A stretch of DNA of 64,000 bases. Origin: Protoeuglena noctilucae. Its lineage: Eukaryota. Each line of letters starts with the position of its first letter. Within the stretch, counting starts at the first letter, position 1. The notes beneath the pieces are model-generated. The model had not been told where the DNA came from. It saw only the letters and a list, made by a program, of their open reading frames with translations, and ran no database searches. Below are positions 1 to 64,000 of this stretch, piece by piece. The translations under genes and the position numbers were made by a program. The DNA is taken from contig OY253673.1 of assembly GCA_958009085.1 (NCBI GenBank), positions 372,001-436,000 of the forward strand, read 5' to 3'.

Positions 1-1164
1 CTTGAGCTTGTTCTCCACGACGACCTTGAGCACGTCGTCCTCGGGCACGAACACCGTGTCGATGATGCCGTACTCCTTGGCCTCGTAGGGCGAGAAGTAA
101 CGGGCGCGCGCGATGTCCTGGCGGATCTGCTCCTCGGTGTGGTTGGTGTGCTTGGCCAGGAGCTCCACGATGTCGCCGGTGATGCGGCGCATCTCCATGC
201 GGTAGATGTCCAGGTCCGAAGCCTGCATCCCACCCTGCCGCACGAACCGGTTCATCGGCTCCCGGATCATGATGGACGCCGACGGCAGCGACGCGCGGTG
301 GCCCCGCTCCCCGGCGGCCAGCAGCATCGCCGCCTCGCCCCATGCGTTCCTGCGGGGACGCGCAGCCGGGTCAGGGATCTCGCTACGCGCGGCCAGGGTG
401 CGACGCGCGTCTGCGCCGGCGGCACGGCACTCACCCCACAGCGCACGTGTGGACCGGGGGCTTGATGAACTTCATGCAGTCGTAGATTGCGAAGGCCTCC
501 GCCTCGTAGCCGAGGCTCGGGCCGCCCTTGGTCACCCCCGTCGAGTTGATGTACAGATAGACGGGCTTGGTCGGGTTGTCGTATTGCAGGTACAGCAGCT
601 CGGCCATCATGAGCTCCGTGACTGCGCGGGGGACGCAGAGAGACTGTATTAGGATGCATGTGCGCGGTGGGGCGTCGGATGGTCGGCCGCTCGCGGGCCG
701 CTTGCCTGACGGCACCAAGGACATGCCCAGGTACACGATCCTCTCCTTAAACAGGTACGATGGGAGGTCCGGGGGGATCTGATCCGTCGCGTCGCCGCTA
801 AGCATGGGAATGACCTGCGGCGCGGAGGACGGGGACACGCGCACGTTCGGCGGGGCCCGCCAAGCCCCCGCATTGGCCACCCACGGCTCCCGGCGTCTGG
901 GCGACAGCCGTCGCGATTCGCGAGCGTGCATCGCGCGCAACGCCATCCAATCTAGGCATCCAGCTCGCTCCTTGCCCAGTTCGCGCGGGAGCGGCGCCTC
1001 AGGCTGCGAGCACTCACGCACTGAACGAGTAGGCCCCCGGAAGCCCGCGGGCATGCTCCCCGGCAGGGCTTGGCAGGCGCGATGAGCTGCCTGCGTCTCC
1101 CAGACAGACTGAGCGTCGCCTTCGACGACAGCGCGCCCCCGTGCGCAGCGAGCAGGCCCGCCAT
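1..1164 (-). CDS. clpR: Plastid ClpR (non-catalytic Clp protease subunit, ClpR4-like); spliced, 3' end runs off window start
   Basis: Exons give PPDLPSYLFKERIVYLGMSLVPSVTELMMAELLYLQYDNPTKPVYLYINSTG...AFAIYD...GNAWGEAAMLLAAG...YFSPYEAKEYGIID. This is a ClpP fold without the catalytic Ser motif. Transit-peptide-like N-terminus from ATG 1164. Confidence 0.9.
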
Positions 1165-1574
1165 ACTGCCACGCTGCCCCTATCCTGCCCAGCCGACGAG
1201 CTGCCGACAGCCAGGCGGCCAGATCCAGGTCAAGCAGCGAAGTGTTGGCGGATAAGAGCCGCGCAAGCTCGCACAACGCCGCGAGAGCCACCACAAAGCC
1301 CGTGGATAAACCAATGAGGGCGAGGCTTGGTGCGATGCAGGAGTGACCAATATCTGCATCGGCGGTCTGCCCGACGACTCCTCTCGCTGCTCCCGCCTGC
1401 CCGCCACCGATGTTGCACCGTCAGAGCAGTGCTGGGACGGAGACGAGTGCTTTGGAAAGGCTGTGGACGATGTTTATGAACAGGAGATTGGCCTGACCGA
1501 ACTGCGACTCTCGCTCAAGGCCGGTGGAGGCGTCTGGAAGGGCGAGCGCCTCAGCGTCTGTTTTCGCTGGGAAG

Positions 1575-3363
1575 ATGGCTGGGAGGAAGAGGAAAGCGCC
1601 CGAGCCTTCCGAGGGCCGTCCGTTGAAGCGGAAGGCCGATGTGGTGGAGGAACCGGCTGCGGAGGCGGTGCATCACCCCTCGCACGGCAAGGTGGGCGAG
1701 GCGAACCGGGCAGCGCTTTCAGGCGATGTCGGCCGTCGCCTGCCCGATGTTATATCCAGACTGTTTGCGCTCGGCCGGTGCACCGCGGCGACTGCCGCGC
1801 GACTCGAGGCCGATGGCGCGCCACCCCTGCAGGTGGCCGGGAGGGTCTTCGTGTGGGGCGACGGGGACTGCGGCCAGCTGGGGCTGGGAGAGGACGTTAC
1901 GGACCGCCTGCGACCCTGGCCCGTCGATCTGGGCGTCGAGGTTCTGCAGGTAGCCTGCGGCGGGATGCACACGGTGGCGCTCGACGCCGAGGGGGCCGTG
2001 TGGACGTGGGGCGTGAACGACGAGGGCGCGCTGGGGCGCCCGACGGCGGGCGAGTCGGCAAAGAAGCTGTGGGAGGCCGCCAATGCCGGAGACCTGCCCG
2101 TGGAGGACGCGTACCGCCCCGCCCGAGTGCGGATGCCCGAGGGTGCGGCGCGCATCGTCCAGGTCTCCGCCGGCGACTCGCACACGTGCGCGCTGGCGGA
2201 GGACGGTACCTTGTGGGCCTGGGGAACCTTCCGGGACTCGTCGGGCGTCATGGGGTTCTCCCCGGACGTGCGGACCCAGGTGTCGCCGGCGGCGGTCTTT
2301 GGCCCCGAGGCTGGCATGCCGCACCGGGCCGCCAAGATTAGCAGCGGGTGAGCGCGAGCCCAGCAAAGCTTCGCAGAGCGTGGAGCGCCCTCGTCTCGTT
2401 GACCCGCTTTTCTTTGCACGTCGCAGGGACGACCACGTGGTGGCCATCACGGTGGCTGGGAGGGTCTTTTCTTGGGGCAACGGGCAACAGGGCCAGCTCG
2501 GGCGCGTCGGCGAGCGTATCCCCGAGAACCGGCGCCTCTCCGCGTTCCTCACCCCGGCCGAGATCCTGGTCCTCAAGCGGCCTTCCAAGGGCCTCCGCGT
2601 TGTCGATGTCCAGTGCAAGTCCTTCTCCACCTTCGTGTCCCTCTCTGGTGAGCTCTCCGTGACTGAATTGGTCATTAACCTATTAACACGTCGCACCCCG
2701 GGGCTGCTCGCTTGTTAGTTGCTCACGCCAGCGCCCATGGCTGCCCCCAGACGGCCGGGTGTACGCGTGCGGGCTGAACAACTACGGGCAGCTTGGCCTG
2801 AAGAAGGAGGGGTGCATTTTCGCCCCGGTGAAGGTGCCGGAGCTGCAGGGCTGCTCGCTGATCCGCCCTGGGCAGCACCACACCCTGGCGGTGCGGGACA
2901 ACATGCTGTACGCGCTTGGCCGGACCACCTACGGGCGGCTGGGCAGGGCCGACGTGGACGCCACGGCGGACGCTGCCGTCCACGAGCTGGGAGCGGTCGC
3001 GGGCCTCGAAGAGTGCGCGCCCGTGGCGGGCGCTGCGGGAGGCCTTGCGGTGTCGGGGTGCTTTGGTGGGCCAGAGGGGCGGCTGTGGCTCTGGGGTATG
3101 GGGGGACCCTTGCAAGGCAACGGGGATGAGGAGGACGACTGCCTCACGCCGCAGGTGAGGCGTTTGGGTGCTGTGTCGGGGCGGCAACGGCGGCCGACTA
3201 GGCTAGGGCAAACACGGGTGGCCCTGCGTGCTGCACGCAGAGGGTGAAGGAGTCGAAGAAGTTTAACGGGTGGAAGTGCCTCATGCTCGAGTTTGGCGGT
3301 CAGCACGCCTGCATGCTCGGCGTGAGGCGCGAGGGCTACGTAGTCCCGGAGGGCGCCGAGTGA
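1575..3363 (+). CDS. RCC1-repeat protein (regulator of chromosome condensation-like), spliced
   Basis: Repeated VFVWGDGDCGQLGLG, VACGGMHTVAL, VSAGDSHT, GNGQQGQLGR and FGGQHA motifs. Basic N-terminal NLS (GRKRK, LKRK). Last exon ends TGA 3361-3363. Confidence 0.88.
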
Positions 3364-3627
3364 AGGGCGCAGAGCGGTTGACCTGTGGCCTCCCCCTGTG
3401 TACTCTGAGCCGCGCACCGCCTTGAACGTCTTCGCACTGTCTACGGCGCGAATACCGCGCTCCCGGAGCCTGCGCCGGTGACGCACGGGGGCCCGGCAGG
3501 GCCAGGGAGCACCCATGGTGGTCGAGCCCGATCACGACAGCCTCGCAACGGCGCGTTTTGAGAAAGGGTGAGTTTGGGGGCGACCTTGAGCGAGCGAGTC
3601 GCGGTACGAAACGCTTTGCAGTTCAGC

Positions 3628-4557
3628 ATGCCGAGCCGCCCCCAGCGGGACCGAACGCGACGCGTCGACAACGCTCGCGCATTCTATGTTGAGTCCATGA
3701 ATTGCTGGCTGCGCTTTCCTTGCCTCGGAGGCGGCGCAGGAGTGGCAGTTGGGGACCCAGACATTGCGCATCAGCGTGACCCGCTTCCGTCACGCCGATC
3801 GCCCGAGGCCGCCGTTTCCGGCATATACGCACTCATCGGATCGCTCCGACACCGTCTGGTTTGATCGCGTCCCTCTTGCGGCCCCCGCGCGCAGGTTCGA
3901 GCATGACGACAGGGCCTCGGGGACGTGCTCCCCGAGCGAGCACGCAGCCCGCGTTTTCGCCTGCAACGTCTGCTTCGGAGACGCCGTGGAGCCAGTCGTG
4001 ACGCAGTGCGGGCACCTCTACTGCTGGAAGTGCCTGTACCGGTGGGCCCAGGCTCCTCGAACTGCCTCGTGCGCCCCATGGTGCCCGGTGTGCAACGCTC
4101 AGCTGGACCTCTCCCACGTCGTGCCCATCTACACACGCGGCGGTGCGCTGGAGGAGGATGCCGCGCTGGCCTCCTCGGGCGACTCGGATTTGATGGACGA
4201 CGAGGAGTTGGCGATACCGCCCCGGTGCGTCCTATGCAGAGCACCTCGCGAAGCTCCTTGCGTGCCTCCGGCGGGGCTGCAGGTGAGGTCAGTAGGCAGC
4301 TTGTCTACCTCACGCTTCCGCTGAGCTGCCGAGTTCCCTCCTGCCCTCGCAGTCCCAAGGCGCGGCGGCCACCGACCGTGCGCATGGACGCAATTGCAGG
4401 CGACCTCACGCTGGGTTTGGCCCAGGCCATGCACATGCGGGAGCTGGCCATGGGCCTCGACAGCTCAGGGAGCGCCGCGGATGCCAGGCTCGCCATGCAG
4501 CGAGGGCTGCTGCTCGTGGGATGCGTCCTCATTTCCATGGTTCTCTGCTTCCTCTGA
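3628..4557 (+). CDS. RMA/RNF5/RNF185-type C3HC4 RING E3 ligase with C-terminal membrane anchor; start uncertain
   Basis: FACNVCFGDAVEPVVTQCGHLYCWKCLYRW...CPVC...VVPIYTRG, followed by hydrophobic tail GLLLVGCVLISMVLCFL. Confidence 0.82.
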
Positions 4558-4848
4558 GCTACGTGGATGCATTTGTCCGCTCTAGCGCTCACTTTCACGA
4601 ACCTACAAGGGCACGATGTCTGACGATGGGACACATTGCCCGGTCCTATCCCGCCCTCTTTTACACCATCGCCCTCTTGCTTTAGCCCTAGGTCCGTTTC
4701 TTTCGTTGGGATCAACAGTTCAACGTGCCACGCAGCAAGGGCTGGCCCCCAGGTGCCTCGCACGCTTCCGTCATCACTGCTCTGCCAACACCCTCCCCGC
4801 CCACCGGCTATGACTGGCACTCGCGACCCGGCCCACCCAGCCGGCCCT

Positions 4849-6503
4849 TCACGCCTCTGCCTCCTTCTCGACGTTCTCCGTCGCAGAGATACGGTCCTTG
4901 AACAGAGCCGCCATCTCCTCCGCCCGGTCAAACACGACCTGGGGGTTGCGGATGAAGTCCCCGGGAGCCGGCTCCAGCTTCTTCGTCGACAGCGCGAACC
5001 TGCGGCGCGAGGGCGGCCGTGCTCTCATGTTGGATTTGCGCTTTAGTGCCACCCGCACACAGCCCTGCCTCTCGGGCACCCTTGCGCCAGCTCCTGGCCA
5101 GCCACCGCGTCCGCAAGGCCGCCAAGTTCGCCGCATGACACACATCGCTGAGCCCCTCACCGGTTCTTCTCCTTGTCCAGGCCCAGGACCATGACCTTGA
5201 TCTTGTCGCCGGGCGCAATGACGTTGTTGATGTTGGTGATGCGCTCGGCCGTCATCTGGGAGATGTGGAGGAGCCCCGAGATGCCGCCCATGTCGACGAA
5301 GGCGCCGTAGGGCTTGACGGCCGTCACGGTGCCCTCCACCACGTCACCGGGCGACATGCTCTGCTGGGCCGCGGCCCCCTCCTCCGACACGCCCTCCACG
5401 CGGCGGTTGGAAAGCACGAGCTTCTGCGACGTCTCGTCGACGTCGATGACCTTCATCGGGATGACCTGGCCCGTCATGTCGTCCTTGCTGTACATGGGAG
5501 ACAGCTGCGACACGGGCACGAAGCCCCGCACGCCCATCACGTCCACCATCACGCCGCCGCGGTTGGAGGCGTACACGGTCCCCTCGACGGTGATGTCCTC
5601 GTCCAGACACTGGCGGAGGCGCTGCCACACCACTTCCAGCTCCAGCTTGCGGATCGAGAGCGTCACCTCCTGCGAGGAGTTCGAGCCCACCACGACGAAT
5701 TCGCGAGTCGTCCCGGGGCTGATGACGTCGGAAGGCTCCGAAATCGGCGCGATGGACAGCTGCGGGGGCGGCGGACAAGCGGCGTCGGCGCGCGGGCGTG
5801 GGGAAGCGCCAGCCAGGGGGCTGCAGACCAGGCCCGGGCGGCGCGGAGACGCGGCCACCACCGCGGGCGCGGCTGCCCCGATCGCGCTCGCTTGAAATCG
5901 CTTGCCTCAGCGGTGGGCACGAACGCGGGCGCCTTGCCGCCGATGTCGACCATGGCGCCCCGGTTGTCCACCTTGAGGACGTTCCCGCTGATGCGCTCCC
6001 CGGGCTTGTACTGCGGGGCCGACGAAACGCAGAGCATATAGTGTGCAGCCAGCAGCGCGCGCGCGCGCAGAGGCCTCGCGACGGGCCTGAGCGAGCGCCT
6101 GGATTCGAGCAAGGGTGCGTTCCTGAGCCCACGCGCGCGCGCTCACCAACAAGTTGAAGTCGCCGATCAGCTTCTCGAACTCCTGGTACATGTCCGCCTC
6201 CGCAGGAGTGGCGAGGGCGCGAACGGGACCGGCACACCGGCGCGCCTGCGCTCGCGGGATGGTTGGGTTGACATGGCGACCGCGCCGCGCTGCGCGCGGA
6301 CCCCCGGGGCTGCGACCCTGCCGTGCAATACATTCGTCGAGCAGAGTCCTCTCGCTCCCATCAAACGCGGAACGGCAGCTGGGCGGTGACGCGCGCGCGG
6401 GATAAACAGCCGCCGGGCCTGGGGAAGCCGTCACCTGGACGGGATTGACCCGCACGGCGGAGGAGGCGGCCTTGGGCGCCGACAGGCGCATCGCGAATGC
6501 CAT
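4849..6503 (-). CDS. rps1: Plastid 30S ribosomal protein S1, spliced
   Basis: Three S1 domains ([69 protein letters not shown]). C-terminal [28 protein letters not shown]. Transit peptide [10 protein letters not shown]. Confidence 0.93.
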
Positions 6504-6943
6504 CTCCCAACAGCCTCTGCGATGGACGCGCAGCGGCGGTGTGGTCGCGACGGAATCCGGTCCCACGCCGCCTGTGAGTGATGCCTGGCCGTGCTGCGAG
6601 CTGCCGGCGCGACTGAGCTAACGGGAGGCTAGACGTGGGCAAAAGGACCACACAGACGCGATAGGGGGGCCATTGATCGGGTCCGGCTGCCTGTCCGACC
6701 CTGACTGGCGTGGGGAGAATGACCGGGTTTGCCTTGCAAGATCTGCGAGCGCGCTTTCAAGAACCACTTTGCGAATCGGGAAGAAACTGCGGACGCCGCT
6801 CACGCCCGAGACTGCTTGGAGCCACTCGGCGAGATTGCCGGCGCGCGGATTCCCGGTTGGTGGCCCATCTTTTCACTTGCAAGTCGATTGATTGGCTGAC
6901 CCGTCCGCTGGCGACCCTCGCCCCTATCGACAGTGCGGGAGAA

Positions 6944-9900
6944 ATGGCCGGGCTGGGATGCACCACCGCGCGTGTGGCGGCGTGCAGGCATCGCGTGCCG
7001 GTCGGGGAGAGTTCGCGTTCCATCTGCGTGGGGTTCAGGAGGGCGCCCGCCCCCACCCCAGCGCGTGGTGCGCGGGGAGGGGCGGCGCAGGATGGGTCGT
7101 TGCATCCATCTCGCGCGGGCTCGCGCCGCGCTGTCCGGGCGTCTGCGCTGTTCGACAACCTGCAGCAGATGATCTCCGGCGACCCAGCTGAGAAGACGAG
7201 GAAGAAGTACTTTCCGCGCGTGGACAGGATCAACGGGCTGGAACTCACCATAAAGGTGCGCCCCTCGCGCCCCAGGGCGACGTTTCTGCCCGCTCGACTG
7301 CCCGCCCCATTTTGGATGTTGTCCGTCGCCCTGCTAGCCTTGCGGATTCCTGTCTACCACGAGCCAGCGCCCGCTCGAGCCCGGCACTGGGTGGCCAGTC
7401 GCTCGTGGCCTTCTCGCGCGCAGGAGCTCTCGGACGACGAGCTTCGCGCCAAGGCTTCCGAGCTTCGGGAGAGGGTTCAGGGCGGCGCGTCCCTGGACAG
7501 CGTGCTCGAGGAGGCGTTCGCGCTCGGTGAGCCGAGCAGCCGCGCGCCACCAAGCAGCTGCCCAACCCTAGCCCATCCCTCCCCGCCCACACACACACCT
7601 CCGCCCGCGCCCCCCCCGCAGTGCGCGAGGCGAGCTCCCGCGTGCTGGGCCTGCGCCCCTTCGACGTGCAGCTGATGGGCGGCATGATTCTTCACGAGGG
7701 TCAGATCGCGGAGATGCGCACGGGCGAGGGCAAGACCCTGGTGGCCGTCCTCCCCGCCTTCCTCAACGCCCTGGCCGGCAAGGGCGTCCACGTGGTCACC
7801 GTGAACGACTACCTGGCCCGCCGTGACTCGGAGTGGGTCGGCCAGGTGCACCGCTTCCTGGGTCTCACGGTGGGGCTGGTCCAGCAGGGCATGGACGAGG
7901 CGGAGCGCAAGCGGGCGTACGCGGCGGACGTCACGTACGTCACCAACTCGGAGCTGGGCTTCGACTACCTGCGTGACAACCTCTGCAACCGCCCCGAGGA
8001 GTTGGTGCAGCGCCCCTTCGCGTTTTGCATCATCGACGAGGTGGACAGCATCCTGATCGACGAGGCGCGCACGCCGCTCATCATCTCGGGATCCGCGGAC
8101 GCCCCGAGCGACAAGTACCAGAAGGCCACCAAGCTGGCGGGGGCGCTGGTGCTCGGGGTGCACTACACGGTGGACGAGAAGCAGCGAGCGGTGCTGATCA
8201 CTGATGAGGGCTACGCTGCGGCGGAGGAGGTCCTGGGCGTCTCTGACCTCTACGAGCCCCGTGCGCAATGGGCCACGTACGTCCTCAACGCCTTGAAGGC
8301 CAAGGAGCTGTACAAGCGCGACGTGCAGTACATCGCGAAGGGCGGGGAGATCATCATCGTGGACGAGTTCACTGGTGAGTGGCTGGGTTGACAATTGATA
8401 ACAGTTAGCGGGTGGTAGGCGGGTGGGGAGGGGCCCGGGTGTCAAGGCTTGTGTGGCGGGCAGTTTGCGTGGCCTCTGCGTTTCAGCTGACGTGTCAACG
8501 GGTCATTGAGTGGGCGATGAGAGTGTTTTGGTCAGACTGTTGCATGTGACACATGCAGCCATCGTCTAACGCGGCACCTCTCCCGCAGGCCGCACCATGC
8601 CGGGCCGCCGGTGGAGCGACGGTCTCCACCAGGCCATCGAGGCCAAGGAGGGCTTAGAGGTGAAGGAGGAGTCCATCACGCTCGCGTCCATCTCGTACCA
8701 GGCTTTGTTCCGCATGTTCCCACGGCTGGCGGGCATGACCGGCACGGCCGCCACAGGTGGGCGGCGGTGGGGGTGGTGGCGGTGGGGTGGGGTGGGGTGG
8801 TCCAGGCCACAAGTTGGGCTTGCGGCTGTGTCTGACCAGTGCGATCTCGGAACTTTGTTCCCGCATGGCCCTGCTGTGTCTGCCTGCTGGTCTCTCTGTG
8901 CACACGTCAGTGCCCATTCCAGCGCTGTGGCTACTGACGCCACTTGCGTTAGACTCAGCTCTCGCGGACTCGCTGCGATCGCAGAGACGAAGGAGTTCAA
9001 GGACATCTACGGCCTGGACGTGACGGTGGTGCCCCCCAACCGCATCATCCAGCGCGACGACTTCGACGACGTTGTGTTCGCCCGTCTGTCTGGCAAGTGG
9101 AACGCGGTGGTGACGGAGGTCAAGCGGATGAACAAGAAGGGCAGGCCCGTGCTCGTGGGGACCACGTCAGTCGAGGGGTCCGAGATGCTCGCACGTGAGT
9201 CGGGGTGGGGGTGGGATGGTGCATTGGGTGTGGGGAGCGCAGGTGAAGAGTATGGGCTGGGTTGGGTGTGCTGAGCGTGGTTGGGGTGTGGTCATGACGT
9301 GCAATGGTTGGGTGTGGAACTAGAGCTTTCAGCTACAGTATTGGTTGGGTCCTCATGAGCTGTTATCGCACGTGCCCTTGTCGGTGACTGGGTCACATGC
9401 GTGTGTGCCACGCACGGGAACCCTGACCCGCGACGTCGCCTGCAGAGATGCTGCGGGAGGAGGACATCACGTGCCAGGTGCTGAACGCCAAGCCCGAGAA
9501 CGTGGAGCGGGAGGCGGAGATCGTCGCGCAGGCCGGTCGCAAGGGCATGGTGACCATCGCCACCAACATGGCCGGTCGAGGCACGGACATCCTGCTGGGC
9601 GGCAACTCCGAGTTCATGGCCCGTTTGAAGGTCCGCGAGGCTCTGATGCCCCGGGTGGTGTCGCTGGTGGAGTCTTCGGACACCGTCCGACGCGTGCGGT
9701 CGTGGAAGGTCGCGGAGGGGCTGTTCCCCAGGGAGCTTACGGCTGAGGCGAGTGGGTGGTGGTGGGGTGGGGGTGTTGGTGGTGATAGTAGTGGTGGTGG
9801 TGGTCAACACATGGCTCAGGGTCTCACCTCACGTGGCTGCTTCCTTAGGTGCACTCGTGCACACGTGGTCATCCCAATCATCTTCCCTCTACCCCGCAGA

Positions 9901-11798
9901 CGAAGGCCCTGGTGGACGCGGCGGTGTCCAAGGCCGTGGATGCCTGGGGCGACCGTCGCCTGGAGGCCCGCCTTGCCGAGGACCGACTGTCGGTGGCCTG
10001 CGAAAAGGGGCCCACCGAGGACGCGGCTCTGCTGGCCATCCGGGAGGCGTTCCGTGCTGTGGAGAGGGAGTACGACGAGGTGGTTCGGAAGGACCGGGAG
10101 GAAGTGCGGGCGCTGGGGGGGCTGCACGTGATCGGCACTGAGGTGAGGGGCGGTGCGGGGGTAGGGGAGGGGGTGAGGGGGGGTGCAGGGGGTGGCAAAG
10201 ATCGGGAGGGGGTCATGGGGTGTGTTGGGATGTTGGGGAGCAACGTGGACGACATTGCAAGTGCTATGTTGAGGGCCAGAGTCCCGCCGCATCGACAACC
10301 ACCCACCTCACTCCTCACCCACCTCACTCCCTCTCCCTCTCCCTCTCCCTCCACCTCACAGCGCCACGAGTCCCGCCGCATCGACAACCAGCTCCGCGGC
10401 CGCGGCGGCCGGCAGGGCGACCCCGGCAGCACCCGCTTCTTCCTTTCCCTCGAGGACAACCTGTTCCGCGTGTTCGGCGGCAACAAGATCCAGTCCGTCA
10501 TGGAGATGTTCAGGGTCGAGGACCTACCGATTGAATCTGGCATGCTGACCAAGTCCCTCGACGAGGCTCAGAGGAAGGTCGAGGCGTACTTCTTCGACAT
10601 CCGCAAGAACCTGTTCGAGTACGACCAGGTCGTCAACACCCAGCGCGCTAAGGTCTACGCGGAGAGGAGGCTCGCCCTGGAGGCGCCGTCGCTCGAGGGG
10701 AAGGCGAGTCGGGGGATGGGGCGTGTCTGGGTGTTGGGTGGTGGGGAAGGCGAGTGGGGTGGATGGGGCGTGTGGGGGTGTCTGATGTTTGATGAGGCGA
10801 GTGGGAAGGAGATGAGAGATGGGAGGGATGAGGCATATAAGGTTGTTTGCTGAAGGGGAAGGCGAGTAGGGGGATGAGGTGGTGGGGGGTGTGGGGAGGA
10901 CATGGTGGGCGGGGTGGAGTTGGGGAGATGAGGCGTGGGTGGAGCGAGGGGTTGGCTGGCCTCGCCACACCATGGACACTGGTCTTACCTTGCTTGACCC
11001 CATCCCACCCTGCTTGACCCCATCGCATCTTGCTCAACCTCTCCCCACCCTGGTCGACCCCGCCCCACCTGCCTCGCTCCCTCACAGATGGTGGAGTACG
11101 CAGAGAAGACCGCGGACGACATCCTGGAGGCCAACGTGAACCCATCCGAGCCCGTCGACAGCTGGCGCCTCGACTCCCTCGCTTCTAAGATGATCCAGTA
11201 CTGCCCCATCATGGCGGGCGACGGCGTGACGGGTCTCTCCGGCGCCGACCTGCGAAAGGCGGCGGGGGCGGGTGGTCCCGCGGGGTTCGAGTCCCTCCGG
11301 GCGTACATGCGCCAGGCGTCCGTGCAGGCCTACCAGATGAAGCGGAGCTTCGTGGAGGGAGTGGAGACGGGGCTCATGCACGAGGCTGAGAGGTTCTTCT
11401 TGCTCCGTAACATTGACCAGCTGTGGAAGGACCATTTGCAGGCCATCAAGTTCATCCAGCAGGCCGTCGGGCTGCGCGGCTACGCCCAGCGGGACCCGCT
11501 GACCGAGTTCAAGCTGGAGAGCTACAACCTGTACCAGGAGATGATGTCCCAGGTGCGCAGGAACGTCATCTACAACGTGTACGTGTTTGAGCCGCTCAAG
11601 GCCAGGCGCCTGGGGGAGGCGGAGAAGGGTGCGGAGAAGGGTGCGGAGAAGGGCGGGGAGAAGGGCGAGGGGGCGGGGTCGCGCAAGGGTGGCAAGGGGC
11701 GCAAGGCGGGGGGTGGCGCGAGCGAGGGCGAGGGGGAGGGCGGGGAGGCAAAGGCGGAGAAGGAGGGTAGCAGCGTGGGCAAGGCCACGGCCAGGTGA
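6944..11798 (+). CDS. secA: Chloroplast (thylakoid) SecA translocase ATPase, spliced
   Basis: [89 protein letters not shown]. Transit peptide from ATG 6944. Confidence 0.97.
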
Positions 11799-12125
11799 AG
11801 GGGCGGCTGTGGTGGTGGGAGAGTAGCGCGAGGGGCGCGTTGAAGTTGCATCAAGACCGTGCGTTGAATAGCGGTTCACAAGCGAGGGCGCAAGCGTAGC
11901 GCGGCACATGCACCAGGCGCCAGTTGATAGGGAGATGAAGCGGGAGGGGTCATGCACGCCCGTTGCATGACGTAAAACTATCAAATCGAAATTTATAACT
12001 GGGCAAATGAACATGAATGAGCCAATCGACAAGGGCGCTGCTCAGCGCTGCAATTCGTGTCGCTCAGGATGTTGGGTTGTCATCTTGCACAGAACTACTC
12101 ATCTAAGCTCCCATGGCGTCATCGA

Positions 12126-12272
12126 TGTCACCCCAGGTGCAGTTGGCAACCCCGACTGTGCAGTCAGCCGTCAGCAGTCAGTGGCCGCGTCTCCCCGGGT
12201 GCAGTGGCCTGTGCAGACCCCGACTGTGCAGTCAGCAGGCAGCAGTCAGTGGCTGTGTCACCCCGGGTGCAG
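12126..12272. repeat. Degenerate tandem repeat (~62-68 bp unit, ~2.3 copies) overlapping the stop/3' UTR of the Kelch gene
   Basis: Recurring tgtcaccccRggtgcag...ccccgactgtgcagtcagc...cagcagtcagtggc at 12126, 12188 and 12256. Confidence 0.75.
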
Positions 12273-15200
12273 CGCCCCCTGCAGTGCGTTCTGCAGCTCC
12301 GTGGCCACGCCGTCGCGCCCCCTGCGCAGTCGGTCCAGGACGCTGCTCAGGGCCACTAGGTCCTCCGAGCGCCGCTCATCCAGGGCGGCGATGCGAGACA
12401 GGGAGCTCCTGAAGCGAGAGGGGAGGAATGAGGATGCGGTGGAGATAGATAGTGGTCGTGGGGGTGGGCAGTGGGTGGCAGGCGGGTCACGGTCATAGCC
12501 ACAGCCACTGGTCAGCAGTCGAGGGAGAGAGCCTCGCCGGTCCTCGCCGCTCCCTCCCCTCAGCCCTCACCTCAGCCTCTCCGCTTCCTGCCTCGCCCGC
12601 GTCCCGTTGGCCACCTCCTGCGCCACGTCTGCCCTCAGCTTCCCCGCCTCCTCGCTCAGGTGCCGGGCACGCGCCACTGCCTCGTCTAGCTCCTGCTGCA
12701 GCGACCTGTGGGTGCGGAGCCACAATAAGGATGTTCCTTTCGCCCATCCACCACCCACACTTCCAACCCACTCGCCACAACCCTTACCACCCCACTCGCC
12801 ACCACCCATACCCCCACCCTCATCCCAACCTTCACCCTCACCCATCATCCCACCACCCTCACCACCACCCCCACCCCACCCCACTCGCCTGATCTTTGCC
12901 GCATCCTCGGTCGCCCTTGCTTTGGCCTCCTCTGCCGCTGCCCGTGCCTCTCGCTGCACCTCCTCTCCCCACCGCTGCAACCGGTCCCTCTCGACCTGCA
13001 GGCCTCGCCTCTCCTCTTCCCACCGCCGCATGTCCTCCGTGTGCAGGCCCACCTGCCGCGCCAACTGCGCCACCTTGTCTGACGCGTCCTTGCATCGAGA
13101 CTCCAGGTCAGCCACACGCGCCCTGCGACGAGAGAGGGTGGCGCGCGAGGGTCATGGAGGGACTTGGGCCGACAGAACTGGGCGAGATGCAACACACTCG
13201 CCACACCCCGCACACCCGCACATCTCACCTAGCCTTAAACACCCACCACCGTCACCCCTCATTTAAACACAACTCACCTGGCCTCGCACAGCTCCTCCTC
13301 CGCAGCTATCCGCGCCCGCTCCATGGCCAGCCGCTCCTCCCGGGCCTGCCTCTCCCGTTCCTCCGCCATGCACCGATCCCTCTCGTCACGCTTCCTGCAC
13401 AGATAGCACAGATGCCACGGCTCAAATGCAGACTGAGTCACTCACCAAACACCCAGCGTGAACCTTACAGCAACGCACTCCCTCTCGCCACCCCTCGCTC
13501 ACCACCGCTTCCTCACCCACACCAGCGCCGCCCCCACGCTCACCTCCGCTCCTCAGCAGCCCCCTCCGCCATCCTCGCCGCCTGCTCCTTCCGTTCTGCC
13601 TCTGCCGCCCTCAGCTCCCAGTCTTTGGCCACCGCCCGTGCCGCGTGCAGCTCCCTGCCCAGTGCCTCCACCTCCCCCTGCACCTCCTGCCCCCGGGCCT
13701 GCAGTCCGTTCCTCTCATTCACCGCGTGCTTCCACGAGGCGTTCGCCAAGTCCAACTCACGCCTCAGCTGCAGACACAGGGAAGTGGCGGGGGACATGAG
13801 AGCGGAACATGCGACGCCGCACCTGGTTCAGTCAGTCAAGCGCGACATGCATGCACAGCCTTTGCATTACAGGACATCCACCCACACACATAGACGGAGC
13901 TCAGTCAAGCAACCACACCCGCCTGCACCCACGCTGCTGCCCTTGCCGTCGCTGCGCTGCAAATAGCTGCTGCTTGAAACAAGGATGGGATCCCTTCCCA
14001 CGCCACCGCGTTCCCCACCTTCCGCACTTCGGCCTCTTGCTCTGCGGCCTCTCCCCACGCCACCGCATTTCGCACCTTCCGCACTTCGGCCTCTTGCTCT
14101 GTGGCCTCCCTCTGCCGCGCCTCTGCCGCCCTCAGCCACTGCCGCTCCTCTGCTTTATACTGGACCAGGAGAGCCACCAGGGCCTCCTTGCTGCGACGCG
14201 AACGAAACGACGCTTCATTGAGAGTCCAGCAGCGCCACCATGGCACCGACAAGGGTCAGTGCCTACGCTTGCGATGAACGGCAGCCATCTGTCGCCAACA
14301 GCACCGTCGATGGCCAAGCAAGGCTAAGGACTGCCCTGGCAGAAGAAAAATCTCAGCACATGCCACAAGGCCCCGGCTCACAACCCCCACCTGAGACGCG
14401 CCAAGTCCTCAGCAGCGGCAAACTCGGGCACAGTGACAGGGGCCGCCGAGCGTGCGAGCGCGGCAGGCGGAGGCGGCGTGCACTCCACCGCACCCACGGA
14501 CGCCGGCACCTCCCATTCCGGGCCCACGCGGACCTCAGCGCAGGTCGACCCTTGCTCCCCCGTCACAATCGTGCTCCCCAGCCCCGACGATTCATGCCAC
14601 ACCCCCGCAAGCGCCGCATCAACTCCCCGCGCCGGACCCGCGCGGCCCTCCTGGCCCCCGCCTGGCCTTGGCGACACCGCCGGGGACGCGGTGGTCCGCC
14701 GTTTCTTGGAAACCCATCCCTCGGCGTCTGGGGCATCGTGCGGCGGCAGCAGCCGGCGACTCGGACCCGGGCCCGGCGTCCCCGCGTCGGGCAGTGCGGT
14801 CCGGGGCGGCGATCTCCGCCCGGCGCCGGCGTGGTCGCCCCCCGGTGCCCCTCGCGCGGCCTTGGCGGGGGTCGCGGCCGGGCCAGCGCCCGCGGGGGCG
14901 AGGGCGGCCCCCCGCCCGGGAGATCCCGCGCCTCGCGGCTGCGCCGGGGACGACTGCGTGGTGGGTAACGTCAGCGGCGTCCCCGCGGGGCCGAACCCCA
15001 CGTGTGCGGCAGCCTCGGGTCGGCCGTCCCGGTCCCGGTCCCTCTGCGCGCCCTTGGCAGCCGCCGCCAGCCGCGCCGCGTGCATCTCCGCCGCCTCGCT
15101 GAAAGTGTACGTCAACCGCGCCTCCGCCTGCAGCGCCCCGGTCGTCTCGCCCCCAACCGCCACCAGCTGCCCCCGCCACACCGTCCCCGTCTCACGCTTG

Positions 15201-16752
15201 CCCCGGGACCCCTCGCTGCCCCCGAACAGCACCAGTTCCCCGCGGCCCAGGTGCGCCATGGCGTGCTTGGCCAGCGCCGGGCTCCGCTGCGGCGCCTGCA
15301 CCGGCACCCACTCAAACGCCCCGCCCCGCTGCACCAACAGCGCCGCCTCCCGGGCCCTCGCGCCGCCCCCACCGCCCCAGAGCAGCACTCCTTGCAACCC
15401 CTCGCCGGGGCGATGGTCCGCGGGGACCCACACCGCCGCGGCCGTCGCGTGCGATCGGGGCGCAGGGAGTATCCCGCCGACCCGCCTCGGCCGGACCCAC
15501 GCCAGGGCGTGCCAGGGGTTCCCGTCCGCCCCGGGCGCAGCGGTGCCCAGATCGAGCACCGCGATGCTCTGGTCCTCGCCCAGCAGGCCCTTGGCGCTCT
15601 GGCCGCTCAGGAAGACGACTCGGGAGCCGAGCGTGGCGGCGGCATGGAAGCAGCGGGGACGGAAGGGCGGGCCGCTCGGAGGCATCGGGTGCAATGGCAG
15701 GACAGTGCGGGACTGGGTGTCTGCGGGAGAGGAGTGGGGCAAGACAGTGTGACACTCGGTGGGGTGTGCGGGAGGAGAGTGAAAGCAGACGGTGGGGTGC
15801 GGTGGGAGCGTGGCGAGAGTGCGGGCTGCGGATGGCCGGAGGGCGGCTCACCGACGGCGAGGAGGTCGTCGAGGTGTCCTTCACCGGGGCGGAAGCCGCC
15901 GTGCACGAGAATGACGTGGGGCTGCGGGGCAGGGCACGTGAAGGGCAGTTGCAGTGCAGCAAGCCATGACGTGCAGCGCGGGCGATGCCTCCGCGACTCA
16001 CCATGTGCGGATGGAGGACCGCACAGTGACCGAGGCGAGACAGGAGCCGGACGTCTCCTCGCAGCTCTGGCGACTCCCAGGAGCGTGAAAGGACGTCCAG
16101 GACGACGCAGGCGGGCTGCGTGCACAGCTCCGCGCCGCCATCCCCCTCCGCGCGCTTGCCACCGATCACCCATATCGATGTGTCACCGACGAGCGTGGCG
16201 GTGTGGCTCGAACGTGCCTGCCGGGCACGGGAGCGGAGGGGGTCTGCGTTCTGGACGCTCGTGGGGCCAATCCCGCGAGCCTGGCGCGGAGAAACGGCAA
16301 CAGTTGGGATCATCGGACACGTGCAGAGCGTGGTGAGGCATAAACGCCCGGCCAACGAGGCTCAAAGGAGCGGGGAGCGGGTCAGCGGGGCCAGCGCGCT
16401 TGAGGTCCCGTCGCGAGCAGCCGCGCACTGCGACGAGTTCCCGCTGTGCACATCGTCAGATTATCACCCTGCCATCGTCGCGAACGCGTCGCACTGCGAA
16501 GGACGGCGACGGTGGCGAGCCGGGGGCTGACGTCGCAGTCACCTCGAAGGCAACCCCCGCTGTCTCGACGGTGCGCCAGGAGCCGGAGTTGAGGTCCAAG
16601 CAGGCTACGTCGGAGAGAGTCGAGCCGCCGCGGACCCCGCCGATGACCACCAGCGCGTCGCCCAGCAGCGTCCCCGTGTGTTGGCTCCGCGGCTTGCCTG
16701 CGTGCTCGTGGACGTCGGTCCAATCGACTCGGACCCGAGCTAAGGAACTCAT
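12258..16752 (-). CDS. Kelch-repeat beta-propeller protein with low-complexity linker and C-terminal coiled coil, spliced
   Basis: Kelch motifs PRSQHTGTLLGDALVVIGG, RSSHTATLVGDTSIWVIGG, RCFHAAATLGSRVVFLSG, PRSHATAA and LAKHAMAHLGRGELVLFGG. Heptad E/R/A-rich exons at 12.3-14.2 kb end at TGA 12258. Confidence 0.78.
13997..14108. repeat. 57-bp tandem duplication spanning an exon end and splice donor
   Basis: cccacgccaccgc...accttccgcacttcggcctcttgctctg at 13997 and 14054. On the minus strand it translates as EQEAEVRK|GT twice. Confidence 0.85.
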
Positions 16753-17062
16753 ACGCCAGACAAGGGGTCCCTTCCCGCCCCATGGTGTCGATCCGGGGCC
16801 CAGCGGGGCTAGGATCGGGCCTATCTGGTGCCATGCCCTAGCCTGGCACAGGGCAATCGTCGTGGCCTCAGGCTCAGACTGCTCTGGTGGGTGGGGCTTT
16901 CAAGCAGCAAAGCGATGGACAATGCCTGCTGGCAACAACACAGCGCAATTCTTGGCCTGCCCACGTGCGAAACGAAATGCGATGGCGTAGCAGACGCGTT
17001 TCGGCCGGCAGCTTGCGTGACCTCCCTGGCCCTGACCTCCCAGACCTCCGTTGGATGCAGCC

Positions 17063-17952
17063 TCAGTCGCCGGTGCGGCGCACCTTGGCCCGGTGCTCCT
17101 CTGCGCGTTCGATTGCGTCGATGGGGTGGACCAGCACCATCAGCGACTCCCACAGCGCCATATCCGAGTCGCCCTGGGGTTCGTAGAGGGCGTAGTCGCT
17201 CGTCGGCTTGTGCAGGGAGCTGCGGTACACCTCGGTGCCGGTCCCTGCGGGCAGTGAGAGGGTCGGTTTGTGGAGGCATCGCAGGCACAGCACAGCACAA
17301 CATCACAGCACAGCGCGGCACAGCCCTCACCGACGCGCTTCCGGCCGCTGAACTCGTACGCGCACGCGTGGAAGCCGCACGTCTCGCTCTGGATGTTCCG
17401 CTTGCACATCGGGCACTTGGCCCGGTACGTCACCAGGTCCGTGGCGACCATGCCGACGGGGCATACGACGCGCCCCTTGCCGTGCGCCTCGCACCTGGGG
17501 TTGTGGCACTCGCCCTTGATGTTGAGGCCCTGCGTGACGTTGCACCACTCCGGGGCGTCCTCAGAAAACTCCGTCTGAGAGCGAGGAATAAGGGGCCGGG
17601 TGACTTTACAGAGACTGTTGGACGGTCAGCTCGCCCGGCATCGTTCCCCCAGTCTGCAGCTCACCTGCTCAACGATGTCAGGGTTGGACACGTCGGCGAA
17701 GATGAAGTGCGGAACTGCATACCCACCCCCTCGGAGCCTCAAAATCAGGTGAAGTGTCGACTTGGTTTGAATCTTGTAATCGGCCAGCGTTCTCCCGTCC
17801 TCCAGCTGCCACCCCGCGAAGATGAGGCGCTGTTGATCCGGGGGGATGCCCTCTTGACGCTGAAGTTGGGTCTTTACCGACTCCACCGTGTCGGTCTCGT
17901 CCACCAGCAGCGCACAAGTCGTTCCCGCCAGCGTTTTGATAAACAACTGCAT
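17063..17952 (-). CDS. Divergent ubiquitin fused to a Cys-rich (putative Zn-binding) domain; 3 exons
   Basis: Exon 1 (17952-17665) encodes a 76-aa ubiquitin ending RLRGG. Exon 2 from 17574 gives [22 protein letters not shown]...CPMC...TCGFHAC. Last exon ends at 17063. Confidence 0.85.
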
Positions 17953-18895
17953 CTTGCTGCACAGGAGAGAAGATCACACCGTCGCACATTCGATGCGACC
18001 TCGATGTGCGGGGCGAGGCAGCCGCTGGCTGCTCAATGCGCCTCCGTGCTGCGCCATGGGGCAAGCATGCGTGCACGCGCGAGGCGGCATGGACCGCGAG
18101 CGATCGGGTGTGCCGCGTCAAATCTTGTGCCTCCCGATCATGCGCTCACGTGAGTGGGCGCGTTGACGGCGCGTGGCCGCGTAGGGAGGCCGTTGACCTA
18201 GAGCGCTGGGCCGGTGCCCGCAGAGCACCTCCGCAGCGGCGCCGATGGACACAGCTTGCCGGAATGCACTGCTTGGCCGACCGATATCCCACAGGCGGAC
18301 CGGCAGCTACGACGCGCCGCGGGGGCCGATCGCGCGGAGCAAACCACCCTGTGCTGCCTCGCGCGCGAGCGCGGACGCGGTGTGTGCGGCTGATATCCGC
18401 CAGCGTGACTTGCAGTACCAGCCAGGCGACTGAGCGCCGTCAGAGGGCGAGACTCGCACGAACGCCGCTGGCGAGGTCGGACAGGGGGATGCCCCGCCCT
18501 GCAGCACGTCCGCCGCGGCTCGAGCAGTGGTTGGGATCATCCAACACCGACTCCACGGAGGTGGCATGGGGGTCCGCGGCTGCGACCAGGTGCGGCAGGA
18601 GCGGGTGCTGTGGGCGTGGCGTGAGTGGCGTGGGTGGGGCATGGACGTCTCATGGCCGCCCCTCGTGCAGCGCGGATGGGCCGACGAAACTGGCGAGCGG
18701 TGCAGGTGAGGCAGCAGAGTTCGATCTGCCGGCAGGGTGAGACTCACTTATTTGCATCACGACTGGTCAGGCTTGGGCATGCCCCAGCAGCACACCCTTC
18801 AGCTCTGTAGCTTGATAGTCCCGTGCTGTGTATGGGGCGCCCCTACGCAGTCATTCCAGCGAGCATGCGGGTTCAATCCAAGAGCACATGGCCCT

Positions 18896-19648
18896 TCATC
18901 GACCATCGAAGCTGGCCCCCCTGCGCCTCCTCGACCCCTCCTGCGACTCGCTCCGATCTCTCTTCTTCTCCTTCCGCCGCTTCTTCTCCTTCCTCTCCTT
19001 CTTCTCTTTCTTCTGCCCCTTTCGCTCCTCCCTCTCGCGTTTGCGGCCTCTCTCCCTCCCGTCCCCGCCACGCGCCACGCCGCCCTCCCCGCCCTCCCGC
19101 TCCGGCGCCCGCTCACGTGACCCACGGTCCGCCGCGCCGTGCAGCCCGCTCATGCCGCTCGGCAGCTCGAGCCCCTCGTAATCCATGTACGCACTGCCGG
19201 GCACGGAAGGGCACGCAGCAGGCTTGACGCAGCGGCACCGACCCCCACCGCCACCGCCCACGCCTACCGCACACGCCCACCCCCCGAGGCCTAGCGCACA
19301 CACTCACCCGCCCAGGCCGCGCCCCCGCGGCACGCTCGGCGCCGCCGTCACGTGTCCCGGCCGTGGGAAGGACTCCGAACGGGTCCCAGCCGCAGCCGTA
19401 GCCTCCCCCGCACCGCCCGCGCGGCCGCTACGGCTCGCTCCGGCACCACCCTCCGCCGCGCGCTGGCTCCGCGCCCGCTCCTCTCCCCCGCCGCCCTCCC
19501 GCTCGCCCCCCGGCTGAACCCCCGACTCGGCAAAGTGCTCCTCCCAAAGGGTCTTCTCGTCAGCCCTCCTCACGTGCGCCTCGGCGTCTCTGACCACGCG
19601 GAGGAGGAAGGACCCGCTGGGCCGTGGGGCGCCGGCCGGGCGCGACAT
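18896..19648 (-). CDS. Small nuclear-type protein, NKAPD1-like N-terminus with Lys/Arg-rich tail; 2 exons
   Basis: [36 protein letters not shown] resembles the NKAPD1 N-terminal motif (recalled, not searched). Second exon has KKEKKERKEKKRRKEKKR. Confidence 0.6.
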
Positions 19649-19663
19649 CGGCGGCAGGGCGCG

Positions 19664-20513
19664 TCACAGCTTGACGGCCTTGGCCTGGCGGATGCGCTGC
19701 GGGCGGAGAGGGATGTCCGATACGCCAGTCATTCTCGCCGCCAGACTGCAGCGCGGCGAGGGCTGGTGCCAGCAACGCATCGAGTCCCCTACCTCCAGGT
19801 GCCTCGCGACCAGGGGCGTGAGCCCGATGGTGATGGGGGTCCGCACGGGGAAGAGGAACTGCGGGAGACGGTCTCGCAGATGAGAGCGAGTTCCAGGTGC
19901 GCACTTGGGGAAATCAAAGGGACCCACGTCGTCGTAGCGCAAAGCCGGCACCTTGTTGCAGATGAAGGCCAGCGCCAGGGTGCCACCCGTGCCAGATACG
20001 AGCTTCTCTAGCCAGTTGGACTCCTCGTTGCGCATGGGATCGTCCGAGCCGTCCTGCGGGTGGGGCAGGAAAGGTCCGTGACCACGTCGTGCCGGCCACC
20101 CAACGTGGACCCGCGTGTGCAAGGCCACGCGCGCCACCGCCTCGCCTTCTTCGATCCCTGAGGCATCAGCCCATAGTTCTGGAGCATGCCCTTGACATCG
20201 ACGTTGGACTGGAGCGCCGCGTAGCAGACGCCTGGGGAGAGAGCGGGCGCGGGGGGTTCGGGGAGGGCCAGAAGGGATCGGCAGCGGACACTCGTTGTGA
20301 AGGATGATCGAAACTCACTGATTCCGGTGAAGTAAACGGTGAAGTGCACGCCCACGGCCACGGTTCCATACTTTCGGAAGAGCTGCGGGAACGGACTCGA
20401 GCGCGTGTCTCGGCTGCGGTATCGAGCGCGATGTGAATGGTGTATATTCCAAGCAGCGCGGGGGCGGCTGGCGCGGGGGAATCGGCGCGCCTCGCCTCCC
20501 GGACAGCAGCCAT
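19664..20513 (-). CDS. FAM210/DUF1279-family membrane protein, spliced; start uncertain
   Basis: LFRKYGTVAVGVHFTVYF...CYAAL...VDV...GTLALAFICNK...LFPVRTPITIGLTPLVARHL matches the DUF1279 signature. Confidence 0.85.
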
Positions 20514-20901
20514 CTTCCGGGGGAGGCGCGCCTCCCGTCCGAACGCCGGTGCGCGCGCGACTCGAAGGCGCAGGGGCCGCTGCCCCCGATGCTGACAATC
20601 TCGAGTACCCCCAACGCGCACTATCTCCACAATCGGCGTCCCCGAGAGGGAGGGAGGGCTGATTCAACGGAAGGGGCACTCCGTTTCCGCCCCTGAGCAA
20701 TCCACGCACAGCAAGCAAGGCAGGTCGGAGCTCTCAGCGACCATCACTGGCCCATGCTGGCAAAGTGAATCGAGATACGCGCCTGACATGACGCAGCCGA
20801 GCGGAACTGACGCGGGCTTGACACGCAGGTGGTCTGACGCGACAAGGGAGGTGCTATCTCTATCAGATGGTGATGAGCGATTCAACAGTCGAGGGGTGCT
20901 A

Positions 20902-21144
20902 TGACTCTCAGAGCCACGCCTTGCGGCAGAAGTGCCGTCCCCCGGGGCAGCTGACACCCCGGGGTTTCCATCGTTGCAGTGCATATGGCACGTGGCCCGC
21001 CCCCGCTAGGTCGCCCCACCCTAAGGCAAAGGGGTCGCCCACCCCGGGTTCTTGCACCCCTAGCCCCGTCGCTGCGCCCGAAGGCAGAATCGCCGTCCCA
21101 GAGTGGGACGATGCAGCCGCGGGGGCCCTCCGTGGAGACCCCCG
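20902..21144 (-). ncRNA. Candidate structured RNA (multi-hairpin), probably the retroelement 3' terminus
   Basis: At least six stems on the minus strand, with cUUCGg, cGCAAg and cCACGg tetraloops and G-U pairs that only form on the minus strand. Confidence 0.5.
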
Positions 21145-21593
21145 GGCGTCTATTACAAAAGGTGAGGCCGAGGCTAATGACGATCTGTCTGTGTAGCTTA
21201 TGTGCGGCCAATCATGACATCCCCCGCTCCCTACCCTCCTCCCATCCTCCTCAGGCGGCCCAGTTGGCTCGCCCACCTGGCCACGCTGGCCCGGACGCGA
21301 GGGCGGTGGGGGCGGTCCGAACGCAGACGGCGTTCCTTGGGGGGCGCAGCGTTGCCCCTGGGCGCCCCGCTCGCCCACGCTGCGCCCCTGAGGGCCGGCT
21401 GCCTCTCATGTGCACCGCCCCAGACCGCCCCGCTCCGGGTGCGTGCGCCGGCACGACCCCCTCGGCCGTGTGCCCAGAGACCCACGACGTGACCCCGCTC
21501 CTCGCTCCCGCACGTCGACCTTGGCCCTTGGCCCGTCCTCTCCCGCGCCCGTCGGCCTTGGCCCGTCCCTCAACTCCTCGCCCCCACACGCCC

Positions 21594-21810
21594 AGATGAC
21601 CTTGGCCTATCACGCTGACGACCTTGGCCCATCACGCTGACGACCTTGGCCGAATGCGCTGACGACCTTCAACCGACGCTGTGGCGACCCTGGCCCTTTA
21701 ACGCTGACGACCTTGGCCCACCTCCCGCTCCGCGCACCCGCGCGCCTGATAACCGAGGCCTGCCCCCCGCTCACGCGCACCCGCGCGCCCTGATAACCGT
21801 GGCCTGCCTC
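21594..21810. repeat. Array of ~22-bp repeats (acgctgacgaccttggccc, ~6 copies) followed by two ~38-bp repeats
   Basis: Direct reading. The second unit cgcgcacccgcgcgcc(c)tgataaccgNggcctgcc occurs twice. Confidence 0.85.
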
Positions 21811-22973
21811 GCGCCCCCGTCGCCCCCCCAAACACCCGACACCCCTGTGTCGCCCAGCCCATGCCCACCCACACCACTCGTTGCCCCTTGTGTTACTCTC
21901 GCCGCCGCCGCTCGCTCTTGCCGCGCTGCCATCGCGCCCGCCCCCAAAAGCCCGCTGCCCTGCTGTGTGTCGTGCGAGGGGTCGCCCCCGCCAGCGCCAC
22001 CATGCCGGGCGCCAGCACCCCTCGCCATCCGTTGCTCTCCTGCAGGGCCTCCTCAGCAGACTCCCAAAGACAGGCCCTCCGGCCCCGCTTGCGCTCCCAC
22101 TCTCCCCGTCTCGTCGCAGCCACGCCGCTCTCTGATCCTGTGGCGCCTGGTCCGTTCTGCGCCACTGCCGGGTGTTCCCACGACATCCCCGGCGTTCCAC
22201 CCCACGGGCGCCATGTCTCTCGCCACTGTCTGAGCCCATCAACCCGTTGCTGCCAGCTCTGCCCCGACGTTTGTCCCCCGTCGCACCCTTTGCCAGCCCC
22301 CCCCAGCGGGGCTGGTCTCTCACGTTGGCTGGAGCACAGGCGACGCGCTGGCGACCCCCACGCGGACCCACCCGACCAGCGCCAGAGCCCCTGAAGGACC
22401 ACGGGCGGGGAGGCCACGCGGCACGCGCAGTACCGTGGGTGTGCGGGGCGCGCCGCAACGGCGACGGAGCAGACGCCCCACGGGTGAGCGCTGGCGGCTG
22501 TGGGACACCAAGGGCCTGCGAGGCATGGCTGCAAAGGGCTAGGGGTGAGGCAAGGGTGCGTGTGCGCGTCCGTCCAGGTCTGCGGTCGGGGAGAGGTGAC
22601 GGTGTGCGTGACGGAGGATGAGTGTCGGTGTGGGTCCTGACCTGCGGCTGGCAAAGAGGGTGGTCGTGGGAGGATGCGAGGAGGTCTGTGCGTGATTGGG
22701 GGAGGTCAGGAGGTGCAGATGCTGTGCTGGATCGGTGTGTGGTGCTTGGTGCGTGGGGAGTGATGCGCTGAGGGGTGCGAGTGCTCACCTGGGCATTAGC
22801 TGTGAGGAGAGGGTGCTGAGCCTTACCTGTGCAGCTAGGGGGGGAGTGCGTGGGGCAGGAGGGCTTGCGAAAAGGGCGAGTCTGGTTGGGCGTGTGAAGT
22901 GAGGTGTATGGGGGGGCGTGGTCCGTGAGAAGGGTGTGGCGTGGGGCTGGCAGGAGGAGGGGTGGGAGATGAT

Positions 22974-23081
22974 GCGTGCTGAGCAGGAAGGTGGTTTATG
23001 TGGGGGTCCATGTGGAAGAGGAGAGGGGCGTGCTGAGCAGGAAGGTGGTTTATGTGGGGGTCCATGTGGAAGAGGAGAGGG
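22974..23081. repeat. Perfect 54-bp tandem duplication
   Basis: gcgtgctgagcaggaaggtggtttatgtgggggtccatgtggaagaggagaggg at 22974 and 23028. Confidence 0.92.
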
Positions 23082-23905
23082 GGTTGAGAGGTGAACGTGT
23101 GTATGTCAGTGGTGATGCGCGGTGAGTGGGCAAGAGTGGTGCTGAGCGGCGAGATCGGGGGATGAGTGACGAGGGTGCGTGCAGAGAGTTAGAGGGCGTG
23201 TGTGGTCTGGTTGGAAGAGGCATCTACCTGTTAGCTGCGGGCATGGACGGGGAGGCGTGGCATGCGGGTGAGTGCTGCTGGGGCAGGGTGCGTGTGCAGT
23301 GAGATGTGGGGGGTGGAAAGTGTGCGTCATAGGAAGGCAGTGGGCTGGCTTAGGGACCTGGTGGGAGCAATGCGGTCGGGTGGATGTGGGAGTAATGCGG
23401 ATTGGGGTGGGGTGGCATGGCCGGCTGCGGGGAAAGTGTAGAGCAGGCGTGTGAGTAAAGCTGTCGAGTGTGCGTCCGAGAACCTGCGAGGCATGCGAGA
23501 GATGGAGCGTGGGTGCGCAGAAGCCCTTGGTGTCCCGAGCGCCGGCACCCTCCCCGTGAGGCGCCCGCCCTTGCCGCCACAGCGCGCCCCACGCCCCTGC
23601 AGCTGCGCGCGCATCGCGTGGACCCCCCCGCCCGCGGCCCCTCTCAGGCTCCGGCTCCGGCCAGGCAGCCCAGGGGGTCGCCGGTGGCGCCGCCGTGCGG
23701 TACTCCAGCCCATATCATCCTGGGTACAGGGGAGCTTGTTTTAGCCGGCAGACGGGCTCTTCCGTAGATGCTCAGTGTGGCCGTGGACGCCCCAGTTGGC
23801 CGGGGCGCCGATGCCGGAACGAGCAGCCCGAAGGCCACCCGTCCGGCGCCGGCGCCCCGGCCCGAATGTCGTGGGGTGATGGCGTGCTGCGAATGAAGAG
23901 GCCCC

Positions 23906-26900
23906 TCAGGGGAGTAGCGGCTCGACGGCTGCCCATGTGGGCGCAGTGTAGGTGAAGGTGGACCTCGCCGGGTCTCTTGGGTGTAAGAGGGCGTCGTCAG
24001 GGTGCGTGCAGCGCGCGAGGGCCCACCCGCCCCGGTACGCCGCCAGAGCGACGAGCTCCTCGGCCATGATGCGCGTCATCTGCGCGAACAGCTGTGCCGG
24101 GGACGCGTCCGCCCCCGCGTCCTCCGTCAGCTGCTGCCGCCTGCGCCAGATGACCTGCACGGTCGCCCCCGCCACGACCGCCCACGTGAGCGGCCCCAAC
24201 CGCGCGCCCTCCGGCACGCGCAGCAGGAAGAGGGCCGACGGGCGGAGGGGCGCCCCCTGCGCCCCCCCCGCCCACGCCACGATGCCCCTTGCCACGCGCC
24301 ACACCTCCCGCGCGCGCGAGCACTCCCAGAACGCGTGGGCCGCGCTGTCCTTTCCCATGCACGCCTCCCCCTCCGTCGTCAGCAGCGGGCACTCGTCCCG
24401 CTCCGCCCAGTACATCCTGTCCTGCGTGGCCCACCCGTCCGCCAGCGTCAGCCACAGCCGCTCGTGCAGGGCGTCCGACAGCGGCAGTCCGTTGAGCGCC
24501 ACCAGCGTGCGCCTCAATCCCTCTCCCGTTATGCCGTGTCCCTCCCCCAGCGCCGCCGCCCAGCCCTCCGCCTTGCGCTCCAGCCGCTGCCGGATCGCCG
24601 CCCTGTCACACGTCGTCCTCGCCGCCTCCCGCACCGTGTAGGAGGCCAGGTCCAGCGCCGCCTTGGAGGCGACGCCGGGGTCCAGTGCCCAGCCCGGCGC
24701 GGTGGCCGTCATGGGCCGGTAGAAGTCGTTGGCCTCCCCGCCGCCCGGGGAGGCAAGTCGCAGGCGCTCCATGAAACCCTCCGTGAGCGCCAGCCCGTCC
24801 CACGGGTCCCATTGCCCCTCCACGTCTGGCCGGGCATACTCGTTGCCCGGCCCAAGGAGGCCCAGGTCCCGCATAAAAGCCCCAACCACCCAGCCGAGGC
24901 CCCTCCGATCCACCCCCGGCAGCCGATCATAGCCCAGCGCGAACGCCCAGGAGACCCACGTGTCCCATCGCCGCGCCGGGTCCCGCATGCAGAGATAATG
25001 CCCCACAGTTCCGAAACCCCGTAACGCCATCGCCCTCCCCACCGGGTGCAGGAGGAGGGGCCGGCCGCCCCCCGCCGGCCGCCCAGCACCCCCCTCGTCG
25101 ATCCCATCATCCGAATTGTCGTCGCCCGACGCGCCGTCGTGCACCCACGCCCCACCAGCCCTCCCATGGGCGCCCGTCGCGAAGCTGTGGAGCGATGAGG
25201 CCGAATCGTCTTGGTCCTGTCCCATGTCGTTGTGGAGGGGGCCAGCTGCCCCCTCCATCGCCGGCGCCCCCAGGGCTGCCACCCCCGCGCCCGGGCCGCC
25301 CCCGCCGGCGGCACAGAGGACCCCCGGGGTGAGAAGCGACGCGCAGAGTAGATCCCCCTTTGTAGTCCCAGTGACGGGGGTGAAGAAGTCCGTAGAAGAG
25401 GCGAAACGCGAGCCGTCCGTGCCCGCCAGGCCCCCGCCGCCCACGCGCGCCCCCCGCCAGCCATGCCCGTCCATGGCCACGTTGGACAGGCGGTCCGCCA
25501 GGGCGTTCTGCTCCCGTGGCACGTGCTCCCAAGTGATGTCGAGGCCCGCCGCGAGCCTCTGCGCCTCGGTCCACAGCGGCACCAGCGCCGGGTGCCGCAG
25601 CGCCGAGCAGTCCCGCGGATCCATGGCGCGGATGACGAGGAGGGAATCCCCCCGGACGCGGAGCTTGGTGGCGCCGAGCTCGACTGCCGCGCGTAGCCCT
25701 CCCAAAAGCGCGGCGAACTCGGCCTGGTTGTTGGAGGCCCCGCGCACGGCGGGGCCCGCGAGCTCCAGCGTCTCCACCCCCTCGCCTTCCCCGGCCGCCA
25801 GCACCGCCCCCGCGCCAGCCGTGGACGTGTCGGAACCGTTGCCCCGCGAGACCCCGTCGAAGTTGAGCGTCAGCCGGCCCTCCGCCGCCAGGTTGGTCCA
25901 GCGCTGCTGGGCGACCTCGTCCGTCGTGGGTGCCAGAGGTGGCGGCGCGTGCACGGGCCCGAGGGTCGCGCGCAGGGACCCGAGGCCCTTGATGGCGTCG
26001 CAGATGCTCTCGAGCGCCGGTAGCTTGCCCCGCAGGCGGCGGGACTCGATCAACTGCGCCACGTGGCAACCGTCCGTCTCGGGCAGTGAGAAGGGCAGCA
26101 GGCCCAGCCGGCCTGCCCCGAGCCCCTCCAGGCACGCCGTGAGGATGCCAGCGAGACCGCCCAACTGGCCGTGAGCGCCCACGCGCTTCGTGATGAGGGC
26201 GCGCGCCAGGTGCCGGAGCCGCCGCGCCGCCGTGTGCGCGTCCAGCGGGAGGGCGCCCAGCCCCCCCTCCTCCGGCGGGGCGGTCAGCATGATGCGGCCC
26301 ACACGGAACCACACCTGCCCCGCCGATCGTGCGTTGAGGACATAGCGCTCCTGGACCCTCCGCAGGTCAGCGACGCACGAGTGGTCGGCGGCGGGGGACA
26401 TCTCCAGGTGGTACCCCGCGAGCGAGGTGATGTAGGCGTTGGCGACGCGCGCCCGACCCCGGATCGGCAGCCCCAGCGATGACGCCGCGTCCGCGCGGCG
26501 CAGGGCCTCCCCCAGCCGCCCGGGCCACACCAGCGCCGCCTGCTCTCTCGTCTGCGCCCCCAGCAGCCGCACGCCCCCCGGCTCCACCCCCCACGGGCAG
26601 CCCTGCGCGGCGGCCTTGGCCTCCTGCCGCTTGTTGATGCGTCCCAGTCGGTAGAGCTTCGTCTTGGTCTGGCTCGCCTTCAGCCCGGACACACGGTGGA
26701 AGTCCCGCAGCACCTCGGCCAGCTCCCGCCACGGGTCGAGTTGGTTCCTGTCGCGCCCCACGAGCCGTTGGAGCAGCACGTTGAAGTCGTCGGCGAAGGC
26801 CAGCAGCGTCTCGGCCCTGCCGCCCGTCGTCCGGATGCCGAGCACGCGGTCGCACCGCGGGCCGCCCGGCAGCTGCACCGGCTCCTGGCCCCACGCCCGC

Positions 26901-29476
26901 AGCCTCTCTGCGAGGGGCTCCACCGCCAGCACGAAGATGAGCGGGCTCAGGGGGCATCCCTGCTTGACGCCCCGGTTGAGCGGGAACGGCTCCCCCGCCG
27001 CCCCGTTGAGGACCAGGCTCGCCCGGCTGTCGCTCTGCAGCGCCACCGCCGCCTTGACAAAACGCGGCGGGAGCCCTCCCCACGCCATCGCGTCCGCAGC
27101 CCACCCCCGGAAGGCCGTGTCGTACGCCTGTTTGAAGTCCACCAGCACCGCCCACGCCGACTGCCGCCGGATGCGCATGAGCTCGTCGAGCAGATGCAGC
27201 GAGAAGATGGCCGTCCCAATGTCACGCCCGGGGACGAAACCCAACTGGTCCTCGTGCACGAGCTGCGGCAGCACCCGCAGCAGCCGCGCCGTCAGCACCT
27301 TGGCCGAAGACTTGTAGAGGACGGACAGTAGGGAGATGGGGCGGTACCGCCGCCAGTCCGTCCGCGAGCCGCCCTTGTGGATGAGCGTGATGGCGGCGTC
27401 CGCGAGGCGGCCGTCGTGCCCCTCGCCGCGGAGGAGCTTGTTGACGAAGTAGGCGACCACCCGCTCGACACCCGCCTCGGTCCCGGTGCCCTGGCACGCC
27501 TTCAGCAGCGCCGGGGAGATGCCGTCCGCGCCACCGCAGCTGTCGCCCCGTAGACCCTGTATCGCCTCCGCCGCCTCCGCCCGTGTCACGTCTGCCTCGA
27601 GAGCGGCCCTCGCCTCCTCCGACAGCGGCGACCGCGGGTTGCGCAGGAAGTTAGCGCGTGCCCTCTCATGTTGGCCGTCCGCGGAGGCAGGGGGCGCGGC
27701 AGGGGCGTAGAGCTGGGCCATGTTGGTCTGCAGGTCCCGCGCGAGGTCGTCCGTGACGCCCTCGACCCGCCGCCGCCACTTGAAATGGGCCGTGATCCGC
27801 CGACTCGGCACGGCCCCGAAGACCCGCAGAAAGTGCTTCGCCCGCTCGCTCTGCCACTGGACCTCCTGCTGCTCCAGCACCGTCAGCTGGCGCTGCAGGT
27901 CCAGCATCCGGTCCCAGTCCTCCGTCGCGTTCGTCCGCTGCGCCCTCCTCTCTGCCCGTCCCAGTTGCTTCTCCAGACGCCTCCGCTCCCCGTCCCGCCG
28001 CCGCCGCACCACCAGGTTGATCGCCTCCGCGCGGTGCCGGATGACCTTGGCCACTCGCACCGACGTGCACCCCGGCCCGTCCGCCGGTAAGTCCCTCCAC
28101 ACACCCCGCCGGAATCGCTCGGCCTCATGGCTCCCCGGCGCCCAGAGCGGCCGGACCTGCCGCAGCGGGTTGCGCCCCGCGGCCCTGTCTGCCCGCCGCC
28201 GTAGCGTCAGGACGAGCGCCTTGTGGTCCAGCCCGGGCACGAAGCGCGCCGCCAGCGTCGCCGGGTACCGGACCAGCAGGGCCGGGCGCGCCAGGCAGCG
28301 GTCAATGCGCGCCGCCGGCGTCGCTGCCCCCTCCGCTCGCGCCCCGAACCACGTGTAGGTGTCCCGGCGCAGCCCCAGCTGCACGTGCACGTCCGCCAGC
28401 CCCTGCGGCCCCGTCACGTTCTCCGCCCAGTGGATGACCTTGGCCAGGTCGTCGTGGTAGCGCCGGGACGCCCGCTCGAGCGGGTGACCCGACGTGCAGT
28501 TGAAGTCCCCGACGACGATCGTCTCCCTGTGCGCCTGGCGAGGCGGCATCAGATGCCGCAGCCGCGCAGTGAAGTCCCTGTGCGCTGCCGCCCCCCCGGA
28601 CGCCGGCGCGTAGACCCCCACCACCGTGAAGCGCCGGTCGGCCCATGCGAGGTCGGCTGCGCACGCCCGCCCCGCCAGCCCTTCCACGTCCGCCCCGCGC
28701 CGCTTCGGCGCGCCCGCCACCGACTCCCGATGTACCAGCACCCCCACGCCCCCCGGGCCGCCGTTCTCGTCCAGCGACCAGTGGCAGAAGTATTGGGGGA
28801 AGAATCCCGACGCCACCGCCTCCTGCCCCGCCCGCATCTTGACCTCCTGTAGAACCACCACGTCCGCCCGCAGCCTCCGCACCAGCCGCCGCACCGTCGC
28901 CCGCTTGCCCGCCATGGCCCCGCTCGACAGCCCCCGCACGTTGACGCTGACGACCCGCAGGTCGTCGGGCGCGAGGTCCCGCGCCGCGCTCCGCCTTCCC
29001 CGTCGCCGTGGCCCGCGCGCCGGCACCGCGGCCGGCGCCATCCGCGGCGGCGGCGGCGGCGGGGGCAGATTCCCCAACGGCGGCAGCGGGATGGGTGGGA
29101 GCGCGCCGATACGCGCTCCCGGCGCCTCCCCAACCTCCGACCCTTGCGCTCCCGAGCTTCGAACGCCTCCAGACCGACTCTCCCCGCTCCCCCGGCCTCG
29201 CAGACCGCTCCCGCCCCCCCTTCTCCTCGCGCCGCCATGCTGCCCCAGCGCGCCCCCGCGCCGCGCACCCGCGCCCGCTCCGCCTCCTCCGCCCCCCGTA
29301 GACCCTCCTGCGATATCTTCTGAACCTTCTGCATGCAAAAGACCCGACGCCGGCCCCGCCCCGCCACCGCGCGGGCCCCGAACGCTCGAGCTAACAACAC
29401 CATCTGATCGGGCCGCCCCCGTCGCCGCATCCCCCTCCCGCCGGCCTCCCGGCCCATCCATGCTACAGATCGTCAT
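23906..29476 (-). CDS. Retrotransposon polyprotein: AP endonuclease + reverse transcriptase + RNase HI + CCHC zinc knuckle (intronless, ~1850 aa)
   Basis: APE: SVNVRGL, LQEVK, VGDFN, RIDR, DHK. RT: YRPISLL, DFKQAYD, GVKQGCPLSP, AFADD. RNase H: NFDGVSRGN, NNQAEF, GDS, HVPREQNALAD. Knuckle: CPLL...C...HAFWEC. First ATG at 29476; alternative at 29041. Confidence 0.96.
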   Translation of the reverse strand: MTICSMDGPGGRREGDAATGAARSDGVVSSSVRGPRGGGAGPASGLLHAEGSEDIAGGSTGGGGGGAGAGARRGGALGQHGGARRRGGGSGLRGRGSGESRSGGVRSSGAQGSEVGEAPGARIGALPPIPLPPLGNLPPPPPPPRMAPAAVPARGPRRRGRRSAARDLAPDDLRVVSVNVRGLSSGAMAGKRATVRRLVRRLRADVVVLQEVKMRAGQEAVASGFFPQYFCHWSLDENGGPGGVGVLVHRESVAGAPKRRGADVEGLAGRACAADLAWADRRFTVVGVYAPASGGAAAHRDFTARLRHLMPPRQAHRETIVVGDFNCTSGHPLERASRRYHDDLAKVIHWAENVTGPQGLADVHVQLGLRRDTYTWFGARAEGAATPAARIDRCLARPALLVRYPATLAARFVPGLDHKALVLTLRRRADRAAGRNPLRQVRPLWAPGSHEAERFRRGVWRDLPADGPGCTSVRVAKVIRHRAEAINLVVRRRRDGERRRLEKQLGRAERRAQRTNATEDWDRMLDLQRQLTVLEQQEVQWQSERAKHFLRVFGAVPSRRITAHFKWRRRVEGVTDDLARDLQTNMAQLYAPAAPPASADGQHERARANFLRNPRSPLSEEARAALEADVTRAEAAEAIQGLRGDSCGGADGISPALLKACQGTGTEAGVERVVAYFVNKLLRGEGHDGRLADAAITLIHKGGSRTDWRRYRPISLLSVLYKSSAKVLTARLLRVLPQLVHEDQLGFVPGRDIGTAIFSLHLLDELMRIRRQSAWAVLVDFKQAYDTAFRGWAADAMAWGGLPPRFVKAAVALQSDSRASLVLNGAAGEPFPLNRGVKQGCPLSPLIFVLAVEPLAERLRAWGQEPVQLPGGPRCDRVLGIRTTGGRAETLLAFADDFNVLLQRLVGRDRNQLDPWRELAEVLRDFHRVSGLKASQTKTKLYRLGRINKRQEAKAAAQGCPWGVEPGGVRLLGAQTREQAALVWPGRLGEALRRADAASSLGLPIRGRARVANAYITSLAGYHLEMSPAADHSCVADLRRVQERYVLNARSAGQVWFRVGRIMLTAPPEEGGLGALPLDAHTAARRLRHLARALITKRVGAHGQLGGLAGILTACLEGLGAGRLGLLPFSLPETDGCHVAQLIESRRLRGKLPALESICDAIKGLGSLRATLGPVHAPPPLAPTTDEVAQQRWTNLAAEGRLTLNFDGVSRGNGSDTSTAGAGAVLAAGEGEGVETLELAGPAVRGASNNQAEFAALLGGLRAAVELGATKLRVRGDSLLVIRAMDPRDCSALRHPALVPLWTEAQRLAAGLDITWEHVPREQNALADRLSNVAMDGHGWRGARVGGGGLAGTDGSRFASSTDFFTPVTGTTKGDLLCASLLTPGVLCAAGGGGPGAGVAALGAPAMEGAAGPLHNDMGQDQDDSASSLHSFATGAHGRAGGAWVHDGASGDDNSDDGIDEGGAGRPAGGGRPLLLHPVGRAMALRGFGTVGHYLCMRDPARRWDTWVSWAFALGYDRLPGVDRRGLGWVVGAFMRDLGLLGPGNEYARPDVEGQWDPWDGLALTEGFMERLRLASPGGGEANDFYRPMTATAPGWALDPGVASKAALDLASYTVREAARTTCDRAAIRQRLERKAEGWAAALGEGHGITGEGLRRTLVALNGLPLSDALHERLWLTLADGWATQDRMYWAERDECPLLTTEGEACMGKDSAAHAFWECSRAREVWRVARGIVAWAGGAQGAPLRPSALFLLRVPEGARLGPLTWAVVAGATVQVIWRRRQQLTEDAGADASPAQLFAQMTRIMAEELVALAAYRGGWALARCTHPDDALLHPRDPARSTFTYTAPTWAAVEPLLP

Positions 29477-29884
29477 TTTACCGCACGCTGCCAAGCGCGC
29501 GGCGCCTCGCAAGCCCCCCTCGGCTCCGGGGCGCGGCTCGTCCCGAGCCAACGAGACCGAGCGGCTGTGCCTTCACCTGGCGCCTGCCAGGGGTTTTGCG
29601 AACTCGCCTCCTGCCTAGAGAGTCGCGATGCACATGACCGTTCCGCCGCACCCCTCGCCACCCTCCCGCTCGCGCTACGCCGACGGCCTACCTGATGATG
29701 ATGAGCGATGATGATCCCGCGCGCCTAATCCGATGATGAAAGCGAAAGCCCCCCCTGGGCGGGCCAGCGCGTCGACTATTGAGGCGAAACGCGAGGCGTC
29801 GAGAGGCGTGATGCGAGCCGTCGACGGATCGGAAAAAGGTCACTAAACACTTCTCCACAACGATCACGCCATTTAGACCTCCGC

Positions 29885-29894
29885 AAAACAAAAA
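29885..29894 (-). terminator. Pol III oligo-T terminator of tRNA-Leu
   Basis: Minus strand TTTTTGTTTT begins 9 nt after the tRNA 3' end. Confidence 0.7.
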
Positions 29895-29902
29895 GGCACT
29901 TG

Positions 29903-29986
29903 TAGCAGTGGTGGGGTTCGAACCCACGCGCACTTTCGTGCAGATGCTCTTAAGGCACCCTCCTTGAACCACTCGGACACACTGCC
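29903..29986 (-). tRNA. trnL-UAA: tRNA-Leu(UAA), intronless, long variable arm
   Basis: GGCAGTG-TGTCCGAGTGGTTCAAGGAG-GGTGC CT TAA GA GCATC-TGCACGAAAGTGCG-CGTGGGTTCGAACCCCAC-CACTGCTA. A and B boxes, acceptor stem and an AT-rich element ~30 nt upstream are all present. Confidence 0.95.
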
Positions 29987-30253
29987 ACGGAGGCAAGTAT
30001 GGGTAAACCCCCGTGTATAGATATCAATACACCTGCGGGGCATGACACGCCCGCTCTGGCACCGCCCTAACGCCTCCCAGCGGTCCCAAGCCGCCCAACC
30101 GCCCCCCGCCTTGGTCAGAACTTTACATTTCGCTCCCCGAGTCACAACCGGAGCCCGGGGACGCCCTGGATATCCGCGCCTCGCCGCGCCTCGCCGTTTC
30201 CCCCGCCCCGCGCCGCCGCCCGCCGGGCCCTGAGAGCGCCGCGCTAGAGGAAG

Positions 30254-33200
30254 ATGGCGTCGCGTTTCTGGGCGGCCGCCTCGTCCTCGGAGGAAGAGAG
30301 CTCGGAGAAGAGCGAGTCGAGCGAGGTGGGGGGAGGGACGCTGCGCGCGCCGGCAATGCCCCAGCGTAGGTTCGAGGCCACGGGACCCCAGCGGCAGCGC
30401 CGGCGCCCCGGCGGATCCGCGCGCCACGCCCCGCCCGCAGTGGGGCTCGGAGGGGTCCGAGTCCGAGTCCGATGACTCCTCCAAATCGTCTTCCGAGAGC
30501 TCTTCGTCGGGGTCCTCGTCCGAGGTGGGGCCGGATCCGCGCGCAGGGGGCGCGCCCGGTGCCCGGGGGCCCCCGCGAACGTGGCGGTGGCTGCTGCGCC
30601 GCGTGCCGTCCCCGGGGGCCGCCTCCCGCCCGCGCGGGCGCTGACTGGGCTTCCTCATGTCATCGCAGAACGCGAGGAACAAGTTCTTGGCCGGGGGCGA
30701 TTCGGACTGGGACTCGGACGACTCGGACGCCCGGGGCGGCAAGCGCACCGTCCGCTCGGGCCGGGACAAAATCCTCTCGGCCATCTCCGACGTCGCGGAC
30801 GCGATCGACGATGCCGTGGATGCCGGGGAGTGGACGGTCGTGCTTGACAAGGTCGACGACCTCTTCCAGGCCGCCGACAAGTGGGTCACCCTCACGTCGG
30901 GACCCACGCGCAAGGGCCGCGTCCCGAACGCCTTCGTGCGCGCCCTCGTGGAGCTCGAGGACGGCGTCGAGAAGCAGTTCGCGGAGGAGAACAAGGAGGA
31001 GCTCAAGAAGCTGAACAAGGCGAGACGCGCAAGCTGCGCGCGCCACCGCCGAGGCGCAGGCCCCGGCGCCCCGGCCCGCGACGCGCCCTTCCGGCCCGTG
31101 CTCCGCAGACGAACGCGAAGGCGCTCAACACCCTGCGCCAGCGCCTGCGGAAGGCCGTGCAGGTGGACGACCTGCCCGAGCTGATGAAGCGGTGCCGCGC
31201 CGACCCCGGGGACTTCCTGGAGGAGGACGAGGAGGCGGACGAGGGCGGCGCGGAGGCGGACCGGGCCGCGGAACCGGAGAAGGACTCGATCTTTTCGATG
31301 GACCCCAAGGACATCACGTTCAAGGTCGTGAACGAGAAGCTGCAGGAGGCGCGGCTGCAGCGGGGGCGCAAGGGCGTGTCGCGGCAGGACCAGCTCAACC
31401 TCCTCCTCTTCCTGCGCCGCCACGCCAAGGGCCAGGCGCAGGAGGTGGCCGTTGTCCTGGCGCTCATCAGCCTCATGTTTGACCTCCTGCCCGCCACCGC
31501 CACGCACCTCCCCGCGGCCCTCTGGCGCCGCTCGGTGCTCTACCTCTCCCACGTCCTCGACGTCGTCGAGACGTCCGGGTCCGTCGTCGTGGACGAGCTC
31601 GCCGTGTCGTTCGACGAGGCCACCGACGAGCCCGACGCCGCCGCGGGGCCCGTGCGCGTGCCGGGCAACCTGGTGGGCCTCGTGGAGCGCCTCGACGAGG
31701 AGCTCTTTAAGTGCCTCCAGCACACGGACCCCCACACCAACGAGTACCTCTCGCGGCTCAAGGACGAGGCCGTGCTGCTCGCCGTGGCCCAGCGCGTGTC
31801 CAAGTACCTGGAGAGCCGGGGCGACACGGCCGGCGTGGCGCGCGTGGCCCTGCGGCGCATCGAGCACTACTACTTCAAGACGGACGCGGTCTTCGAGGCG
31901 CTGCGGCGGACAGCGCAGGAGCCCATCGCCATCACCATGAAGGACGCCGAGACGCGGCTCTCCTTTGCCATGGAGCGCGAGGGCGCCGAGATGCCGGTCG
32001 AGGACGACGGCGCGGAGGAGGCGGAGGCGCCGCCCGTCGAGGAGGCCGTCGCGCGGATGGTGAGCGGCTTGTGGCGGGCGCGGAGAGTCGTGGGCGCGGA
32101 GTTGCCTCATAGCCCACCAAGCCTTGGGTCACGCGGTGCGGTCGCCGTCTCTGCCAGCGGGCGATTCGGCGTGGACGCGTACGCTGGGGTGGTCCTAACC
32201 GTGGCGCGCTCAACTCCTCCCGGCGCCCCCCCGACCCCCGCAGACGCTTCGGCTGGACATCTCGCGTGACGAGACGCTGACGGACGTGGTCAAGAGCCTG
32301 GCGCAGGTCATCTACCGCCACGGCGACGAGCGCTCCAAGACCCGCGCGCTCCTCTGCTCCGTCTACCACCTCTCCCTGCGCGGGGCCTTCTACCAGGCGC
32401 GGGACACGCTCCTCATGTCTCACCTCCAGGAGAGCGTGACGAACATGGACATCCAAACGCAGATCCTGTTCAACCGCGCCATGGCCATGTTCGGCATCTG
32501 CAAATTCAAGGCCGGCCTCATCCAGGAGTCGTACAACTGCATGGCGGAGCTCTACGGGTCGGGGCACGCCAAGGAGCTCCTGGCCCAGGGCCTCATCCAG
32601 TCCAAGACGCCGGAGAAGACGCAGGAGCAGGAGGCGCTGGAGCGGCGCAGGCAGATGCCCTTCCACATGCACATCAACCTGGAGCTCATGGAGGTGAGGG
32701 CGGGAGCCGTGGCGGGCGGCACAGATGAAGCGCGTGCATGCGGCTGGCGTCTCAGCGTTCGCCTGTCCCTGTCTGGCCTTGTTTGATCTCGTCGCGTTCT
32801 AATTATCCGCAGACGGTTCACCTGTCTTGCTGCCTGGTGCTGGACCTGCCCCAGCTGGTGCGGGGTGGCCGCGCCGCCATGCAGTCGCTGCCCTTCAAGC
32901 GTCTGATGGACAACCAGGCCAAGGCCTCGTTCATCGGCCCGCCCGAGACGGTCCGCGACCACATCATGGCCGGCGCGCGGGCGCTGCTGCAGGGCGACTG
33001 GGAGCTGGCCATGTCATATGTGTCGGCCTTAAAGGCGTGGGACCTGCTGCCCCAGAAGGCCAATGCCATGGAGATGCTGCGCGAGCAGCTCAAGAAGACG
33101 GCGCTCAAGGCGAGTCTCGGGGTCTATGTTTCTTGGGGCATAGCTGTGGCACAGGTGGGGGTCTGTGTTGACGGCCGGTGACGAGGGAGAAGCGTGCCGA

Positions 33201-34142
33201 GTAGGCGCCAGCCTGTGCGGATCTGACGTTTTTCGATATGGTGAACAATCTCCGAGGCCTGGACTGTGCGACCTTTTAGATAACGGCGCGACCGATGACG
33301 AATGTGCTTGTGAGACCTGAACCCATTAGGCCAACGGACGCTCCCTTGGACCTATGCGGAGGACTCAAGCTATGCGGTTTCTTTCCGAGGTCGCGCCCGT
33401 GCCCGCCGCCCCCGCTCCCGTCGCCCCGCGTCCCCGCAGACACGCCGTGACGACGCCCGGTGCCCGCCCCTTGCCGCAGGTGTACCTCCTGAAGTTCGCG
33501 GACGCTTACTCGTCCATCTCGGTGCCCCAGCTGACGATGATGTTCCAGCTGCCCCGCGAGGAGGTGCTGACGATCGCGTCTCAGATGGCCTACTACAACG
33601 ACTTGGCGGGGTCGCTCGACCAGCCCAGTCAGACCATCGTCATCTCTCGCGTCCGGCCCAGCGAGCTCCACGCCCAGGCCCAGGGCGTCATCGAGCGCGC
33701 GCGCCACATCGTCGAGATGAACGAGCGGGCCCTCCAGGCACGGCCCGCGCCTCGCTCCCTTTGTTGCCCGCTCGCGCGCTGCCCCCCTGGCCCGGCTTGT
33801 GCACCGCCGCTGCCGACGTCCGCGAGACATGCGCCTGGGTGTTCCCTGCAGGTGCGCCTGGGTGGTCTCCAGGACCAGGACGAGGAGGGGCGGCCGATCG
33901 ACCGGGCGGGCGACGAGCGGGGGGCGCGGCGGTCGCGGATGCGGGGGGGGTTCAGCCACCAGCGCATGCGGCAGTTCGTCCAGGGGGAGCGCATGCCGCG
34001 GTCGGAGTTCGCGCTGCGGGGGCGCGGGCGCGGCCGGGGCTCGCGGGGGCGCGGGATGGTGCGACTGGAGGGGCTCGGGCGCTTCCGGGTGGGCGGGCCG
34101 GGGCGGGGCGCCCAGGGCGCCGCGGCGGCTGCGCGCGACTGA
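30254..34142 (+). CDS. eIF3c: Eukaryotic translation initiation factor 3 subunit C, spliced
   Basis: MASRFW + acidic Ser tract, NAKALNTLRQRLRK, ERLDEELFKCLQHTDPHTNEY, QILFNRAMA, RRRQMPFHMHINLELME, GPPETVRDH, PCI domain and RG-rich tail. Confidence 0.95.
33173..33259 (+). ncRNA. Intronic box C/D snoRNA, predicted guide for LSU rRNA A-loop Um (yeast U2921 / E. coli U2552 equivalent)
   Basis: Terminal stem ggcc/ggcc, box C GTGACGA (33178), box D CCGA (33252). Guide ggtgaacaatc is complementary to conserved LSU GAUUGUUCACC, and the D+5 rule lands on the U of UGUUC. Confidence 0.75.
33285..33397 (+). ncRNA. Second intronic box C/D snoRNA candidate, target not identified
   Basis: 9-bp perfect terminal stem ggcgcgacc/ggtcgcgcc, box C ATGACGA (33295), internal CTGA (33317), box D CCGA (33385). 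Same architecture as the upstream unit. Confidence 0.65.
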
Positions 34143-34510
34143 GGGCGAGGCCATTCGGCGTAGCGGCTCCGCCGGCTGTATGCGCTGGCTTGCAGCATCG
34201 CGATACGGCCGGCACGCCCTTTGAAAGCAGCGTGAGACCGTCGGTCAACTGTGCCAGAGGCGCTGCGCTCAAGCGCGCTCAGCCCGCACCCGCCGACAAG
34301 AGTGATTGGCACCAGCACGTCCGCAAACCTGCGTACTGACGAGCTGCGGTGGCTGCCTGGCGGGGGGCTTGGTCAACGTACAACAGGGGCCACGGGGCCA
34401 AAATTCTAAGGAAAAGCGGCGTGCGGTCGCCTCCAGTCGCATCGCGCGAACGTGTGAAACTTCCGCATTGTGATCGCGGCGCCGTCGTCTCTCCAGGCGT
34501 CCCAGGGGCC

Positions 34511-37500
34511 ATGGGGCCCCTGCGTGTTGCCATGGGCCAAGGTGGGGCCGGGCTGCGACTTTCTTTACCCGATTATGCTGAGCATGTGATACTTGTACTG
34601 GACAGCTTCACGTTCGACGCGCTTGACGCACTGCAGGGGCCAGGGTTCTTCTGGGGAGCGGCGGAGAGTGCGAGCAGGTGTACGGCTTCATGCCCTGGTG
34701 AGCGTCCACGTGACTGCGACAGTCAACATATAATCGCAATTAACACAATTCACGCACAGCTGCACAGACGGTTCCTCGCTCCCCCGTCCCTCTGCAACGG
34801 TCCCTCGCTCCCCCATCGCTCTGCAGCTCCGTCAACGTCGTGGGGTCGCTGTTTCTCATGGCCGCATACGGATATGTCCTTATTCAAGGTGCCCGCGTCG
34901 CGTCGTCCGTGAACCGCGAAATTCCGCTGCGCCGGAGTGGGGGCCCGGTCACGTGCCGACGTCGACCCTAACGTTGCACATCCGCAGGAGCCCAGCTCAT
35001 CGGTGACGGCTCCGAGATGCTCCTGCACGTCATGCACCCGGGCATCATCGGGGGCCTCGTCCTGCCCATCCTCGGCGCCCTGCCCGACGCCATCATGATT
35101 GTCGTGTCCGGCCTGGCCGTGCCTCAGGACCAGGCGCAGGAACAGCTGCAGGTCGGCGTCGGGACGCTGTGCGGCAGCACCATCATGCTCCTCACGGTCG
35201 CCTGGGGCGGGTCCCTGCTCCTCGGCCGGTGCGACTTCGGGCAGCGGGGCCACGCCATTGACGGGCGGCTCAAGCGGCCCAAGGACCTCTTCCGCACGGG
35301 CGTGACCTGCGACGCGGTGACCAGGAACGGCGCCAGGATCATGCTGCTCACCGTGCTCCTCTACCTCATCGTCCAGATCCCCGCGTCTGCCGACAACGTG
35401 CACGACCCCACCGCGGCCCTGGCCGGGGCCATCGTGTGCCTCGTGTCGGTGGCCTTATACGCGGCATACCAGGTGATGATGGGCGGTCGCAAACCTGCTC
35501 ACATTTGCTGGCTGCGCCCTGGGCCGACACGCTCCAAGCCTGGGGCGGACCGAGTTGCCACACTTGCCTGCCGATCCCTGGCTCGCTATTAACTCGATGA
35601 CCTCTTGGGGACCATTGCTCTGCAGGTGCTCTACCCAGAGCTCCAGAAGAAGAAGATGAAGGCGGCGCACGAGCGTTTCATGCGCAGCCACGCCATCGCC
35701 ATGATCTCCCAGCAGATGGGAGGCATCCTCGACGCCACCGGCAGCGTGTCGAGAGCCAAGGCGAGTGCTGCGTTCGCGCCACTGCAGCGCACCGACTGGC
35801 AGTGCACTGTAGGTGCCAGTGGCTGGCCCTGCCAGGCCGCTGCGGACTGCGATCGATGTTGCCTGCCAATTGCACGCGTCTCCTCGTGCGCAGTGCGACA
35901 AGCTGTTCGACCAGTTCGACGCGGACCACTCTGGCGCGATGGACGCGGCGGAGCTCCGTGCCATGCTCACGGGCCTGACCATTGCTCTGGGCGACGACCC
36001 CTCCCTAGAGCTGCACATCACGCACTGGTAAGCGTCACTCACCAGTCGCATGCCCAAGAATCAGCACACTAACCCAGTTGCAGGGGGCAGGATGGCTGGT
36101 GGCGTGCACGTTGACTGTTGGCCGTGGGTTTTTTCCGTGGCGACCAGGGATGCACGGGTCCACTGACGCATGGCGGGGTCTGTTGCTGTGTCCCAGGATG
36201 TCTGAGTTCGATACGGACGACGGCGGGACGGTCGACAAGGACGAGTTCTTCAAGGGGCTAACCAAGTGGGTCGAGGAGAAGCGAGTGCGGTCCACCAACG
36301 CGGGGTGGCTGGAGCGCGTGGGGACCAACCCCTTAGAGGACGCGGACACGGACGAGCCTCTGGTGGAGGACCAAGATCCTGAGGCCGCATCGGTGAGTCG
36401 GGGCATTCCCAGGGAGCATGTCGCTGCGTACCGCTGGCGGGGCTGGTGGCAGCGCGAGTGTGGCAGGACGGCCGCGCATGCATGCGAGAGCTATTCGCCA
36501 CGACACATGGGGCTGGCGAGGCGGAGTTGCCGTAGAGTCTTGCTCAACCTCGCCCACTGCGAACATCATGATCCCTTCTCATGGGTTTCGTGTGGGGTGG
36601 CCATGCAGGGGACCTCTGGAGCGCAAGAGGGGGGAGAGGAGGAGGAGGAGGAGTTCGCGGGGTGGTCGAAGATGAAGATCGCGGCCGTCGCAGTGGCCAA
36701 GCTGACCCTGGGGACCCTGGTCAGTGCGCGGTGGCTGCGTCTGTCCCACCTGCCTGACTTCTTGCACGTGTGCGTGGGAGCCCATTTCTCCTCAGTTCCG
36801 GCGCTCAGTCATTGGACCGACACTTGTCTCGGCCGCTCACATCGCATCGTGTCGCACAAGTCCCGCTCACACCGCCCCCGCAGATCTGTGCGGCGTTTGC
36901 TGACCCGATGGTCGGGGCCGTGTCGGGCTTCTCCATCGCCAGCGGCATTCCCAAGTTCTTCATCTCGTTCATCGTCACGCCCATGGCCTCCAACAGCTCC
37001 GAGCTCCTCTCCAGCTTCCAGTTCGCACGCAAGAAGCGCCGCGAGAACATCAGCCTCACCTTCAGCCAGGCGAGACTTGGAGCATAGTTGACTGGTTTGT
37101 CGGCTTGTCTGTCCCTGCACCTCGGCCGTCGCTGCCGGTCACTGATGCACAGCGGCGCCCTGTCATTTGCTCTCTGAGCGCCCACAGCCTTGGCCGTCGC
37201 AGGTGTACGGTGCGGCTACGATGAACAACTGCCTGTGCCTGGGCCTCTTCCTGGTGGTCGTCTACATCCAGAACCTCGCATGGGAGTACACCTCCGAGAC
37301 CATCGTGACCATCGCAACCACCGCGCTCGTCGGCATCATGGCGTGGAGCCGCAGGGACTTCCCCACCTACATGGCACTCATCGGTGAGCGGCGAGCAGCG
37401 CTGGCGGGGCGTGAGGCGCTCCTGTCGCTGTGACAAGACGCCCATCGTGGCGCAGTGCCTTGTGAAAGACTGTCACGACATTGTCGGCGCAATGATCCAC

Positions 37501-37643
37501 AACAGCACTCAGTGACGGCAGCCAGGCTCGGTCTGACGCCCTGACACTCTGCGCACCTGGTGTCGATGCCCGCAGTGCTCTTCATGTGGCCCTTCTCTGT
37601 CCTCGTGGTATGGTTCCTGGACCATGTCGTGGGGCTGAAGTAA
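34511..37643 (+). CDS. NCL-type Na+/Ca2+ exchanger-like protein with EF-hands, spliced; start uncertain
   Basis: GSEMLL..MHPGIIGGLVLPILGALPDA, GTLCGSTIMLLT, EF-hands DADHSGAMDAAEL and DTDDGGTVDKDEF, FADPMV, TPMASNSSE, SLTFSQVYGAATMNN. Confidence 0.92.
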
Positions 37644-37846
37644 CTCAGACAGACGCGCCTAGGCTCGCCCAGCGTTGCGTGCATGTGATTCGTGCACCTG
37701 ATCCCTATCATCTGTTGCAAGGCTCGTGCAGGCCTAGGTGACGACAACCACCCCGTAGGCAGCTAAAATACCTTTAGGGGTAGCTCAGCACCCAGTTTAT
37801 AGCTTCAAAGCCTTTAAGAGCAGGTATCAGCGTCGCCCCAGCCGCC

Positions 37847-39283
37847 TCATGGGGACCCCACCGTGCGCTTGGCACTGGCGAGTGTGTTTTGCAGCAACAT
37901 GGCGATGGTCATGGGGCCCACGCCCCCAGGCACGGGGTTGATGCCGGACGCCACGGCCTTGCAAGACTCGAAGTGGCAGTCGCCCACCAAGCGGTACCCA
38001 GCTTTTTTGGATGGGTCGTCCACTGGGTTGGTCCCCACGTCAATCACGACCGCCCCAGGCTTCAGCCAGTCCCCTCGGATCATCTCCGGCCGGCCCGCCG
38101 CGGCGATCACGATGTCTGCGCTGCGCACGGTGGATGCGAGGTCGGCCGTGCGCGAGTGGGCGATCGTGACGGTCGCATCGCGCTTGTTGAGGAGCATGGC
38201 GGCCGGCATGCCGACGATGTTGGACCGCCCCACCACCACGGCGTTCTTCCCCCGGATGTCCACCCCGCAGCGCTCGAGCAGCACCATGCAGCCTGGGCGA
38301 CACGGGACGGGAGAGCAGGGTGCATTAGTCTCAGCTGGGGTCGCCGGACCGTGAAACCCTGTGCCGGCGCGGCACAGCGTCCTTACCGAGAGGGGTGCAG
38401 GGCACAAACAGCGGCTCCCGGCCCTTCATCGCGAGCCTGCCGATGTTGAGCGGGTGGAAGCCATCCACATCCTTGTCAATGCTAATCTCGGCCAGCACCG
38501 CCGCCTCGTCGATGTGGCCGGGGGGGGGCAGCTGGACCAGGATGCCGTGCACGGCGGGGTCGGAGTTCAGCTCGCGGACCTGCGACACACCGCGGCGCGC
38601 TCGCCACCTGAGACGTGGCCCAGGCGCGACGTCCCGCTCCTGACGGTGCGATGCCACATCTGTTACGCCGCGATTGGGACCTAGCAAACGCCCGTATCGT
38701 CTTCAGCTTGCATGACAGTCGAGGCACTCGCCTTCGCCAGCAAATCCTCCTGGGTGACGCTCTCAGGGAGCTCCGCCTTGACGGAGTGGATGCCGACCTC
38801 CTCGCAGGCCTTGTGCTTCATCCGGACGTACGTCTGGGAGTCCTTGCGCTCGCCCACGATAACCACTGCAAGTCCCGGCACCTGAGTATCGCGCAAGCAG
38901 GCGCCGTTGCGAGCGGGGCCCCGGTCGTCGTAGCAATACGCAACAGTCACTGGTTTCCTCACCTTGCCCGTCCGCTCCTTCATCGCAGCTACCTCGGCAG
39001 CAATCTCCTGACGAATGGCATCTCCGACCGCCTGCAGGGGTGGAAGGAAGTCACGCAGCGGCGTCAATCGCGAGGGATTAACCACGGGTGTGGAGCCAAG
39101 CCAGCGTGGCTGCGATGGTTCACCGATGGCGCTTTCGACCACGCCAATGCCTCGTCTGCTTGCGGAAGCGGCTGAGTGGCAGCGGTTCGGCGTCCACCGC
39201 GCCGCCCGGCATGCGCAGCGCACCTTGCCGTCGATGACGTTCCCATCGCGGAGAAACGGGCACTTGGGGTCCACCAGGGCCAT
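37847..39283 (-). CDS. folD: Bifunctional methylenetetrahydrofolate dehydrogenase/cyclohydrolase, spliced
   Basis: [72 protein letters not shown]. Confidence 0.96.
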
Positions 39284-39478
39284 GGGGACGGCGAGAGGGT
39301 CAGACAGGCCAAGCGAAGGGCCCAGATGAGGTGAGGTGCTGGGCACCAAGCTCAGGAGGCTGGAAATTCACCACAAGAGAGAATCCGACGGCGATTTTCT
39401 TCGACCCCACGCTGTCGGATGAGTCCAAGAGTTACACACTTGCTTTATCATCGGGAAAACCTCGAGTCTGGCGTCAGT

Positions 39479-39610
39479 AGGATCATCCCCGTGATACCCA
39501 GGAATCGTGGGGATCATCCCGCTGATCCCGGGGTATCAGAGGGATCATCCCAGTGATCCCACTGACGACACAGACTGTAATGTAAACCCTCATTGAGCCC
39601 AGTGATTCCA
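39479..39610. repeat. Left subterminal 9-bp repeats (gggatcaNN / NNtgatccc)
   Basis: ggatcatcc ccgtgatac ccaggaatc gtggggatc atcccgctg atcccgggg ... Confidence 0.8.
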
Positions 39611-40870
39611 GCCGCGCGCCCGATCTCCCTGGGGAGGCCGTTTTACGCGGCGCGGTTACGGCCACGGCGCACCCGGGATGCGAGAGGCCGCTGGGAGCAG
39701 TTTCGCGGCATTTCGTCGTGGTCGGGGATCGCGGGGAGCGGGGCCCACTCGGGAGCGCAGCGGCGCCGGAAGCGTTAGCCGAGGCTATCCCGCCGCCTAT
39801 CTTCCTTCTCGGCCGCGATCAGACCTATCTTGATCGCGATCGGACGCATCTTTTGGGCACGCGCGCTCCGGGGCCCGCGCGGCCCGGGGGGCTCCGTTCG
39901 GCCCGTAATCGCTCCCTAGCGTAGCTATTGGTATTTCAATCCCTACGCCGAGGTTACATGACCATCCGTGACGCTCTAGGCAACGCACTCATGCACGCAC
40001 ATGCAGCCGGACTCGGGCGGCCGCAGGCGCGACGGGAGCGCGCAGCGACCACCGCCAGAGGCACCGACCGCTTGTTCCGGACGCTGCCGCTCCATCGGGG
40101 ACCGGCGCTCCGGCACTCGGGCCAGGCACTCGGGAGATGGTGGCGTGCGCGACTCCGCCGTGCCGACGGCCGCCCCAGGAGTCGATGACCACCGCTGCGG
40201 GGCGCCGCGGACGCCAGACGACAGACAAGGGGCATGGGTCGGCGGACGAGCCATGGCGGGCCCGGCCAGCACCCGACCAGCGCCGGAACTTGGGACGAGG
40301 TGGCACGTGCGCCTGCGTGCTTGTTAGGCGAAGTTAGAGTCAGTCTCGGGGTGAGAGAGTGCAGGCACGGTGCCAGGTACAGTAAGCAAGTACAGAGATA
40401 CCACGCTGGCGGACCAGCCCTTCGTCCCTCCCAGCCAACCAACCCCCCCTTGCACACCTGACCGTGTCGCAGACCCCACCGGTAGCGCAGCAGACCAACC
40501 GCGCACCTCGGGGACAGCGACAATGTCCGACCTGATCTAGTCATGCGTATGCTGCATCTCACCTCACGGGAGCTGGCCCCTCCCCTCCCCAGCCACGTCA
40601 GCACACCTCGCAGATGGCTCAGCAGCAGGCTGCACTCTCACCCTAGAGAGGGACGATGATCCAGCGCTGTTCGCACCAGCAGCGCCGAGCCTCGCCTGTG
40701 CGCGGTGCTGTCGCTGCAGCCCTGCAATCCACCCCCGCTTGCCTGGAGGACTGACGACCCCTGAGCCTGCCTGACCCACAGAGCGCGCGCTGGACTTTCC
40801 TCACCTCCGCTTCCACGCCCTCACCATGCCCGCCTTGAACCCTGCATCGCAACCTGCGCTGCAGCTCACC

Positions 40871-43800
40871 ATGCTCGAATGCGACGCGTGTGGAACGCAA
40901 TTCGATACCCCGGCCAAGCTCGCCCGGCATCAGCAAAGATGCCCTGCGCTGTGGGGCTGGAGATATGGCGAGGAGAGCCGCCAGGAAGCACCCCGCCCCG
41001 CCGCCCCACACGAACACTATGTCTCTCCGTCTCTGCGAGGCTCGGACGGGCTGGCACGCGACAGCGCCAGCGCGGGACCAGACCAAGAACTGCGGGAGGA
41101 AGACGGGACGGCGGACGTTGCTGCGGGCAGTGATGGCGAGAGCGAAGATGTAGGACTCGCGTGGCTCCACTACGCCGACACGGACGTGGACATGGACGTG
41201 GACATTGACTCGGAGAGGGGTGAACCGCCCGAGAGCGCCGGAGCGCATGATGCGCCCCAAGAGGACGCTCCTGGAGTCTCCTACCTTCCTGCGCCCGGGG
41301 AGTACGAACCGCTGAAGCTGCCGGAGGACCTGGAGGCATGGCGGGCCAGGAGCAGGGACAGTGACGATGAGTACCTGAGCCAACTTGAAGCAGGGGCGCA
41401 GTTCATGGCATCGCTGACGGCAGCGCATTTCGATTGCTTCGTGAAGCTGCGCCCCGACATCCGCGACGACCTTCTCGACCTCGGGCGCTCCCACCGCACG
41501 TTCCACACCTCACTCAACAGCATCCATGGCCAGTACGAGGTGCGTCACGCCGCGGTGCCGCTTGTGTCGAGGGCCTCGGACGCGGCCGAGGGGGCTGACG
41601 CCAACCAGTGCACGCACGGCCTGCAGGTTTTGCAAGAGGAGGGCAGCACAACCATCATCTACCAAACGATAACGGTGCTGAGGGACATGCTGGTGCACAC
41701 GGAGCAGATCAAGCCCAAGACGCTCGTTAAGTTGATGCGAGACTTCAGCGAGGCACGGGAACGGTCACGCCAGGCGCGGGCGAGACCACATGAGACGCAT
41801 CCCAGCATCCACGAGAAGCTCACCTTCTCCCGGGCGAAGGGGTATAGCGACATAGCCGAGGCTGTCGCTGGCAAAGTCCGCCCCGAGCTGCACGCCCGGC
41901 TGCTCCTCGTGCCCGTCGCGTACAGCATCGACGGGGTGGAGATGACCAAGGGCGCATCGACGACGCCCATCCACATGCACCTCCTGTCGCCTTGCAAGGC
42001 CGTGAGGACAGGGACGCCGCGAACCGTGGCCACCGTCGAGTCCATGAAGGCGAGAGGAGGATTGCCGGCGTTGCAGCCCACACGTCCACCACCACGCCGC
42101 GTGTATGAGTTGTCGCTCGAGGCCCCCGCAGGTGTCCGGGATCACTCCGGGGTCACAGGCAGACCTGAACAACAGAGAGGCCATCCAGCGGCGGCTGGCT
42201 GCCGTGGACCGGCAGCTGATTGGCGTGGCGAGGTCCGGTGGGGTGTGGATGACCCTCCCCGACGTCGGGAGAGTCATCGTCTTTCCCGTCTTGGCGGCGC
42301 AGCTGAACGACATGATGGCCAACTCGTCCACGCTGGCCGTCAGGTCGTGCCCGCTGTGCCTCCAGGATGACTGCCGCACGCCTCGCACCGTCGCGCTGCA
42401 TCGCCTCCAGGTGCAGCACATCCTGCGCTTGAGGAGGGACGTGGGGACGGCCAGGGCCAACGAACAAGCCAGGGAGAGCAAAATTCATCCTGTGGTTCCT
42501 GCCCTGTCGTACTGGGACGAGTTCGGGTCGGACTTGTATCAGGGCCAAGCACCTGACCCCATGCACACCGTGGAACTGGGAATGTTGGGCAAGACTGTTC
42601 CCTTCTGCATACTGACCGTCCTCTACAACAACGCGGCAGCGGGAGAGTCTGCGACAAAGGCAAACGCCCTCTTGGCTGCGTTCGCATCGATCATTGCGGA
42701 TGCCAAGGTGAGCTGCAGGTCAGGCAATGGCGTGCGTTGCCTGCAGTGGCGCCGCAGCTGCTCGGTATTCACCTGGCATGTCCATCGTCGTGTGGGTGGA
42801 GCGCAGGCCCCGGCATGGATCCACGCCCGTCCGTGGGGCGAGACCTTCCAGATCGTGCTGAGCCTCGTGGACCCGTTTGGGAAGATAAAGGCGTACGAGG
42901 CGAGGTTCTTGATCCAAGCTCTGCCTTTCGCCCTCGTCGAGCTCTTCTCTCGAGGCGAGGCCGACAGTCAGCGCTGCGAGGGCATCGGGAGGAGCTGCGG
43001 GTATCGCGATGCGGGCCGGGGAACCCCGGGAGTGTTTCCCCACCACCACATCCCTTGCAGAGCCTACGGGCAGCAAAGACGTGCACGACGAGAGGGTTGG
43101 GCTCGTGGCCGTAGCCCTGGCATGCCTTCAGCTCTATGCCGAATGGTCCCTGGAGAGCGCCACCATCGCAGGGGCGCAGGCGGCGGACGCGCAGCTGAAT
43201 AAGGTCCTCCACGTGAGGCCTTCTCCAACACCAGCCCCATCGTTCGCTGCCCCTTACTCACTCTGGAAGCCTTGTCGCTGCCGTGTCGCCGCAGGTCGTG
43301 CTCAAGACGCTGCTGCGTGGCCACGAAATCGTCCGCACGGAGAAGCCCCTCTTCAGCAAGATCGAGAACAGCCAGAAGTGCCACGCGCTTTCGCATTTCC
43401 CTGCAGTGGTGGCGAGGAACGGCTCCATCATGTTGGGCAGCATGAACGACGCCGAGTGCATGCACAAGCCCATTGCCAACGCGCGCACGAACGGCAAGGG
43501 CGACGTGCAGGTACAGGCAAGAAGCGCCGCCCAGCGTAGGCGACGCGGGGAAGCCCACGCAGGACGCGTTTCTTGCGACTCACACGTCTCGATGCGGTCG
43601 CACGGCGCTCGACCCGCGTGCCATGCTGAGCCGCGCTGGACTGACCCCCGAGCCCTGTCGCAGGCGAGCACCAGCGTCATCTCTCAGAGGGCGGCCTCCG
43701 TCATCAAGAGCCGGGCGAGGGCGGAGCAGCCGGTCCCGTCCCAGCCCGAGGACCAAGTGAAGGGCGTGAAGACCGTCCTGAAGAAGAACGACCTGTGCAG

Positions 43801-44329
43801 CGAGGGACGCGCGGAAGACTTCGTTTCTAAGGCGGACCTCCTGAACGCCCTCAAGGGCGCGGGGCTTCCCTGCCACGTCTTGGGCGAGGTCGCGCTGACC
43901 TCCACGGTCGAGATCGGGACGGCCAGCGGGGACCGGGCCAGGATCGTCGCCACCGACGAGACCCTGTCCTTCGTCGAGTACCTCCCGGACAGGGGCACGC
44001 TGCAGACGGGCAGGGTCGTGTGCGGGGTTGAGGCGAAGACCAGCTCCGGTGCCGGGACCTTCCTCTGCGCCCTGGTGGCCCCGGTGCACAGGGCCCCATG
44101 CGACCTGAGGTACCTGTCCAACCAGTGCTTGTCGTTCTACACCAACCTGGGAGCGCTGCAGCCTCCCCAGCTGTCGCTCCTGGAGCCTGCGGAGGGCGAG
44201 GCTCTGAAGTGCGTGCCCCTCCGCAACCTTCGGCGGCAGCTTCACGCCGTGAAAGTTGCTGGGAAGCTTCTTCACTGCGGCCACGTGCAGCAGGTCTGGG
44301 AGCACCACGCCAGCGGCGGCGAGGAGTAG
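40871..44329 (+). CDS. Plavaka-type DDE transposase with N-terminal zinc finger, spliced
   Basis: CDACGTQFDTPAKLARHQQRC; VPVAYSIDG..PIHMHL; GVWMTLPD..VFPVLAAQLND...CPLC; PDPMHTVELG; KCHALSHF...NG....DAECMHK. The motif order matches Plavaka transposases as recalled. Confidence 0.78.
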
Positions 44330-44873
44330 GTGACCCCAGGAGCTCCCCGATGCTCGCGGTGCCAGGTCCCCGACGCCGGCGATGTCATCTGTATCGAGAT
44401 AATTCTCCGAAGCCAGCCCCGCGCCCCCATCCGCAGCGCCATGACGGCGGGGACGGCTCACCTCCCATGCAGCAGCCACCTCCGTGCGGCGTAGCCGGCA
44501 AAGGCGCCGCAGCTAGCGAGATTTAGGTCACCTCAATCCATAGGCCAAGCGCTGCGTGCCCGATCGCGGCCGCGGCGGCGGTAGGCCTGGTCGAGCACGG
44601 GGACCTCCCCGGCGCCCCCGGGGGCCCGGCGAGCCCGCGAGCTCCCGCTCATCGCATAGATATGGACATCTCACGTTGAACAGCGGCGGCGCAGGGGAAG
44701 CGGACCCCGGATGCGTCGACGGCCCCCGTCTGCATGCTGGAGCAAGCTTTAGGACGCGAGAGGGGCCTCCGAGGCAGTCATTAGCACCAACTAGCAAATG
44801 TGCGGTCTCTCCGCCTCCTCTCGAGCCCCCTGAGCAAACGCGGGGGCGCGCACGCGCGTCAGGGCCGCGGCCC

Positions 44874-44990
44874 GGGATCGCTGGGATCACTGCGGCAGTG
44901 GCGGGGATCGCCGGGATCACGGGGATGATCCCGGCGATTCCCGGGGATCACTGGGATGAATCCAGTGATTCCCGCGATCCTTCTGATCCG
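44874..44990. repeat. Right subterminal 9-bp repeats (gggatcRcN and inverse)
   Basis: gggatcgct gggatcact ... gggatcgcc gggatcacg gggatgatc ... gattcccgc gatcc. Confidence 0.8.
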
Positions 44991-45309
44991 AGTGACGTCA
45001 AATCGCCGGGTTTTCCCGATGATCGATGAGCTAGTGCGATAGCAACGCCTAGTCCTGCCTTGTCAGTCACATGCAGTGGGTCACCCTCGTCGCATGCAAG
45101 TCTGGGCATTAGACTTTGCCCTTCATGCCCAGTGGGATGCGCTAGTCACCTGTGCCCACCCACTACGGTCCAGCCAAGCCTGTATCCTTCCTCGAGAGCA
45201 ACCGTAACCCCGCCCTCGCCACATCCCTGCTAGCCACACGCCGTGCCGCCTGCGGTCCACTGTTGGCTACTTCCACATATCCTCGATTTGGTGGCGTGGT
45301 CGGGCGGCC

Positions 45310-46136
45310 ATGACGGAGCTTGCGGGGAAGCTGGTGTGCCCAGGCGACCGGCTTGCGGCCGAGGGGCAGTACGCACTGGGGGAGGGGACATACGCGATGG
45401 ACGGGGTCATACGCGCATCTGTGTTGGGACTCGTGGGCGTGAACGCAGCAGGTACGAGCGTCAGTCGCTCGCAGCGCGGGACAGGGTGTGCTGCCCCGTG
45501 TCGGGCTTTGGTGCGCGAAGCGGACGCCGTTTCTCTCCCTGAGCGCAGCGCAAAGGGCGAAGAGCGGAGAGCCTAGCACGACGGACGGCGCGTCCTTCCT
45601 GCCGGTCGTCCAGGTCGCCCGCACCAAGGCGCACGCGGTGTCGCCCAAGCCCGGGGACGTTGTCACCGTGCGATGCACGCGCCTCTCCCAGCGCACCGCC
45701 GTCTGCGAGATTCTCACGGTAGGCCAGGTCGCGCTGCGGCAGAAGTTCACGGGCATCATCAAGCTCCAGGACGTGAGGGCGTTCGAGACCGACAGCACGG
45801 TGATGGCCAAGTGTTTCCGCCCCGGGGACATTATTCGGGCCGAGGTCGTCGGTCTGGTGAGTCACTATGCTGCTTCCCGAGCCATCTGCATCACCTGTTA
45901 GAGCGCCGCAGCGCACCGCGGAGTGCAGGTTGTGTGTGCCTCGGCGTGCGCAGGGTGACGCCAAGTCCTTCTTTCTGTCCACGGCCAAGAACACGCTGGG
46001 CGTCGTGTACGCCAAGTCGCAGACGTCGGGGCAGCCGATGACGCCCGTGAGCTGGACTCAGATGCGGTGCCCAGAGACGGGGGCGGTTGAGGATCGCAAG
46101 TGCGCTGCTGTGGGGCGCCAGGTGCAAGCCGCCTGA
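45310..46136 (+). CDS. CSL4: Exosome complex component CSL4/EXOSC1, spliced
   Basis: VCPGDRL...GEGTY....IRASVLG; PKPGDVVTVR; FTGIIKLQDVR; FRPGDIIRAEV; LSTAKNTLGVVYA; MRCPETGAVEDRK. Confidence 0.93.
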
Positions 46137-46261
46137 CAAGACCCTACCTCAGTGCCTCTTGCCTTCTCATCCTTTGTTTGCTCAGTTAGCATTTCTGAGA
46201 ACCTCAACCTTCAACGCTTTAAGAGAACCAGTGCCCACCCTCACGTGAGCACCGACCCTCC

Positions 46262-48583
46262 TCAGTTGTCCTCTGCCGCTCCCTCGCCCGCGGCGCTACC
46301 CCCGTGCTCGCGAACGAGCGCCGACATCTCCTTGGGGAAGCGCCGTGCCACCGTGGCGCTCTCGCGAATGTCCCACACCGACGCCAGGCCCTTGGCGCCA
46401 CCAGCCGCAAGCAGGAGGGGGTTAGCCGGGCAGAACTGCATGGCGAAGACGGCACCCGTGTGGACGTCCTCGGTCGCCAGCAGTCCCGGGGCGGCGCTGG
46501 ACACGTCCCAGAGCTTGACGCGCTTATCTGTCGACGCGGTAGCCAGGAGGCCCGGGATGGCAGGGCAGAAGCTGCGACGAGGTAAGCCGGAGTCACTTTG
46601 ACAACAGCGGGTGCGGATGCAGTCTCGAGGGGTCGATGGAAGCACCTATTACGGCATGTGTACCACTGGCGCAAGCGCGGTGCTGGAAGTCTCGCCTCAG
46701 GGCAGTCGTGGCCTTGTCGTGCGCCTGGAGGCGGTACATGGGCTTCGAGCCCGCCCCGAGACGTGCGTCGAAAGCGCATACCATGCCATCCTCGGACGAC
46801 ACCAGAAACACGGTCGGCTGTTCGGGGTGCCACGCGATTGTCTCCACGTCCGCTGCGGGGCAGGCAGCGGGGGCGTCACAACTGCCCCGCAAACCGCACG
46901 GTCCTTCCAAAGTCATCTCCGCATCTGCGCGGCTCCTCACCCGTAACCTCCCACCGCAGCTGGTTGTGCTCCGGGTCGCGCATGTCCAACACGTACGCCC
47001 GGTGGTCAAACCCGCCCGTCGCCAGGACGTTGGCCTCGGCGGGGTTCCAAAGCACCGACTGCACCTTGGACACGTGATGCGTGAGCGTCTGGGCGCACTC
47101 GCACTTGGCCAAGTCCCACACCTGCGGGGTGTGCAGGTGGGGCGGGTATCACATCACGCCCACCGCAACCTTGGGCGGGGCAGCCGAGTCCCGGCATTGT
47201 CGCGAACCCACCTTGACGGTGGCGTCCGCCGACCCGCTGACCAGCACGTTTCGCACGTGGGAATTCCAACTGAGCGACATCACGGCGTCCTCGTGCGACC
47301 CCGGCTGGAACACCAGCGTGGCTTTCTTGCCCTTCTTCTTGCGTTTCTTCTTCTCCTCTGCGCTCCGCTCCTCGTCCACGCCCCCCAGCACGACCACGGG
47401 GTCCACGGCGTCCACCACATCCAGGTCCCACACCTCGATACCCGGGGCCATCGACCCCACCGCAGCCAGGGATCCTGGCGCGTCGGGCTCCTTGGGGTTG
47501 AACCCCATCCACCCCACGCTGCGGCGGCACGGACCCGCGGCGCTCATCTCCCTGCCTGCAGCCGCACGCAGCCACCGCCCCGCCGTGCCACGCCTGGCAG
47601 CGACATCAAAAGTCCTCGCCAACCCTCACCAGAGCGGGAAGGCCGGCAGCATGATGTCGTGGTGCACGAACAGGTTCCCGCCCTGCACGTTGTCCGCAGC
47701 CTCGTAGACGTACACCTCCAAGTGCCCCACCTCGTCCTCATTGCGCGCCGCCAGAAACACCAAGTCGGTCGCCCGCAGCTCCATCTCGTCCATCTCGCTC
47801 TCGTCGTCCCCCCCCTCGATGTTCGGGTCGTCCTCCGGGTTGTCTGCACGCAAGTGCAGTGCTACCCACATCGCAATCGTAACGCCCACCACGGCGCTCT
47901 GCTCGACCAGCCCACTCGCCCACAAACTATGCTCAGTGTCCACCAGGCCACGGCCCACATGCGCGGCTCTCACCGTAGTACGTGCCCACCCCAAACAGCC
48001 TCTCCTCCACCTCCTCTTCGTCATACGCATCCATGTCCAGCTCCTCCATCATGTTCTCCAGAGACCTCCCATTTTTGTCTTTCTGCTGCCGCTTCGTGGA
48101 TGCGATCTGCGACGCCACCAACCTCGCGCGGGCCACCTCGTCCTCCGACCCGCTCCCTGCGTGCAGCGGGGACCCCCCCAGGGTCACGCAGGGGTGCCGA
48201 CAACGAGTTACGCGAAGCCAACCCCCTTCGCCTCACCCTCTGCAACGTCGGCATCAGACATGGACTCCTCCTCATCCTCAGAGTCCTCGGAAGGCTCCCT
48301 GCGAGAAACAGTGCCAAGGTCGTAGGGCACGAGGCAAATTTTCCCGGCCGGCGATGCGTGGCAAGAGAGCGGCGGGTGCATTGCAATGCTACTCTCTGTC
48401 GCAACTAAGCGACACGGTTTGGCAGCGATACGGTGCGGGCTGAGGCGGGCTGAGCGTGACGTACCTGGCTGGGCGCTTGTGTGCAGCTTCCCGAATCGCC
48501 CTGAGCTCCTCCTCCGTCGGCTCCGCGCGCTTAGGCGTCCTCGCCGCTGCCCCCGGGGGTATCCATGCGATGGAGGATATCAT
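46262..48583 (-). CDS. PWP1: Periodic tryptophan protein 1 (WD40, ribosome biogenesis), spliced
   Basis: MISSIAWIPPG, ELDMDAYD, LEVYVYE...NLFVHHDIMLPAFPL, IEVWDLDVVDAVDPVVVLGG, WD repeats, LATASTDKRVKLWD. Confidence 0.92.
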
Positions 48584-48934
48584 CGCGGCGGGCCGGGCGT
48601 GGCCGCCCGCGCACTGGCCGCCGGCTGGGAGCCCCGCCCCAGGGGATCGCGGAACCCGACGTCGGTACCAATGTCAGCAAACCAGCTATTTGAACGTGTA
48701 GGCAAGCAAGCGAAGGGGTAGCTCGCTGTCTGCTTGCGACACAGGACTTCAGGAACGAAGTTGTCCCTCTTGGCGAAACTCTGGGTCCAGGGGCGGTTGT
48801 GGGAGTCGCGTGCCTGATTAAGTAGCTCTCAAAGTGTACGCCCGTGCACGGATACCGACCATTCGACCGCTTCGACGCTGTCAGCCTCTTGTCAGGAACG
48901 CGTAGCGTGGCGTCTCTTCACCCCCGAGCCACCG

Positions 48935-50976
48935 ATGGGAGCGGCAGAGCGGCGAGCGTTCGTGCCGACGGCCATGTCGATGCTGGCGACCCTCAGGTCC
49001 GCGCCCGCCGCGTCTTCGCGGGCGGAGCACAAGGGTGTCACTGCGCGGAGGTCCGCAGGTGACAGGCGGGCCTGCCTGGCCGCTGGCCCCCCATGCCAGC
49101 TGACACTTATAGCCCACCGTGCATCGCTGGGGTCTCCCCGGCTGAAAGCACTGGGCTTTCGATCACGGCGTGGCTATTCGGACAACCGGGGTGCTGGGCC
49201 TCCTCGCCTGCCGCAGCGACGCACGTTTCGTGCTCAAGACATGTTGCTTTTGCCGCCCTCCTCGCCTGATTGCCTCCCGGGGAGTCCGGGGTCCTCCCAG
49301 CCATGATCGCCTTCTTGGCCCCGATTCCGCCCCGATGGGGCAGCTATCATCGGGAGGGATCGCTCGATGAACGTTTTTGCTGCCACAAATGTTCCTTTAG
49401 CGTTGCCGCGCTCTTCGGACCCCCCTCTCGGCGGATTGGCGTGCGGTGGCCCAGCTGGCATCTCAAGTCCCCCTGGGACGGGCAGGGGCCCTGGCCCGGC
49501 AAGTGGTCGTGTAAGGGAAACGCATAGTCCTGCTGCTCCCCCCCCCGCAGCCGCGCCCCGGCAGGTGCAATGCCACGCATCTGCTGATGGCCAGGAAATC
49601 TCACGGAGGCACCTGCTCTCCCTCGGCGTCGCGGTGAGCATGCCAGCCGGCGAAGCGGGCGGTTCGTGAAACGCAAGGCCGCCTGTTGCCATTGCGGCCT
49701 CGATGCGCGGGGGGGGCTCGCGAGCCTGGCTGCCCGCGCTCGTCGCAGGCGGGAGCGGCCCTGCAGCTGACCGCGCCGGGCGCGGCGAGCGCCGGGCTGT
49801 TTGGAGATGACGGGCCCAGGTCAGACTGGAAGCGCATCTCCCTCGATCTCGACCCGGGCGTGGTGCTGCTGGACATCGCCTTCGTGGACGACAAGCGGGG
49901 CTTCCTGCTGGGCACGCGCCAGCTGCTCATGGAGACCAACGACGGCGGTATGACGTGGAAGAAGCGCGACGTGGCGTCCATCAACGGTGGGGGCCGCGGG
50001 GGCGTCGGGGAAGCAACGGGTAGATGCGAATGGGACGTCGCGCTGAGGATGCGCCCCTTCCCCGATTGCTCGCAGAGGAGGGTTTCAACTACCGCTTCAA
50101 CTCGGTGTCTTTCAACGGCCAGGAGGGCTGGATCGTGGGCAAGCCGGCCATCCTGCTGCACACGAAGAACGGCGGGGAGAGCTGGGAGCGCATCCCGCTG
50201 TCGGCCAAGCTGCCGGGCACCCCGGTCCGCATCGTGGCGGGCTCGGGCGAGGGCCAGGCGGAGATGGTGACGGACGCGGGCGCCATCTACACCACGGACA
50301 ACACGGCCTACACCTGGCGCGCGGCGGTGGAGGAGACGGTCGATGCCACGCTCAACCGCACTGTGTCTTCGGGCATCTCCGGGGCATCCTACTACGAGGG
50401 GTCCTTCTCCGGCGTCACGCGCGGCCCTGACGTGAGTCGCCGCGGCCGTGGGCGGTGGCGGGGATACACATGCCGATGCGTGGGGGCATGCACACATGGA
50501 CGTCTGCCCTTGTGCGCCCTCGCCTGCAGGGCTCGTACATCGGGGTCTCCTCCCGCGGGAACTTCTACATGACGTGGCGGCCGGGCCAGACGTACTGGCA
50601 GCCGCACAACCGCCCGTCGACGCGGCGCATCCAGGCGATGGGCTTCTGCCCCAACGGCAACATGTGGCTGACCACGCGCGCCGGCGACGTGTACCTGGCC
50701 GCGGACCAGGGCGTCGAGTGCGAGCGCTTCGCGCAGTCCAAGATCGGCTCCCGGGGCTTCGGGGTCCTGGACCTCGGATTCGTCGACGACCGCCGGGGGT
50801 ACGCGGTGGGTGGCGGGGGCTCGCTTTTCAAGACGGAGGACGCGGGCAGGACGTGGAAGCGCGACCGGAGCACGGACGACATCCCCGCGAACCTCTACGA
50901 GGTCAAGTTCGTGCGGCCCAACCTCAGCTTCGTGCTCGGCAACGACGGTGTGCTCCTCCGCACGTCCACCGCCTGA
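48935..50976 (+). CDS. HCF136: Photosystem II assembly factor HCF136/Ycf48, spliced; start 48935 or 48974
   Basis: Tat motif ISRRHLL; DPGVVLLDIAF, GFLLGTRQLLMETNDGG, EGFNYRFNSVSF, GWIVGKPAILLHT, SSRGNFY, WQPHNR, ANLYEVKF, GNDGVLLR. Confidence 0.96.
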
Positions 50977-51104
50977 GCGCGGGCGTAGGTGGGGCCCCAC
51001 GCGGCCCGACATCAAGCGATTCTGTAGAGCTGCGCCCGTCACGCCGTATAGTCATTGAAGGGTACCAGCACGCCTCGTCACTGCTACCAGGAATGGTCAA
51101 TGCA

Positions 51105-54100
51105 TCAATCCCCCTCAGACGCGTCCATGCCACTTCCGTCCATGTCCGCATCGGAGCCGGGCCCCATGCCCTGCAGCGCAAGTAACAGGAGTTATATGAG
51201 CCCATGTCCAATGGCGCTCTGCCTGTGGTGGGTGATGGGCGAGCAGAGGCCAAGCCGCACAAAGGCAGGGAGCTCGCCTGGCTCTCCAGGTCGATCACGA
51301 GCACGCGGTTGCCGGATCCCGAGACGAGGCACAGCCCCCGCTGCATGCCCACCGACAGCATCAGCCCCGGTCCCTCCAGGTCCAGCCGCAGTTCCCGCGA
51401 CCCCAGGGCTTCCCAAGGGAGCAAAGCGCCCTGAGAAATACACGCGTCCGCGGCATCTTCACCCTGCGTACGCGGCAAGCACGCGAGGGCGGGTCAGGCG
51501 TCGCAGTCAGGCTGAACGTGCCGCGCATGTTTTTGCTCGCAGCACTGTTGGGCTGCTCCACCTGCTCGGGGCCGACTGGGACCCAGTCGTCTCTGCTGAG
51601 CGCGACGAGGGCCAAGAGGGAACCGCCGTCCCGGGCCTCCAAAAGGACGGCGAGGCTGGGGCCACGGTACCACGCCATCGACGCCAGGCGCGTGCTTTGT
51701 GGGAGGAGCAGGAGGGTACCGGTGCGAGCCGCGAGGTCCATCACGACGATTCCGGGGACGCCGAGCGCCAGGGGCAGGCACTCTTGTGCGAACAGCGGGG
51801 CGTCGATGCCATGTGATGCGTGTGCAGGAGAGTGGGGCACGAGGAGACTGGACGGGACAGGCGAGCCTTGCAGATCCAGCTCCCCTGTGGGGATGAACAT
51901 GGACGCCTGCGCGGCACGTGGCGAGGGCCGCGTGAAGGGAGACATGAGGCGGTGAACGACAGGTGAGACGGACTGCGATGCAGGGTCTCACCTCGAGCGT
52001 CACGGGAAGGACCCAGGTGGCCTCCATCCGGGCAAGCAGATCGAGCGCTGAGTCGAGTAGCTCGTGCAGTCCAGCGCTTGTGAGTTTCGAACCGGAACCA
52101 GTGACCCCGCACGCCGCCAGGAGAGCGTCTGGGGCAGCGCCGTGGTGGCGACAGGGCTTGCCCGCACCCTCGAGGTCGTGCTCGATACCGGGCTCGCAGA
52201 AGAGGCCCCGGGGCCGGAGGAAGTCCACCAGCAGCTGCGCATCCACCTGCAATGCACCGATATCTTGGCAGCTTTGGCACGCAGAGAGCGGGCTCAGTCG
52301 GCAGTTGCGACCTGCTACTCTACACTGCTCGGCCCATGCTACTGCTGATGCTGTGCAGCTAAGCGCCATCACTCGTCATCACCTCGAATGTCGACACGTC
52401 GACCTCTTCTGTCACGTGGATGGCGCCCAGACGGTACGCGAGCTGCCACAGCCACGAGAAGAGCGCCGTGAAGCCCAGGAGCAAGTCGGCCAGGCGCGCC
52501 TCCAGCGCCGCTGCCCGTGCATGGAGCGCCCGACACAGGGCCCGCGTCTCCCAAAGGTCGACCCCCGCGGCCCGCGCTGCGTGCCCAGAGATACAGGACG
52601 CTGGCATCAAATGGGCCTCGTCACCATGTTGAAGCGTAGACGATTACAAGGTGGTATCTAACCATCAAGATGGGGCTCGGACGAAGCCTGGGGTCCGGTG
52701 TGAGACTCGCCTGCATCGCCGCGCCACGCCTCCCCCAGTGCGCCCAGGTCGGGCAGCAGCACTGCCAGGTTGCGGACCTGCCAGGCGAGCGAGGTCATTA
52801 CGGCCGTGTGCATCGTCTCAAGCGCCCCCGTCACCACCCGCGCGAGCTGGCGGATGGTCACGCCGCCCGCATCGCTCTCCAACCTGAGGTGCACAGGGCA
52901 CATGCCCTTAGTGGGGTGGGTGCAGGGCCTACACCCAGCCCATGACACCCCTGCAAGCCTTAACGACACGTGCACTATATACCGATCGATTCATAACAAT
53001 CGTTGGGCCCTCACCATTCCCGGAAGGTGGCCTCAGGAACCCCTCCCACGAGCGCCTGCCTCAGCACATCGGCGGTCTCTGAGAAGGGGTCGCCGGGATC
53101 GAAAGAGCCCCGGATACTCTTGCACGCTGCATGCAGCATCTTGCGAGGCGCCTGCCACGCCTGGCTGACCGTCCGCAGCGCCCCCTGGGTGGCAGCCAGG
53201 GCCGCACGCAGCGCCAGGGTGTGTGCGGCAGCGGCATGCGCCTGAGAGGAAAGGGCCTGGAGGGCCGCCGTGGAGAACACGGCGACGTCGCTGCCGCGCG
53301 CCGTCGATCGCACGGACACGAGGCGGCCGAGGTCGGCAGACAGCTGCGCATCATGACGCGCCGACAACTGGGGAGCCTCCGCGCGCCCGGACGTGCTCGC
53401 GAGGGGCGAGTCTGTCCGCCCGACCCGGACCGCCCCCAAAGCCAGGAGCTCCAGCGACCCCTCCGCGCCAGCCGCGGTCAGGACGGTGAAGCCCTGCCCA
53501 GCACACATGTCCTCAAAATCGGGGTCTAAGGGCGGAGGTGCCAGGGGCCCTGCCTGCTTGCCTGCGTTTGCAAGGGTCACAACAGCGCATGACGACGTCG
53601 GAAGAACCCGGAGTAGATCAAGGGGCTCGGCATCGCGCCCCCACGCCCCGGCTCGCACCGGCAGCGTCGTCGGACGGCTCAGCCGTGAGCATCGCGCACG
53701 GGCGTATCAAAGACTCTGTCGTGCGTGGGGGCGACGTCTTGGGCGCAGCGTCTGTCCAGCTGAGGCTGAGGATGGCCGCGTAGGGTTCCTGCCCGGGATC
53801 CACCAAATGGGTGCCCGACTCGACCCGCACGATCGTAGGGCCCTTGTCCGTGCCCAGCGCGAGCAGCTTGCCGTCCGGCCGCCAGCAGCACGACACCGCG
53901 GACACGCTGACGCTTGCCGTCTGCTGCCACGTCATCCGGTGGATCGTCACCGCATTCCCAGCGGCGTTGGTCACTGCCACGAGGTCCATGCTGGGACACC
54001 ATGATGCCCCTGCGTGGGGAGGCGGCAGGGCGCGCGATGTCATCAACACTTCGTACGCTATCCTTCCTTGCGGCAGTCGCCCGCGAAGCTCATGAGAGCA

Positions 54101-54187
54101 CGGCGCACCACCAACTCCCGTCGCGACCGCCTTGTTCGTCTCGATGCTGAAGGCAGGGACGTCGCGTGCCTCCTCCTCCTCCTCCAT
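51105..54187 (-). CDS. APC4: Anaphase-promoting complex subunit 4, spliced; internal exons and last exon approximate
   Basis: WCPSMDLVAV...IHRMTWQ...WRPDGKLLALG (ANAPC4 WD40), helical middle (FTALFSWL), C-terminal RGLCLV..NRVLVIDLE with acidic tail. Confidence 0.82.
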
Positions 54188-54514
54188 CGTTTGCAGTCCG
54201 CAAGATTGCGGGCACGCGACGCCGCGCCGGGCAGGAACAGGGAGCGAACGGGGCCTGAACAGACAGACCCCTGCCTCGTCCAAGCTAGCGCTCCGATGGG
54301 GATGTGGATGATGCCGCGCAGTAACATGAACAGCGCACAGAAGTCACGCGACCTCAGCACGGAATCAAGCTCACAGTTCTGGCTATGGATGGATCTGGCG
54401 CCGGTTCGCAGGTCCCCGCCGAGCTTTGTTGCGTCGCAACGGCTCCTTCTCGCCCCATCCTCGCTCAGCTGAAAAGAGCGACTAGTAGTGTGTCATCATC
54501 GGTGGGTAGACGCC

Positions 54515-55232
54515 ATGACGGTCCCTGTGAGCGCGCGGCTGCCGGCTCGGGTGGGGAGTGTACGTGGTCCAGGAGTGAGGGCCCAGGGGCCGAGGCGGCG
54601 GCTCGCGACTGGCGTAGTGAGGGCAGAGTCGCCAAAGCAGGGGAGCGGCACCACGAGCCTGGGGCCGTTCAAGGTGGAGAGCGAGTCGGCGGGGGAGGCG
54701 CCCAAGGACGACACGCCTTCGACATCTGGGCAGTCTCCCAACCCCCCGAGCAGCAAGGTGTGGCGCTCAACTCTTGAAGTTTGCGCTGTTGGGCAAAGCA
54801 AGCTGACAGCCCGCGCGGGGAGCGCGCGCGCGACGCGTGTCTATCCGGGGCTGCGCAGCCGCAGGATGCCGAGCCCGCCGTCCGCCCGACGGTGAGCGAG
54901 CTCCCCGTCAAAACTGAGGTCGTGAAGAAGGGGCTGTTGGATGTGAGTGACTCTGCGGAGACTCATCGCGCAGCGAAAAGCCAGCTCCACTGCATCGCCG
55001 GCCCGTGCTCCTGCTCAAACCCGCCACGAGGTGGGCGATGCAGGGCTTTCGCGTCAACCATGTGCTGTGTTTTCCGCAGGGGGCGTTGGACGAGGCGAAG
55101 CTAATCGACTGGCCGTCGCTGGGGAGTGCATCCGTGCAGACGGGGGTGGTCGTGCTCATCATCTTCGGATCCACGGCCCTGCTCATTGCTGTCAACACCG
55201 CTCTCGCTCAAGTATCGCAGCTCCTGTTCTGA
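54515..55232 (+). CDS. secE: Chloroplast SecE translocase subunit, spliced
   Basis: Transit peptide, then GALDEAKLIDWPSLGSASVQTGVVVLIIFGSTALLIAVNTALAQVSQLLF (E..LI.WP + single TM helix). Confidence 0.88.
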
Positions 55233-55336
55233 GACATCTTTAAACGCAATCCGCTGATTGCAGCCCTCTGCCCAAAAGCGTCCGCATCCCGGGCGGCCAC
55301 GACGATGGTTCACGCGCGCACCCGGCCACCTCTGCG

Positions 55337-57432
<2,096 letters not shown>

Positions 57433-58038
57433 GATGCGACCCGCGCAAGCGCGCCAGGCCACGCTCGCGGACGCCGTCCCTCGCGGGCTCTCGGGCCAAG
57501 CCGCCGCGCGGCTCCGGGTTAGGGCAGGGGCGTCTACCTGCTGGCCGGGGCCACTCGGCGCGACACCGGCGATGCCCGGGGACGCGGTCGAGGTATAGAA
57601 TGCGCAGGCGAGGCCCGCGTCGGGGGGATTCCGCCGCGCGGTGGCGCCAGACCCTGGTGCAGGGTCTGAGGTTCGCGGCCCCGCGTGCTCGACGCTCCCC
57701 GCGGCCGCCGCTAGCGGCCAACTCGTATCATTTCACGCCAAACGACCCTGCGTGAGCGGGCGTCGCGCAGCGGCCATTCGAGTTGCACCGGGCGGGCGGG
57801 CCGTCCGCGGGTTCTGGGAGCGCTCCTGGCGCGGAGAGCGGTCCCGGTTTCGCCTCCCGGCTCGCGCGAGAGCCGCGCGCCGGGCCCGCCGGGGACGGGC
57901 ACCGGGCCAGGGCGGTCCAGTTCGGCAGCACAAGGCCAGGATGAGTTGTTGAGCGCGGGGGGGATCTTCTTCGCATCGGCTTAGTCGCCCGGGCCGCGCT
58001 TCCGCGCCTGTCGGCCGCTCGGGTCGGGGGAAGTCGGG

Positions 58039-61000
58039 ATGGAGGAGCAGGGGGAGCGGGGGGAGGAGGACGAGTTGGTCGTCCTGGAGAAGGGGCCTCC
58101 GGAGACGCTGCGGTACTCGCGGGTGCGTAGCTGCGGCCGCGGGGTCGCCGTGGGTCCATGTGCTGCGCCTGCCCGGGCCTCGGTGGGCCTCGGAGGCCCC
58201 GCGGAAGGGCGACAGGTGGCGAGGGCGGGGCCGGGGTGCGCCGGGGAGCGCGGCGGGCGGCGCGAGCGGGTCCCGGGCGCTTCCCTCGAGGGCGGGGACT
58301 CGGCGGGGCCCGGGGGACGCCGGGCGAGGCCCGCCTTTCTCCGGCTGCCCGCAGTACCGCGAAATTCTGGGCCGGGGGGCCTTTAAGACGGTGTATAAGG
58401 CCTTCGACGAGGCGGAGGGGATGGAGGTCGCTTGGAATCAGGTCCGGGTGAACGAAATCGTCACGACGGAGGAGCAGAAGGAGCGGTTGATGAAGGAGAT
58501 CGACATGCTGAAGAAGATGACGCACGCTAACATCATCTCCCTCTACGATTCGTGGGTGGACGAGGAGAACATGACCGTCAACTTCATCACGGAGCTCTTC
58601 ACGGCCGGCTCGCTGCGCCAGTGAGTGCTCGCGAGGCTTATCGGCGCGCTGGCGGCGCGGGCGGGCGCGGGGAGCCCCGGCGCGTCGGAGGGAGGCCCGG
58701 CAAGGGACGGTCCCGTTTTTCCATCCGGGCGCCGCGCGGGGGGCGTGCCGGCCCGGTTCCGCGCTACCGAGGGGGCGCGTTCGCGTTTCCCGACCGCTGG
58801 GCGGCGCCGCGAGGGTCCGGAGAGGCCGGGTACCGCGCGGCGGGGGGTGTCCGAGGGATGGGCCCTAATGGCGCGCACCCACGCCTCGCAGGTACCGGAG
58901 GAAGCATCGCCACCTCGTCCTGAGCGTGCTCAAGCGTTGGGCGTACCAGATCCTCAAGGGCCTGATGTACCTGCACGCGCACAACCCACCCATCATCCAC
59001 CGGGACCTCAAGTGCGACAACATCTTTATCAACTCGACCTCGGGGGAGGTCAAGATCGGCGACTTGGGCCTCGCCACGATCATGAAGCACGCCACCAAGT
59101 CGGGCATGCAGTGCATGAGGTGAGGGGGGTGCTGATGGTCCGCGCTCTCCGCTGACCCAACAGCGACGTGCGTGGGCCGCGCGTGGGCGACGCCTGGCGC
59201 GAGCCCCCGTGCCCCCAGCGTGCTCGGGACGCCCGAGTTCATGGCCCCCGAGCTGTACGACGAGGACTACAACGAGCAGGTCGACGTGTACGCCTTCGGC
59301 ATGTGCATGCTGGAGCTGGCCACCATGGAGTACCCCTACTCCGAGTGCACCAACCCGGCCCAGATTTTCAAGAAGGTCACCAACGGCATCAAGCCGGCCG
59401 CCCTCTCCCGCGTCGACAACGAGGAGCTCCGCGCCTTCATCGACCTGTGCCTCGAGCCCGACAAGGACCGGCGGCCGAGCGTGCGGCAGCTGCTGGCCCA
59501 CGACTTTTTCAGCAGCATCGCCCAGGGCGACTCGGACACGGACGACGAGGACCGCTCCAGCGACCACGGCACGCGCCGCCGCAAGGAGCAGGCCACGGCC
59601 CCGAGCACCTCGCGCCACTCGTCCCCTGACCGGTCCACGCATGCCAACCTCTCCCGCCGCCCCTCCACGTCCAGCCCGGCCGAGGACGAGCACCATCCCG
59701 GCCCGGAGATGCCGCCCTCGCCCTCCTCCCAGGGCGCCTCCGTCTCCCGCACCTCCTCCGCCTCCTGGGCCGTCCCGCCCCCGGCTGGCCCGGGCGTGGC
59801 GACGATGCTCGAGGGCCTGGCGCAGGCCGACGCCGGGCCGGTGCGGTCGTCCGTGGACTCCATGCACCCCGGTCGCGTGACGCTGGGGCCGCACGACTTG
59901 GCCGCGGGGCTGGCGGCAGGGGTGAGCGGCCGCGTTCGCACGGCACAGGCCGTGAGGTGGTGTGCCACCGGCCGCGCCGCGCGCCTGGCGCAGACTCGCG
60001 TCGCGCGAGCGGCACCGTCTCTCGCTGATCGCGCAGGATGCGACGGCGGTCCATGACCCGGCCCAGGCCGGCGCGGCTCCCCACGTCATGGCTGGCGCGC
60101 TCGACCACGAGGGCCCCGCCAGCGTGGACCTCGGGGAGGCGGCGACGCACCGCTACGCGCACGCGGACGGCAGATCCCTCGGGGCGCCCGAGGACGTCGA
60201 CCTGGGGCAGTCCTCGGGCGGGGGTTCCCTGCCGCCTGACGACGTGGCGCCCGGGCCTGTCGATGCGCCGCCTGCGCCCGAGTCCACGGCCGAGCCCAGC
60301 TTTTGGTTCGAGCTCCTGGACAACCCCGGCAAGCAGGTGCGGCACGGCGGGTCGTCTCCGGCGCAGCGTCGTGCTGGCACCGTGTCGCAGGTCTCTCACC
60401 CTCCGTGCCCCTAGCTGTTGGTTGCAGTTCAAGGTCAAGGTGGAGCCGGTGATAACTCCAGATGGGAACGTGTCGATGGGCGTGGTGAAGTTGTTCGTTG
60501 GGACGGCCAACACGGCCGTGCCGGAGAACAACAAGACGGTCATGGGGGAGTTTGATTTGGAGGCCGACACGATTGGGCTCATCATTGAGGACTTGTCTGA
60601 GGAGTTCCAGCTGTCCGAGGACGAGCAGTTGACGATCGGGGCGATGATCGCGCAGCGCATCCACGCCACGGTCCCCAGCTGGAGTACCGGGGAGAAGCAG
60701 TTTGCGGGGGAGCCGACCGTGCGCATGGTGGCGCGCCCGGCCGCGGTGGCCGCCAAGCCGGCCCCGCTGAGCCCGTCCTCGAGCCGCGTCGTTCCGGCGT
60801 CGGCCCTGCGCACGCACGAGCCGGGCAAGCTCGACGGCAAGGGCCACGGGCGCGGCCTGGCCGTCTCGTGGCGCAAGCGCACCAGCCGCCACCTGCTCGC
60901 CTCCGACACGTCCTCCTCCGCCTCGCACGAGCGCCCCGCGCCGCCCCCGTTCCTCCCCGAGGAGGCGGAGATAGCGACGCTGCCGGTCGCCATCGCTCAG

Positions 61001-62701
61001 CTCTTGCCTGAGCTCCCGGACCTGTCCCTCACCTCCGGCGACCGCTCCAGCTACGGGAGCACCCCCGTGCTGCAGCGCAACCTCAACATCGCCGTGGAGA
61101 AGTTCGAGGAGCTCAAGAGGGACTGGGAGCGGCAGGCGGCGGCGGCAGCCGAGGTGAGGGCTGGAAGCGCGGGGCGGCAGGGTGGTGGGGGGCAGGGTAG
61201 GGTGTGAGGGTGTGAGGGCGGCATCGGGTGGTTGTGTTCTGAGAAGGCGTAGGGGCAACGCACCCGTGGGCAGCGCGACTGCCGGTCTAGGGTCAGGGGT
61301 GACACGCCCTCCCTTGCGCCTTTGCCCTCAGAACATCATGGGGTCTGGGTCGAGCGACGGCACGAACCCAGCGGACGACGTCCGTGCTCCGGCGAAGCCG
61401 GTGCCGCACGAGGAGGTCGAGGAGGGCATCGACCCCTTTGCGGAGGACACGGCCAGCGAGGACGAGGACCACTCGTCGGTGCCTTCGGGTGGCAGGGGCG
61501 CGACCCCTCGGGAGTCGCAGCCGGCGCACGCGGGGCCGGAGCCGGAGCCGGAGAGCCTGCTGGAGATGCGGGAGCAGATCACGATGCTGCAGGCGCAGCT
61601 CGACGCGCTCAAGGGACAGGTCGAGGTGCGGGTGAGGGGCTGGGAGGGTGGGGAGTCACAGGGCGGGGAGTTACGGCCAGGCTGTCCTGGGCTGTCGCCA
61701 GGCCTTGGCTGCGCGTATCGCACGTGCGCCCGTGCGAGGTGCTGGTGCTACCCCCCACTGTTGTTGTCGCGCAGGCCAGCCGCGCGGCGTCGCGCAACTC
61801 GCGCACCATGATGGGGACGCCGTCGCTGCCGAGGAGCCCCTCCCAGGCCTCCATACACCACGCGCCGGACGACCTGTCTCCGCGCGGAACGAGCGTGGAG
61901 GACGCCCTCACGCCACGTGACTACCCGGCGCAGGGGGGGCCGGGGTCGTCGCGCCCGGCCCTGCACTCGGCCGAGGCGGGGTTCGACCCGGGGGACGCGC
62001 CCCGCTCCCGCACCCTCGAGACCGCGCTGTCCGAAAGCGGGAGGCCCGCCGCGGCCCCGATCGCGGTGCCCATGGCGCGGTGGCCGTCGCAGCCCCCGGG
62101 GTCCGACCGAGGGTACGACTCCCCCGAGTCGGTCATGACGGCGCCGCTGCCCGCGCGGCCCGTGGCGCGCCCGGCCCCGGAGACCTCCTGGTCGGCGCAG
62201 CAGCTGGGGCCGTCCGAGGGCGAGGCGCCGGTGCTGCCGGAGGCGTCCGGCAGGGGCCCCACGGCCCGCGGGGCGCAGCGGTCGTCGCTGCCCCTGGGAG
62301 ACGCGTCGCCGAAGGACGGCGCCTTCCGCGGGGTGTCGGTGTCCCTGGGCGAGCCTGCGACGAGCAGCGCCGGGGAGGACCGCCTCGAGTCGGGCTCGCC
62401 GGGCATCACGACGCCCAGGAGTACTGGACCTGCGGTCCCGCCTCTGCCCCTGCCTCTGCACCCGGGCGCGCCGGGGCAGCAGGAGGAGGAGGAGCGGCGG
62501 GCGAGACGGGAGCAGCGCGCTGCCGAGACGCAGGCGGCCATCATGCAGAAGCTCGAGCAGGGCTGGAGCATGGGGCAGGGCCGGCGCGTGCCGGAGCGCG
62601 GGCCCTCCTTAAAGGCGACGAGCTCGCGGGGCAACCTGTCGGGGTCCCTGCCGAGCGCGGACGGCAGCCACTCGAGCCTCGGTTTCGCGCCCGGCGCCTG
62701 A
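58039..62701 (+). CDS. WNK: WNK-family Ser/Thr kinase with long low-complexity C-terminus, spliced
   Basis: [92 protein letters not shown]. Confidence 0.94.
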
Positions 62702-63561
62702 GCCGGCTCCGTTCCGACCCCTCCCGCGCCGTTTCCGCGGGCCTGGGGTTGTCCACTCGCGCCCTGGCGTTCCCGGCGCTCCACCTGGCCTAGCATGCCA
62801 CGCTCCAGCGCCGCCTTTCACCCTCCTCTAACACAGGCGTGTCCTGGCCACGGACTGTCCATGCGTTGCACCCTCGCTCACCAGCGCACCTTCCTTTAGA
62901 CCTTTGGGTCGCTCGTGGTCGGAGCGAACCGCGGGGGAGGCCCCGTGTCGCCGATGGCGAGCAAACACCATGCGGCTCTAGCCCGTCGCGTTTCGCGGCG
63001 CGCTTCACACACCTAGCTCACGTTAACGGATAGAAGAGACTCGCATTGTTGAAAGAGAGACGGACGGACAGGTCGCTTGAGAGCCCGAAGTGACAGACAA
63101 CTGAGAGTGGGGGCAACGACCTGGCCCGCTGCCGTATATTCTGGCGTCGAGGCTGGCGAGCTCACTTTCTGAAACCGGGCACAGTGTACTTGCCCACCAA
63201 ACCTTTCACCAGTACCGCAATGTCCAACGCGGGACTTCAGGCTCGCTTAGCATTAAACGTGCATAGCTGCGAGCCTCGCGCACCTCGCTAGGACCGCGCT
63301 GTTTCGCAGACGTGGTGGTGTACTTCTGTCGCTTGTGAGTCTGACTACTGGTCGTACACTGCCATTTCTTGCCTGTCCGCGCGCACACGCGCACAAGAGA
63401 TGCGACTTGTGCACGCTGGGACAGAGCACCCGCAGGACAAGTGATGGGACGGGAAGGAGCATTAAGCAAGATTTATTGACCTTTTTAACACTGCAGGGGT
63501 GCCCTGGATCCGGAAGCGAACGGATGGCGGCGACACGGGGGGGTCCCCCGGCGAGCTGGCC

Positions 63562-63981
63562 ATGGCGTCCCCTGTTCCTGCGGCGTGGCGCCTCGCTGTC
63601 GCTAGCTGCGTGTGGGTGACGGAACAAGACGATGCTCTGCTCCGTTCGGGCCAAGCGGACGTGCGCGGGATCGTCCTGGACCGCCTGCGGGACCTCTGCT
63701 GCAGCACCGGGTGCTGGCTTTCGAGCGCCGAGTACAGCGCCGTCGTCGCGGGCCACACGGACAACGCGCGGCGGCTTTCTCAGCCCAAAACGTACGAGCC
63801 GGGTGGTGCCATCGACCACCTGCTGCGGCGGAGGCGCCAGCAACTCGCACAGCTCGAAGCGGATGGTACATCTGTCGATGCTGCGGGCGAGTCTCGCTTA
63901 CAACCCGACAAGGAAGTCCACCCAGTCGATCCATCCACCAAGGCCGAGGTTCTCGCCAAGGAGCTGCGGCAGAGCATCCAG
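63562..63981 (+). CDS. First exon of an unidentified protein (continues past window end)
   Basis: Open frame of 140 codons from ATG 63562 (MASPVPAAW...ELRQSIQ) ending at a CAG|GTATGG donor. No recognisable motif. Confidence 0.45.
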
Positions 63982-64000
63982 GTATGGGCACGCCATGCTC

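What the first reader, a model, noticed from the sequence alone, without database searches (positions are those of the whole stretch)
622..51277. Exceptionally frequent GC-AG introns across unrelated genes
Seen: conserved reading frames are best restored using AG|GCRAG-type donors in many genes. These are clpR (622-705), rps1 (5760-5905), secA (9748-9899, 10704-11087), eIF3c (31020-31108, 33110-33479, 33738-33851), NCL (35761-35893, 37070-37202, the latter splitting the invariant LTFSQ|VYGA), folD (38580-38731) and the transposase (42050-42131), with FAM210 and APC4 probable. That is 11 or more in one 64-kb window. Established: GC donors are normally about 1% of introns. Inference: a lineage-wide relaxation of 5' splice-site recognition, compensated by a strong exonic AG and +3..+5 RAG, possibly driven by GC-biased mutation or a U1/U6 variant.
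Basis: partly seen in the sequence, partly recalled or inferred. Interest (0 to 1): 0.72.

Follow-up and report, generated by a model that had tools for sequence, protein, structure and literature searches.

The report
One in six introns starts GC
In this marine green alga about one intron in six begins with GC instead of the usual GT, apparently because old introns swapped T for C wherever the rest of the splice signal was near perfect; other GC-rich algae are already known to do this.

Summary
All 11 named introns have GC..AG ends. Three are spliced exactly there in RNA contigs, seven more beat every GT alternative tested against homologs; only the transposase one is unproven. A self-trained gene finder with GA/GG decoys of 1820 introns GC (17.3%) in 920 kb from 23 chromosomes. 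The host groups with a pedinophyte. U1, U2, U5 and U6 pairing regions are canonical, so the snRNA-variant idea fails, and relaxation is not general: GC is 49% of AG|GxRAG donors but 0-14% elsewhere. No GC intron has a homologous copy (0 of 315), and orthologous introns start GT in relatives, so these are T-to-C substitutions in old introns, not introners. GC-rich donors are published for Micromonas pusilla (22%), Aureococcus, Emiliania and Chlorella (6-8%), and this scan noted the same kind on another genome. New here: a pedinophyte, a non-introner route, and GC outnumbering GT 63:20 at the best U1 matches.

The parts
622..705 (-). GC-AG intron, clpR4 (CAG|GCAAGC)
   Evidence: Best of 9 variants on homolog profile, +15 bits; intron-free identical protein P0525 spans the junction; relatives P0408, P0410 have an intron at the same place
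5760..5905 (-). GC-AG intron, plastid rps1 (GAG|GCAAGC)
   Evidence: Best of 5 variants against relative's protein; orthologous intron in L063/L064 starts GT
9748..9899 (+). GC-AG intron, secA (GAG|GCGAGT)
   Evidence: +11 bits over best of 32 GT variants; colinear with homologs; P0002 has an intron end at the same place
10704..11087 (+). GC-AG intron, secA (AAG|GCGAGT)
   Evidence: +11 bits over best of 46 GT variants; read-through of relative P0002 continues with Val, i.e. a GT donor at this position (inference from codon)
12706..12888 (-).
   Evidence: Gene-finder only
16698..17070 (-). Doubtful GC-AG intron (CCG|GCGACT); probably a false join of two genes
   Evidence: Gene-finder only, weakest donor score
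20054..20145 (-). GC-AG intron, FAM210-like (AAG|GCGAGG)
   Evidence: Gene-finder; exons hit PF06916 weakly and in order
20383..20495 (-). GC-AG intron, FAM210-like (GAG|GCGAGG)
   Evidence: Gene-finder only; upstream exon uncertain
31020..31108 (+). GC-AG intron, eIF3c (AAG|GCGAGA)
   Evidence: RNA joint in X1 and X3, absent from DNA run
33110..33479 (+). GC-AG intron, eIF3c (AAG|GCGAGT)
   Evidence: RNA joint in X1 and X3; used despite in-frame CAG|GTGGGG 45 nt downstream
33738..33851 (+). GC-AG intron, eIF3c (CAG|GCACGG)
   Evidence: RNA joint in X1
35761..35893 (+). GC-AG intron, NCL Na/Ca exchanger-like (AAG|GCGAGT)
   Evidence: +12 bits over best of 8 GT variants
37070..37202 (+). GC-AG intron, NCL (CAG|GCGAGA), at an ancient position
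   Evidence: +101 bits over best of 3 GT variants; 17 genomic read-throughs from other organisms stop at the same codon, 13 starting Val (GT), 4 Ala (GC)
38580..38731 (-). GC-AG intron, folD (AAG|GCGAGT)
   Evidence: +9.5 bits over best of 32 GT variants; RNA piece ends exactly at its acceptor
42050..42131 (+). Probable GC-AG intron, Plavaka-like transposase (AAG|GCGAGA)
   Evidence: Gene-finder; a frame change is needed here; no sense RNA joint listed; in-frame GT alternative at 42002
42955..43060 (+). Probable GC-AG intron, transposase (GAG|GCGAGG)
   Evidence: Gene-finder only
43517..43663 (+). Possible GC-AG intron, transposase (CAG|GCAAGA)
   Evidence: Gene-finder only; GT alternative 6 nt upstream
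46572..46695 (-).
   Evidence: Gene-finder; joint not among those listed
51171..51277 (-). GC-AG intron, APC4-like (CAG|GCGAGC)
   Evidence: Gene-finder only
52577..52710 (-). GC-AG intron, APC4-like (CAG|GCGAGT)
   Evidence: Gene-finder only

Best explanation
These are ordinary major-spliceosome (U2-type) introns whose second base changed from T to C by point substitution. A standard U1 snRNA reads them: losing the +2 pair is tolerated only when the rest of the helix (-2 A, -1 G, +3 R, +4 A, +5 G) is intact. In permissive contexts +2 is close to neutral and drifts towards the genomic C:T balance, which gives about 17% overall. Shown: splicing at GC, the genome-wide share (model-based), canonical snRNAs, context dependence, old positions with GT in relatives, no introner signature. 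Inferred: direction T-to-C, the GC-pressure driver, near-neutrality.
For: 315 of 1820 predicted introns GC, in 46 of 46 segments; held-out 340 kb gives 115 of 706, and still 101 of 706 with a 1% prior. Finder recovers 11 of 11 RNA-seen introns exactly without training on that stretch. Context: AG|GxRAG 259 GT/252 GC; other contexts 0-14% GC. With T restored, GC donors would be the strongest U1 binders (median -11.0 vs -8.1 kcal/mol for GT; as they are -6.4). Mismatch counts are narrower than independent columns (0 mismatches 20 vs 125 expected; 2 mismatches 1036 vs 682). Within the permissive context, GC donors sit in GC-richer introns (0.629 vs 0.606, p=0.002). Same length, intron GC, place in gene and acceptor score as GT introns; no clustering by gene. 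Orthologous donors are GT in relatives for rps1 (read directly) and secA-10704, and in 13 of 17 NCL read-throughs. Outside the window, Prp8 has a GC intron exactly between human K1505 and A1506. Human GT>GC changes are tolerated at 15-18% of donors, those with stronger U1 pairing (10.1101/479493, abstract); mammals show 298 GT-to-GC vs 40 reverse events (PMC3488318, passage).
Against: GC content alone does not explain it: Micromonas RCC299 (64% GC) has 2.7% (PMC3033335, passage). Host-gene GC4 trend is weak (p=0.07). The genome-wide share rests on an ab initio model, with RNA for only 20 kb; with equal decoy priors 17 of 707 calls were GA/GG, so a few percent of GC calls may be false. Direction is not rooted: only one orthologous donor was read as DNA, and L063 lacks the other orthologous introns (folD, secA x2, NCL x2), so recent gain of those is not excluded by that relative. 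The best contexts exceed the intron-interior baseline (OR 1.5-2.2), which strict neutrality does not predict. Spliceosomal proteins were checked for presence only, plus 293 residues of Prp8.
Confidence: 0.68

Rival explanations
1. A trans-acting change (U1-C, Luc7, Prp8, Prp28, or an snRNA modification) lowers the cost of +2 C in this lineage, and GC pressure only fills the opened space.
For: Equally GC-rich algae differ tenfold (PMC3033335 passage: 22.2% vs 2.7% in two Micromonas); those authors suspected proteins or base modifications. RNA contigs are fully spliced across three GC introns, one against a competing GT donor.
Against: U1, U2, U5, U6 pairing regions canonical; one U1 gene only; U1-C, SNRNP27, METTL16, Prp8 present; the two Prp8 exons aligned show no gap and mostly conservative changes against human and green-algal chains; GA/GG donors absent and GC limited to near-perfect contexts, as in humans.
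Confidence: 0.2
2. GC donors were brought in by introner transposons, as in Micromonas pusilla and pelagophytes.
For: Introners with GC donors are published (PMC4540971, 10.1101/2021.10.25.465678, passages). A close relative lacks most of the 3' introns of secA, NCL and folD. Old introners would have lost similarity.
Against: 0 of 315 GC introns have a homologous intron in the sample (14 of 1501 GT do, those inspected being tandem gene copies); no excess of terminal inverted repeats or target duplications over GT introns with the same AG; no length peak; positions shared with other organisms for rps1, clpR, secA x2 and NCL-37070. Only 3.5% of the genome was compared.
Confidence: 0.05
3. GC donors are selected as weak, regulated sites for alternative splicing or intron retention.
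For: GC donors are enriched in alternatively spliced genes of human, worm and Arabidopsis (PMC3488318, passage).
Against: They occur in 174 of 312 multi-exon genes without clustering, including housekeeping genes; only 7 of 315 have a nearby in-frame consensus GT competitor; RNA contigs show the spliced form (contigs drop rare forms). Run X2 holds unspliced pieces across both a GT and a GC intron, so it says nothing specific.
Confidence: 0.05
4. Artefact: assembly errors or frames forced by the annotator.
For: Ten of the 20 window calls rest on the model alone.
Against: RNA joints, homolog scores, decoy controls, raw motif excess; DNA run X5 and unspliced X2 pieces show no other letter at the eIF3c donors they cover.
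Confidence: 0.02

Closest known systems
Micromonas pusilla GC-AG-rich introns (Iwata & Gotoh 2011, PMC3033335; passages seen)
   Same: Green alga, about 66% GC, 22.2% GC-AG introns, canonical U1 5' end; origin called an enigma.
   Different: M. pusilla carries 3566 introners (10.1101/2022.06.06.494994, passage), some with GC donors (PMC4540971, passage); whether they account for its 22% I did not test. Here no introner signal was found.
Chlorellaceae: Chlorella sp. 7.7% (PMC3033335), Micractinium conductrix 8046 GC vs 106289 GT and C. sorokiniana 7067 vs 117336 (PMC6310983 supplement 7, rows seen)
   Same: Intron-rich, GC-rich chlorophytes with raised GC donors; probably the same substitution route (my inference).
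   Different: 6-8% against 17% here; different class; I saw no context analysis for them.
Pelagophytes Aureococcus anophagefferens (14-17%, or 39.6%) and Pelagomonas calceolata (14%) (10.1101/2024.10.30.620910, PMC3033335, 10.1101/2021.10.25.465678; passages seen)
   Same: Similar share, attributed to high genomic GC.
   Different: Stramenopiles, intron-poor, with introners that carry GC donors and inverted repeats.
Emiliania huxleyi GC-dominated donors (PMC4028052; passages seen)
   Same: 65% GC genome, GC donors validated by RNA.
   Different: 56-65% GC plus about 4% GA donors, i.e. a much broader relaxation; haptophyte.
Mammalian GC-AG U2-type introns (about 1%; PMC3488318 passage, 10.1101/479493 abstract)
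   Same: Arise by GT-to-GC conversion and need strong U1 complementarity elsewhere.
   Different: Seventeen times rarer.

Membership tests
U2-type GC-AG spliceosomal introns | Removed from mRNA with GC 5' and AG 3' ends | tested here: met
   Three RNA joints readable only as GC..AG, absent in DNA run
U2-type GC-AG spliceosomal introns | Flanks complementary to canonical U1 5' end, stronger than at GT donors | tested here: met
   A-2 0.92, G-1 0.98, A+4 0.90, G+5 0.98; U1 canonical
U2-type GC-AG spliceosomal introns | Lariat and branch point used by U2 snRNP | not testable with these tools
   Only a weak branch-motif excess, alike in GC and GT introns
U12-type (minor) introns | GT/GC-ATCC 5' signal | tested here: not met
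   0 of 1816 donors
Introner elements | Many introns share sequence | tested here: not met
   0 of 315 GC introns with a homolog over 40% of length in 920 kb
Introner elements | Terminal inverted repeats or target-site duplications | tested here: not met
   Distributions like those of GT introns with exonic AG (200 GC vs 912 GT)
Introner elements | Positions absent from relatives | tested here: inconclusive
   5 positions shared with other organisms; folD-38580 and NCL-35761 absent in the intron-poor relative L063, which also lacks GT introns
Variant-snRNA splicing systems | Compensatory change in U1 5' end, U6 ACAGAGA or U5 loop 1 | tested here: not met
   All canonical, one gene each found; RNA-family counts are lower bounds
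GC-AG-rich genomes of GC-rich algae | GC donor share far above 1-2% genome-wide with genomic GC near 65-70% | tested here: met
   17.3% (CI 15.6-19.1) by model; 63-69% GC in the 29 segments measured
Pedinophyceae (host lineage) | Groups with a named pedinophyte | tested here: inconclusive
   ClpR4 FastTree: clade with Pedinophyceae sp. YPF-701, support 98; one gene only; the secA tree held no named pedinophyte

The most novel reading that the evidence does not exclude
There is an upper limit on U1 pairing in this alga: at the best-matching donors C at +2 is favoured over T, so GC is not merely tolerated but acts as a release valve against over-stable U1 binding. AG|GxGAGT is 63 GC to 20 GT and (A/C)AG|GxGAGT 44 to 7, above intron-interior baselines (OR 2.1 and 4.2; p 0.016 and 0.0004) and, for the second, above the bases just after donors (OR 3.0, p 0.004); raw counts agree (82 vs 29). 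Against: contexts were chosen after seeing the data, the first is not above the +7..+9 baseline (p 0.12), and neither exceeds the fourfold-site ratio of 4.55 clearly.
Probability: 0.25. Interest if true: 0.7.

Novelty: new member of a known kind. Interest (0 to 1): 0.42.

Why it matters
The origin of GC-AG-rich genomes was called an enigma in 2011, and the best-known cases are confounded by introners. This genome seems to reach 17% by plain substitution with canonical snRNAs, so the cost of +2 C can be read off by context (log odds about -0.8 in AG|GxGAG[ACG], about -3 after loss of one more pair, about +0.4 to +0.8 in AG|GxGAGT), which makes the mutation-drift versus altered-spliceosome question directly testable. 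Practically, 174 of 312 multi-exon genes sampled carry a GC donor, so GT-only annotation would mis-model over half of them. It is not a new splicing system.

Tried and rejected
snRNA variants: none. Introner families, inverted repeats, target duplications: none. CpG-linker idea (GC donors create CpG): no CpG periodicity, CpG o/e 0.85 in introns, and GC is relatively commoner before A than before G. The 36:9 excess of GC at AG|GxAAG matches the neutral TpA-poor ratio (3.3-4.5) and was dropped as evidence for selection. Stronger acceptors or branch points at GC introns: none. Minor-intron signal: none. First hand-built gene models had off-by-one errors and were replaced. The secA tree did not finish its careful search and could not place the host. 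The metagenome scan gave 7 loci, of which 2 (one organism) were close relatives, 1 a distant homolog with introns and 4 uninformative. Pfam gave no hit for 5 of 6 transposase exons or 3 antisense frames. Literature searches found no report of GC donors in Pedinophyceae; the YPF-701 preprint main text has no 'splic' or 'GC-AG', its supplements and subscription journals were not seen.
Full report
Observation. All 11 named introns have GC..AG ends at the stated coordinates, each after an exonic AG. I laid three metatranscriptome runs and one DNA run on window 30200-50199 (4 of the 12 runs listed). Of 37 joints, 15 were listed. Three of them, in eIF3c, can only be read as GC..AG: 31020-31108 and 33110-33479 (X1, X3) and 33738-33851 (X1). 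Eight others are GT..AG in host genes, three are minus-strand joints in the transposon and one is a DNA-only deletion. No intron joint was listed for the DNA run. At 33110 the RNA ignores an in-frame GT donor of equal model score 45 nt downstream. For folD, an RNA piece of 193 letters ends exactly at the acceptor; the donor side was not listed. X2 showed only unspliced pieces, across GT and GC introns alike.

Homology. Profiles built from 48-60 homologs each rank the GC model first for 6 of 6 introns tested, by 9-101 bits over the best in-frame GT alternative; rps1 agrees against a relative's protein. An intron-free database protein is identical to the spliced clpR across its GC junction (P0525; that it comes from mRNA is my inference). 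The transposase intron stays unproven: a frame change is needed, but an in-frame GT donor lies 48 nt upstream and the RNA contigs there come from the opposite strand.

Genome-wide share. The genome has 26.3 Mb in 27 contigs. I sampled 920 kb from the 23 large contigs. Without any model, AGGCGAGT occurs 56 times against 25 expected, AGGTGAGT 20 against 16, and the GA and GG decoys are at or below expectation (580 kb). A self-trained gene finder seeded with 15 introns from outside the RNA-tested stretch and equal priors for GT, GC, GA and GG converged on 912, 200, 0 and 2. It recovered 11 of 11 RNA-seen host introns and 11 of 11 named introns exactly, and GC of 106 in the window, four of the 106 being doubtful calls in a LINE region. 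On 340 kb held out it gave 115 GC of 706; 111 of 707 with equal decoy priors (17 decoy calls); 101 of 706 with a 1% prior. Pooled: 315 of 1820, 17.3% (CI 15.6-19.1), present in 46 of 46 segments; 306 of 1787 without the segment holding a transposon copy. This is a model-based estimate, not a read count.

Anatomy. GC introns match GT introns in length (120 vs 118), interior GC, place in the gene, acceptor score and branch motifs. They differ at the donor: GC makes up 49% of AG|GxRAG donors (252 of 511) but 5% when -2 is not A, 7% when +4 is not A and 3% when -1 or +5 is not G. With T put back they would be the strongest U1 binders. Donors with no mismatch are rare (20 vs 125 expected) and two mismatches dominate, a narrow pairing budget. 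The phase-0 excess (200 of 315) is shared by GT donors of the same context (162 of 259).

Machinery. One gene each was found for U1, U6, U5 and U2, all canonical in their pairing regions. U1-C, SNRNP27, METTL16 and Prp8 are present; the models of U1-C, METTL16 and Prp8 each contain a GC intron, the last exactly between human K1505 and A1506. Protein-level changes were not excluded.

Origin. The ClpR4 tree groups the host with Pedinophyceae sp. YPF-701 (support 98, one gene). A syntenic relative (L063, L064) keeps mainly 5' introns; its rps1 intron at the position of 5760-5905 starts GT. Read-through proteins show a GT start at the position of secA 10704, introns at secA 9748 and clpR 622, and 13 GT-type against 4 GC-type starts at NCL 37070 among 17 read-throughs from other organisms (22 rows listed, 1 own and 4 spliced set aside). 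No GC intron has a homologous intron in the sample (0 of 315), and repeats at their ends are not in excess. So at least five GC introns are old, and GT and GC interchange at the same position. Against this, L063 lacks folD-38580, both secA and both NCL introns, along with GT introns, so it cannot date them.

Mechanism. The most likely reading (0.68) is substitution under GC pressure, filtered by U1 pairing. Against neutral intron sites, C at +2 is mildly disfavoured in AG|GxGAG[ACG] (log odds -0.8 to -1.1), strongly after one more lost pair (about -3), and at or above neutral in AG|GxGAGT (63:20, +0.4 to +0.8). Among permissive donors, C goes with GC-richer introns (p 0.002) and weakly with host-gene GC4 (p 0.07). 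The excess at the best sites is the boldest lead, a cap on U1 pairing (0.25), but it depends on the baseline and on contexts chosen afterwards. A changed spliceosomal protein remains the main rival (0.2), since GC content alone does not predict the share across algae.

Comparison. Plants average 1.2% GC-AG (PMC6310983, passages and supplement rows). But 22.2% in Micromonas pusilla, 39.6% in Aureococcus and 7.7% in Chlorella, all with canonical U1, were published in 2011 (PMC3033335, passages); 14-17% in pelagophytes (10.1101/2024.10.30.620910, passages); 56-65% in Emiliania (PMC4028052, passages; lead from earlier finding e1-7379173, checked here). Introners with GC donors are known in Micromonas and Pelagomonas (PMC4540971, 10.1101/2021.10.25.465678, 10.1101/2022.06.06.494994, passages). 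Nine searches found no report for Pedinophyceae; the YPF-701 preprint (passages) and PMC12574857 (passages) do not treat nuclear splice sites in what I saw, and preprint supplements were closed. PMC10639083 (passages) added nothing on GC shares.

Verdict. Real, genome-wide and well read by the first stage; a new member of a known kind, with the highest share I found for a green alga without introners. Interest 0.42.

Noticed in passing
window 39447-45024: A 5.6-kb Plavaka-like DNA transposon with 15-bp terminal inverted repeats and 24 near-identical copies. RNA contigs of X1 and X3 are spliced on the strand opposite the transposase, at three GT..AG introns (41621-41823, 42649-42772, 42974-43261): a spliced antisense transcript, possibly regulatory. 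The three antisense frames tested have no Pfam hit.
   Followed up: partly
L063 and L064 (2141-11566): A syntenic relative keeps almost only 5'-proximal introns (secA 1 of 8, NCL none in the last 521 codons), the pattern expected of cDNA-mediated intron loss in a sister pedinophyte lineage.
   Followed up: partly
L068 356-461 and 554-640; proteins P0166, P0198, P0214, P0216: Another, unrelated-looking alga (61% GC) has two GC donors among about seven in one NCL fragment, and four other read-throughs start GC at the LTFSQ intron: GC donors may be much commoner in unannotated green algae than catalogues show.
   Followed up: partly
window 21000-29300: A non-LTR retrotransposon on the minus strand with a long open frame (23906-29041) that by eye holds endonuclease, reverse transcriptase and RNase H parts; next to it a tRNA-like gene at about 29903-29985.
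   Followed up: no
genome-wide sample: Acceptors are unusually stereotyped (C-5 0.74, G-4 0.81, C-3 0.97) while branch-point consensus is weak; GTAAG donors are nearly absent (A+3 5%), in line with TpA depletion.
   Followed up: partly
window 40642-43902: The DNA run holds a form of the transposon that skips 3259 bases, i.e. internally deleted non-autonomous copies.
   Followed up: no
window 10724-10900: The secA GC intron repeats its own donor word (AAGGCGAGT-like) several times downstream of the true donor; which copy is used was not tested by RNA.
   Followed up: no

Follow-up and report, generated by a model that had tools for sequence, protein, structure and literature searches.

A multi-copy, probably L1-like LINE with a single open reading frame and no poly(A) tail in a marine green alga

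Several groups of non-LTR retrotransposons share parts of the organization described here. The ingi/L1Tc elements of trypanosomes, with the I/Tad-type order, encode a single polyprotein in which APE, reverse transcriptase (RT) and RNase H domains are followed by a zinc-finger motif, and have no ORF1; a FADD motif in the RT is an L1 trait. The Dualen/RandI LINEs of green algae are said to have been described by Kojima and Fujiwara in 2005 as encoding APE, RT and RNase H in one long ORF, and in 'stringent-type' LINEs such as eel UnaL2 and SART1 the RT recognises its own 3' UTR. Dualen/RandI LINEs also appear by name in the text of PMC8226300. Among the green-algal L1 families tabulated in PMC3747384 (Table 3), 13 of 15 lack an (A)n tail, eight having other simple repeats and five none, and non-poly(A) tails are in this sense already known in green-algal L1 families. 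Zepp-type elements have an ORF1 in the account given in PMC5203782. Plant Ta11-type and oomycete L1s, as treated in PMC5348765, carry a CCHC motif upstream of an archaeal-type RNase H (aRNH) that lies at the C-terminal end of ORF2, and the same source places the CCHC motif downstream of the RNase H in other RNH-bearing non-LTR elements.

The window, by which we mean the whole 64,000-nt stretch of DNA analysed, comes from the nuclear DNA of a marine green alga rich in GC and contains a repeated unit of ~9.0 kb on the minus strand (20866–29874), delimited by contig depth and loose ends. This unit is likely to be an L1-like autonomous non-LTR (LINE) retrotransposon with a single ORF and no poly(A). 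The LINE is real and multi-copy and is probably still mobile; overall it is an unusual L1-like variant. From 5' to 3' it would comprise a leader, one polyprotein gene (APE, RT, archaeal-type RNase H and a C-terminal segment with a CCHC motif) and a 3.0-kb non-coding 3' UTR that would terminate in ...CTCATCACCATC without poly(A). The leader would be ~0.4 kb long up to the first ATG, or ~0.83 kb if M146 is the start, as the codon-position signal suggests.

One intact ORF of 1856 aa lies at 23906–29476 on the minus strand, as the initial annotation had recorded, and the most likely coding region within this maximal ORF, judged from the GC3 signal, runs from M146 to the stop codon (1711 aa; 23906–29041, minus strand). 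Pfam identifies, all on the minus strand, an APE-type endonuclease domain (Exo_endo_phos, E 3.4e-16; aa 177–407, 28256–28948), in which QEV, GDFN, RID and LDH motifs are read by eye in the translation, a reverse transcriptase domain with a FADD active-site motif (RVT_1, E 1.3e-23; aa 708–943, 26648–27355), and, between the RT and the CCHC motif, an archaeal-type RNase H domain (RVT_3, E 1.4e-12; aa 1213–1333, 25478–25840). Among solved structures in the PDB, human LINE-1 ORF2p is the best relative (E 2.6e-28 over aa 280–976), with R2 proteins at 7.6e-10. The APE and RT domains together with this relative bear out the earlier description as an L1-like retroelement; placement in the L1 clade is provisional, being based on the best PDB match and the motifs rather than on a phylogeny with named references. 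The RNase H matches Rv2228c (1.4e-18), Halobacterium RNase HI (4.7e-14) and S. tokodaii ST0753 (9.6e-10), with which its catalytic residues align (motifs DG, AE, GDS and VPR..ADR), and the catalytic motifs of the encoded domains are intact. The C-terminal segment contains a C-x9-C-x7-H-x4-C motif, read in the translation (C1696, C1706, H1714, C1719; 24320–24391, minus strand), of which C1706, H1714 and C1719 do not vary when the protein is aligned with seven distant relatives at 19–26% identity and three family members; three of the seven have sub-threshold zf-RVT matches at its position. In the window protein Pfam calls neither zf-RVT nor any other match after the RNase H, and the model of the C-terminal segment is poor (mean pLDDT 47.2), with a fold search returning no significant match. 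The nearest non-self relative in a search of 1.84 billion representatives is only 31% identical.

With green-algal L1-clade LINEs (L1-1_CR/ZeppL and Zepp) the element shares APE followed by RT, the FADD motif, a C-terminal CCHC-type motif, L1 ORF2p as best solved relative, a green-algal host and an absence of poly(A) that is common among the families covered by PMC3747384. It differs from Zepp-type elements in having no ORF1, and from green-algal L1s in having an RNase H within the ORF and a 3-kb 3' UTR. Plant Ta11-type and oomycete L1s likewise combine an L1-like ORF2 with an aRNH-type RNase H (Pfam RVT_3), and the presence of ST0753 among the best PDB matches is a further likeness to aRNH-bearing L1s; however, the order here is RT, aRNH, ~360 aa, CCHC, and those elements have an ORF1 and mostly poly(A), whereas the window element has neither. 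Of the 15 relatives found with both RNH and RT, 11 have an RNH match that finishes no more than 100 residues from the C-terminus, and relative P0041 has an internal RNase H position like the window protein. The single polyprotein, its domain order and the missing ORF1 are shared with ingi/L1Tc and I/Tad-type elements, but the best solved match of the RT is L1 ORF2p and the RNase H is archaeal-type. Dualen/RandI elements resemble it in host and in combining APE, RT and RNase H in one long ORF, although in the window ORF no second, restriction-like endonuclease was found with Pfam and the C-terminal segment can be aligned with L1 relatives of the zf-RVT type.

The Gly/Arg-rich and then poly-Pro stretch at the start of the ORF (aa 1–145; 29042–29476, minus strand), distinguished by its GC3 and by the lack of a match in a Pfam search, had been proposed as a protein segment replacing ORF1p, a proposal the composition speaks against. 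Its GC3 is 0.697 overall and 0.53–0.75 in 40-codon windows, like non-coding DNA, and 0.88–0.97 from about M146; the ORF (0.89–0.93) is similar to a piece of the host eIF3c gene (0.925), while tail, leader and aa 1–145 all fall at 0.53–0.75. Relative to copy P0021 there are nine differences in 145 residues plus a 1-residue indel in this stretch and nine in 331 in the following APE region, and the full-length relative P0025 (1711 aa) differs at 0.6–2.1% of residues per region and is 98.8% identical by BLASTP. Since the supposed N-terminus lacks a coding signature, translation probably starts at M146, and the Gly/Arg/Pro stretch probably belongs to the untranslated leader and does not form an N-terminal domain.

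Termini and copies were assessed with contigs from four public runs placed on the window, X2 and X4 being DNA-type runs, X9 an RNA run and X13 a run from organism B. Summed contig depth, which is not equivalent to copy number and in which the best-matching contig may derive from the window's own source, is 59–833 (X2) and 169–1957 (X4) inside the element and 15 and 48 in the right flank. Successive X2 bins have depths of 59, 77, 63, 90, 93, 65, 82, 82, 82, 92, 100, 149, 130 and 112 over the ORF and 147, 168, 142, 205, 236, 322, 374 and 833 over the tail, climbing smoothly through the stop codon; the X4 bins are noisier, starting at 169 in the bin nearest the 5' end and reaching 1957 in the one nearest the 3' end. 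Because depth rises through the tail and breaks off precisely at 20866, beyond which other copies continue into dissimilar flanks lacking an A/T run, the tail is part of the element, its 3' end is at 20866, and there is no poly(A).

This 3' UTR of 3,040 nt (20866–23905, minus strand), assigned by the continuity of depth across the stop codon, was correctly taken from the outset as a non-coding part of the element. Its GC is 0.55–0.74 in every phase, none of its 10 open frames has a Pfam match, an Rfam search gave no match at threshold, and 1- and 4-nt frame-breaking indels are common between copies. The tandem repeats and hairpins noted earlier are also found, namely tandem 22/44-nt units at 21598–21808 whose copy number differs between copies (X13 has a 22-nt insertion at 21608, within the block), a 54-nt unit present twice in the window copy (22974–23082, from a repeat search), and an inverted repeat with arms of ~150 nt at 22371–22520 and 23516–23665 (BLAST 75% over 133–140 nt, E 3e-7; 76% mean column identity between arms), flanking ~1 kb whose sense strand is rich in C and A. 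The main contigs of X2, X4 and X9 hold a single 54-nt unit, since they carry the joint 22973>23028 (depth 109, 458 and 29 respectively). An inverted repeat around ~1 kb, tandem repeats and a composition that shifts along the tail could suggest that the tail is an unrelated repeat or a nested transposon, such as a foldback-type insertion, merely adjoining the LINE at this locus. We regard this as very improbable, as contigs crossing 23901, 5 nt past the stop codon, have depths of 100.6 (X2) and 343.5 (X4), ~6.6x and ~7.2x that of the flank, depth passes the stop codon without a step, none of the joints bypasses the inverted-repeat block, and any nested insertion would have occurred in a master copy and now be part of the family. 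RNA-run contig 28 spans the same boundary (23209–23974).

The 3' end at 20866 is firm. Other copies match the terminal 16 nt (20866–20881, minus strand; sense ...ATCGCTCATCACCATC) up to 20866 and then diverge, with loose ends before 20866 in two contigs each of X2 and X9, and a flank consensus agreement of only 0.6 without a T-run. The window copy has no A-run at its 3' end and other copies enter unlike flanks without an A/T run, so the reported lack of poly(A) stands. A variant 3' end in X9 retains GATGATGAG and ATTCAAC.

The same 16 nt had been annotated as the left member of a target-site duplication (TSD) bounding an element of 8.8 kb (20882–29693). The direct repeats are present as described, GATGGTGATGAGCGAT at 20866–20881 and GATGATGATGAGCGAT at 29694–29709 being identical at 15 of 16 positions with an 11-nt exact core, but they are not convincingly above chance and do not bound the element. 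When 4 kb of the 3' side was searched against 1 kb of the 5' side, three independent direct pairs of at least 15/16 were found, one containing a 16/16 match, and 14 of 100 shuffles gave at least one such pair; aligning the leader locally with the 3' end gives a score of 29, compared with 21.3 on average in 200 shuffles (sd 3.1, max 34). As other copies share 20866–20881 and diverge only at 20866, the left 16-mer is element and not flank. The right 16-mer (minus strand), a near-copy of the terminal one, lies inside contigs at 29276–29777 (X2, depth 53.3) and 29431–29777 (X4, depth 152.2) that cross 29709 unbroken at ~3.2–3.5x flank depth. Site-specific insertion into a repeated target could account for both observations, but such a target would have to match the abundance of the 3' ends, and 29710–29777 reaches only ~3.3–3.5x. 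It is thus highly unlikely that the TSD and the 8.8-kb boundaries are real, even though the left member starts where other copies cease to match, the terminal 16-mer was matched in 0/2000 shuffles and the alignment can be stretched to 19/22. The pair was rejected as a TSD; both 16-mers fall within the repeated unit, whose 5' end lies at 29777–29874 and not at 29709. Two further observations concern the terminal 16-mer: it begins exactly at the independently mapped 3' terminus, and the 0/2000 figure refers to matches of at least 15/16 in the 1-kb 5' side.

The 5' end of the ~9.0-kb LINE is at or beyond 29777 and is most likely at 29874, an estimate based on one loose end behind 29874 in X9, the RNA run, and on the start, at 29845 in both DNA-type runs, of a single-copy flank contig of 9648 nt (depth 15.3 in X2, 48 in X4). 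Position 29874 is 27 nt downstream of a tRNA-Leu gene. The 5' region is common to about 3–4 copy-equivalents as far as 29777, and to at least two as far as 29874. The leader upstream of the first in-frame ATG (29477–29874, minus strand) has a GC of 0.61–0.69 in all three phases and carries ATC-rich motifs, among them the near-copy of the terminal 16-mer. According to the ORF list and Pfam, the sense strand has no separate frame ahead of the ORF, and the leader has no ORF1-like frame or domain. The longest copies leave at most 398 nt before M1, with no room for an ORF1, which supports the first claim of an ORF1-less element. ORF1 is normal in L1-clade elements as presented in PMC5203782, and the window copy could instead be a 5'-truncated, still mobile derivative of a longer ORF1-bearing element that uses ORF1 protein in trans, in which case the family would not truly be ORF1-less. 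Only ~3–4 copy-equivalents reach the 5' region, and one RNA-run contig that extends 84 letters past 29874 into unlike sequence could represent a longer version rather than flank. This alternative is disfavoured and we consider it unlikely, given that the longest copies share a single 5' region instead of being truncated at scattered points, that the leader has nothing resembling an ORF1, and that X2 and X4 have no raised-depth contig past 29874, where the single-copy flank contig takes over.

Insertion by target-primed reverse transcription usually leaves a TSD, and none of 6 nt or more was found adjoining 20866 and either 29777 or 29874. The two junctions in the window may derive from different insertion events that were brought together when copies recombined or when the assembly ran through the repeat; the missing TSD would then reflect a locus that did not arise by one simple insertion. 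Sequences such as this one, a 9-kb repeat whose copies are ~99% alike, are of the kind that misleads assemblies; the contigs contain no locus-specific joint or break inside the element, and nothing speaks directly against such a joining, to which we assign a low probability. It is compatible with the best explanation of the nature of the element.

We propose that this L1-like element is copied by target-primed reverse transcription, in which its endonuclease would nick the target, the RT would start from that nick, priming at the 3' end of the element itself, and its RNase H would strip the RNA template. Frequent premature termination would yield 5'-truncated copies, which would explain the 5'-to-3' depth gradient, and the steep rise over the last ~220 nt may reflect a large number of very short copies or a partner resembling a SINE with the same end. 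Lacking an A-tail, the element would need 'stringent' recognition of its 3' UTR, or of the sequence that ends it, by the RT. As in stringent-type LINEs, the element does not rely on a long A-tail, the 3' terminus is defined in all copies, and the excess of the extreme 3' end is what would be expected of a cis signal located there. Unlike in those elements, folding tests reveal no demonstrable conserved stem-loop, the terminal simple repeat amounts to at most 3–4 imperfect ATC/CATC units, and no partner SINE was identified. The earlier suggestion of an RNA structure at the 3' end for cis recognition is unsupported, since the 3' end folds no better than shuffles (z -1.18 and -0.98; 26 and 29 of 200 shuffles fold equally well).

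The element/flank depth ratio in the RNA library is similar to that in DNA, the RNA-run contigs giving no sign of transcription beyond the DNA level. Pieces of both ORF and tail are also present in X13 (organism B), with 1–14 other letters per contig of 261–639 nt. Other copies are 96–99% identical in protein to the window copy, and a protein cluster of 49 members, centred on a protein 99% identical to the query, spans aa 1–1856 at 91–99% identity.

The element contains a single intact open reading frame on the minus strand (23906-29476; 1856 aa), within which Pfam identifies an APE-type endonuclease at aa 177-407 (Exo_endo_phos, E 3.4e-16), a reverse transcriptase (RT) at aa 708-943 (RVT_1, E 1.3e-23), and an RNase H at aa 1213-1333 (RVT_3-type, E 1.4e-12). 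A non-LTR RT and an N-terminal APE endonuclease thus lie within one ORF, as is characteristic of LINEs. Among solved structures the best match to the ORF protein is human LINE-1 ORF2p (E 2.6e-28, contiguous over aa 280-976), with R2 proteins matching only at E 7.6e-10, and one neighbouring cluster in the Atlas is automatically named 'Transposon TX1'. For the RNase H, the matching structures are Rv2228c, Halobacterium RNase HI and Sulfolobus tokodaii ST0753; the catalytic motifs DG, AE, GDS and VPR..ADR line up with theirs, and as judged from these alignments the domain is of the Archaea-like type (aRNH).

Near the C-terminus, after the RT, sequence reading and alignment reveal a CCHC motif (C1696-x9-C1706-x7-H1714-x4-C1719) corresponding to the zf-RVT-like motif found after the RT in the L1 clade. 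C1706, H1714 and C1719 are invariant across 10 aligned sequences, comprising seven relatives with 19-26% identity and three family members. In the element's own protein Pfam makes no zf-RVT call; at the place of the CCHC motif it reports sub-threshold zf-RVT matches in three of the aligned relatives. The C-terminal segment aligns with L1-type CCHC regions; its AlphaFold model is of low confidence (mean pLDDT 47.2), and the top Foldseek match of this model is human L1 ORF2p at a non-significant E of 1.4. Dualen/RandI elements carry a second, restriction-like endonuclease C-terminal to the RT and RNase H; in the element Pfam gives no match of any kind C-terminal of the RNase H. In plant Ta11 and oomycete L1 elements, as far as they are described in PMC5348765, the aRNH is C-terminal with the CCHC motif upstream of it; relative to these aRNH-bearing L1 elements the order is reversed, with the RNase H (aa 1213-1333) followed by the CCHC motif (aa 1696-1719).

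The window protein belongs to a family represented by a 49-member protein cluster at 90% identity, the listed members of which cover aa 1-1856 with 91-99% identity to it. The nearest relative outside the family, P0035, is only 31% identical (E 4e-67; 1.84 billion representatives searched). Altogether 33,176 proteins match at E ≤ 1e-3, and 149 of the best 150 of these were compared by BLASTP, P0004 being left out. Both the RT and the RNase H are matched in 15 of these 149 relatives, and in 11 of them the RNase H match stops no more than 100 residues short of the C-terminus; P0041 has its RNase H at the same internal position as the element. The element is a genuine L1-like LINE family with unusual anatomy, and the family is probably active.

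The ends of the element were mapped by aligning contigs of four public sequencing runs to window positions 19000-31500: X2, a marine metagenome; X9, an RNA library from the same sample as X2; and X4 and X13, runs labelled organism A and organism B respectively. Summed contig depth does not equal copy number, and only its shape and order of magnitude are used. The right flank is represented by a single 9648-nt contig with depths of 15.3 (X2) and 48 (X4). Summed depth in X2 is 59 in the 5'-most bin and 63-149 along the ORF, and climbs along the tail through 147, 168, 142, 205, 236, 322 and 374; the bin depths in X4 are noisier, starting from 169 in the 5'-most bin. Such a 5'-to-3' rise is expected where LINE copies are 5'-truncated, and contig depth, as opposed to aligned copies, thus gives indirect evidence of dispersed copies that share their 3' end and are truncated to varying extents at the 5' end. 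There is an extra rise over the last ~220 nt (20866-21084), from 374 to 833 in X2, where the last bin is only about half element (219 nt), and from 1558 to 1957 in the 3'-most bin of X4. This sharp rise suggests that the 3' end is shared by a SINE-like family or by a large number of very short copies.

Two contigs from X2 and two from X9 match the window exactly to 20866 and then continue into unlike sequence. Agreement with the consensus beyond 20866 is only ~0.6 and there is no T-run, so that these copies have different flanks, lack poly(A), and place the 3' terminus at 20866; the disagreeing flanks (agreement 0.6) also speak against a single repeated target of the Tx1 type. At the other end, contigs at 29276-29777 (X2, depth 53.3) and 29431-29777 (X4, depth 152.2) run unbroken across 29709, where the initial annotation had placed the 5' boundary, at ~3.2-3.5 times the flank depth, and contradict that boundary. 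The flank contig starts at 29845 in both X2 and X4, which with 31-letter words points to a branch after 29874, and it is precisely behind 29874 that an X9 contig departs from the window. The unit that is repeated therefore spans 20866 to at least 29777, and most likely extends to 29874, a length of ~9.0 kb.

Some copies in X2 and X4 have an internal 885-nt deletion in the tail (joint 20952>21838, depths 14.9 and 22.5, with an 8-nt overlap), and a second joint omits 27547>27839, with 18 other letters between. Cover of the left flank (19000-20667) is close to nil in the two DNA-type runs, while the right flank is covered without mismatch; an RNA-run contig matches the left flank exactly at 20334-20823. 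A filter artefact, a difference between strains or a join made at the repeat during assembly could each account for the gap, and such holes prove nothing. The ratio of element depth to flank depth is similar in the RNA library and in the DNA run. No empty-site joint is seen among the aligned contigs, and the 64-kb window contains no second copy. A 22-nt pattern from the 3' end has no match in metagenome, genome or viral contigs, and a protein-guided search returned nothing from metagenome contigs and only two irrelevant bacterial loci (L001 and L002) from genome contigs.

The two 16-mers at 20866-20881 and 29694-29709, proposed initially as the target-site duplication (TSD) bounding an 8.8-kb element, are indeed present and 15/16 identical. 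Both lie inside the repeated unit and they are not a TSD: the left one is the element's own last 16 nt and the right one is inside the shared leader, so neither is flanking sequence. Taken alone the pair is not remarkable. Within a 4 kb x 1 kb search space there are three independent pairs at ≥15/16, including one with a 16/16 match, and 14 of 100 shuffles of the same space give at least one pair at ≥15/16. Local alignment of the leader with the 3' end scores 29 (shuffles 21.3 +/- 3.1, maximum 34). A match to the terminal 16-mer at ≥15/16 in the 1-kb 5' side arose in none of 2000 shuffles, so there may be meaning in the likeness between the 3' terminus and a site ~165 nt from the 5' end. For this family we reject a derivation of the leader from the 3' end of an older copy, there being no similarity beyond the 16-22-nt match; the 3' end of a related family's copy could be its source. 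Several ATC/CATC-type motifs (TTTCATCATCGG, GGGATCATCATCGCTCATCATCATC) in the leader at 29690-29745 (minus strand) echo the 3' terminus.

At the mapped ends of this one locus no shared word of ≥6 nt adjoins 20866 and either 29777 or 29874, and the flanking TSD typical of LINEs is absent from this, the only locus examined. Site-specific insertion into a repeated target was considered as a source of the duplication; such a target must match the 3' end in abundance, and 29710-29777 reaches only ~3.3-3.5 times the flank. Possible reasons for the absent TSD are deletion at the target, or junctions of two separate events that were joined by recombination or assembly.

The ~3-kb tail (20866-23905) was correctly assigned to the element. 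Depth does not change abruptly at the stop codon, in each of X2 and X4 a contig runs across 23901 (depths 100.6 and 343.5 respectively), and contig 28 of the RNA run covers 23209-23974; contigs thus span the border of ORF and tail. The lack of poly(A) likewise holds: the element ends ...CTCATCACCATC with no A-run, and the flanks of other copies begin directly after 20866 without a T or A run. L1-clade elements usually have a poly(A) or simple-repeat 3' tail, and neither is found here. Among the 15 green-algal L1 families tabulated in PMC3747384 (Table 3), two end in (A)n and eight in other simple repeats, and five lack both; by the counts in that table a missing poly(A) is not new for green-algal L1, and does not disqualify the element.

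The tail has no codon-position signal in any phase (0.55-0.74), none of its 10 open frames matches Pfam, and Rfam gives nothing at threshold, with only two sub-threshold chance matches. Indels between copies are of 1 and 4 nt in the tail, while those in the ORF are minor or compensating pairs. The hairpins and tandem repeats noted initially are present, the latter as 22/44-nt units, and the 3' end folds no better than shuffled sequence (z -1.18 and -0.98 for the last 220 and 120 nt, hairpins included). A 54-nt tail unit is doubled in the window copy, whereas the main contigs of X2, X4 and X9 carry it once. An inverted repeat of ~150 nt (22371-22520 and 23516-23665; ~75% identity) encloses ~1 kb, and this block may have entered long ago as a nested insertion and since become a fixed part of the family. 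That a 3' structure is recognized is something we infer from the absent A-tail and the sharp common terminus.

Upstream of the first in-frame ATG (M1, at 29476) the element has only 301-398 nt, and 29477-29874 contains no separate sense-strand frame besides the main one. The longest copies of the family are therefore without the separate upstream ORF1, of RRM, CCHC or coiled-coil type, that is seen in the L1 clade, and the proposal that ORF1 is missing is probably right, there being neither room nor frame for it. We consider it improbable that a rarer, longer version of the family bears ORF1.

The first reading had also proposed that the Gly/Arg-rich N-terminal stretch replaces ORF1p, which is unsupported. 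GC3 in this Gly/Arg/Pro stretch (aa 1-145) is 0.53-0.75, the non-coding level of the leader and tail, compared with 0.88-0.97 from about M146 (29041) onward and 0.925 in a piece of the host eIF3c gene. It has no Pfam match and no coding signature. Relative to the protein of another family copy, P0021, aa 1-145 differ at 9 of 145 positions plus one in-frame indel, and the next 331 residues at nine, a higher divergence that is at most a weak sign of non-coding character. The GC3 contrast and the P0021 differences suggest that translation probably starts at M146, giving 1711 aa as in the family protein P0025, with aa 1-145 part of the leader. Four database proteins begin at M146, although this says little because contigs break in the repeat encoding poly-Pro (29033-29073).

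L1 elements are known in chlorophytes, including Zepp-type elements with ORF1 in the accounts of PMC5203782 and PMC8226300, and a narrow literature search found no account of an L1 that lacks ORF1 and has a 3-kb tail. A fuller reading, to which we give rather little credence as a whole, is of an undescribed green-algal L1-like lineage without ORF1 and poly(A) that captured an aRNH independently between the RT and CCHC motif, is recognized in cis by its long 3' UTR and terminal ...CTCATCACCATC, and has a SINE-like partner or very short copies sharing the last ~200 nt, the near-copy of the 16-mer being a functional or historical mark. On such a reading the near-copy in the leader would be a relic, for example of a master copy that had inserted at the 3' end of a related element, and the lineage may favour insertion a short way downstream of tRNA genes.

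In marine picoplanktonic green algae, genomes are compact and few transposons have been described; an apparently active LINE in such an alga helps annotation and serves as a strain marker. The element bears on how L1-like elements function without the two best-known aids in cis and trans; if truly ORF1-less, it offers a natural test of whether ORF2-type proteins alone achieve cis preference, and, because its terminus is sharp and not poly(A), recognition of the 3' end lends itself to direct testing. With its internal archaeal-type RNase H the element is one more instance of the repeated capture of this domain by retroelements. The general picture of LINE biology is unchanged, and green-algal L1 families without poly(A) are already in print.

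The surrounding genes (Clp protease, SecA, Kelch, eIF3c and a protein kinase) are ordinary nuclear genes, and the GC content of the window is 63-74%. The only tRNA gene in the 64-kb window, tRNA-Leu(TAA) at 29902-29986, is on the same (minus) strand as the element and lies 27 nt upstream of the best-estimate 5' end at 29874, with a T-run terminator in between. Targeting to the vicinity of tRNA genes is known from the Dictyostelium TRE elements; at this one locus the adjacency could be chance or a hint of such targeting. The Clp protease fragment (434-1420, minus strand) and SecA fragment (9849-10850, plus strand) are typical plastid-related nuclear genes and fit a photosynthetic host. The host eIF3 subunit C gene (30657-32269, plus strand; Pfam eIF-3c_N, E 7e-60) starts ~0.8 kb from the 5' end of the element and spans at least two frames, indicating an intron or a frame change; the best named relative of this fragment, at 55% identity, is from Pedinophyceae sp., a pedinophyte green alga.

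Follow-up and report, generated by a model that had tools for sequence, protein, structure and literature searches.

A hairpin-rich 243-nt stretch is probably part of the 3′ UTR of a young LINE

Introduction

Does a string of neat hairpins in a GC-rich genome mark an RNA with a fold of its own, or does it reflect the composition of the sequence that carries it? The question is raised by 243 nt on the minus strand of a 64-kb window (the whole stretch of Protoeuglena noctilucae DNA analysed here, in which all positions are counted), where stems capped by UUCG and GCAA loops, and by a third loop of GNRA type, follow one another close to the end of a retroelement. The original prediction saw in this stretch (the candidate) a highly structured RNA whose tetraloops and G-U pairs favour the retroelement sense strand, and read it as a recognition or priming structure for reverse transcriptase (RT), a ribozyme or an independent non-coding RNA (ncRNA).

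Our analysis favours placing the 243 nt, with good though incomplete confidence, within the 3′ UTR of a young multi-copy LINE, 36–278 nt upstream of a 3′ end that carries a CAT-type tail. The LINE family appears to be young and has probably been active recently. The earlier observation is an accurate description, but it is not significant, and the hairpins of the candidate are those that a G-rich strand of 65–70% GC forms anyway. The features on which this placement rests are collected in Table 1.

Table 1 Features of the candidate and of the element around it
Feature	Position	Strand	Evidence
Candidate: GC-rich 3′ UTR stretch with listed hairpins	20902..21144	-	Sequence, folding, hairpin counts
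LINE (non-LTR retrotransposon), full-length copy, ~8.8 kb, 5′ limit approximate	20866..29692	-	ORF domains, depth step, terminal motif
Single long ORF, 1881 aa	23906..29551	-	Translation, Pfam domains, codon-position GC
3′ UTR, ~3 kb, mixed composition, with tandem repeats and one inverted repeat	20866..23905	-	No codon periodicity; repeat search
22-nt and 44-nt tandem repeat arrays within the 3′ UTR	21598..21808		Repeat search
3′ terminal tail: imperfect CAT-type simple repeat after ATCGCT	20866..20881	-	Sequence; cleaner (CAT)n in other copies
Second copy of the terminal motif, immediately upstream of the element 5′ end	29692..29709	-	11/11 exact, 16/18 extended

Results

A LINE on the same strand

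The long ORF encodes, in order, a G/R-rich N-terminus, an APE endonuclease (Exo_endo_phos, PF03372; 3.5e-16, residues 202–432), an RT (RVT_1, PF00078; 1.3e-23, residues 733–968), an RNase H-like domain (RVT_3, PF13456; 1.4e-12, residues 1238–1358) and a Cys/His-bearing C-terminus. GC content at one codon position stays at about 0.9 throughout the ORF. No such periodicity is seen across the 3′ UTR and candidate region, 20701–21600 included, and the candidate region is therefore taken as non-coding. It lies about 2.8 kb downstream of the ORF stop. Since the endonuclease-RT-RNase H ORF stands upstream on the same strand, and the copies share a 3′ end, the candidate is indeed placed on the retroelement sense strand, as had been proposed.

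Relatives of the RT-RNase H region fall into two very unequal groups. One cluster (P0002, 49 member sequences) is 99% identical, and the other 39 of the 40 matches listed are 25–38% identical over 22–63% of the query. Among metagenome contigs, 275 pattern matches to this region yielded no confirmed relative, nor did three among viral contigs.

The element ends at its 3′ side in a simple repeat and has no poly(A). Its terminal 11-mer, ATCGCTCATCA, stands at 20881–20871 and again at 29709–29699, just upstream of the ORF; sharing of a word of at least 11 nt with the junction zone occurred by chance in only 21 of 2971 control pieces. The extended motif pair (20881–20864 and 29709–29692) brackets a unit of about 8.8 kb, running roughly from 29692 to 20866. 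The motif at the 5′ flank need not be a target-site duplication, because the tails of other copies carry it themselves; it may also be what is left of a previous copy truncated almost completely, or a microsatellite of CAT type that served as the target.

The 3′ UTR also holds a perfect 54-nt tandem duplication (22974–23082) and an inverted repeat of about 140 nt (arms 22381–22520 and 23516–23655; 72.6% over 146 nt, E 4e-10). The arms of the latter are about 1 kb apart and could represent a nested foldback element, a TIR-type insertion or an internal rearrangement.

Boundary of the repeat and its copies in public contigs

The stretch 20700–21400 (701 nt) is found in 16 listed runs from seven studies, comprising marine metagenomes, metatranscriptomes and three organisms. 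The best run shares, 0.70–0.75, are about the fraction of this stretch that lies to the right of 20866; four metatranscriptome runs contain it at shares of 0.48–0.66. We compared the contigs of four runs (X8, X10, X1 and X13) with positions 19000–21590 at 80% likeness. X8 and X10 are RNA libraries, and as summed contig depth reflects neither copy number nor expression level, only the depth step and the junctions were used. In the three runs that cover both sides (X8, X10 and X1), depth steps up at bin 20827–20913: from 3.7–3.8 on the unique side to 49.5–174 in the repeat in X8, from 0–12.6 to 22.6–59.8 in X10 and from 0–174 to 2020–8152 in X1. The corresponding values in X13 are 2.4–2.6 and 5.2–18.6. 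The X1 ratio is far above those of the other three runs, and its depth may mean either that this organism has many copies or that an RNA is abundant.

At the level of single junctions, loose contig ends at 20866, 20871 and 20872 continue leftwards into mutually unrelated sequence (agreement 0.58–0.68), and on the opposite side other records break off at 20902, 20908, 20941 and 21355. A fixed 3′ end combined with variable 5′ break points is the signature of 5′-truncated non-LTR retrotransposon copies; PMC2881922 describes such copies as often truncated at the 5′ end and possibly ending in short sequence repeats. The boundary at 20866–20872 thus has a single-copy spliced host gene on one side and a multi-copy repeat on the other, and the presence of this minus-strand gene to the left indicates that the repeat truly ends at 20866. 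The claim that the candidate adjoins a 3′ junction is borne out by this boundary. Multi-copy status extends over 20866–21590 in contigs and up to about 21659 in copies read as proteins, with the ORF end at 23906.

The host gene spans 19515–20739, where an X10 contig joins 19515–19696, 19952–20052, 20145–20230 and 20496–20739. The skipped parts, 87–113 nt each, mostly begin and end as CT..AC on the plus strand, which identifies the gene as spliced on the minus strand; one is bounded by CT..GC, as a GC-AG intron would be, and the ends of another are ambiguous. About 130 nt separate the first exon from the LINE 3′ end.

Within the 64-kb window no second copy of the repeat is found, and neither of two words taken from the candidate, of 21 and 25 nt, has a match in collections of viral, metagenome and genome contigs. 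All covering runs differ from the window at 21068, about 21184, 21262, 21264, 21278, 21413, 21460 and 21490, so that the window copy has changes of its own that the common form of the repeat lacks. One 1837-nt record of X1 (depth 1967) passes into the repeat at 20890 out of sequence that does not resemble the window. X1 also contains a form in which a 437-nt part (20900–21336), the whole candidate included, is replaced by 13 letters, with a summed depth of 449. An internal deletion has left this form with no more than the final ~35 nt at the element 3′ end.

Folding and hairpins compared with chance

The helices listed in the original prediction are all where it put them on the minus strand. 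Encoded as 54 base pairs, they are canonical or G-U in every case (54/54), four being G-U. The energy of this helix model is −84.1 kcal/mol, against a minimum free energy (MFE) of −123.2 kcal/mol for the 243-nt minus strand.

This energy does not stand out from dinucleotide shuffles of the whole 243 nt (n = 200 per strand). The minus strand (−123.2 vs −119.57 ± 5.14 kcal/mol; z = −0.71) is equalled by 49 of 200 shuffles and the plus strand (−106.8 vs −101.28 ± 4.74; z = −1.16) by 21 of 200; z-scores as ordinary as these are also compatible with a real fold, as the measure discriminates poorly where GC content is high. GC content in the window is about 62–74%, and about 68% overall. The lower raw energy of the minus strand is due to its excess of G (95 G, 76 C), which allows G-U pairs, rather than to a strand-specific fold.

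Scanning 20401–21800 in 120-nt sliding windows (33 windows, 60 shuffles each) gives local minus-strand z-scores of −1.86 to +1.74 over the candidate, similar to those of its flanks, and the lowest value of the scan, −2.76, falls in the tandem-repeat array at 21601–21720. Neither the global nor the local scores support more structure than GC content does, and the term 'highly structured' goes further than they allow.

Hairpin counts are somewhat more favourable to the candidate. Against 2000 shuffles, it has 7 distinct short-loop hairpins with stems of at least 6 bp (4.79 ± 2.23 in shuffles, P = 0.21), 4 with stems of at least 7 bp (1.96 ± 1.46, P = 0.14) and 3 with stems of at least 8 bp (0.82 ± 0.91, P = 0.05), the last being a marginal enrichment. 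Among 2552 sliding tiles of the window, 31 reach a hairpin count of at least 5, the minus-strand tile starting at 20901 among them, and the three UNCG/GNRA hairpins of the candidate are matched in number by 66 tiles (2.6%). The candidate falls in the upper few per cent of the 64-kb window, which is where a search by eye is bound to land.

Helices across other copies

Further copies of the repeat become visible through spurious open frames. A search of a protein collection with the minus frame 20911–21405 gave 287 candidates, none of which scored, and the plus frame 20955–21596 retrieved the window's own product together with seven other proteins (P0043–P0049). tblastn against the window identifies these seven as translations of other copies in two frames, with the switch between frames at about 21184, where the window copy is longer by 4 bases. 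P0043 and P0044 extend into the 22-nt array, aligning to about 21659. In P0045, P0046 and P0047, runs of M stand before SDST, ahead of the shared sequence; such runs correspond to (ATG)n on the plus strand and thus to a (CAT)n tail on the minus strand of those copies. P0049 matches up to about 21165 and is unrelated beyond, which marks it as a 5′-truncated copy.

Combining 13 variable positions deduced from amino acids with six from contigs gives 19 distinct variable positions in the candidate, the former being drawn from amino-acid differences in two spurious frames of seven partial copies, where synonymous changes (for example at 21104) are invisible. Six of the 19 fall within paired sites (108 of 243 nt), where about 8.4 are expected, and there is no clear depletion. 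Two of these six stem changes keep a wobble pair (21121 and 20902) and four break a pair (20904, 20905, 21099 and 21100), although the break at 21100 could be rescued by a synonymous change that protein data do not reveal. Larger lesions also touch the stems. In P0043 the 5′ arm of the first hairpin is 2 nt shorter within its G-run. P0045, which is rearranged around 21035–21055, has also lost about 21 nt around 20930–20950, and with them both the gtgcc helix and the ccccggggt helix lose their 3′ arms. A stem broken in one copy is poor evidence about the active lineage, because most retroelement copies decay neutrally after insertion, and the seven visible here are probably dead for the most part.

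No compensated pair is found in the listed helices among the seven partial copies read through amino acids and the contigs. The one double-sided compensatory change combines U>C at 21056 with A>G at 21049 (minus strand). It was read by eye in a 30-letter loose end at 21039 common to X8, X1 and X13, and the hairpin concerned, of 4 bp, belongs to the MFE fold but not to the listed helices. Two of the checks that had been proposed for the candidate, a folding score and covariation, therefore turn out against it: with an energy no better than that of shuffles on either strand and no covariation in the listed helices among the few copies visible, four of six stem changes breaking pairs, the claim of a special structured RNA fails on present evidence.

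Weighing a recognition role for the LINE reverse transcriptase

According to PMC2881922, non-LTR elements usually carry a 3′ sequence or structure recognised by their own RT. The candidate, or part of it, might accordingly be a selected RNA structure of the LINE 3′ UTR, which the RT would bind to pick its own RNA and to position priming; we regard this as unlikely, though plausible by analogy. The site is apt, being on the sense strand and within 280 nt of the 3′ end, and that much of the priming claim stands. The mild enrichment of stems of at least 8 bp, the stable tetraloops and the 21056/21049 pair, which comes from a diverged subfamily, point the same way, as does the 5′ half of the candidate (21071–21183), identical in amino acids in all four copies of that frame (P0044–P0047). 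Against such a role stand the shuffle-like fold of both strands and the uncompensated, mostly pair-breaking changes in the listed helices. P0045 has lost the 3′ arm of the strongest hairpin, and the X1 form joining 20899 to 21337 (depth 449) dispenses with the stretch altogether. Nor are variable sites in contigs sparser in the candidate (7 in 243 nt) than in the adjoining UTR (14 in 446 nt). An RT-recognition element, if the LINE has one, may lie in the candidate or near it.

Known RNA families and independent transcripts

A scan of the whole 64-kb window with Rfam 15, whose families include ribozymes, snRNAs, SRP, RNase P/MRP, telomerase RNA and LINE elements, gives a single match at gathering score, a tRNA at 29903–29986. 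A permissive scan of 20500–21600 (E ≤ 10) adds four matches at chance level (E 0.27–8.5), which score 14–17 bits against cut-offs of 45–100; none is to a ribozyme, snRNA, SRP, RNase P/MRP or telomerase model. The absence of any Rfam family at the candidate, at gathering score or E ≤ 10, tells against the ribozyme and known-ncRNA readings. A telomerase RNA was also considered and set aside: by eye, the plus strand shows only a 7-nt match to a TTAGGG-type template, at chance level.

An independent ncRNA gene or self-cleaving ribozyme, standing beside the retroelement or captured by it, would account for the several clean hairpins capped by UUCG and GCAA, for the presence of the stretch in four metatranscriptome runs and for the very high depth in X1, a run whose type is not on record. 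Besides the lack of an Rfam match, contigs of two RNA libraries (X10 record 11, 20866–21527; X8 record 21, 20866–21260) span both proposed ends and bridge them by hundreds of bases, although contigs cannot show RNA ends. By inspection, no T-run terminator follows 20902, and in the copies seen the stretch is always accompanied by flanking repeat sequence. Taken with these observations, a separate RNA gene or ribozyme is very improbable. RNA-library contigs also run through a TGTAA on the minus strand at about 21151–21155; it resembles the green-algal poly(A) signal, but in view of these contigs we attach no weight to it.

Scarcely credible, too, is a real antisense protein encoded by the plus strand of the repeat: the frame is open in four copies (P0044–P0047), starting at ATG codons in the tail, and from the repeat end inward in most copies, and P0044 reaches 263 aa with 22 member sequences, but long open frames are expected at 70% GC, the product is rich in P, R and A and has no recorded Pfam domain, the 4 extra bases at about 21184 interrupt the frame in the window copy, P0043 has its 2-nt deletion and P0046, P0047 and P0048 switch frames. 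Because copies differ by such frameshifts, and codon-position GC periodicity is absent at 20701–21600 against about 0.9 in the LINE ORF, we take the plus frame at 20866–21660 as a spurious GC-rich frame.

Discussion

Reading the candidate as ordinary 3′ UTR of the LINE accords with how such elements spread. What is observed here is the domains of the ORF, the multi-copy status, and copies that end alike at the 3′ side but break at variable points at the 5′ side; the mechanism is inferred from the family. The element would be transcribed as one long sense RNA and its endonuclease would nick the target DNA; the RT would then start cDNA synthesis at the RNA 3′ end (target-primed reverse transcription), and incomplete copying would leave the 5′-truncated copies seen elsewhere.

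Among known systems, I-factor-type elements come close. PMC2881922 describes for them an ORF2 domain order like that found here (APE, RT/RNase H, C-terminal Cys/His). They are alike also in ending in a simple trinucleotide repeat instead of poly(A) and in having 5′-truncated copies. The tail of the I factor is of TAA type, whereas that of the present element is of CAT type. Its relatives outside the 99% cluster are distant (25–38% identity), and we assign it to no clade. The present element differs further in its single 1881-aa frame with a G/R-rich N-terminus, no separate ORF1 being seen, and in an unusually long 3′ UTR of about 3 kb with internal tandem repeats.

The closest precedents for a functional reading are the RT-recognised 3′ UTR structures of 'stringent' LINEs, such as those of R2 and SART1 and the stem-loops of eel UnaL2 and zebrafish L2-type elements. 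The candidate shares their position: on the sense strand, a few hundred nucleotides from the 3′ end, before the simple-repeat tail. Their structures, however, are backed by covariation, binding or retrotransposition assays, whereas the candidate folds like its shuffles, has listed helices without compensation and matches no Rfam model. Mammalian L1, which is not known to carry an RNase H domain, ends in poly(A), unlike the element here. Its 3′ UTR can be dispensed with in retrotransposition according to PMC2881922 and would be a possible analogue if the candidate proved dispensable.

A bolder form of the recognition idea would make the terminal ~280 nt of this hitherto uncharacterised RNase-H-bearing LINE lineage, with its CAT-type tail, a multi-hairpin module by which the RT would choose its own RNA and prime it. 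We hold this to be a long shot. Were it true, the 21056/21049 pair and the excess of stable tetraloops would be its first traces, and the very high depth in X1 could reflect a 3′ UTR that builds up as an abundant RNA in its own right.

Assigning the stretch to the end of the 3′ UTR in an intact LINE family, one carried by a marine eukaryote of high GC content, has little import beyond annotation, although it may help the cataloguing of mobile elements in marine algae. It also holds a caution: a genome of about 68% GC yields neat strings of UUCG and GNRA hairpins in a few per cent of 243-nt tiles, and since such strings arise by eye at that rate, their presence alone does not show that an RNA is structured.

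Elsewhere in the window, Pfam assigns no family at E ≤ 1e-5 to 13 of 14 long ORFs, and the remaining one shows a Kelch match below threshold. About 200 nt upstream of the LINE 5′ end lies a tRNA-Leu gene (anticodon taa by ARAGORN; 52.5 bits) at 29902–29986 on the minus strand, followed by a T-run. Between this gene and the LINE are pieces of CAT/TCA-type microsatellite together with a copy of the LINE tail motif.

What the first reader, a model, noticed from the sequence alone, without database searches (positions are those of the whole stretch)
24320..25875. RNase HI inserted between RT and the zinc knuckle
Seen: a complete RNase HI (D in NFDGVSRGN, E in NNQAEF, D in GDS, HVPREQNALAD; ~25875-25470) sits mid C-terminal region. 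It is followed by a Gly/Asp-rich linker and only then the CCHC knuckle (~24392-24320). Established: most L1s lack RNase H, and land-plant Ta11-type L1s carry an archaeal-like RNase H at the extreme C-terminus after the knuckle. Inference: an independent capture of a cellular archaeal/actinobacterial-like RNase HI in an algal L1/Tx1 lineage.
Basis: partly seen in the sequence, partly recalled or inferred. Interest (0 to 1): 0.72.

Follow-up and report, generated by a model that had tools for sequence, protein, structure and literature searches.

The report
LINE retrotransposon with an internal RNase H
This is an intact, recently active L1-like jumping gene from a marine, GC-rich eukaryote. Its bacterial/archaeal-type RNase H sits in the middle of the C-terminal region instead of at the very end as in plant and oomycete L1s, which is one more variant on a known theme.

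Summary
Window 23906-29551 (minus) is one 1881-aa ORF: APE endonuclease, RT, an RVT_3 (archaeal-type) RNase HI at nt 25466-25876, then an L1-type CCHC at nt 24320-24391. The RNase H keeps D-E-D-D plus the diagnostic Arg.

One correction: only 133 of the 358 residues between RNase H and knuckle are a Gly/Ala/Asp-rich linker. The other ~225 match the usual pre-knuckle region of L1-like ORF2.

Profile mapping shows a clean RNase H+linker insertion about 160-185 columns after the RT palm.

The family is multi-copy and young, with copies 97-99% identical. Among the listed database relatives, only P0027 shares the RT-RNH-CCHC order, at about the same site. The 17 RNase H-bearing rows of the RT tree, and a further one (P0022), have the plant/oomycete order.

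- These 17 form their own RT clade.
- 15 of the 16 in the careful RNase H tree form an RNase H clade that excludes this element.
- AU tests cannot reject sister relationships.

"Independent capture" is therefore plausible but unproven. The donor is unresolved: the domain is bacterial-type, not specifically archaeal or actinobacterial, and it could have come from another LINE. RNH-before-knuckle order is normal in I-group LINEs.

Verdict: a new variant of a known kind, of moderate interest.

The parts
23906..29551 (-). Single long ORF (1881 aa from the first in-frame start; stop codon included). The likely real start is M171 at nt 29041, giving 1711 aa.
   Evidence: ORF listed. A database copy, P0014, has 1711 aa, and the consensus of the six aligned copies starts at M171. 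The first 170 aa are G/A/R/P-rich.
28256..28948 (-). APE-type endonuclease (aa 202-432)
   Evidence: Pfam Exo_endo_phos 3.5e-16; TIGR00633 xth 4.7e-12.
26648..27355 (-). Reverse transcriptase fingers/palm (aa 733-968)
   Evidence: Pfam RVT_1 1.3e-23. The best solved relative is human LINE-1 ORF2p: by sequence 1.3e-28, by fold Z 24.4 with 411 residues aligned.
25967..26551 (-). Thumb plus helical wrist-like region before the RNase H (aa 1001-1195)
   Evidence: hhalign maps aa 1027-1195 to columns 9-161 of a 422-column profile of 40 RNase H-less relatives (98.1%, E 1e-13). The AF2 model shows helices with block pLDDT mostly 70-95.
25466..25876 (-). RNase HI domain, archaeal/RVT_3 type (aa 1226-1362). 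Catalytic D1232, E1278, D1302, D1353, and R1346 in place of the E. coli-type His.
   Evidence: Rv2228c 1.2e-18; Halobacterium 4.1e-14. Invariant columns. Pfam/NCBIfam envelopes. Fold Z 20.4/20.2/19.7 against 3hst, 4e19 and 3aly. pLDDT 80-96.
25067..25465 (-). Low-complexity Gly/Ala/Asp/Ser-rich linker (aa 1363-1495)
   Evidence: Composition. pLDDT is under 50 from model residue 665. No Pfam hit.
24392..25066 (-). Pre-knuckle C-terminal region homologous to that of ordinary L1-like ORF2 (aa 1496-1720)
   Evidence: hhalign of aa 1496-1880 against the relatives' C-terminal profile: 96.6%, E 5e-10. aa 1496-1764 map to profile columns 180-412, 94.9%.
24320..24391 (-). CCHC zinc knuckle, CX9CX7HX4C (aa 1721-1744)
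   Evidence: Located. It aligns with the C..C..H..C of all 49 RT-bearing relatives printed. Pfam zf-RVT itself was not hit.
23909..24319 (-). C-terminal tail after the knuckle (aa 1745-1881)
   Evidence: Included in the hhalign match to the relatives' tails. Helical, with pLDDT about 75-89.
29552..29601 (-). Approximate 5' end of the repeat unit (near 29601)
   Evidence: Contig depth falls 4-20 fold beyond about 29650, and two contigs of the DNA run diverge at 29601 (tables 2 and 7).
22300..23905 (-). 3' untranslated part of the repeat (its end was not found). It contains a 54-bp tandem duplication at 22974-23082.
   Evidence: Repeat-level depth continues to the left edge of the stretch laid, 22300. 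All four runs hold a single-unit form (table 5).

Best explanation
The finding lies inside the single polyprotein gene of a young, multi-copy, APE-type LINE of the L1-like kind. The domain order is APE - RT - thumb/wrist-like helices - RNase HI - disordered linker - pre-knuckle region - CCHC - tail.

The RNase HI is a complete bacterial/archaeal-type (RVT_3) domain. Together with its 133-aa linker it was inserted cleanly at an inter-domain site about 160-185 residues after the RT palm. The rest of the ORF2 stays collinear with RNase H-less relatives.

Inferred function: during target-primed reverse transcription the element's own RNase H degrades the RNA of the RNA:DNA hybrid that leaves the polymerase. 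Second-strand synthesis then would not depend on host RNase H. Its place behind the thumb/wrist mimics the polymerase-connection-RNase H layout of retroviral RTs.

Inferred history: the domain was acquired separately from the C-terminal aRNH of plant/oomycete-type L1s. One other database element (P0027) has the same layout at about the same site, so this is a small lineage or a repeatedly used permissive site.

Shown: the domains, catalytic residues, fold, insertion site, multi-copy status and rarity of the order among listed relatives. Inferred: activity, role in TPRT and independence of the acquisition.
For: Architecture.

Active-site residues lie on invariant columns.

Fold: the RNase H superposes on Rv2228c, Halobacterium and S. 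tokodaii RNase HI at Z 19.7-20.4, rmsd 1.4-1.6 A. The RT superposes on human L1 ORF2p at Z 24.4 (Foldseek).

Clean insertion: aa 1027-1195 map to profile columns 9-161 and aa 1496-1764 to columns 180-412. In P0027 the pre-RNH part maps to columns 19-185. P0001 and P0027 align in one collinear 657-aa HSP from RT through RNase H (30% id, E 3e-46).

Real and multi-copy:
- The 90%-identity cluster has 49 members.
- Aligned copies are 97-99% identical, including a full-length 1711-aa copy with 23/24 identities in the knuckle.
- Contig depth over the element is 4-20 times the flank.
- Contigs span both RNase H junctions.

Rarity: of 128 RT rows, 17 are RT-CCHC-RNH, 63 are RT-CCHC without RNase H, 45 are partial, 1 is chimeric, and 2 are RT-RNH-CCHC (this element and P0027).

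Separate clades: RT-CCHC-RNH elements form one RT clade (SH-aLRT 100). 15 of their 16 RNases H form one clade at 97/83 that excludes this element. P0027's closest RT relative, P0135, has no RNase H.

Mechanistic context, from passages of Baldwin et al. 2023 (PMC10830420):
- Human ORF2p has no RNase H and recruits RNase H2 through PCNA.
- The wrist binds the downstream template.
- Retroviral linker/RNase H occupy a position like the wrist.
Against: No activity or expression was shown. The element is in contigs of RNA libraries, but at about the same element-to-flank ratio as in the DNA run, and no spliced host transcript was seen as a control.

AU tests do not reject this element as sister of the RT-CCHC-RNH clade (p 0.41 and 0.36). 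The RNase H data fit the two constraints about equally well, P0001+P0027 alone and P0001+P0027 joined to the 16 C-terminal RNases H. Both constrained trees were about 31-32 lnL better than the quick free tree.

In the RT tree P0001 and P0027 are not sisters. P0001 is unresolved and P0027 pairs with an RNase H-less element.

The RNase H groups (93/61) and shares a 3-residue insertion with the C-terminal RNase H of another LINE, P0022. This fits LINE-to-LINE transfer as well as cellular capture.

The model's linker and pre-knuckle parts are low-confidence, so the position of the RNase H relative to the RT in three dimensions is not known.

Only the best 150 of 32,684 hits were listed. Repbase and Dfam could not be searched.
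Confidence: 0.62

Rival explanations
1. The RNase H was not captured from a cellular gene. It was moved in from another LINE that carries a related RNase H at its C-terminus, for example by template switching or recombination between co-resident elements. Equivalently, the domain was relocated within an aRNH-bearing L1 lineage from after the knuckle to before it.
For: P0001's RNase H groups with the RNases H of P0022 (UFBoot 93 / SH-aLRT 61). Of the 20 sequences aligned, only these share a 3-residue insertion after the RxN motif. P0022 is an RT-CCHC(855)-RNH(1064-1202) element. AU tests do not reject P0001 as sister of the RT-CCHC-RNH clade. The RNase H data fit one clade of all LINE RNases H as well as they fit the alternative.
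Against: The C-terminal motif HVPREQNALADRLSNVAMD is nearly the bacterial consensus. It is unlike the H..R..N..AD motifs of the large C-terminal L1 clade. Identity is 44-46% to stand-alone proteins against 37-41% to P0022. The join with P0022 is between long branches and its SH-aLRT is low.
Confidence: 0.2
2. The RT-RNH-CCHC order is ancestral for APE-type LINEs, as in I-group clades and Dualen/RandI. On this reading the lineage simply kept it while most L1s lost the RNase H, and nothing was captured.
For: Passages of Ustyantsev 2017 say that in other RNase H-bearing non-LTR elements the CCHC lies downstream of the RNase H. [quoted passage not shown] An earlier, unchecked note of this scan describes a Naegleria LINE with APE-RT-RNase H-CCHC near L1/Tx1. 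The insertion site is shared by P0001 and P0027, which are not RT sisters.
Against: The domain is RVT_3 type with Arg, and gives no PF00075 hit at E up to 1. It is 44-46% identical to stand-alone bacterial-type proteins, which is high for a domain inherited since the origin of APE LINEs. 63 of the 128 RT rows have a CCHC and no RNase H, including P0027's sister P0135. The RNase H comes with an unconserved low-complexity linker.
Confidence: 0.1
3. The arrangement is an artefact: an assembly chimera, or a cellular RNase H gene or fragment that landed in one LINE copy.
For: Only one copy is in the window, and no genome is held for it.
Against: The same reading frame with the RNase H is found in five other predicted proteins, 97-99% identical up to the point where one of them (P0015) diverges within the RNase H. 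These come from other contigs. Contigs of four runs from three studies (table 1) cover it, and several span the junctions: X9 25313-27544, X1 25603-27992, X10 25197-25834. P0027 has the same order at 30% identity.
Confidence: 0.03

Closest known systems
Ta11-type plant L1 and oomycete L1 with archaeal-like RNase H (aRNH). Known from Smyshlyaev et al. 2013, which was not held and is known only through citations, and from Ustyantsev et al. 2017, PMC5348765, of which passages were read.
   Same: An APE-RT LINE of the L1 kind with a CCHC. It carries an added RVT_3/aRNH-type RNase H with the D-E-D-R-D pattern, and is an example of modular domain gain.
   Different: In those elements the aRNH is at the extreme C-terminus, after the CCHC. 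Here it lies about 360 aa before the CCHC, inserted after the thumb/wrist-like region and followed by a disordered linker. The RT and RNase H of the C-terminal type form clades that exclude this element.
I-group LINEs (I, Tad1, Loa, R1, Ingi, Nimb) and Dualen/RandI
   Same: The domain order, with RNase H between RT and the CCHC (passage).
   Different: The RNase H here is RVT_3 type, with no PF00075 hit. The APE-RT and C-terminal region match L1-like relatives, four of which carry Pfam zf-RVT. No restriction-like endonuclease follows the knuckle. Relationship to these clades could not be tested with named sequences.
Oomycete Utopia (Kojima and Jurka 2015, PMC4640811; passages read)
   Same: A further case of a non-LTR element that gained an archaeal-type RNase H at an unusual position.
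   Different: Utopia is an RLE-type element with the RNase H upstream of RT. One such protein, P0170, turned up here.
Human LINE-1 ORF2p (PDB 8c8j, 8sxt, 9hdo)
   Same: The closest solved structure for the APE-RT core: sequence E 1.3e-28 and fold Z 24.4. The C-terminal CCHC is of the same kind.
   Different: Human ORF2p has no RNase H and relies on host RNase H2 (passage). The element here has no ORF1 that I could find, and has the inserted RNase H and linker.
Rv2228c N-terminal RNase H domain, Halobacterium RNase H1, Sulfolobus tokodaii RNase HI
   Same: The closest solved folds for the domain: 43%, 38% and 31% identity, Z 19.7-20.4, rmsd 1.4-1.6 A.
   Different: Those are cellular enzymes, stand-alone or fused to a phosphatase. 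Here the domain is embedded in a LINE polyprotein and has a 3-residue insertion after the RxN motif.

Membership tests
L1-like (L1 group) APE-type LINE | N-terminal APE endonuclease followed by RT in one ORF | tested here: met
   Pfam Exo_endo_phos at aa 202-432 and RVT_1 at aa 733-968.
L1-like (L1 group) APE-type LINE | RT groups with L1/Tx1 rather than with other clades in a tree with named references | not testable with these tools
   No named LINE references were available. The nearest solved protein is human L1 ORF2p, but among the solved non-LTR proteins that matched only L1 and R2 appeared. In the tree of unnamed relatives the element sits on an unresolved deep branch.
L1-like (L1 group) APE-type LINE | C-terminal CCHC (zf-RVT-like) motif | tested here: inconclusive
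   The motif CX9CX7HX4C aligns with the CCHC of all 49 RT-bearing relatives printed, and the C-terminal region matches their profile at 96.6%. Four of the 34 relatives scanned carry Pfam zf-RVT. Pfam zf-RVT itself does not hit this protein, even at E up to 10.
L1-like (L1 group) APE-type LINE | ORF1 upstream and a poly(A) or simple-repeat 3' tail | tested here: inconclusive
   The repeat's 5' end lies about 50 nt upstream of the ORF, which leaves no room for an ORF1. The 3' end was not reached, and no A-rich tail was seen down to 22300.
Archaeal-like type 1 RNase H (aRNH, Pfam RVT_3) | Pfam RVT_3 above the gathering score | tested here: met
   48.0 bits against a cut-off of 21.6, E 1.4e-12.
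Archaeal-like type 1 RNase H (aRNH, Pfam RVT_3) | Catalytic D-E-D-D, with Arg in place of the His of E. coli-type enzymes | tested here: met
   D1232, E1278, D1302, R1346 and D1353 lie on invariant columns. The H/R criterion is taken from passages.
Archaeal-like type 1 RNase H (aRNH, Pfam RVT_3) | RNase H fold | tested here: met
   AF2 pLDDT 80-96 over the domain. Z 20.4, rmsd 1.4 A, 129 of 131 residues against 3hst_D.
Ta11-type / oomycete aRNH-bearing L1 | aRNH at the C-terminal end of ORF2, downstream of the CCHC | tested here: not met
   The RNase H is at aa 1226-1362 and the CCHC at aa 1721-1744.
Ta11-type / oomycete aRNH-bearing L1 | RT and RNase H inside the clades formed by such elements | tested here: inconclusive
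   The element is outside the RT clade (SH-aLRT 100) and outside the RNase H clade (97/83) of unnamed elements with that order. A sister position is not rejected (p 0.41).
I-group LINEs | RNase H between RT and CCHC | tested here: met
   The domain order is shown. The feature itself is taken from a passage.
I-group LINEs | RNase H of the type shared by non-LTR elements (PF00075-like), and RT within the I group | tested here: inconclusive
   There is no PF00075 hit at E up to 1. The nearest RNase H relatives are bacterial-type RVT_3 proteins. The RT relationship could not be tested without named references.
Dualen/RandI | Restriction-like endonuclease after the CCHC | tested here: not met
   Only 137 aa follow the knuckle. 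They give no relevant Pfam hit and align with the tails of L1-like relatives.
Proto1 (a Repbase clade reported to carry RNase H) | RT within Proto1, and Proto1's domain order | not testable with these tools
   Only the statement that Proto1 has an RNase H was seen. The defining paper, PMC2829327, is not held, and Repbase is not available.

The most novel reading that the evidence does not exclude
This family and P0027 represent an undescribed L1-like lineage, or two lineages using the same permissive site. It gained a bacterial-type RNase HI inside the thumb/wrist-to-CTD region, separately from the plant and oomycete L1 acquisitions. That would add a further independent aRNH capture by L1-like LINEs, and the first one that reproduces the retroviral polymerase-then-RNase H topology within an L1 ORF2.
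Probability: 0.45. Interest if true: 0.5.

Novelty: new variant of a known kind. Interest (0 to 1): 0.4.

Why it matters
Most L1s have no RNase H and depend on the host enzyme. Repeated gains of an archaeal-type RNase H by plant and oomycete retroelements are the standard example of modular, convergent evolution in retrotransposons.

An L1-like element with the same kind of domain at a different, internal site would add another data point. The site is clean, is shared by a second distant element, and is followed by a flexible linker. It would show that the thumb/wrist-to-CTD boundary of ORF2 tolerates a whole extra enzyme.

It would also give a natural construct for asking how an in-cis RNase H changes target-primed reverse transcription. 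It does not open a new class of system.

Tried and rejected
- **Window's genome.** None is held, so copy number, target-site duplications and a host cellular aRNH could not be examined.
- **Word-index searches with the RNase H-to-end region.** The search with this element's region gave its own family and one C-terminal-RNase H element. The search with P0027's region gave P0027 itself, two RNase H fusions and one Utopia-like element. Neither found a further RT-RNH-CCHC member.
- **P0071.** It looked like a second case by spacing, but it has its CCHC at aa 602, before the RNase H at 701-828.
- **Genome-contig scans.** The single domain found nothing. A 7-row alignment worked but used the single pattern ADRLSNVA[MI], so the bacterial taxa returned are biased.
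- **Metagenome-contig scans.** A 30-nt exact pattern gave 0 matches and P0027 as query gave 0 relatives. The 3' end and more copies could not be fetched.
- **Large AU test.** The test on the 128-row RT set did not finish. It was replaced by a 45-row subset that I chose.
- **MAFFT alignment A4.** It misaligns the relatives' pre-knuckle region onto the RNase H, so the insertion site was mapped with hhalign instead.
- **Quick RNase H tree.** It was about 31-32 lnL worse than the constrained trees, so its topology is not relied on. The careful tree is used, though its bootstrap had not fully settled.
- **Expression.** The RNA-library contigs cover the element, but this does not show transcription.
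- **Host phylum.** The Atlas hits for eIF3c point to Ascomycota, Haptophyta and Streptophyta clusters alike.
- **tRNA targeting.** The single tRNA-Leu upstream is one case only and was not pursued.
- **Papers not held.** Smyshlyaev 2013 (PMC3864347) and Kapitonov 2009 (PMC2829327).
- **Literature searches.** Searches listed no paper whose title or abstract start describes an L1-like element with an aRNH upstream of the knuckle; I read passages of seven papers (Ustyantsev 2017; Ivancevic 2016, PMC5203782; Baldwin 2023; the Candida albicans non-LTR review, PMC3956500; Kojima and Jurka 2015; and the two Repbase papers, PMC5753468 and PMC4455052). The library lacks most subscription papers and Repbase Reports.
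Full report
**What is there**

The finding lies inside one uninterrupted 1881-aa ORF on the minus strand, at 23906-29551. Pfam gives three domains:
- Exo_endo_phos at aa 202-432
- RVT_1 at aa 733-968
- RVT_3 at aa 1238-1358, scoring 48 bits against a cut-off of 21.6

NCBIfam RNase HI models cover aa 1226-1362. The best is the actinobacterial bifunctional RNase H/phosphatase model at 8e-26, followed by haloarchaeal and Thermoproteota models.

The four carboxylates (D1232, E1278, D1302, D1353) and R1346 fall on invariant columns of alignments with stand-alone RNase H proteins. Passages give an Arg at this position as the mark of archaeal-like RNase H.

By sequence, the nearest solved proteins are the Rv2228c RNase H domain (1.2e-18), Halobacterium RNase H1 (4.1e-14) and Sulfolobus tokodaii RNase HI (8.5e-10).

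An AlphaFold2 model of aa 700-1881 was built with a 65-row alignment (mean pLDDT 67). It gives the RNase H block pLDDT 80-96. The domain superposes on those three structures at Z 20.4, 20.2 and 19.7 with rmsd 1.4-1.6 A (Foldseek).

**Correction to the anatomy**

The 358 residues between RNase H and knuckle are not all linker.
- Residues 1363-1495 are low-complexity (G 25%, A 16%, D 10%, S 8%).
- In the model, pLDDT stays under 50 from this linker on, through about aa 1648 (model residues 665-949), partly because few alignment rows cover that stretch.
- Residues 1496-1880 match a profile of the C-terminal 411-residue window of 40 RNase H-less relatives (hhalign 96.6%, E 5e-10).

I then mapped the element onto a 422-column profile of those relatives, running from the end of the palm to just past the CCHC.
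- aa 1027-1195 cover columns 9-161 (98.1%).
- aa 1496-1764 cover columns 180-412 (94.9%).

RNase H plus linker (about aa 1196-1495) is therefore a clean insertion into an otherwise collinear ORF2. It lies about 160-185 residues after the palm and about 235 columns before the knuckle.

The knuckle aligns with the CCHC of all 49 RT-bearing relatives printed from alignment A4. Pfam's zf-RVT model does not hit it. An ESM Atlas look-up of the C-terminal 519 aa gave zf-RVT-bearing clusters for 27 of 30 hits, which is a lead only.

**It is a real, young, multi-copy element**
- The window holds one copy.
- The 90%-identity cluster of a database copy has 49 members.
- Five aligned copies are 97-99% identical through the RT and the thumb/wrist region. 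Four of them remain so through the RNase H and as far as they extend, while P0015 diverges within the RNase H.
- One full-length 1711-aa copy starts at M171 and has 23 of 24 identities in the knuckle.
- Public runs hold the stretch: marine metagenomes, marine metatranscriptomes and a coded organism A.
- When contigs of four runs were laid on 22300-32300, depth over 22300-29650 was about 4-20 times that of the flank.
- Two DNA contigs diverge at 29601, the likely 5' end.
- Contigs span both RNase H junctions, for example X9 at 25313-27544.
- RNA-library contigs cover the element, but at an element-to-flank ratio like that of the DNA run, so transcription is not shown.
- The 3' end was not reached. 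No A-rich tail was seen.
- No ORF1 fits between the 5' end and the ORF.

The APE-RT core is nearest to human LINE-1 ORF2p, both by sequence (1.3e-28, against 3.5e-10 for R2) and by fold (Z 24.4, 411 residues). Because only L1 and R2 appeared among the matching solved non-LTR proteins, I call the element 'L1-like'. That is not a clade assignment.

**Relatives and domain order**

An exhaustive HMMER search with aa 700-1881 found 32,684 proteins at E up to 0.001, and the best 150 were listed. I mapped domains on these with local profiles and a CCHC pattern and ran Pfam on 34 of them.

128 proteins had a usable RT start. The rest of the 150, plus three added proteins, were dropped as too partial. 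The 128 divide as follows:

| Architecture | Rows |
|---|---|
| RT-CCHC without RNase H | 63 |
| Partial | 45 |
| RT-CCHC-RNH (the plant/oomycete order) | 17 |
| Chimeric gene model | 1 |
| RT-RNH-CCHC (this element and P0027) | 2 |

P0027 is a 1054-aa N-terminally cut protein from a 4.4-kb contig. It aligns with this element in one collinear 657-aa HSP from RT through RNase H (30% identity, E 3e-46). Its pre-RNase H part maps to profile columns 19-185, which is about the same insertion site. P0071 looked similar by spacing but has its knuckle before the RNase H. Word-index searches with the C-terminal halves of both proteins found no further member.

**Phylogeny**

RT tree (128 rows, quick, LG+G4):
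- The 17 RT-CCHC-RNH elements fall in one clade (SH-aLRT 100).
- This element sits alone on an unresolved deep branch.
- P0027 pairs (99) with P0135, an APE-RT-CCHC element with no detectable RNase H.

AU tests on a 45-row subset that I chose do not reject any of these groupings:

| Constraint | p-AU |
|---|---|
| P0001+P0027+P0135 as a clade | 0.455 |
| P0001 with the 13 RT-CCHC-RNH rows | 0.409 |
| All 16 together | 0.363 |

For the RNase H, I used a careful tree of 57 rows. The rows were the two RT-RNH-CCHC elements, 16 C-terminal L1 RNases H, one Utopia-like RNase H, 8 from multi-RNase H proteins, 19 stand-alone proteins and 11 of the 80 bacterial loci. Near-identical copies of the family had already been dropped when the rows were first collected.
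- 15 of the 16 C-terminal L1 RNases H form one clade (UFBoot 97 / SH-aLRT 83) that excludes both RT-RNH-CCHC elements.
- This element joins the RNases H of P0022 (93/61).
- P0027 is unresolved.
- The bootstrap had not fully settled.

Constrained searches showed that the earlier quick tree was suboptimal. They also showed that the data fit 'P0001+P0027' and 'P0001+P0027+16 C-terminal' about equally well.

The trees are therefore compatible with a separate acquisition and give it modest support. They do not prove it.

**Where the RNase H came from**

Stand-alone proteins of 85-273 aa are 32-46% identical over most of the domain, apart from one short local match (29 proteins at E up to 1e-5 among 2782 candidates). 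One carries a name, from a Pseudomonadota MAG.

A scan of prokaryote genomes used the single pattern ADRLSNVA[MI], so its taxa are biased. It returned 237 confirmed relatives out of 244 stretches. The 80 kept are mostly Chloroflexota (Limnocylindria), Acidobacteriota and Patescibacteria, with one Actinomycetales, at 35-46% identity.

The motif HVPREQNALADRLSNVAMD is almost the bacterial consensus. It is shared nearly exactly by P0027, and it differs from the H..R..N..AD motifs of the C-terminal L1 clade. 'Bacterial/archaeal RVT_3 type, donor unresolved' is the fair description. 'Archaeal/actinobacterial' is not shown.

One complication remains. Of the 20 sequences aligned, only this element and P0022 share a 3-residue insertion after the RxN motif. 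P0022 is an RT-CCHC-RNH element preceded by fragments of other copies. Transfer of the domain between LINEs therefore remains a serious rival to capture from a cellular gene.

**Mechanism (inferred)**

Passages of Baldwin et al. 2023 (PMC10830420) state three things:
- Human ORF2p lacks an RNase H and recruits RNase H2 through PCNA.
- Its wrist domain, which lies between thumb and CTD, binds the downstream template.

An intact RNase H placed after the thumb/wrist-like helices and tethered by a flexible 133-aa linker is well placed to cut the RNA of the hybrid that leaves the polymerase during target-primed reverse transcription. This would free the first-strand cDNA for second-strand synthesis without host RNase H. 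Nothing here tests that activity.

**Comparison with what is known**

Passages of Ustyantsev et al. 2017 make three relevant statements:
- A screen of Repbase 20.08 found aRNH only in elements of higher plants and oomycetes.
- In both L1 groups the CCHC is upstream of a C-terminal aRNH.
- In other RNase H-bearing non-LTR elements the CCHC is downstream of the RNase H.

[quoted passage not shown] They also describe Utopia, with an archaeal-type RNase H upstream of RT.

The order seen here is therefore ordinary for LINEs in general. It is unusual only in combination with an L1-like backbone and an RVT_3-type domain.

I could not check Proto1's layout, nor Smyshlyaev 2013. Both papers are not held, and Repbase and Dfam are not available. 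My literature searches listed no paper whose title or abstract start describes this layout for an aRNH in an L1-like element; I read passages of seven papers (Ustyantsev 2017; Ivancevic 2016, PMC5203782; Baldwin 2023; the Candida albicans non-LTR review, PMC3956500; Kojima and Jurka 2015; and the two Repbase papers, PMC5753468 and PMC4455052).

**Host**

The window is 62-74% GC. It carries an eIF3c gene next to the element and occurs in marine samples. The phylum was not established, so 'algal' is plausible but untested.

**Verdict**

This is a new variant of a known kind, the modular gain of an archaeal-type RNase H by a LINE. It is moderately interesting, chiefly for the clean internal insertion site that a second, distant element shares.

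Noticed in passing
window 29902-29986 (-): A tRNA-Leu(TAA) gene lies on the same strand, about 300 bp upstream of the element's apparent 5' end (near 29601). It is the only tRNA in the 64-kb window. This is a single case, so no claim of tRNA targeting is made.
   Followed up: no
window about 30657-32270 (+): A host gene for translation initiation factor eIF3 subunit C (eIF-3c_N), apparently with introns, lies directly beside the element. The long minus-strand ORF at 29873-32110 is its antisense shadow.
   Followed up: partly
window 22974-23082: A perfect 54-bp tandem duplication lies in the element's 3' untranslated part. Contigs of all four runs laid hold a form with a single unit.
   Followed up: partly
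window 22300-23905 (-): Repeat-level contig depth continues at least 1.6 kb past the stop codon, to the edge of the stretch laid. Either the 3' UTR is long or another repeat abuts it. No poly(A) or simple-repeat tail was seen. Arrays with 22- and 44-bp units lie at 21598-21808.
   Followed up: partly
window 29042-29551 (-): The frame is open for 170 codons upstream of the likely start, M171. These encode a Gly/Ala/Arg/Pro-rich stretch (G 28%, R 12%). At 72% GC this may be chance, or it may be an RGG-like N-terminal extension.
   Followed up: no
protein P0022 (database hit): A predicted protein with the order RNase H - RNase H - partial RT - CCHC - RNase H. It is probably head-to-tail or nested copies of an RT-CCHC-RNH LINE. 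Its RNases H share a 3-residue insertion with this element's RNase H.
   Followed up: partly
protein P0170 (database hit): An element with the RNase H at the N-terminus, then RT, then a CCHC followed by a long C-terminal region. This is the layout described for oomycete Utopia.
   Followed up: no
proteins P0103, P0132, P0155 (database hits): Proteins with two tandem RVT_3 RNase H domains and no RT. P0155 also has an RNase H1 N-terminal hybrid-binding (Cauli_VI) domain. They may be cellular or domesticated double RNases H.
   Followed up: no
window 24375-24376 and 25254: The window's copy differs from the form in all four runs at two adjacent bases inside the knuckle codons. A minority of contigs lack one base at 25254, which indicates frameshifted copies.
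   Followed up: no

Follow-up and report, generated by a model that had tools for sequence, protein, structure and literature searches.

Tandem box C/D snoRNA units with C·C K-turns in an eIF3c intron of a GC-rich alga

An intron of eIF3c in this alga, which is probably a pedinophyte and has a genome of ~67% GC, holds two short units that resemble box C/D snoRNA genes. Each departs from the canonical box sequences at one position per box (RUGACGA and CCGA), and in each the pair at position 3b·3n of the K-turn reads C·C rather than U·U. The locus raises the questions of whether these units are snoRNAs and of how the C·C pair arose.

Two snoRNA units in one intron

We analyzed a 64,000-nucleotide stretch of genomic DNA (the window), in which the host GC-AG intron occupies positions 33110..33479 of the plus strand (370 nt, with the ends GCGAGT...GCAG). 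Splicing is predicted from the in-frame join of the flanking eIF3c exons (LKKTALK to VYLLKF). The initial annotation had placed two stem-G-RUGACGA...CCGA-stem units, with stems of 4 and 9 bp, in this intron, and we confirmed their coordinates. A search of both strands of the window with four box combinations (RTGAYGA..CYGA with a stem of at least 4 bp) returned these two units only, and Rfam at its gathering score gave no snoRNA match in the window. Rfam misses are not specific to the altered boxes, since canonical neighbors in two other clusters (L002 and L011) were missed too. Assembled contigs from one RNA run (X7) included a single contig confined to the intron (33150-33437); a second run (X12) gave unspliced contigs, and a third (X11) gave none, with no splice joints seen in any of them. 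Such contigs fit snoRNA, pre-mRNA, or DNA alike and hence were not counted as evidence.

Unit 1 (33173..33259, plus strand) has a 4-bp terminal stem (GGCC at 33173-33176, followed by G; 3′ strand at 33256-33259), box C GUGACGA (GTGACGA in the DNA; 33178..33184), and box D CCGA (33252..33255). Its D guide (33240..33250) forms 11 Watson-Crick pairs with the large-subunit (LSU) A-loop, as the initial annotation had proposed: against the LSU of the same genome, 11 of 11 positions pair, and the D+5 position falls on the bracketed U of GAU[U]GUUCACC. This is U2833 of the Rfam-delimited LSU, equivalent to yeast U2921. The antisense element is therefore at least 10 nt long, obeys the D+5 rule, and points to a known Nm site. 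Unit 1 also matched Rfam snoTBR2 weakly through the A-loop guide (E = 0.019; 24.2 bits versus a gathering score of 62), and its fold was unexceptional relative to those of shuffled sequences (z = 0.37). We conclude that unit 1, judged by guide complementarity, most likely directs 2′-O-methylation of the A-loop uridine. It is a green-lineage candidate for this role; no guide had been assigned to the Arabidopsis A-loop uridine (PMC8053127).

Unit 2 (33285..33397, plus strand) is a C·C paralogue of unit 1, with a 9-bp terminal stem (33285-33293 and 33389-33397), box C AUGACGA (ATGACGA; 33295..33301), and box D CCGA (33385..33388). Its predicted fold is more stable than those of shuffled sequences (z = -3.0), with 0 of 200 shuffles reaching it. 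No conserved rRNA target was found for the U-rich stretch upstream of box D. The initial description of unit 2 as an orphan is refined by its D′ side, where a degenerate guide (CUUGUGAGAC) and a D′ box, CUGA, lie at 33307..33320. The guide end and box, UGAGAC-CUGA, are common to unit 2, to both units of a homologous locus in another organism (L238a and L238b), and to a third homologue (L244), and the ancestral target would be small-subunit (SSU) C38, as for snoR66. The orthologue L238b pairs with the C38 region over 12 bp (-16.0 kcal/mol), whereas in unit 2 the duplex is broken (-12.4 kcal/mol). An intact C38 guide is present elsewhere in the genome, in L269, a gene of the G·U type whose box C reads GCGAGGG; L238b and L269 are both weak matches to Rfam snoR66.

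Other targets of unit 2 were rejected. Pairing with LSU C1952 (10 bp with one G·U; -15.7) is absent from the guides of the homologues. The match to an archaeal sRNA described below prompted a test of the tRNA-Met/Val wobble position as a target of the D′ guide; a loose tRNA pattern matched at chance level (186 versus 209 in the control), the exact complement of the guide occurred in no recovered tRNA gene (a set lacking elongator tRNA-Met), and no tRNA gene lay at any of the 11 further sites in the genome that match the guide. From its sequence, unit 2 is a duplicate of unit 1 with decayed guides rather than a plain orphan.

In another, related organism (L238), the orthologous intron contains the two units as well, both are C·C, and the downstream exon after them matches that of the eIF3c intron. 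A copy in an intron of a different gene (L244) also kept C·C. Altogether, our metagenome pattern scan gave 20 matches, of which 6 read as snoRNAs (L238, L242, L244, L248, L253, and L255) and 14 as chance. TGACGA was unchanged in five of five aligned homologues, three of which were either matches to a pattern demanding TGACGA or neighbors of such matches, so that canonical homologues could not be counted; CCGA was likewise present in five of five, although the pattern permitted CYGA. In the five homologues, the terminal stem had 90% paired cells in its register and at most 50% when slid. The in-register level was reached by 34 of 500 shuffles, so covariation itself is weak. By sequence, both units have the K-turn geometry: tandem G·A/A·G pairs, a 4b-4n G-C pair, a 3-nt bulge, and a terminal stem. 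We concluded that the box deviation lowers their standing as canonical members of the class but not the expectation that they work like one. Together with an excess of genomic matches to the motif (see below), recurrence in the orthologous intron bears out the view that the units are real C/D snoRNA genes.

These observations suggest a double-guide ancestor, with the D′ guide directed to SSU C38 and the D guide to the A-loop U, that would have duplicated in tandem. Unit 1 would have retained the A-loop guide; unit 2 would have lost it and kept a decayed C38 guide, the C38 job being covered by another gene.

The 3b·3n pair across the genome

The pattern CCGRTGACGA-N50-110-CCGAGG had 14 matches in the genome, compared with 3 for the reversed pattern. 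We then classified candidates by 3b·3n pair. Guide support (guide of at least 11, stem of at least 3) was found for 21 of 218 candidates: 11 of 79 C·C, 5 of 51 C·U, 5 of 40 U·U, and 0 of 48 U·C (Fisher P = 0.012; P = 0.004 after one register correction). Shuffled rRNA supported a mean of 0.5 candidates, never more than 2 over 20 shuffles, whereas antisense rRNA supported none. In a hand-picked, curated set of 37 regions, C·C accounted for 14, U·U for 12, C·U for 7, G·U for 3, and U·C for 1; both sets of counts are conditioned on the search patterns (RTGAYGA, mostly with a C:G closing pair). Independence of the two positions would predict 5.7 U·C in the curated set (P = 0.0011). With U·C at 0 of 21 guide-supported and 1 of 37 curated units, CCGA occurs almost only alongside UGACGA. 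The change from U to C is conditional and falls short of strict compensation: CCGA depends on UGACGA, whereas UGACGA also occurs without CCGA.

Units of the U·U and C·U classes stand beside C·C ones even within single clusters (L037, L002, and L121). Several C·C units carry two guides, and the sites predicted for C·C guides alone include SSU U1190, G1555, and U1361 and LSU A2552 and A760. One probable U·C snoRNA was found (L106a), with a 13-bp SSU guide and an ambiguous ATGATGACGA register. Assignment of L037a to C·U was rejected, as it is a U15 orthologue in which "ATGACGAG" is guide and GAGATGA is box C, making it U·U. The sole U3 found in this genome has a C·C C′/D motif (ACGACGA/CCGA; Plant_U3 consensus, UGAuGA/CUGA), the U14 candidate is U·U, and U4 keeps a G-C pair at the position equivalent to 3b·3n. 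Stems of class WC/GW were not enriched (71 versus 63); for class SG/CS, 30 of 176 were examined, and the closing pair carries no claim.

The initial annotation had suggested a lineage-specific C/D consensus that standard finders would miss, to be sought by a genome scan. The scan did reveal C·C genome-wide, U3 included, and C·C is the commonest class; it is not a replacement, at only 11 of 21 and 14 of 37. As to finders, the suggestion holds for one, snoReport 2.0, which demands at least one uridine at 3b·3n and rejects C·C by rule. Inventories of snoRNAs in GC-rich algae may hence lack a large share of genes. The presence of C·C in many guide snoRNAs challenges the textbook rule of a conserved U·U pair, and the prevalence of C·C beside the near-absence of its mirror image, U·C, constitutes a natural test of the pair's purpose: control of folding or contact with protein.

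Origin of the C·C pair

We think it likely that the locus is explained as a whole by duplicated intronic C/D snoRNAs whose boxes underwent GC-driven drift from U to C, filtered by K-turn stability. The boxes would still form a K-turn, as both G·A pairs are preserved along with the 4b-4n G-C pair and the terminal stem, and 3b·3n alone is altered. Drift would have proceeded genome-wide in this GC-rich alga along an ordered path, with box C changing first (U·U to C·U, a class that is minor in plants too) and box D second (to C·C). The Chlamydomonas genome is also GC-rich, and its snoRNAs are reportedly intronic in organization. In the Chlamydomonas sample of PMC5122169, a set that may favor canonical boxes, 18 of 19 had U at 3b; with Chlamydomonas canonical in this sample, GC content alone is insufficient.

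A filter is suggested by measurements on the ribosomal Kt-7, a context different from that of box C/D. E(FRET) values in Mg2+ are 0.56 for CC, 0.51 for CU, 0.41 for UU, and 0.16 for UC (PMC4382518, Suppl. Table 1); for Mg2+-induced folding, UC is the lowest of 16 pairs and CC joint best. These ranks suggest filtered drift from U·U through C·U to C·C. The low stability of its K-turn, the least of the four, is the most plausible reason for which U·C would have been mostly eliminated, and genome statistics are thereby tied to measured K-turn folding rules. Against this reading, L7Ae-bound U·C Kt-7 folds normally (0.57) in the same study, box C/D K-turns are reported to remain poorly folded owing to other positions (Ashraf 2017), and a C-U pair, of orientation not given, lowered archaeal L7 affinity (Kuhn 2002, as cited in PMC6461891). 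The probable U·C snoRNA L106a also counts against it.

The same data could be read as adaptation. We regard as doubtful the proposal that the lineage shifted its box C/D K-turns, U3 included, toward protein-free Mg2+ folding, in convergence with halophilic archaea; it is unlikely that C·C K-turns were favored as such, for protein-free folding with metal ions or for stability in the ionic environment, with easier or reordered snoRNP assembly as the result. C·C is the largest class, includes U3, and ties for best folding in Kt-7, and all 14 of the C·C units in the curated set have a folding-favorable C:G pair at -1b:-1n, although most search patterns imposed that pair. The haloarchaeal Natronorubrum sR-tMet is C·C, while its methanogen homologue is U·U. 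Against adaptation, about one-third of the snoRNAs are still U·U, the U14 candidate among them. The G:C pair at 4b:4n still impairs ion folding. If adaptation were nevertheless the cause, it would reverse a published rule, by which box C/D K-turns evolve so as to remain unfolded before Snu13 or L7Ae binds. A natural allelic series would then exist within one genome: it would run through C·C, C·U, and U·U, almost lack U·C, and track in vitro folding ranks at its extremes, and the snoRNA classes might differ in assembly dependence. Haloarchaea are GC-rich, and the convergence therefore fits drift equally well.

It is very unlikely that altered contacts of Snu13 or Nop56/58 relaxed or switched recognition of 3b·3n. 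In favor of such coevolution, stem II reportedly has a role in recruitment of Nop56/58, and PMC5689011 describes strong conservation of U·U in the box C/D K-turns of humans and archaea. Snu13, Nop56, and Nop58 genes are all present in this genome. Sequence alignments, however, show Snu13 exon 3 and the RNA-binding stretch of Nop58 to be close to their human and yeast counterparts, without striking change (Nop56 was read by eye only), and U4 keeps its G-C pair. On the preferred reading, these proteins, apparently unmodified, would tolerate C·U and C·C as well as U·U.

It is highly improbable that GC pressure has left the C·C snoRNA genes in decay or without function: the guides of unit 2 have decayed and Spb1 can back up A-loop methylation in yeast (PMC11121408), but the sole U3 is C·C, 11 C·C units have guides of at least 11 bp, several of them with two guides, other organisms have kept C·C, and avoidance of U·C is not expected from decay.

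Comparison with known systems

The two units and the C·C class can be set beside several described systems. Unit 1 shares its target and D+5 geometry with yeast snR52 and trypanosome snoTBR2 (RF02786; Um2921, E. coli Um2552), and snR52 guides Um2921 according to PMC11121408, as had been noted initially. The end of the guide and the spacer before box D (UGAACAAUCu) are identical in snoTBR2 and unit 1, whereas the boxes differ (UGAUGA/CUGA versus UGACGA/CCGA), and the bodies are not alignable above the Rfam cutoff (24 versus 62 bits). Plant snoR66 (RF00202), the SSU C38 guide, has the D′ guide end found in unit 2 and its homologues; unlike snoR66, unit 2 has an interrupted guide, the intact copy being the separate gene L269.

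In the land-plant and Chlamydomonas set of the PMC5122169 supplement, UGACGA/CUGA (C·U) is a minority too, with 133 box labels reading RTGACGA and 1,507 reading RTGATGA. In that set CCGA usually serves as D′ (29 of the first 30 of 140), and no terminal xxxACGA/CCGA pair, with box C at positions 4 to 19, occurred in the searchable part of the supplement.

The motif was initially thought to be peculiar to this lineage, which does not hold. A scan of prokaryote genomes gave at least 120 stretches, mostly chance bacterial matches; of four archaeal stretches run against Rfam, one (L322) was C·C, two (L302 and L315) were U·U, and one (L341) had no match. The terminal GGCC-G-AUGACGA...CCGA-GGCC of haloarchaeal sR-tMet (RF02163) forms an identical C·C K-turn, in Natronorubrum (67.9 bits) and in the family consensus. 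Hence, the C·C class in this eukaryote, absent from the searchable plant and Chlamydomonas set, is not unprecedented. sR-tMet differs from the algal units in being archaeal, a single family, and a named tRNA-Met guide, and the two are not homologous. Within algae, the nucleomorph RNAs GtNM-R12 to -14 of Guillardia theta (PMC6461891) likewise show lineage-specific, covarying box C/D substitutions; there it is the Watson-Crick pair between the end of box C and the start of box D that is swapped, and U·U is kept.

Paired snoRNA units in an eIF3c intron

The window corresponds to G000:C6:372001-436000 of a 26.3-Mb genome (27 contigs; GC content, about 67%). The eIF3c intron at 33110-33479 (370 nt) begins with GCGAGT and ends with GCAG, and its excision joins LKKTALK to VYLLKF in the eIF3c frame; two neighboring introns measure roughly 119 and 114 nt. 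A further GC-AG intron of the gene (33738-33851, plus strand, 114 nt) has no counterpart in the orthologue on metagenome stretch L238, and GC-AG boundaries may be common among the introns of this genome. Upstream of eIF3c, an 1888-amino-acid open frame (23906-29572, minus strand) resembles, on visual inspection, a non-LTR retrotransposon with endonuclease, reverse transcriptase, and RNase H-like parts; a tRNA gene (29903-29986, minus strand) lies between the two. The closest named eIF3c, among 9 matches from 8000 scored candidates, is that of Pedinophyceae sp. YPF-701 (55% identity), and the genome's U3 matches Plant_U3. We infer that the host is a chlorophyte, probably a pedinophyte.

Unit 1 (33173-33259) and unit 2 (33285-33397) of the 370-nt intron both have the architecture stem-G-RTGACGA...CCGA-stem, with the 4-bp and 9-bp stems, respectively, reported in the initial annotation. 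They are the sole units in the window with a stem of ≥4 bp for any RTGAYGA/CYGA combination. An Rfam search of the window returned no snoRNA at gathering score; below it, unit 1 matched trypanosome snoTBR2 via its guide and archaeal sR-tMet via its boxes. The D guide of unit 1 forms 11 Watson-Crick pairs with the A-loop of the organism's own large-subunit (LSU) rRNA, placing the bracketed U of GAU[U]GUUCACC at D+5, as had been predicted from the window alone. Nuclear LSU rRNA is assembled as two inverted copies ~47 kb apart (C12:812274-815521, minus strand, and 862105-865352, plus strand), and contig C27 carries two LSU copies of organellar type, likewise inverted relative to each other. The A-loop U is methylated in yeast (U2921) by snR52 with Spb1 as a backup (PMC11121408), and the same U is methylated in Arabidopsis, where a guide had not been assigned (PMC8053127).

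A metagenome scan with a pattern that required TGACGA and allowed CUGA as box D gave 20 matches. These included an orthologous eIF3c intron with two units from a different organism (L238) and one copy in an intron of a different gene (L244); all three units are RTGACGA/CCGA, although the pattern permitted CUGA (TGACGA being compulsory). Alignment shows units 1 and 2 to be paralogues from a double-guide ancestor whose D' guide ended in UGAGAC-CUGA and whose D guide was GGUGAACAAUC. Unit 1 lost the C38-type D' guide, and unit 2 the LSU guide. The D' guide of L238b, the second L238 unit, pairs over 12 bp with small-subunit (SSU) rRNA around C38 (snoR66 type); in unit 2 this guide is interrupted (-12.4 kcal/mol versus -16.0 for L238b), and an intact one lies elsewhere in the genome, at L269. 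Hence, unit 2, initially called an orphan, is better described as a duplicate with decayed guides; its boxes remain, and its fold is significant (z, -3.0). Both units appear, from sequence comparison, to be real, conserved snoRNA genes.

Box classes across the genome

Classes are named for the nucleotides at K-turn positions 3b·3n (box C/box D; canonically U·U). A genome search with CC-N-RTGAYGA...CYGA-GG gave 78 matches (control, 19), and the GC.../GC stem class gave 79 (control, 27). Every match to these two patterns was retrieved, giving equal sampling of the four Y/Y classes; the remaining stem classes were sampled at 30 of 71 plus 7 that were picked by eye or lay within a flank, and at 30 of 176. 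The 566 kb fetched contained 218 candidates with a stem of ≥2 (79 C·C, 51 C·U, 48 U·C, and 40 U·U). A combined cutoff of ≥11 for the rRNA guide and ≥3 for the stem retained 21, of which 11 were C·C, 5 C·U, 5 U·U, and none U·C; the same cutoffs yielded a mean of 0.5 with shuffled rRNA and 0 with antisense rRNA. With a guide of ≥10 and a stem of ≥2, the counts were 12, 10, 5, and 1, respectively (shuffles, 3.9). The imbalance among guide-supported units was significant (Fisher P = 0.012; 0.004 with one register corrected). A guide-first scan found more snoRNAs with other box C forms, their terminal box D always being CUGA.

Among 37 hand-picked regions with boxes assigned by geometry, including four units lacking a strong guide (unit 2, L009b, L027, and L106b) and one stemless unit (L203), 14 were C·C, 12 U·U, 7 C·U, 3 G·U, and 1 U·C (5.7 expected for U·C; P = 0.0011). 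The G·U class, undersampled by the patterns used, includes L269 (G000:C3:398666, minus strand; box C, GCGAGGG) and L191 (GUGAGGA). The C'/D motif of U3 is C·C, and U4 retains G-C at this position. Also found, outside this tally, was a U14 candidate with CUGA as box D and U at 3b; it lies at L422:1480-1615 (G000:C8:527887-527997), scores 42.8 bits, below the cutoff, and has an irregular box C region, GAUGAUCGA, of ambiguous register.

Clusters of two or three snoRNAs occur at L002, L009, L011, L037, L050, L106, L121, and L191 (contigs C1, C4, C6, C10, and C19), often combining units of the C·C, C·U, and U·U classes. Many of their guides match plant families of the U15, snoR44, snoR32, and U61 types; none of the cluster snoRNAs tested reached the Rfam cutoff. 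One C·C snoRNA (L011:1504-1575; G000:C10:380009) has a D' guide that forms a 12-bp duplex with the very 5' terminus of SSU rRNA (D+5 at U8), a region also bound by U3.

The lineage-specific consensus proposed initially therefore holds in part. C·C occurs genome-wide and is the commonest class, but U·U and C·U persist, and the link between boxes is one-way: CCGA without UGACGA almost never occurs. We conclude that the box C/D motif has a variant form here, found throughout the genome and with a structural pattern, rather than a new consensus.

Proposed drift with a folding filter

Both box changes are U to C, the direction that would be expected under GC pressure; the missing U·C class calls for a filter beyond it. 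In McPhee 2014 (PMC4382518), E(FRET) of Kt-7 in Mg2+ was 0.56 for CC, 0.51 for CU, 0.41 for UU, and 0.16 for UC, the lowest of 16 3b·3n combinations. These extremes agree with the algal class counts. The best reading is drift from U·U to C·U and on to C·C, with purging of U·C and ordinary proteins recognizing all of the resulting K-turns, C·C included; the last point is suggested by Nop58 and Snu13, whose stretches align closely with their human and yeast counterparts. Several points argue against this reading. The Kt-7 ranks come from a ribosomal K-turn, L7Ae rescued UC (0.57; also PMC4382518), and Ashraf 2017 (PMC5689011) attributed the unfolded state of box C/D K-turns to other positions. 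A C-U pair is also reported to have lowered L7 affinity (Kuhn 2002, as cited in PMC6461891), and one probable U·C gene exists. An adaptive reading of C·C, as a self-folding K-turn, seems unlikely.

Comparison with known box C/D sets

Ashraf 2017 (PMC5689011) also describes strong conservation of U·U among human box C/D K-turns and a strong preference for it among their archaeal counterparts. Box labels in the portion covered of a plant/Chlamydomonas set (PMC5122169, supplementary file 2), possibly biased towards canonical boxes, include at least 133 RTGACGA versus at least 1507 RTGATGA and at least 140 CCGA versus at least 3120 CTGA; 29 of the first 30 CCGA matches are D' boxes. A search for a terminal C·C pair with box C at positions 4 to 19, validated on known labels, found none among the entries searched. 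Of the 175 Chlamydomonas entries, the first 29 include 19 C/D genes, with U at 3b in 18 and C in 1, and none of the 19 has a terminal CCGA. CCGA is a D' box in passages of both PMC3542256 and PMC2656528, and our literature search, outside which lay most subscription papers and bioRxiv supplements, found no printed description of terminal C·C for a eukaryote. By its description (PMC5249026), snoReport 2.0 demands at least one U at 3b·3n, so it would reject 14 of the 37 curated genes; the expectation that standard finders would miss such genes is thus supported for that one finder.

Related A-loop guide snoRNAs occur on three stretches of one metagenome assembly (L242, L248, and L255; GC, 0.47 to 0.54); one of them is C·C, and the other two are C·U. 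Since L242, on a low-GC contig, appears to be C·C beside its C·U relatives, sporadic eukaryotic C·C cases exist. A precedent is found in archaeal sR-tMet: unlike a methanogen homologue, which is U·U, the Rfam consensus and a Natronorubrum copy are AUGACGA/CCGA, the same C·C as in the alga.
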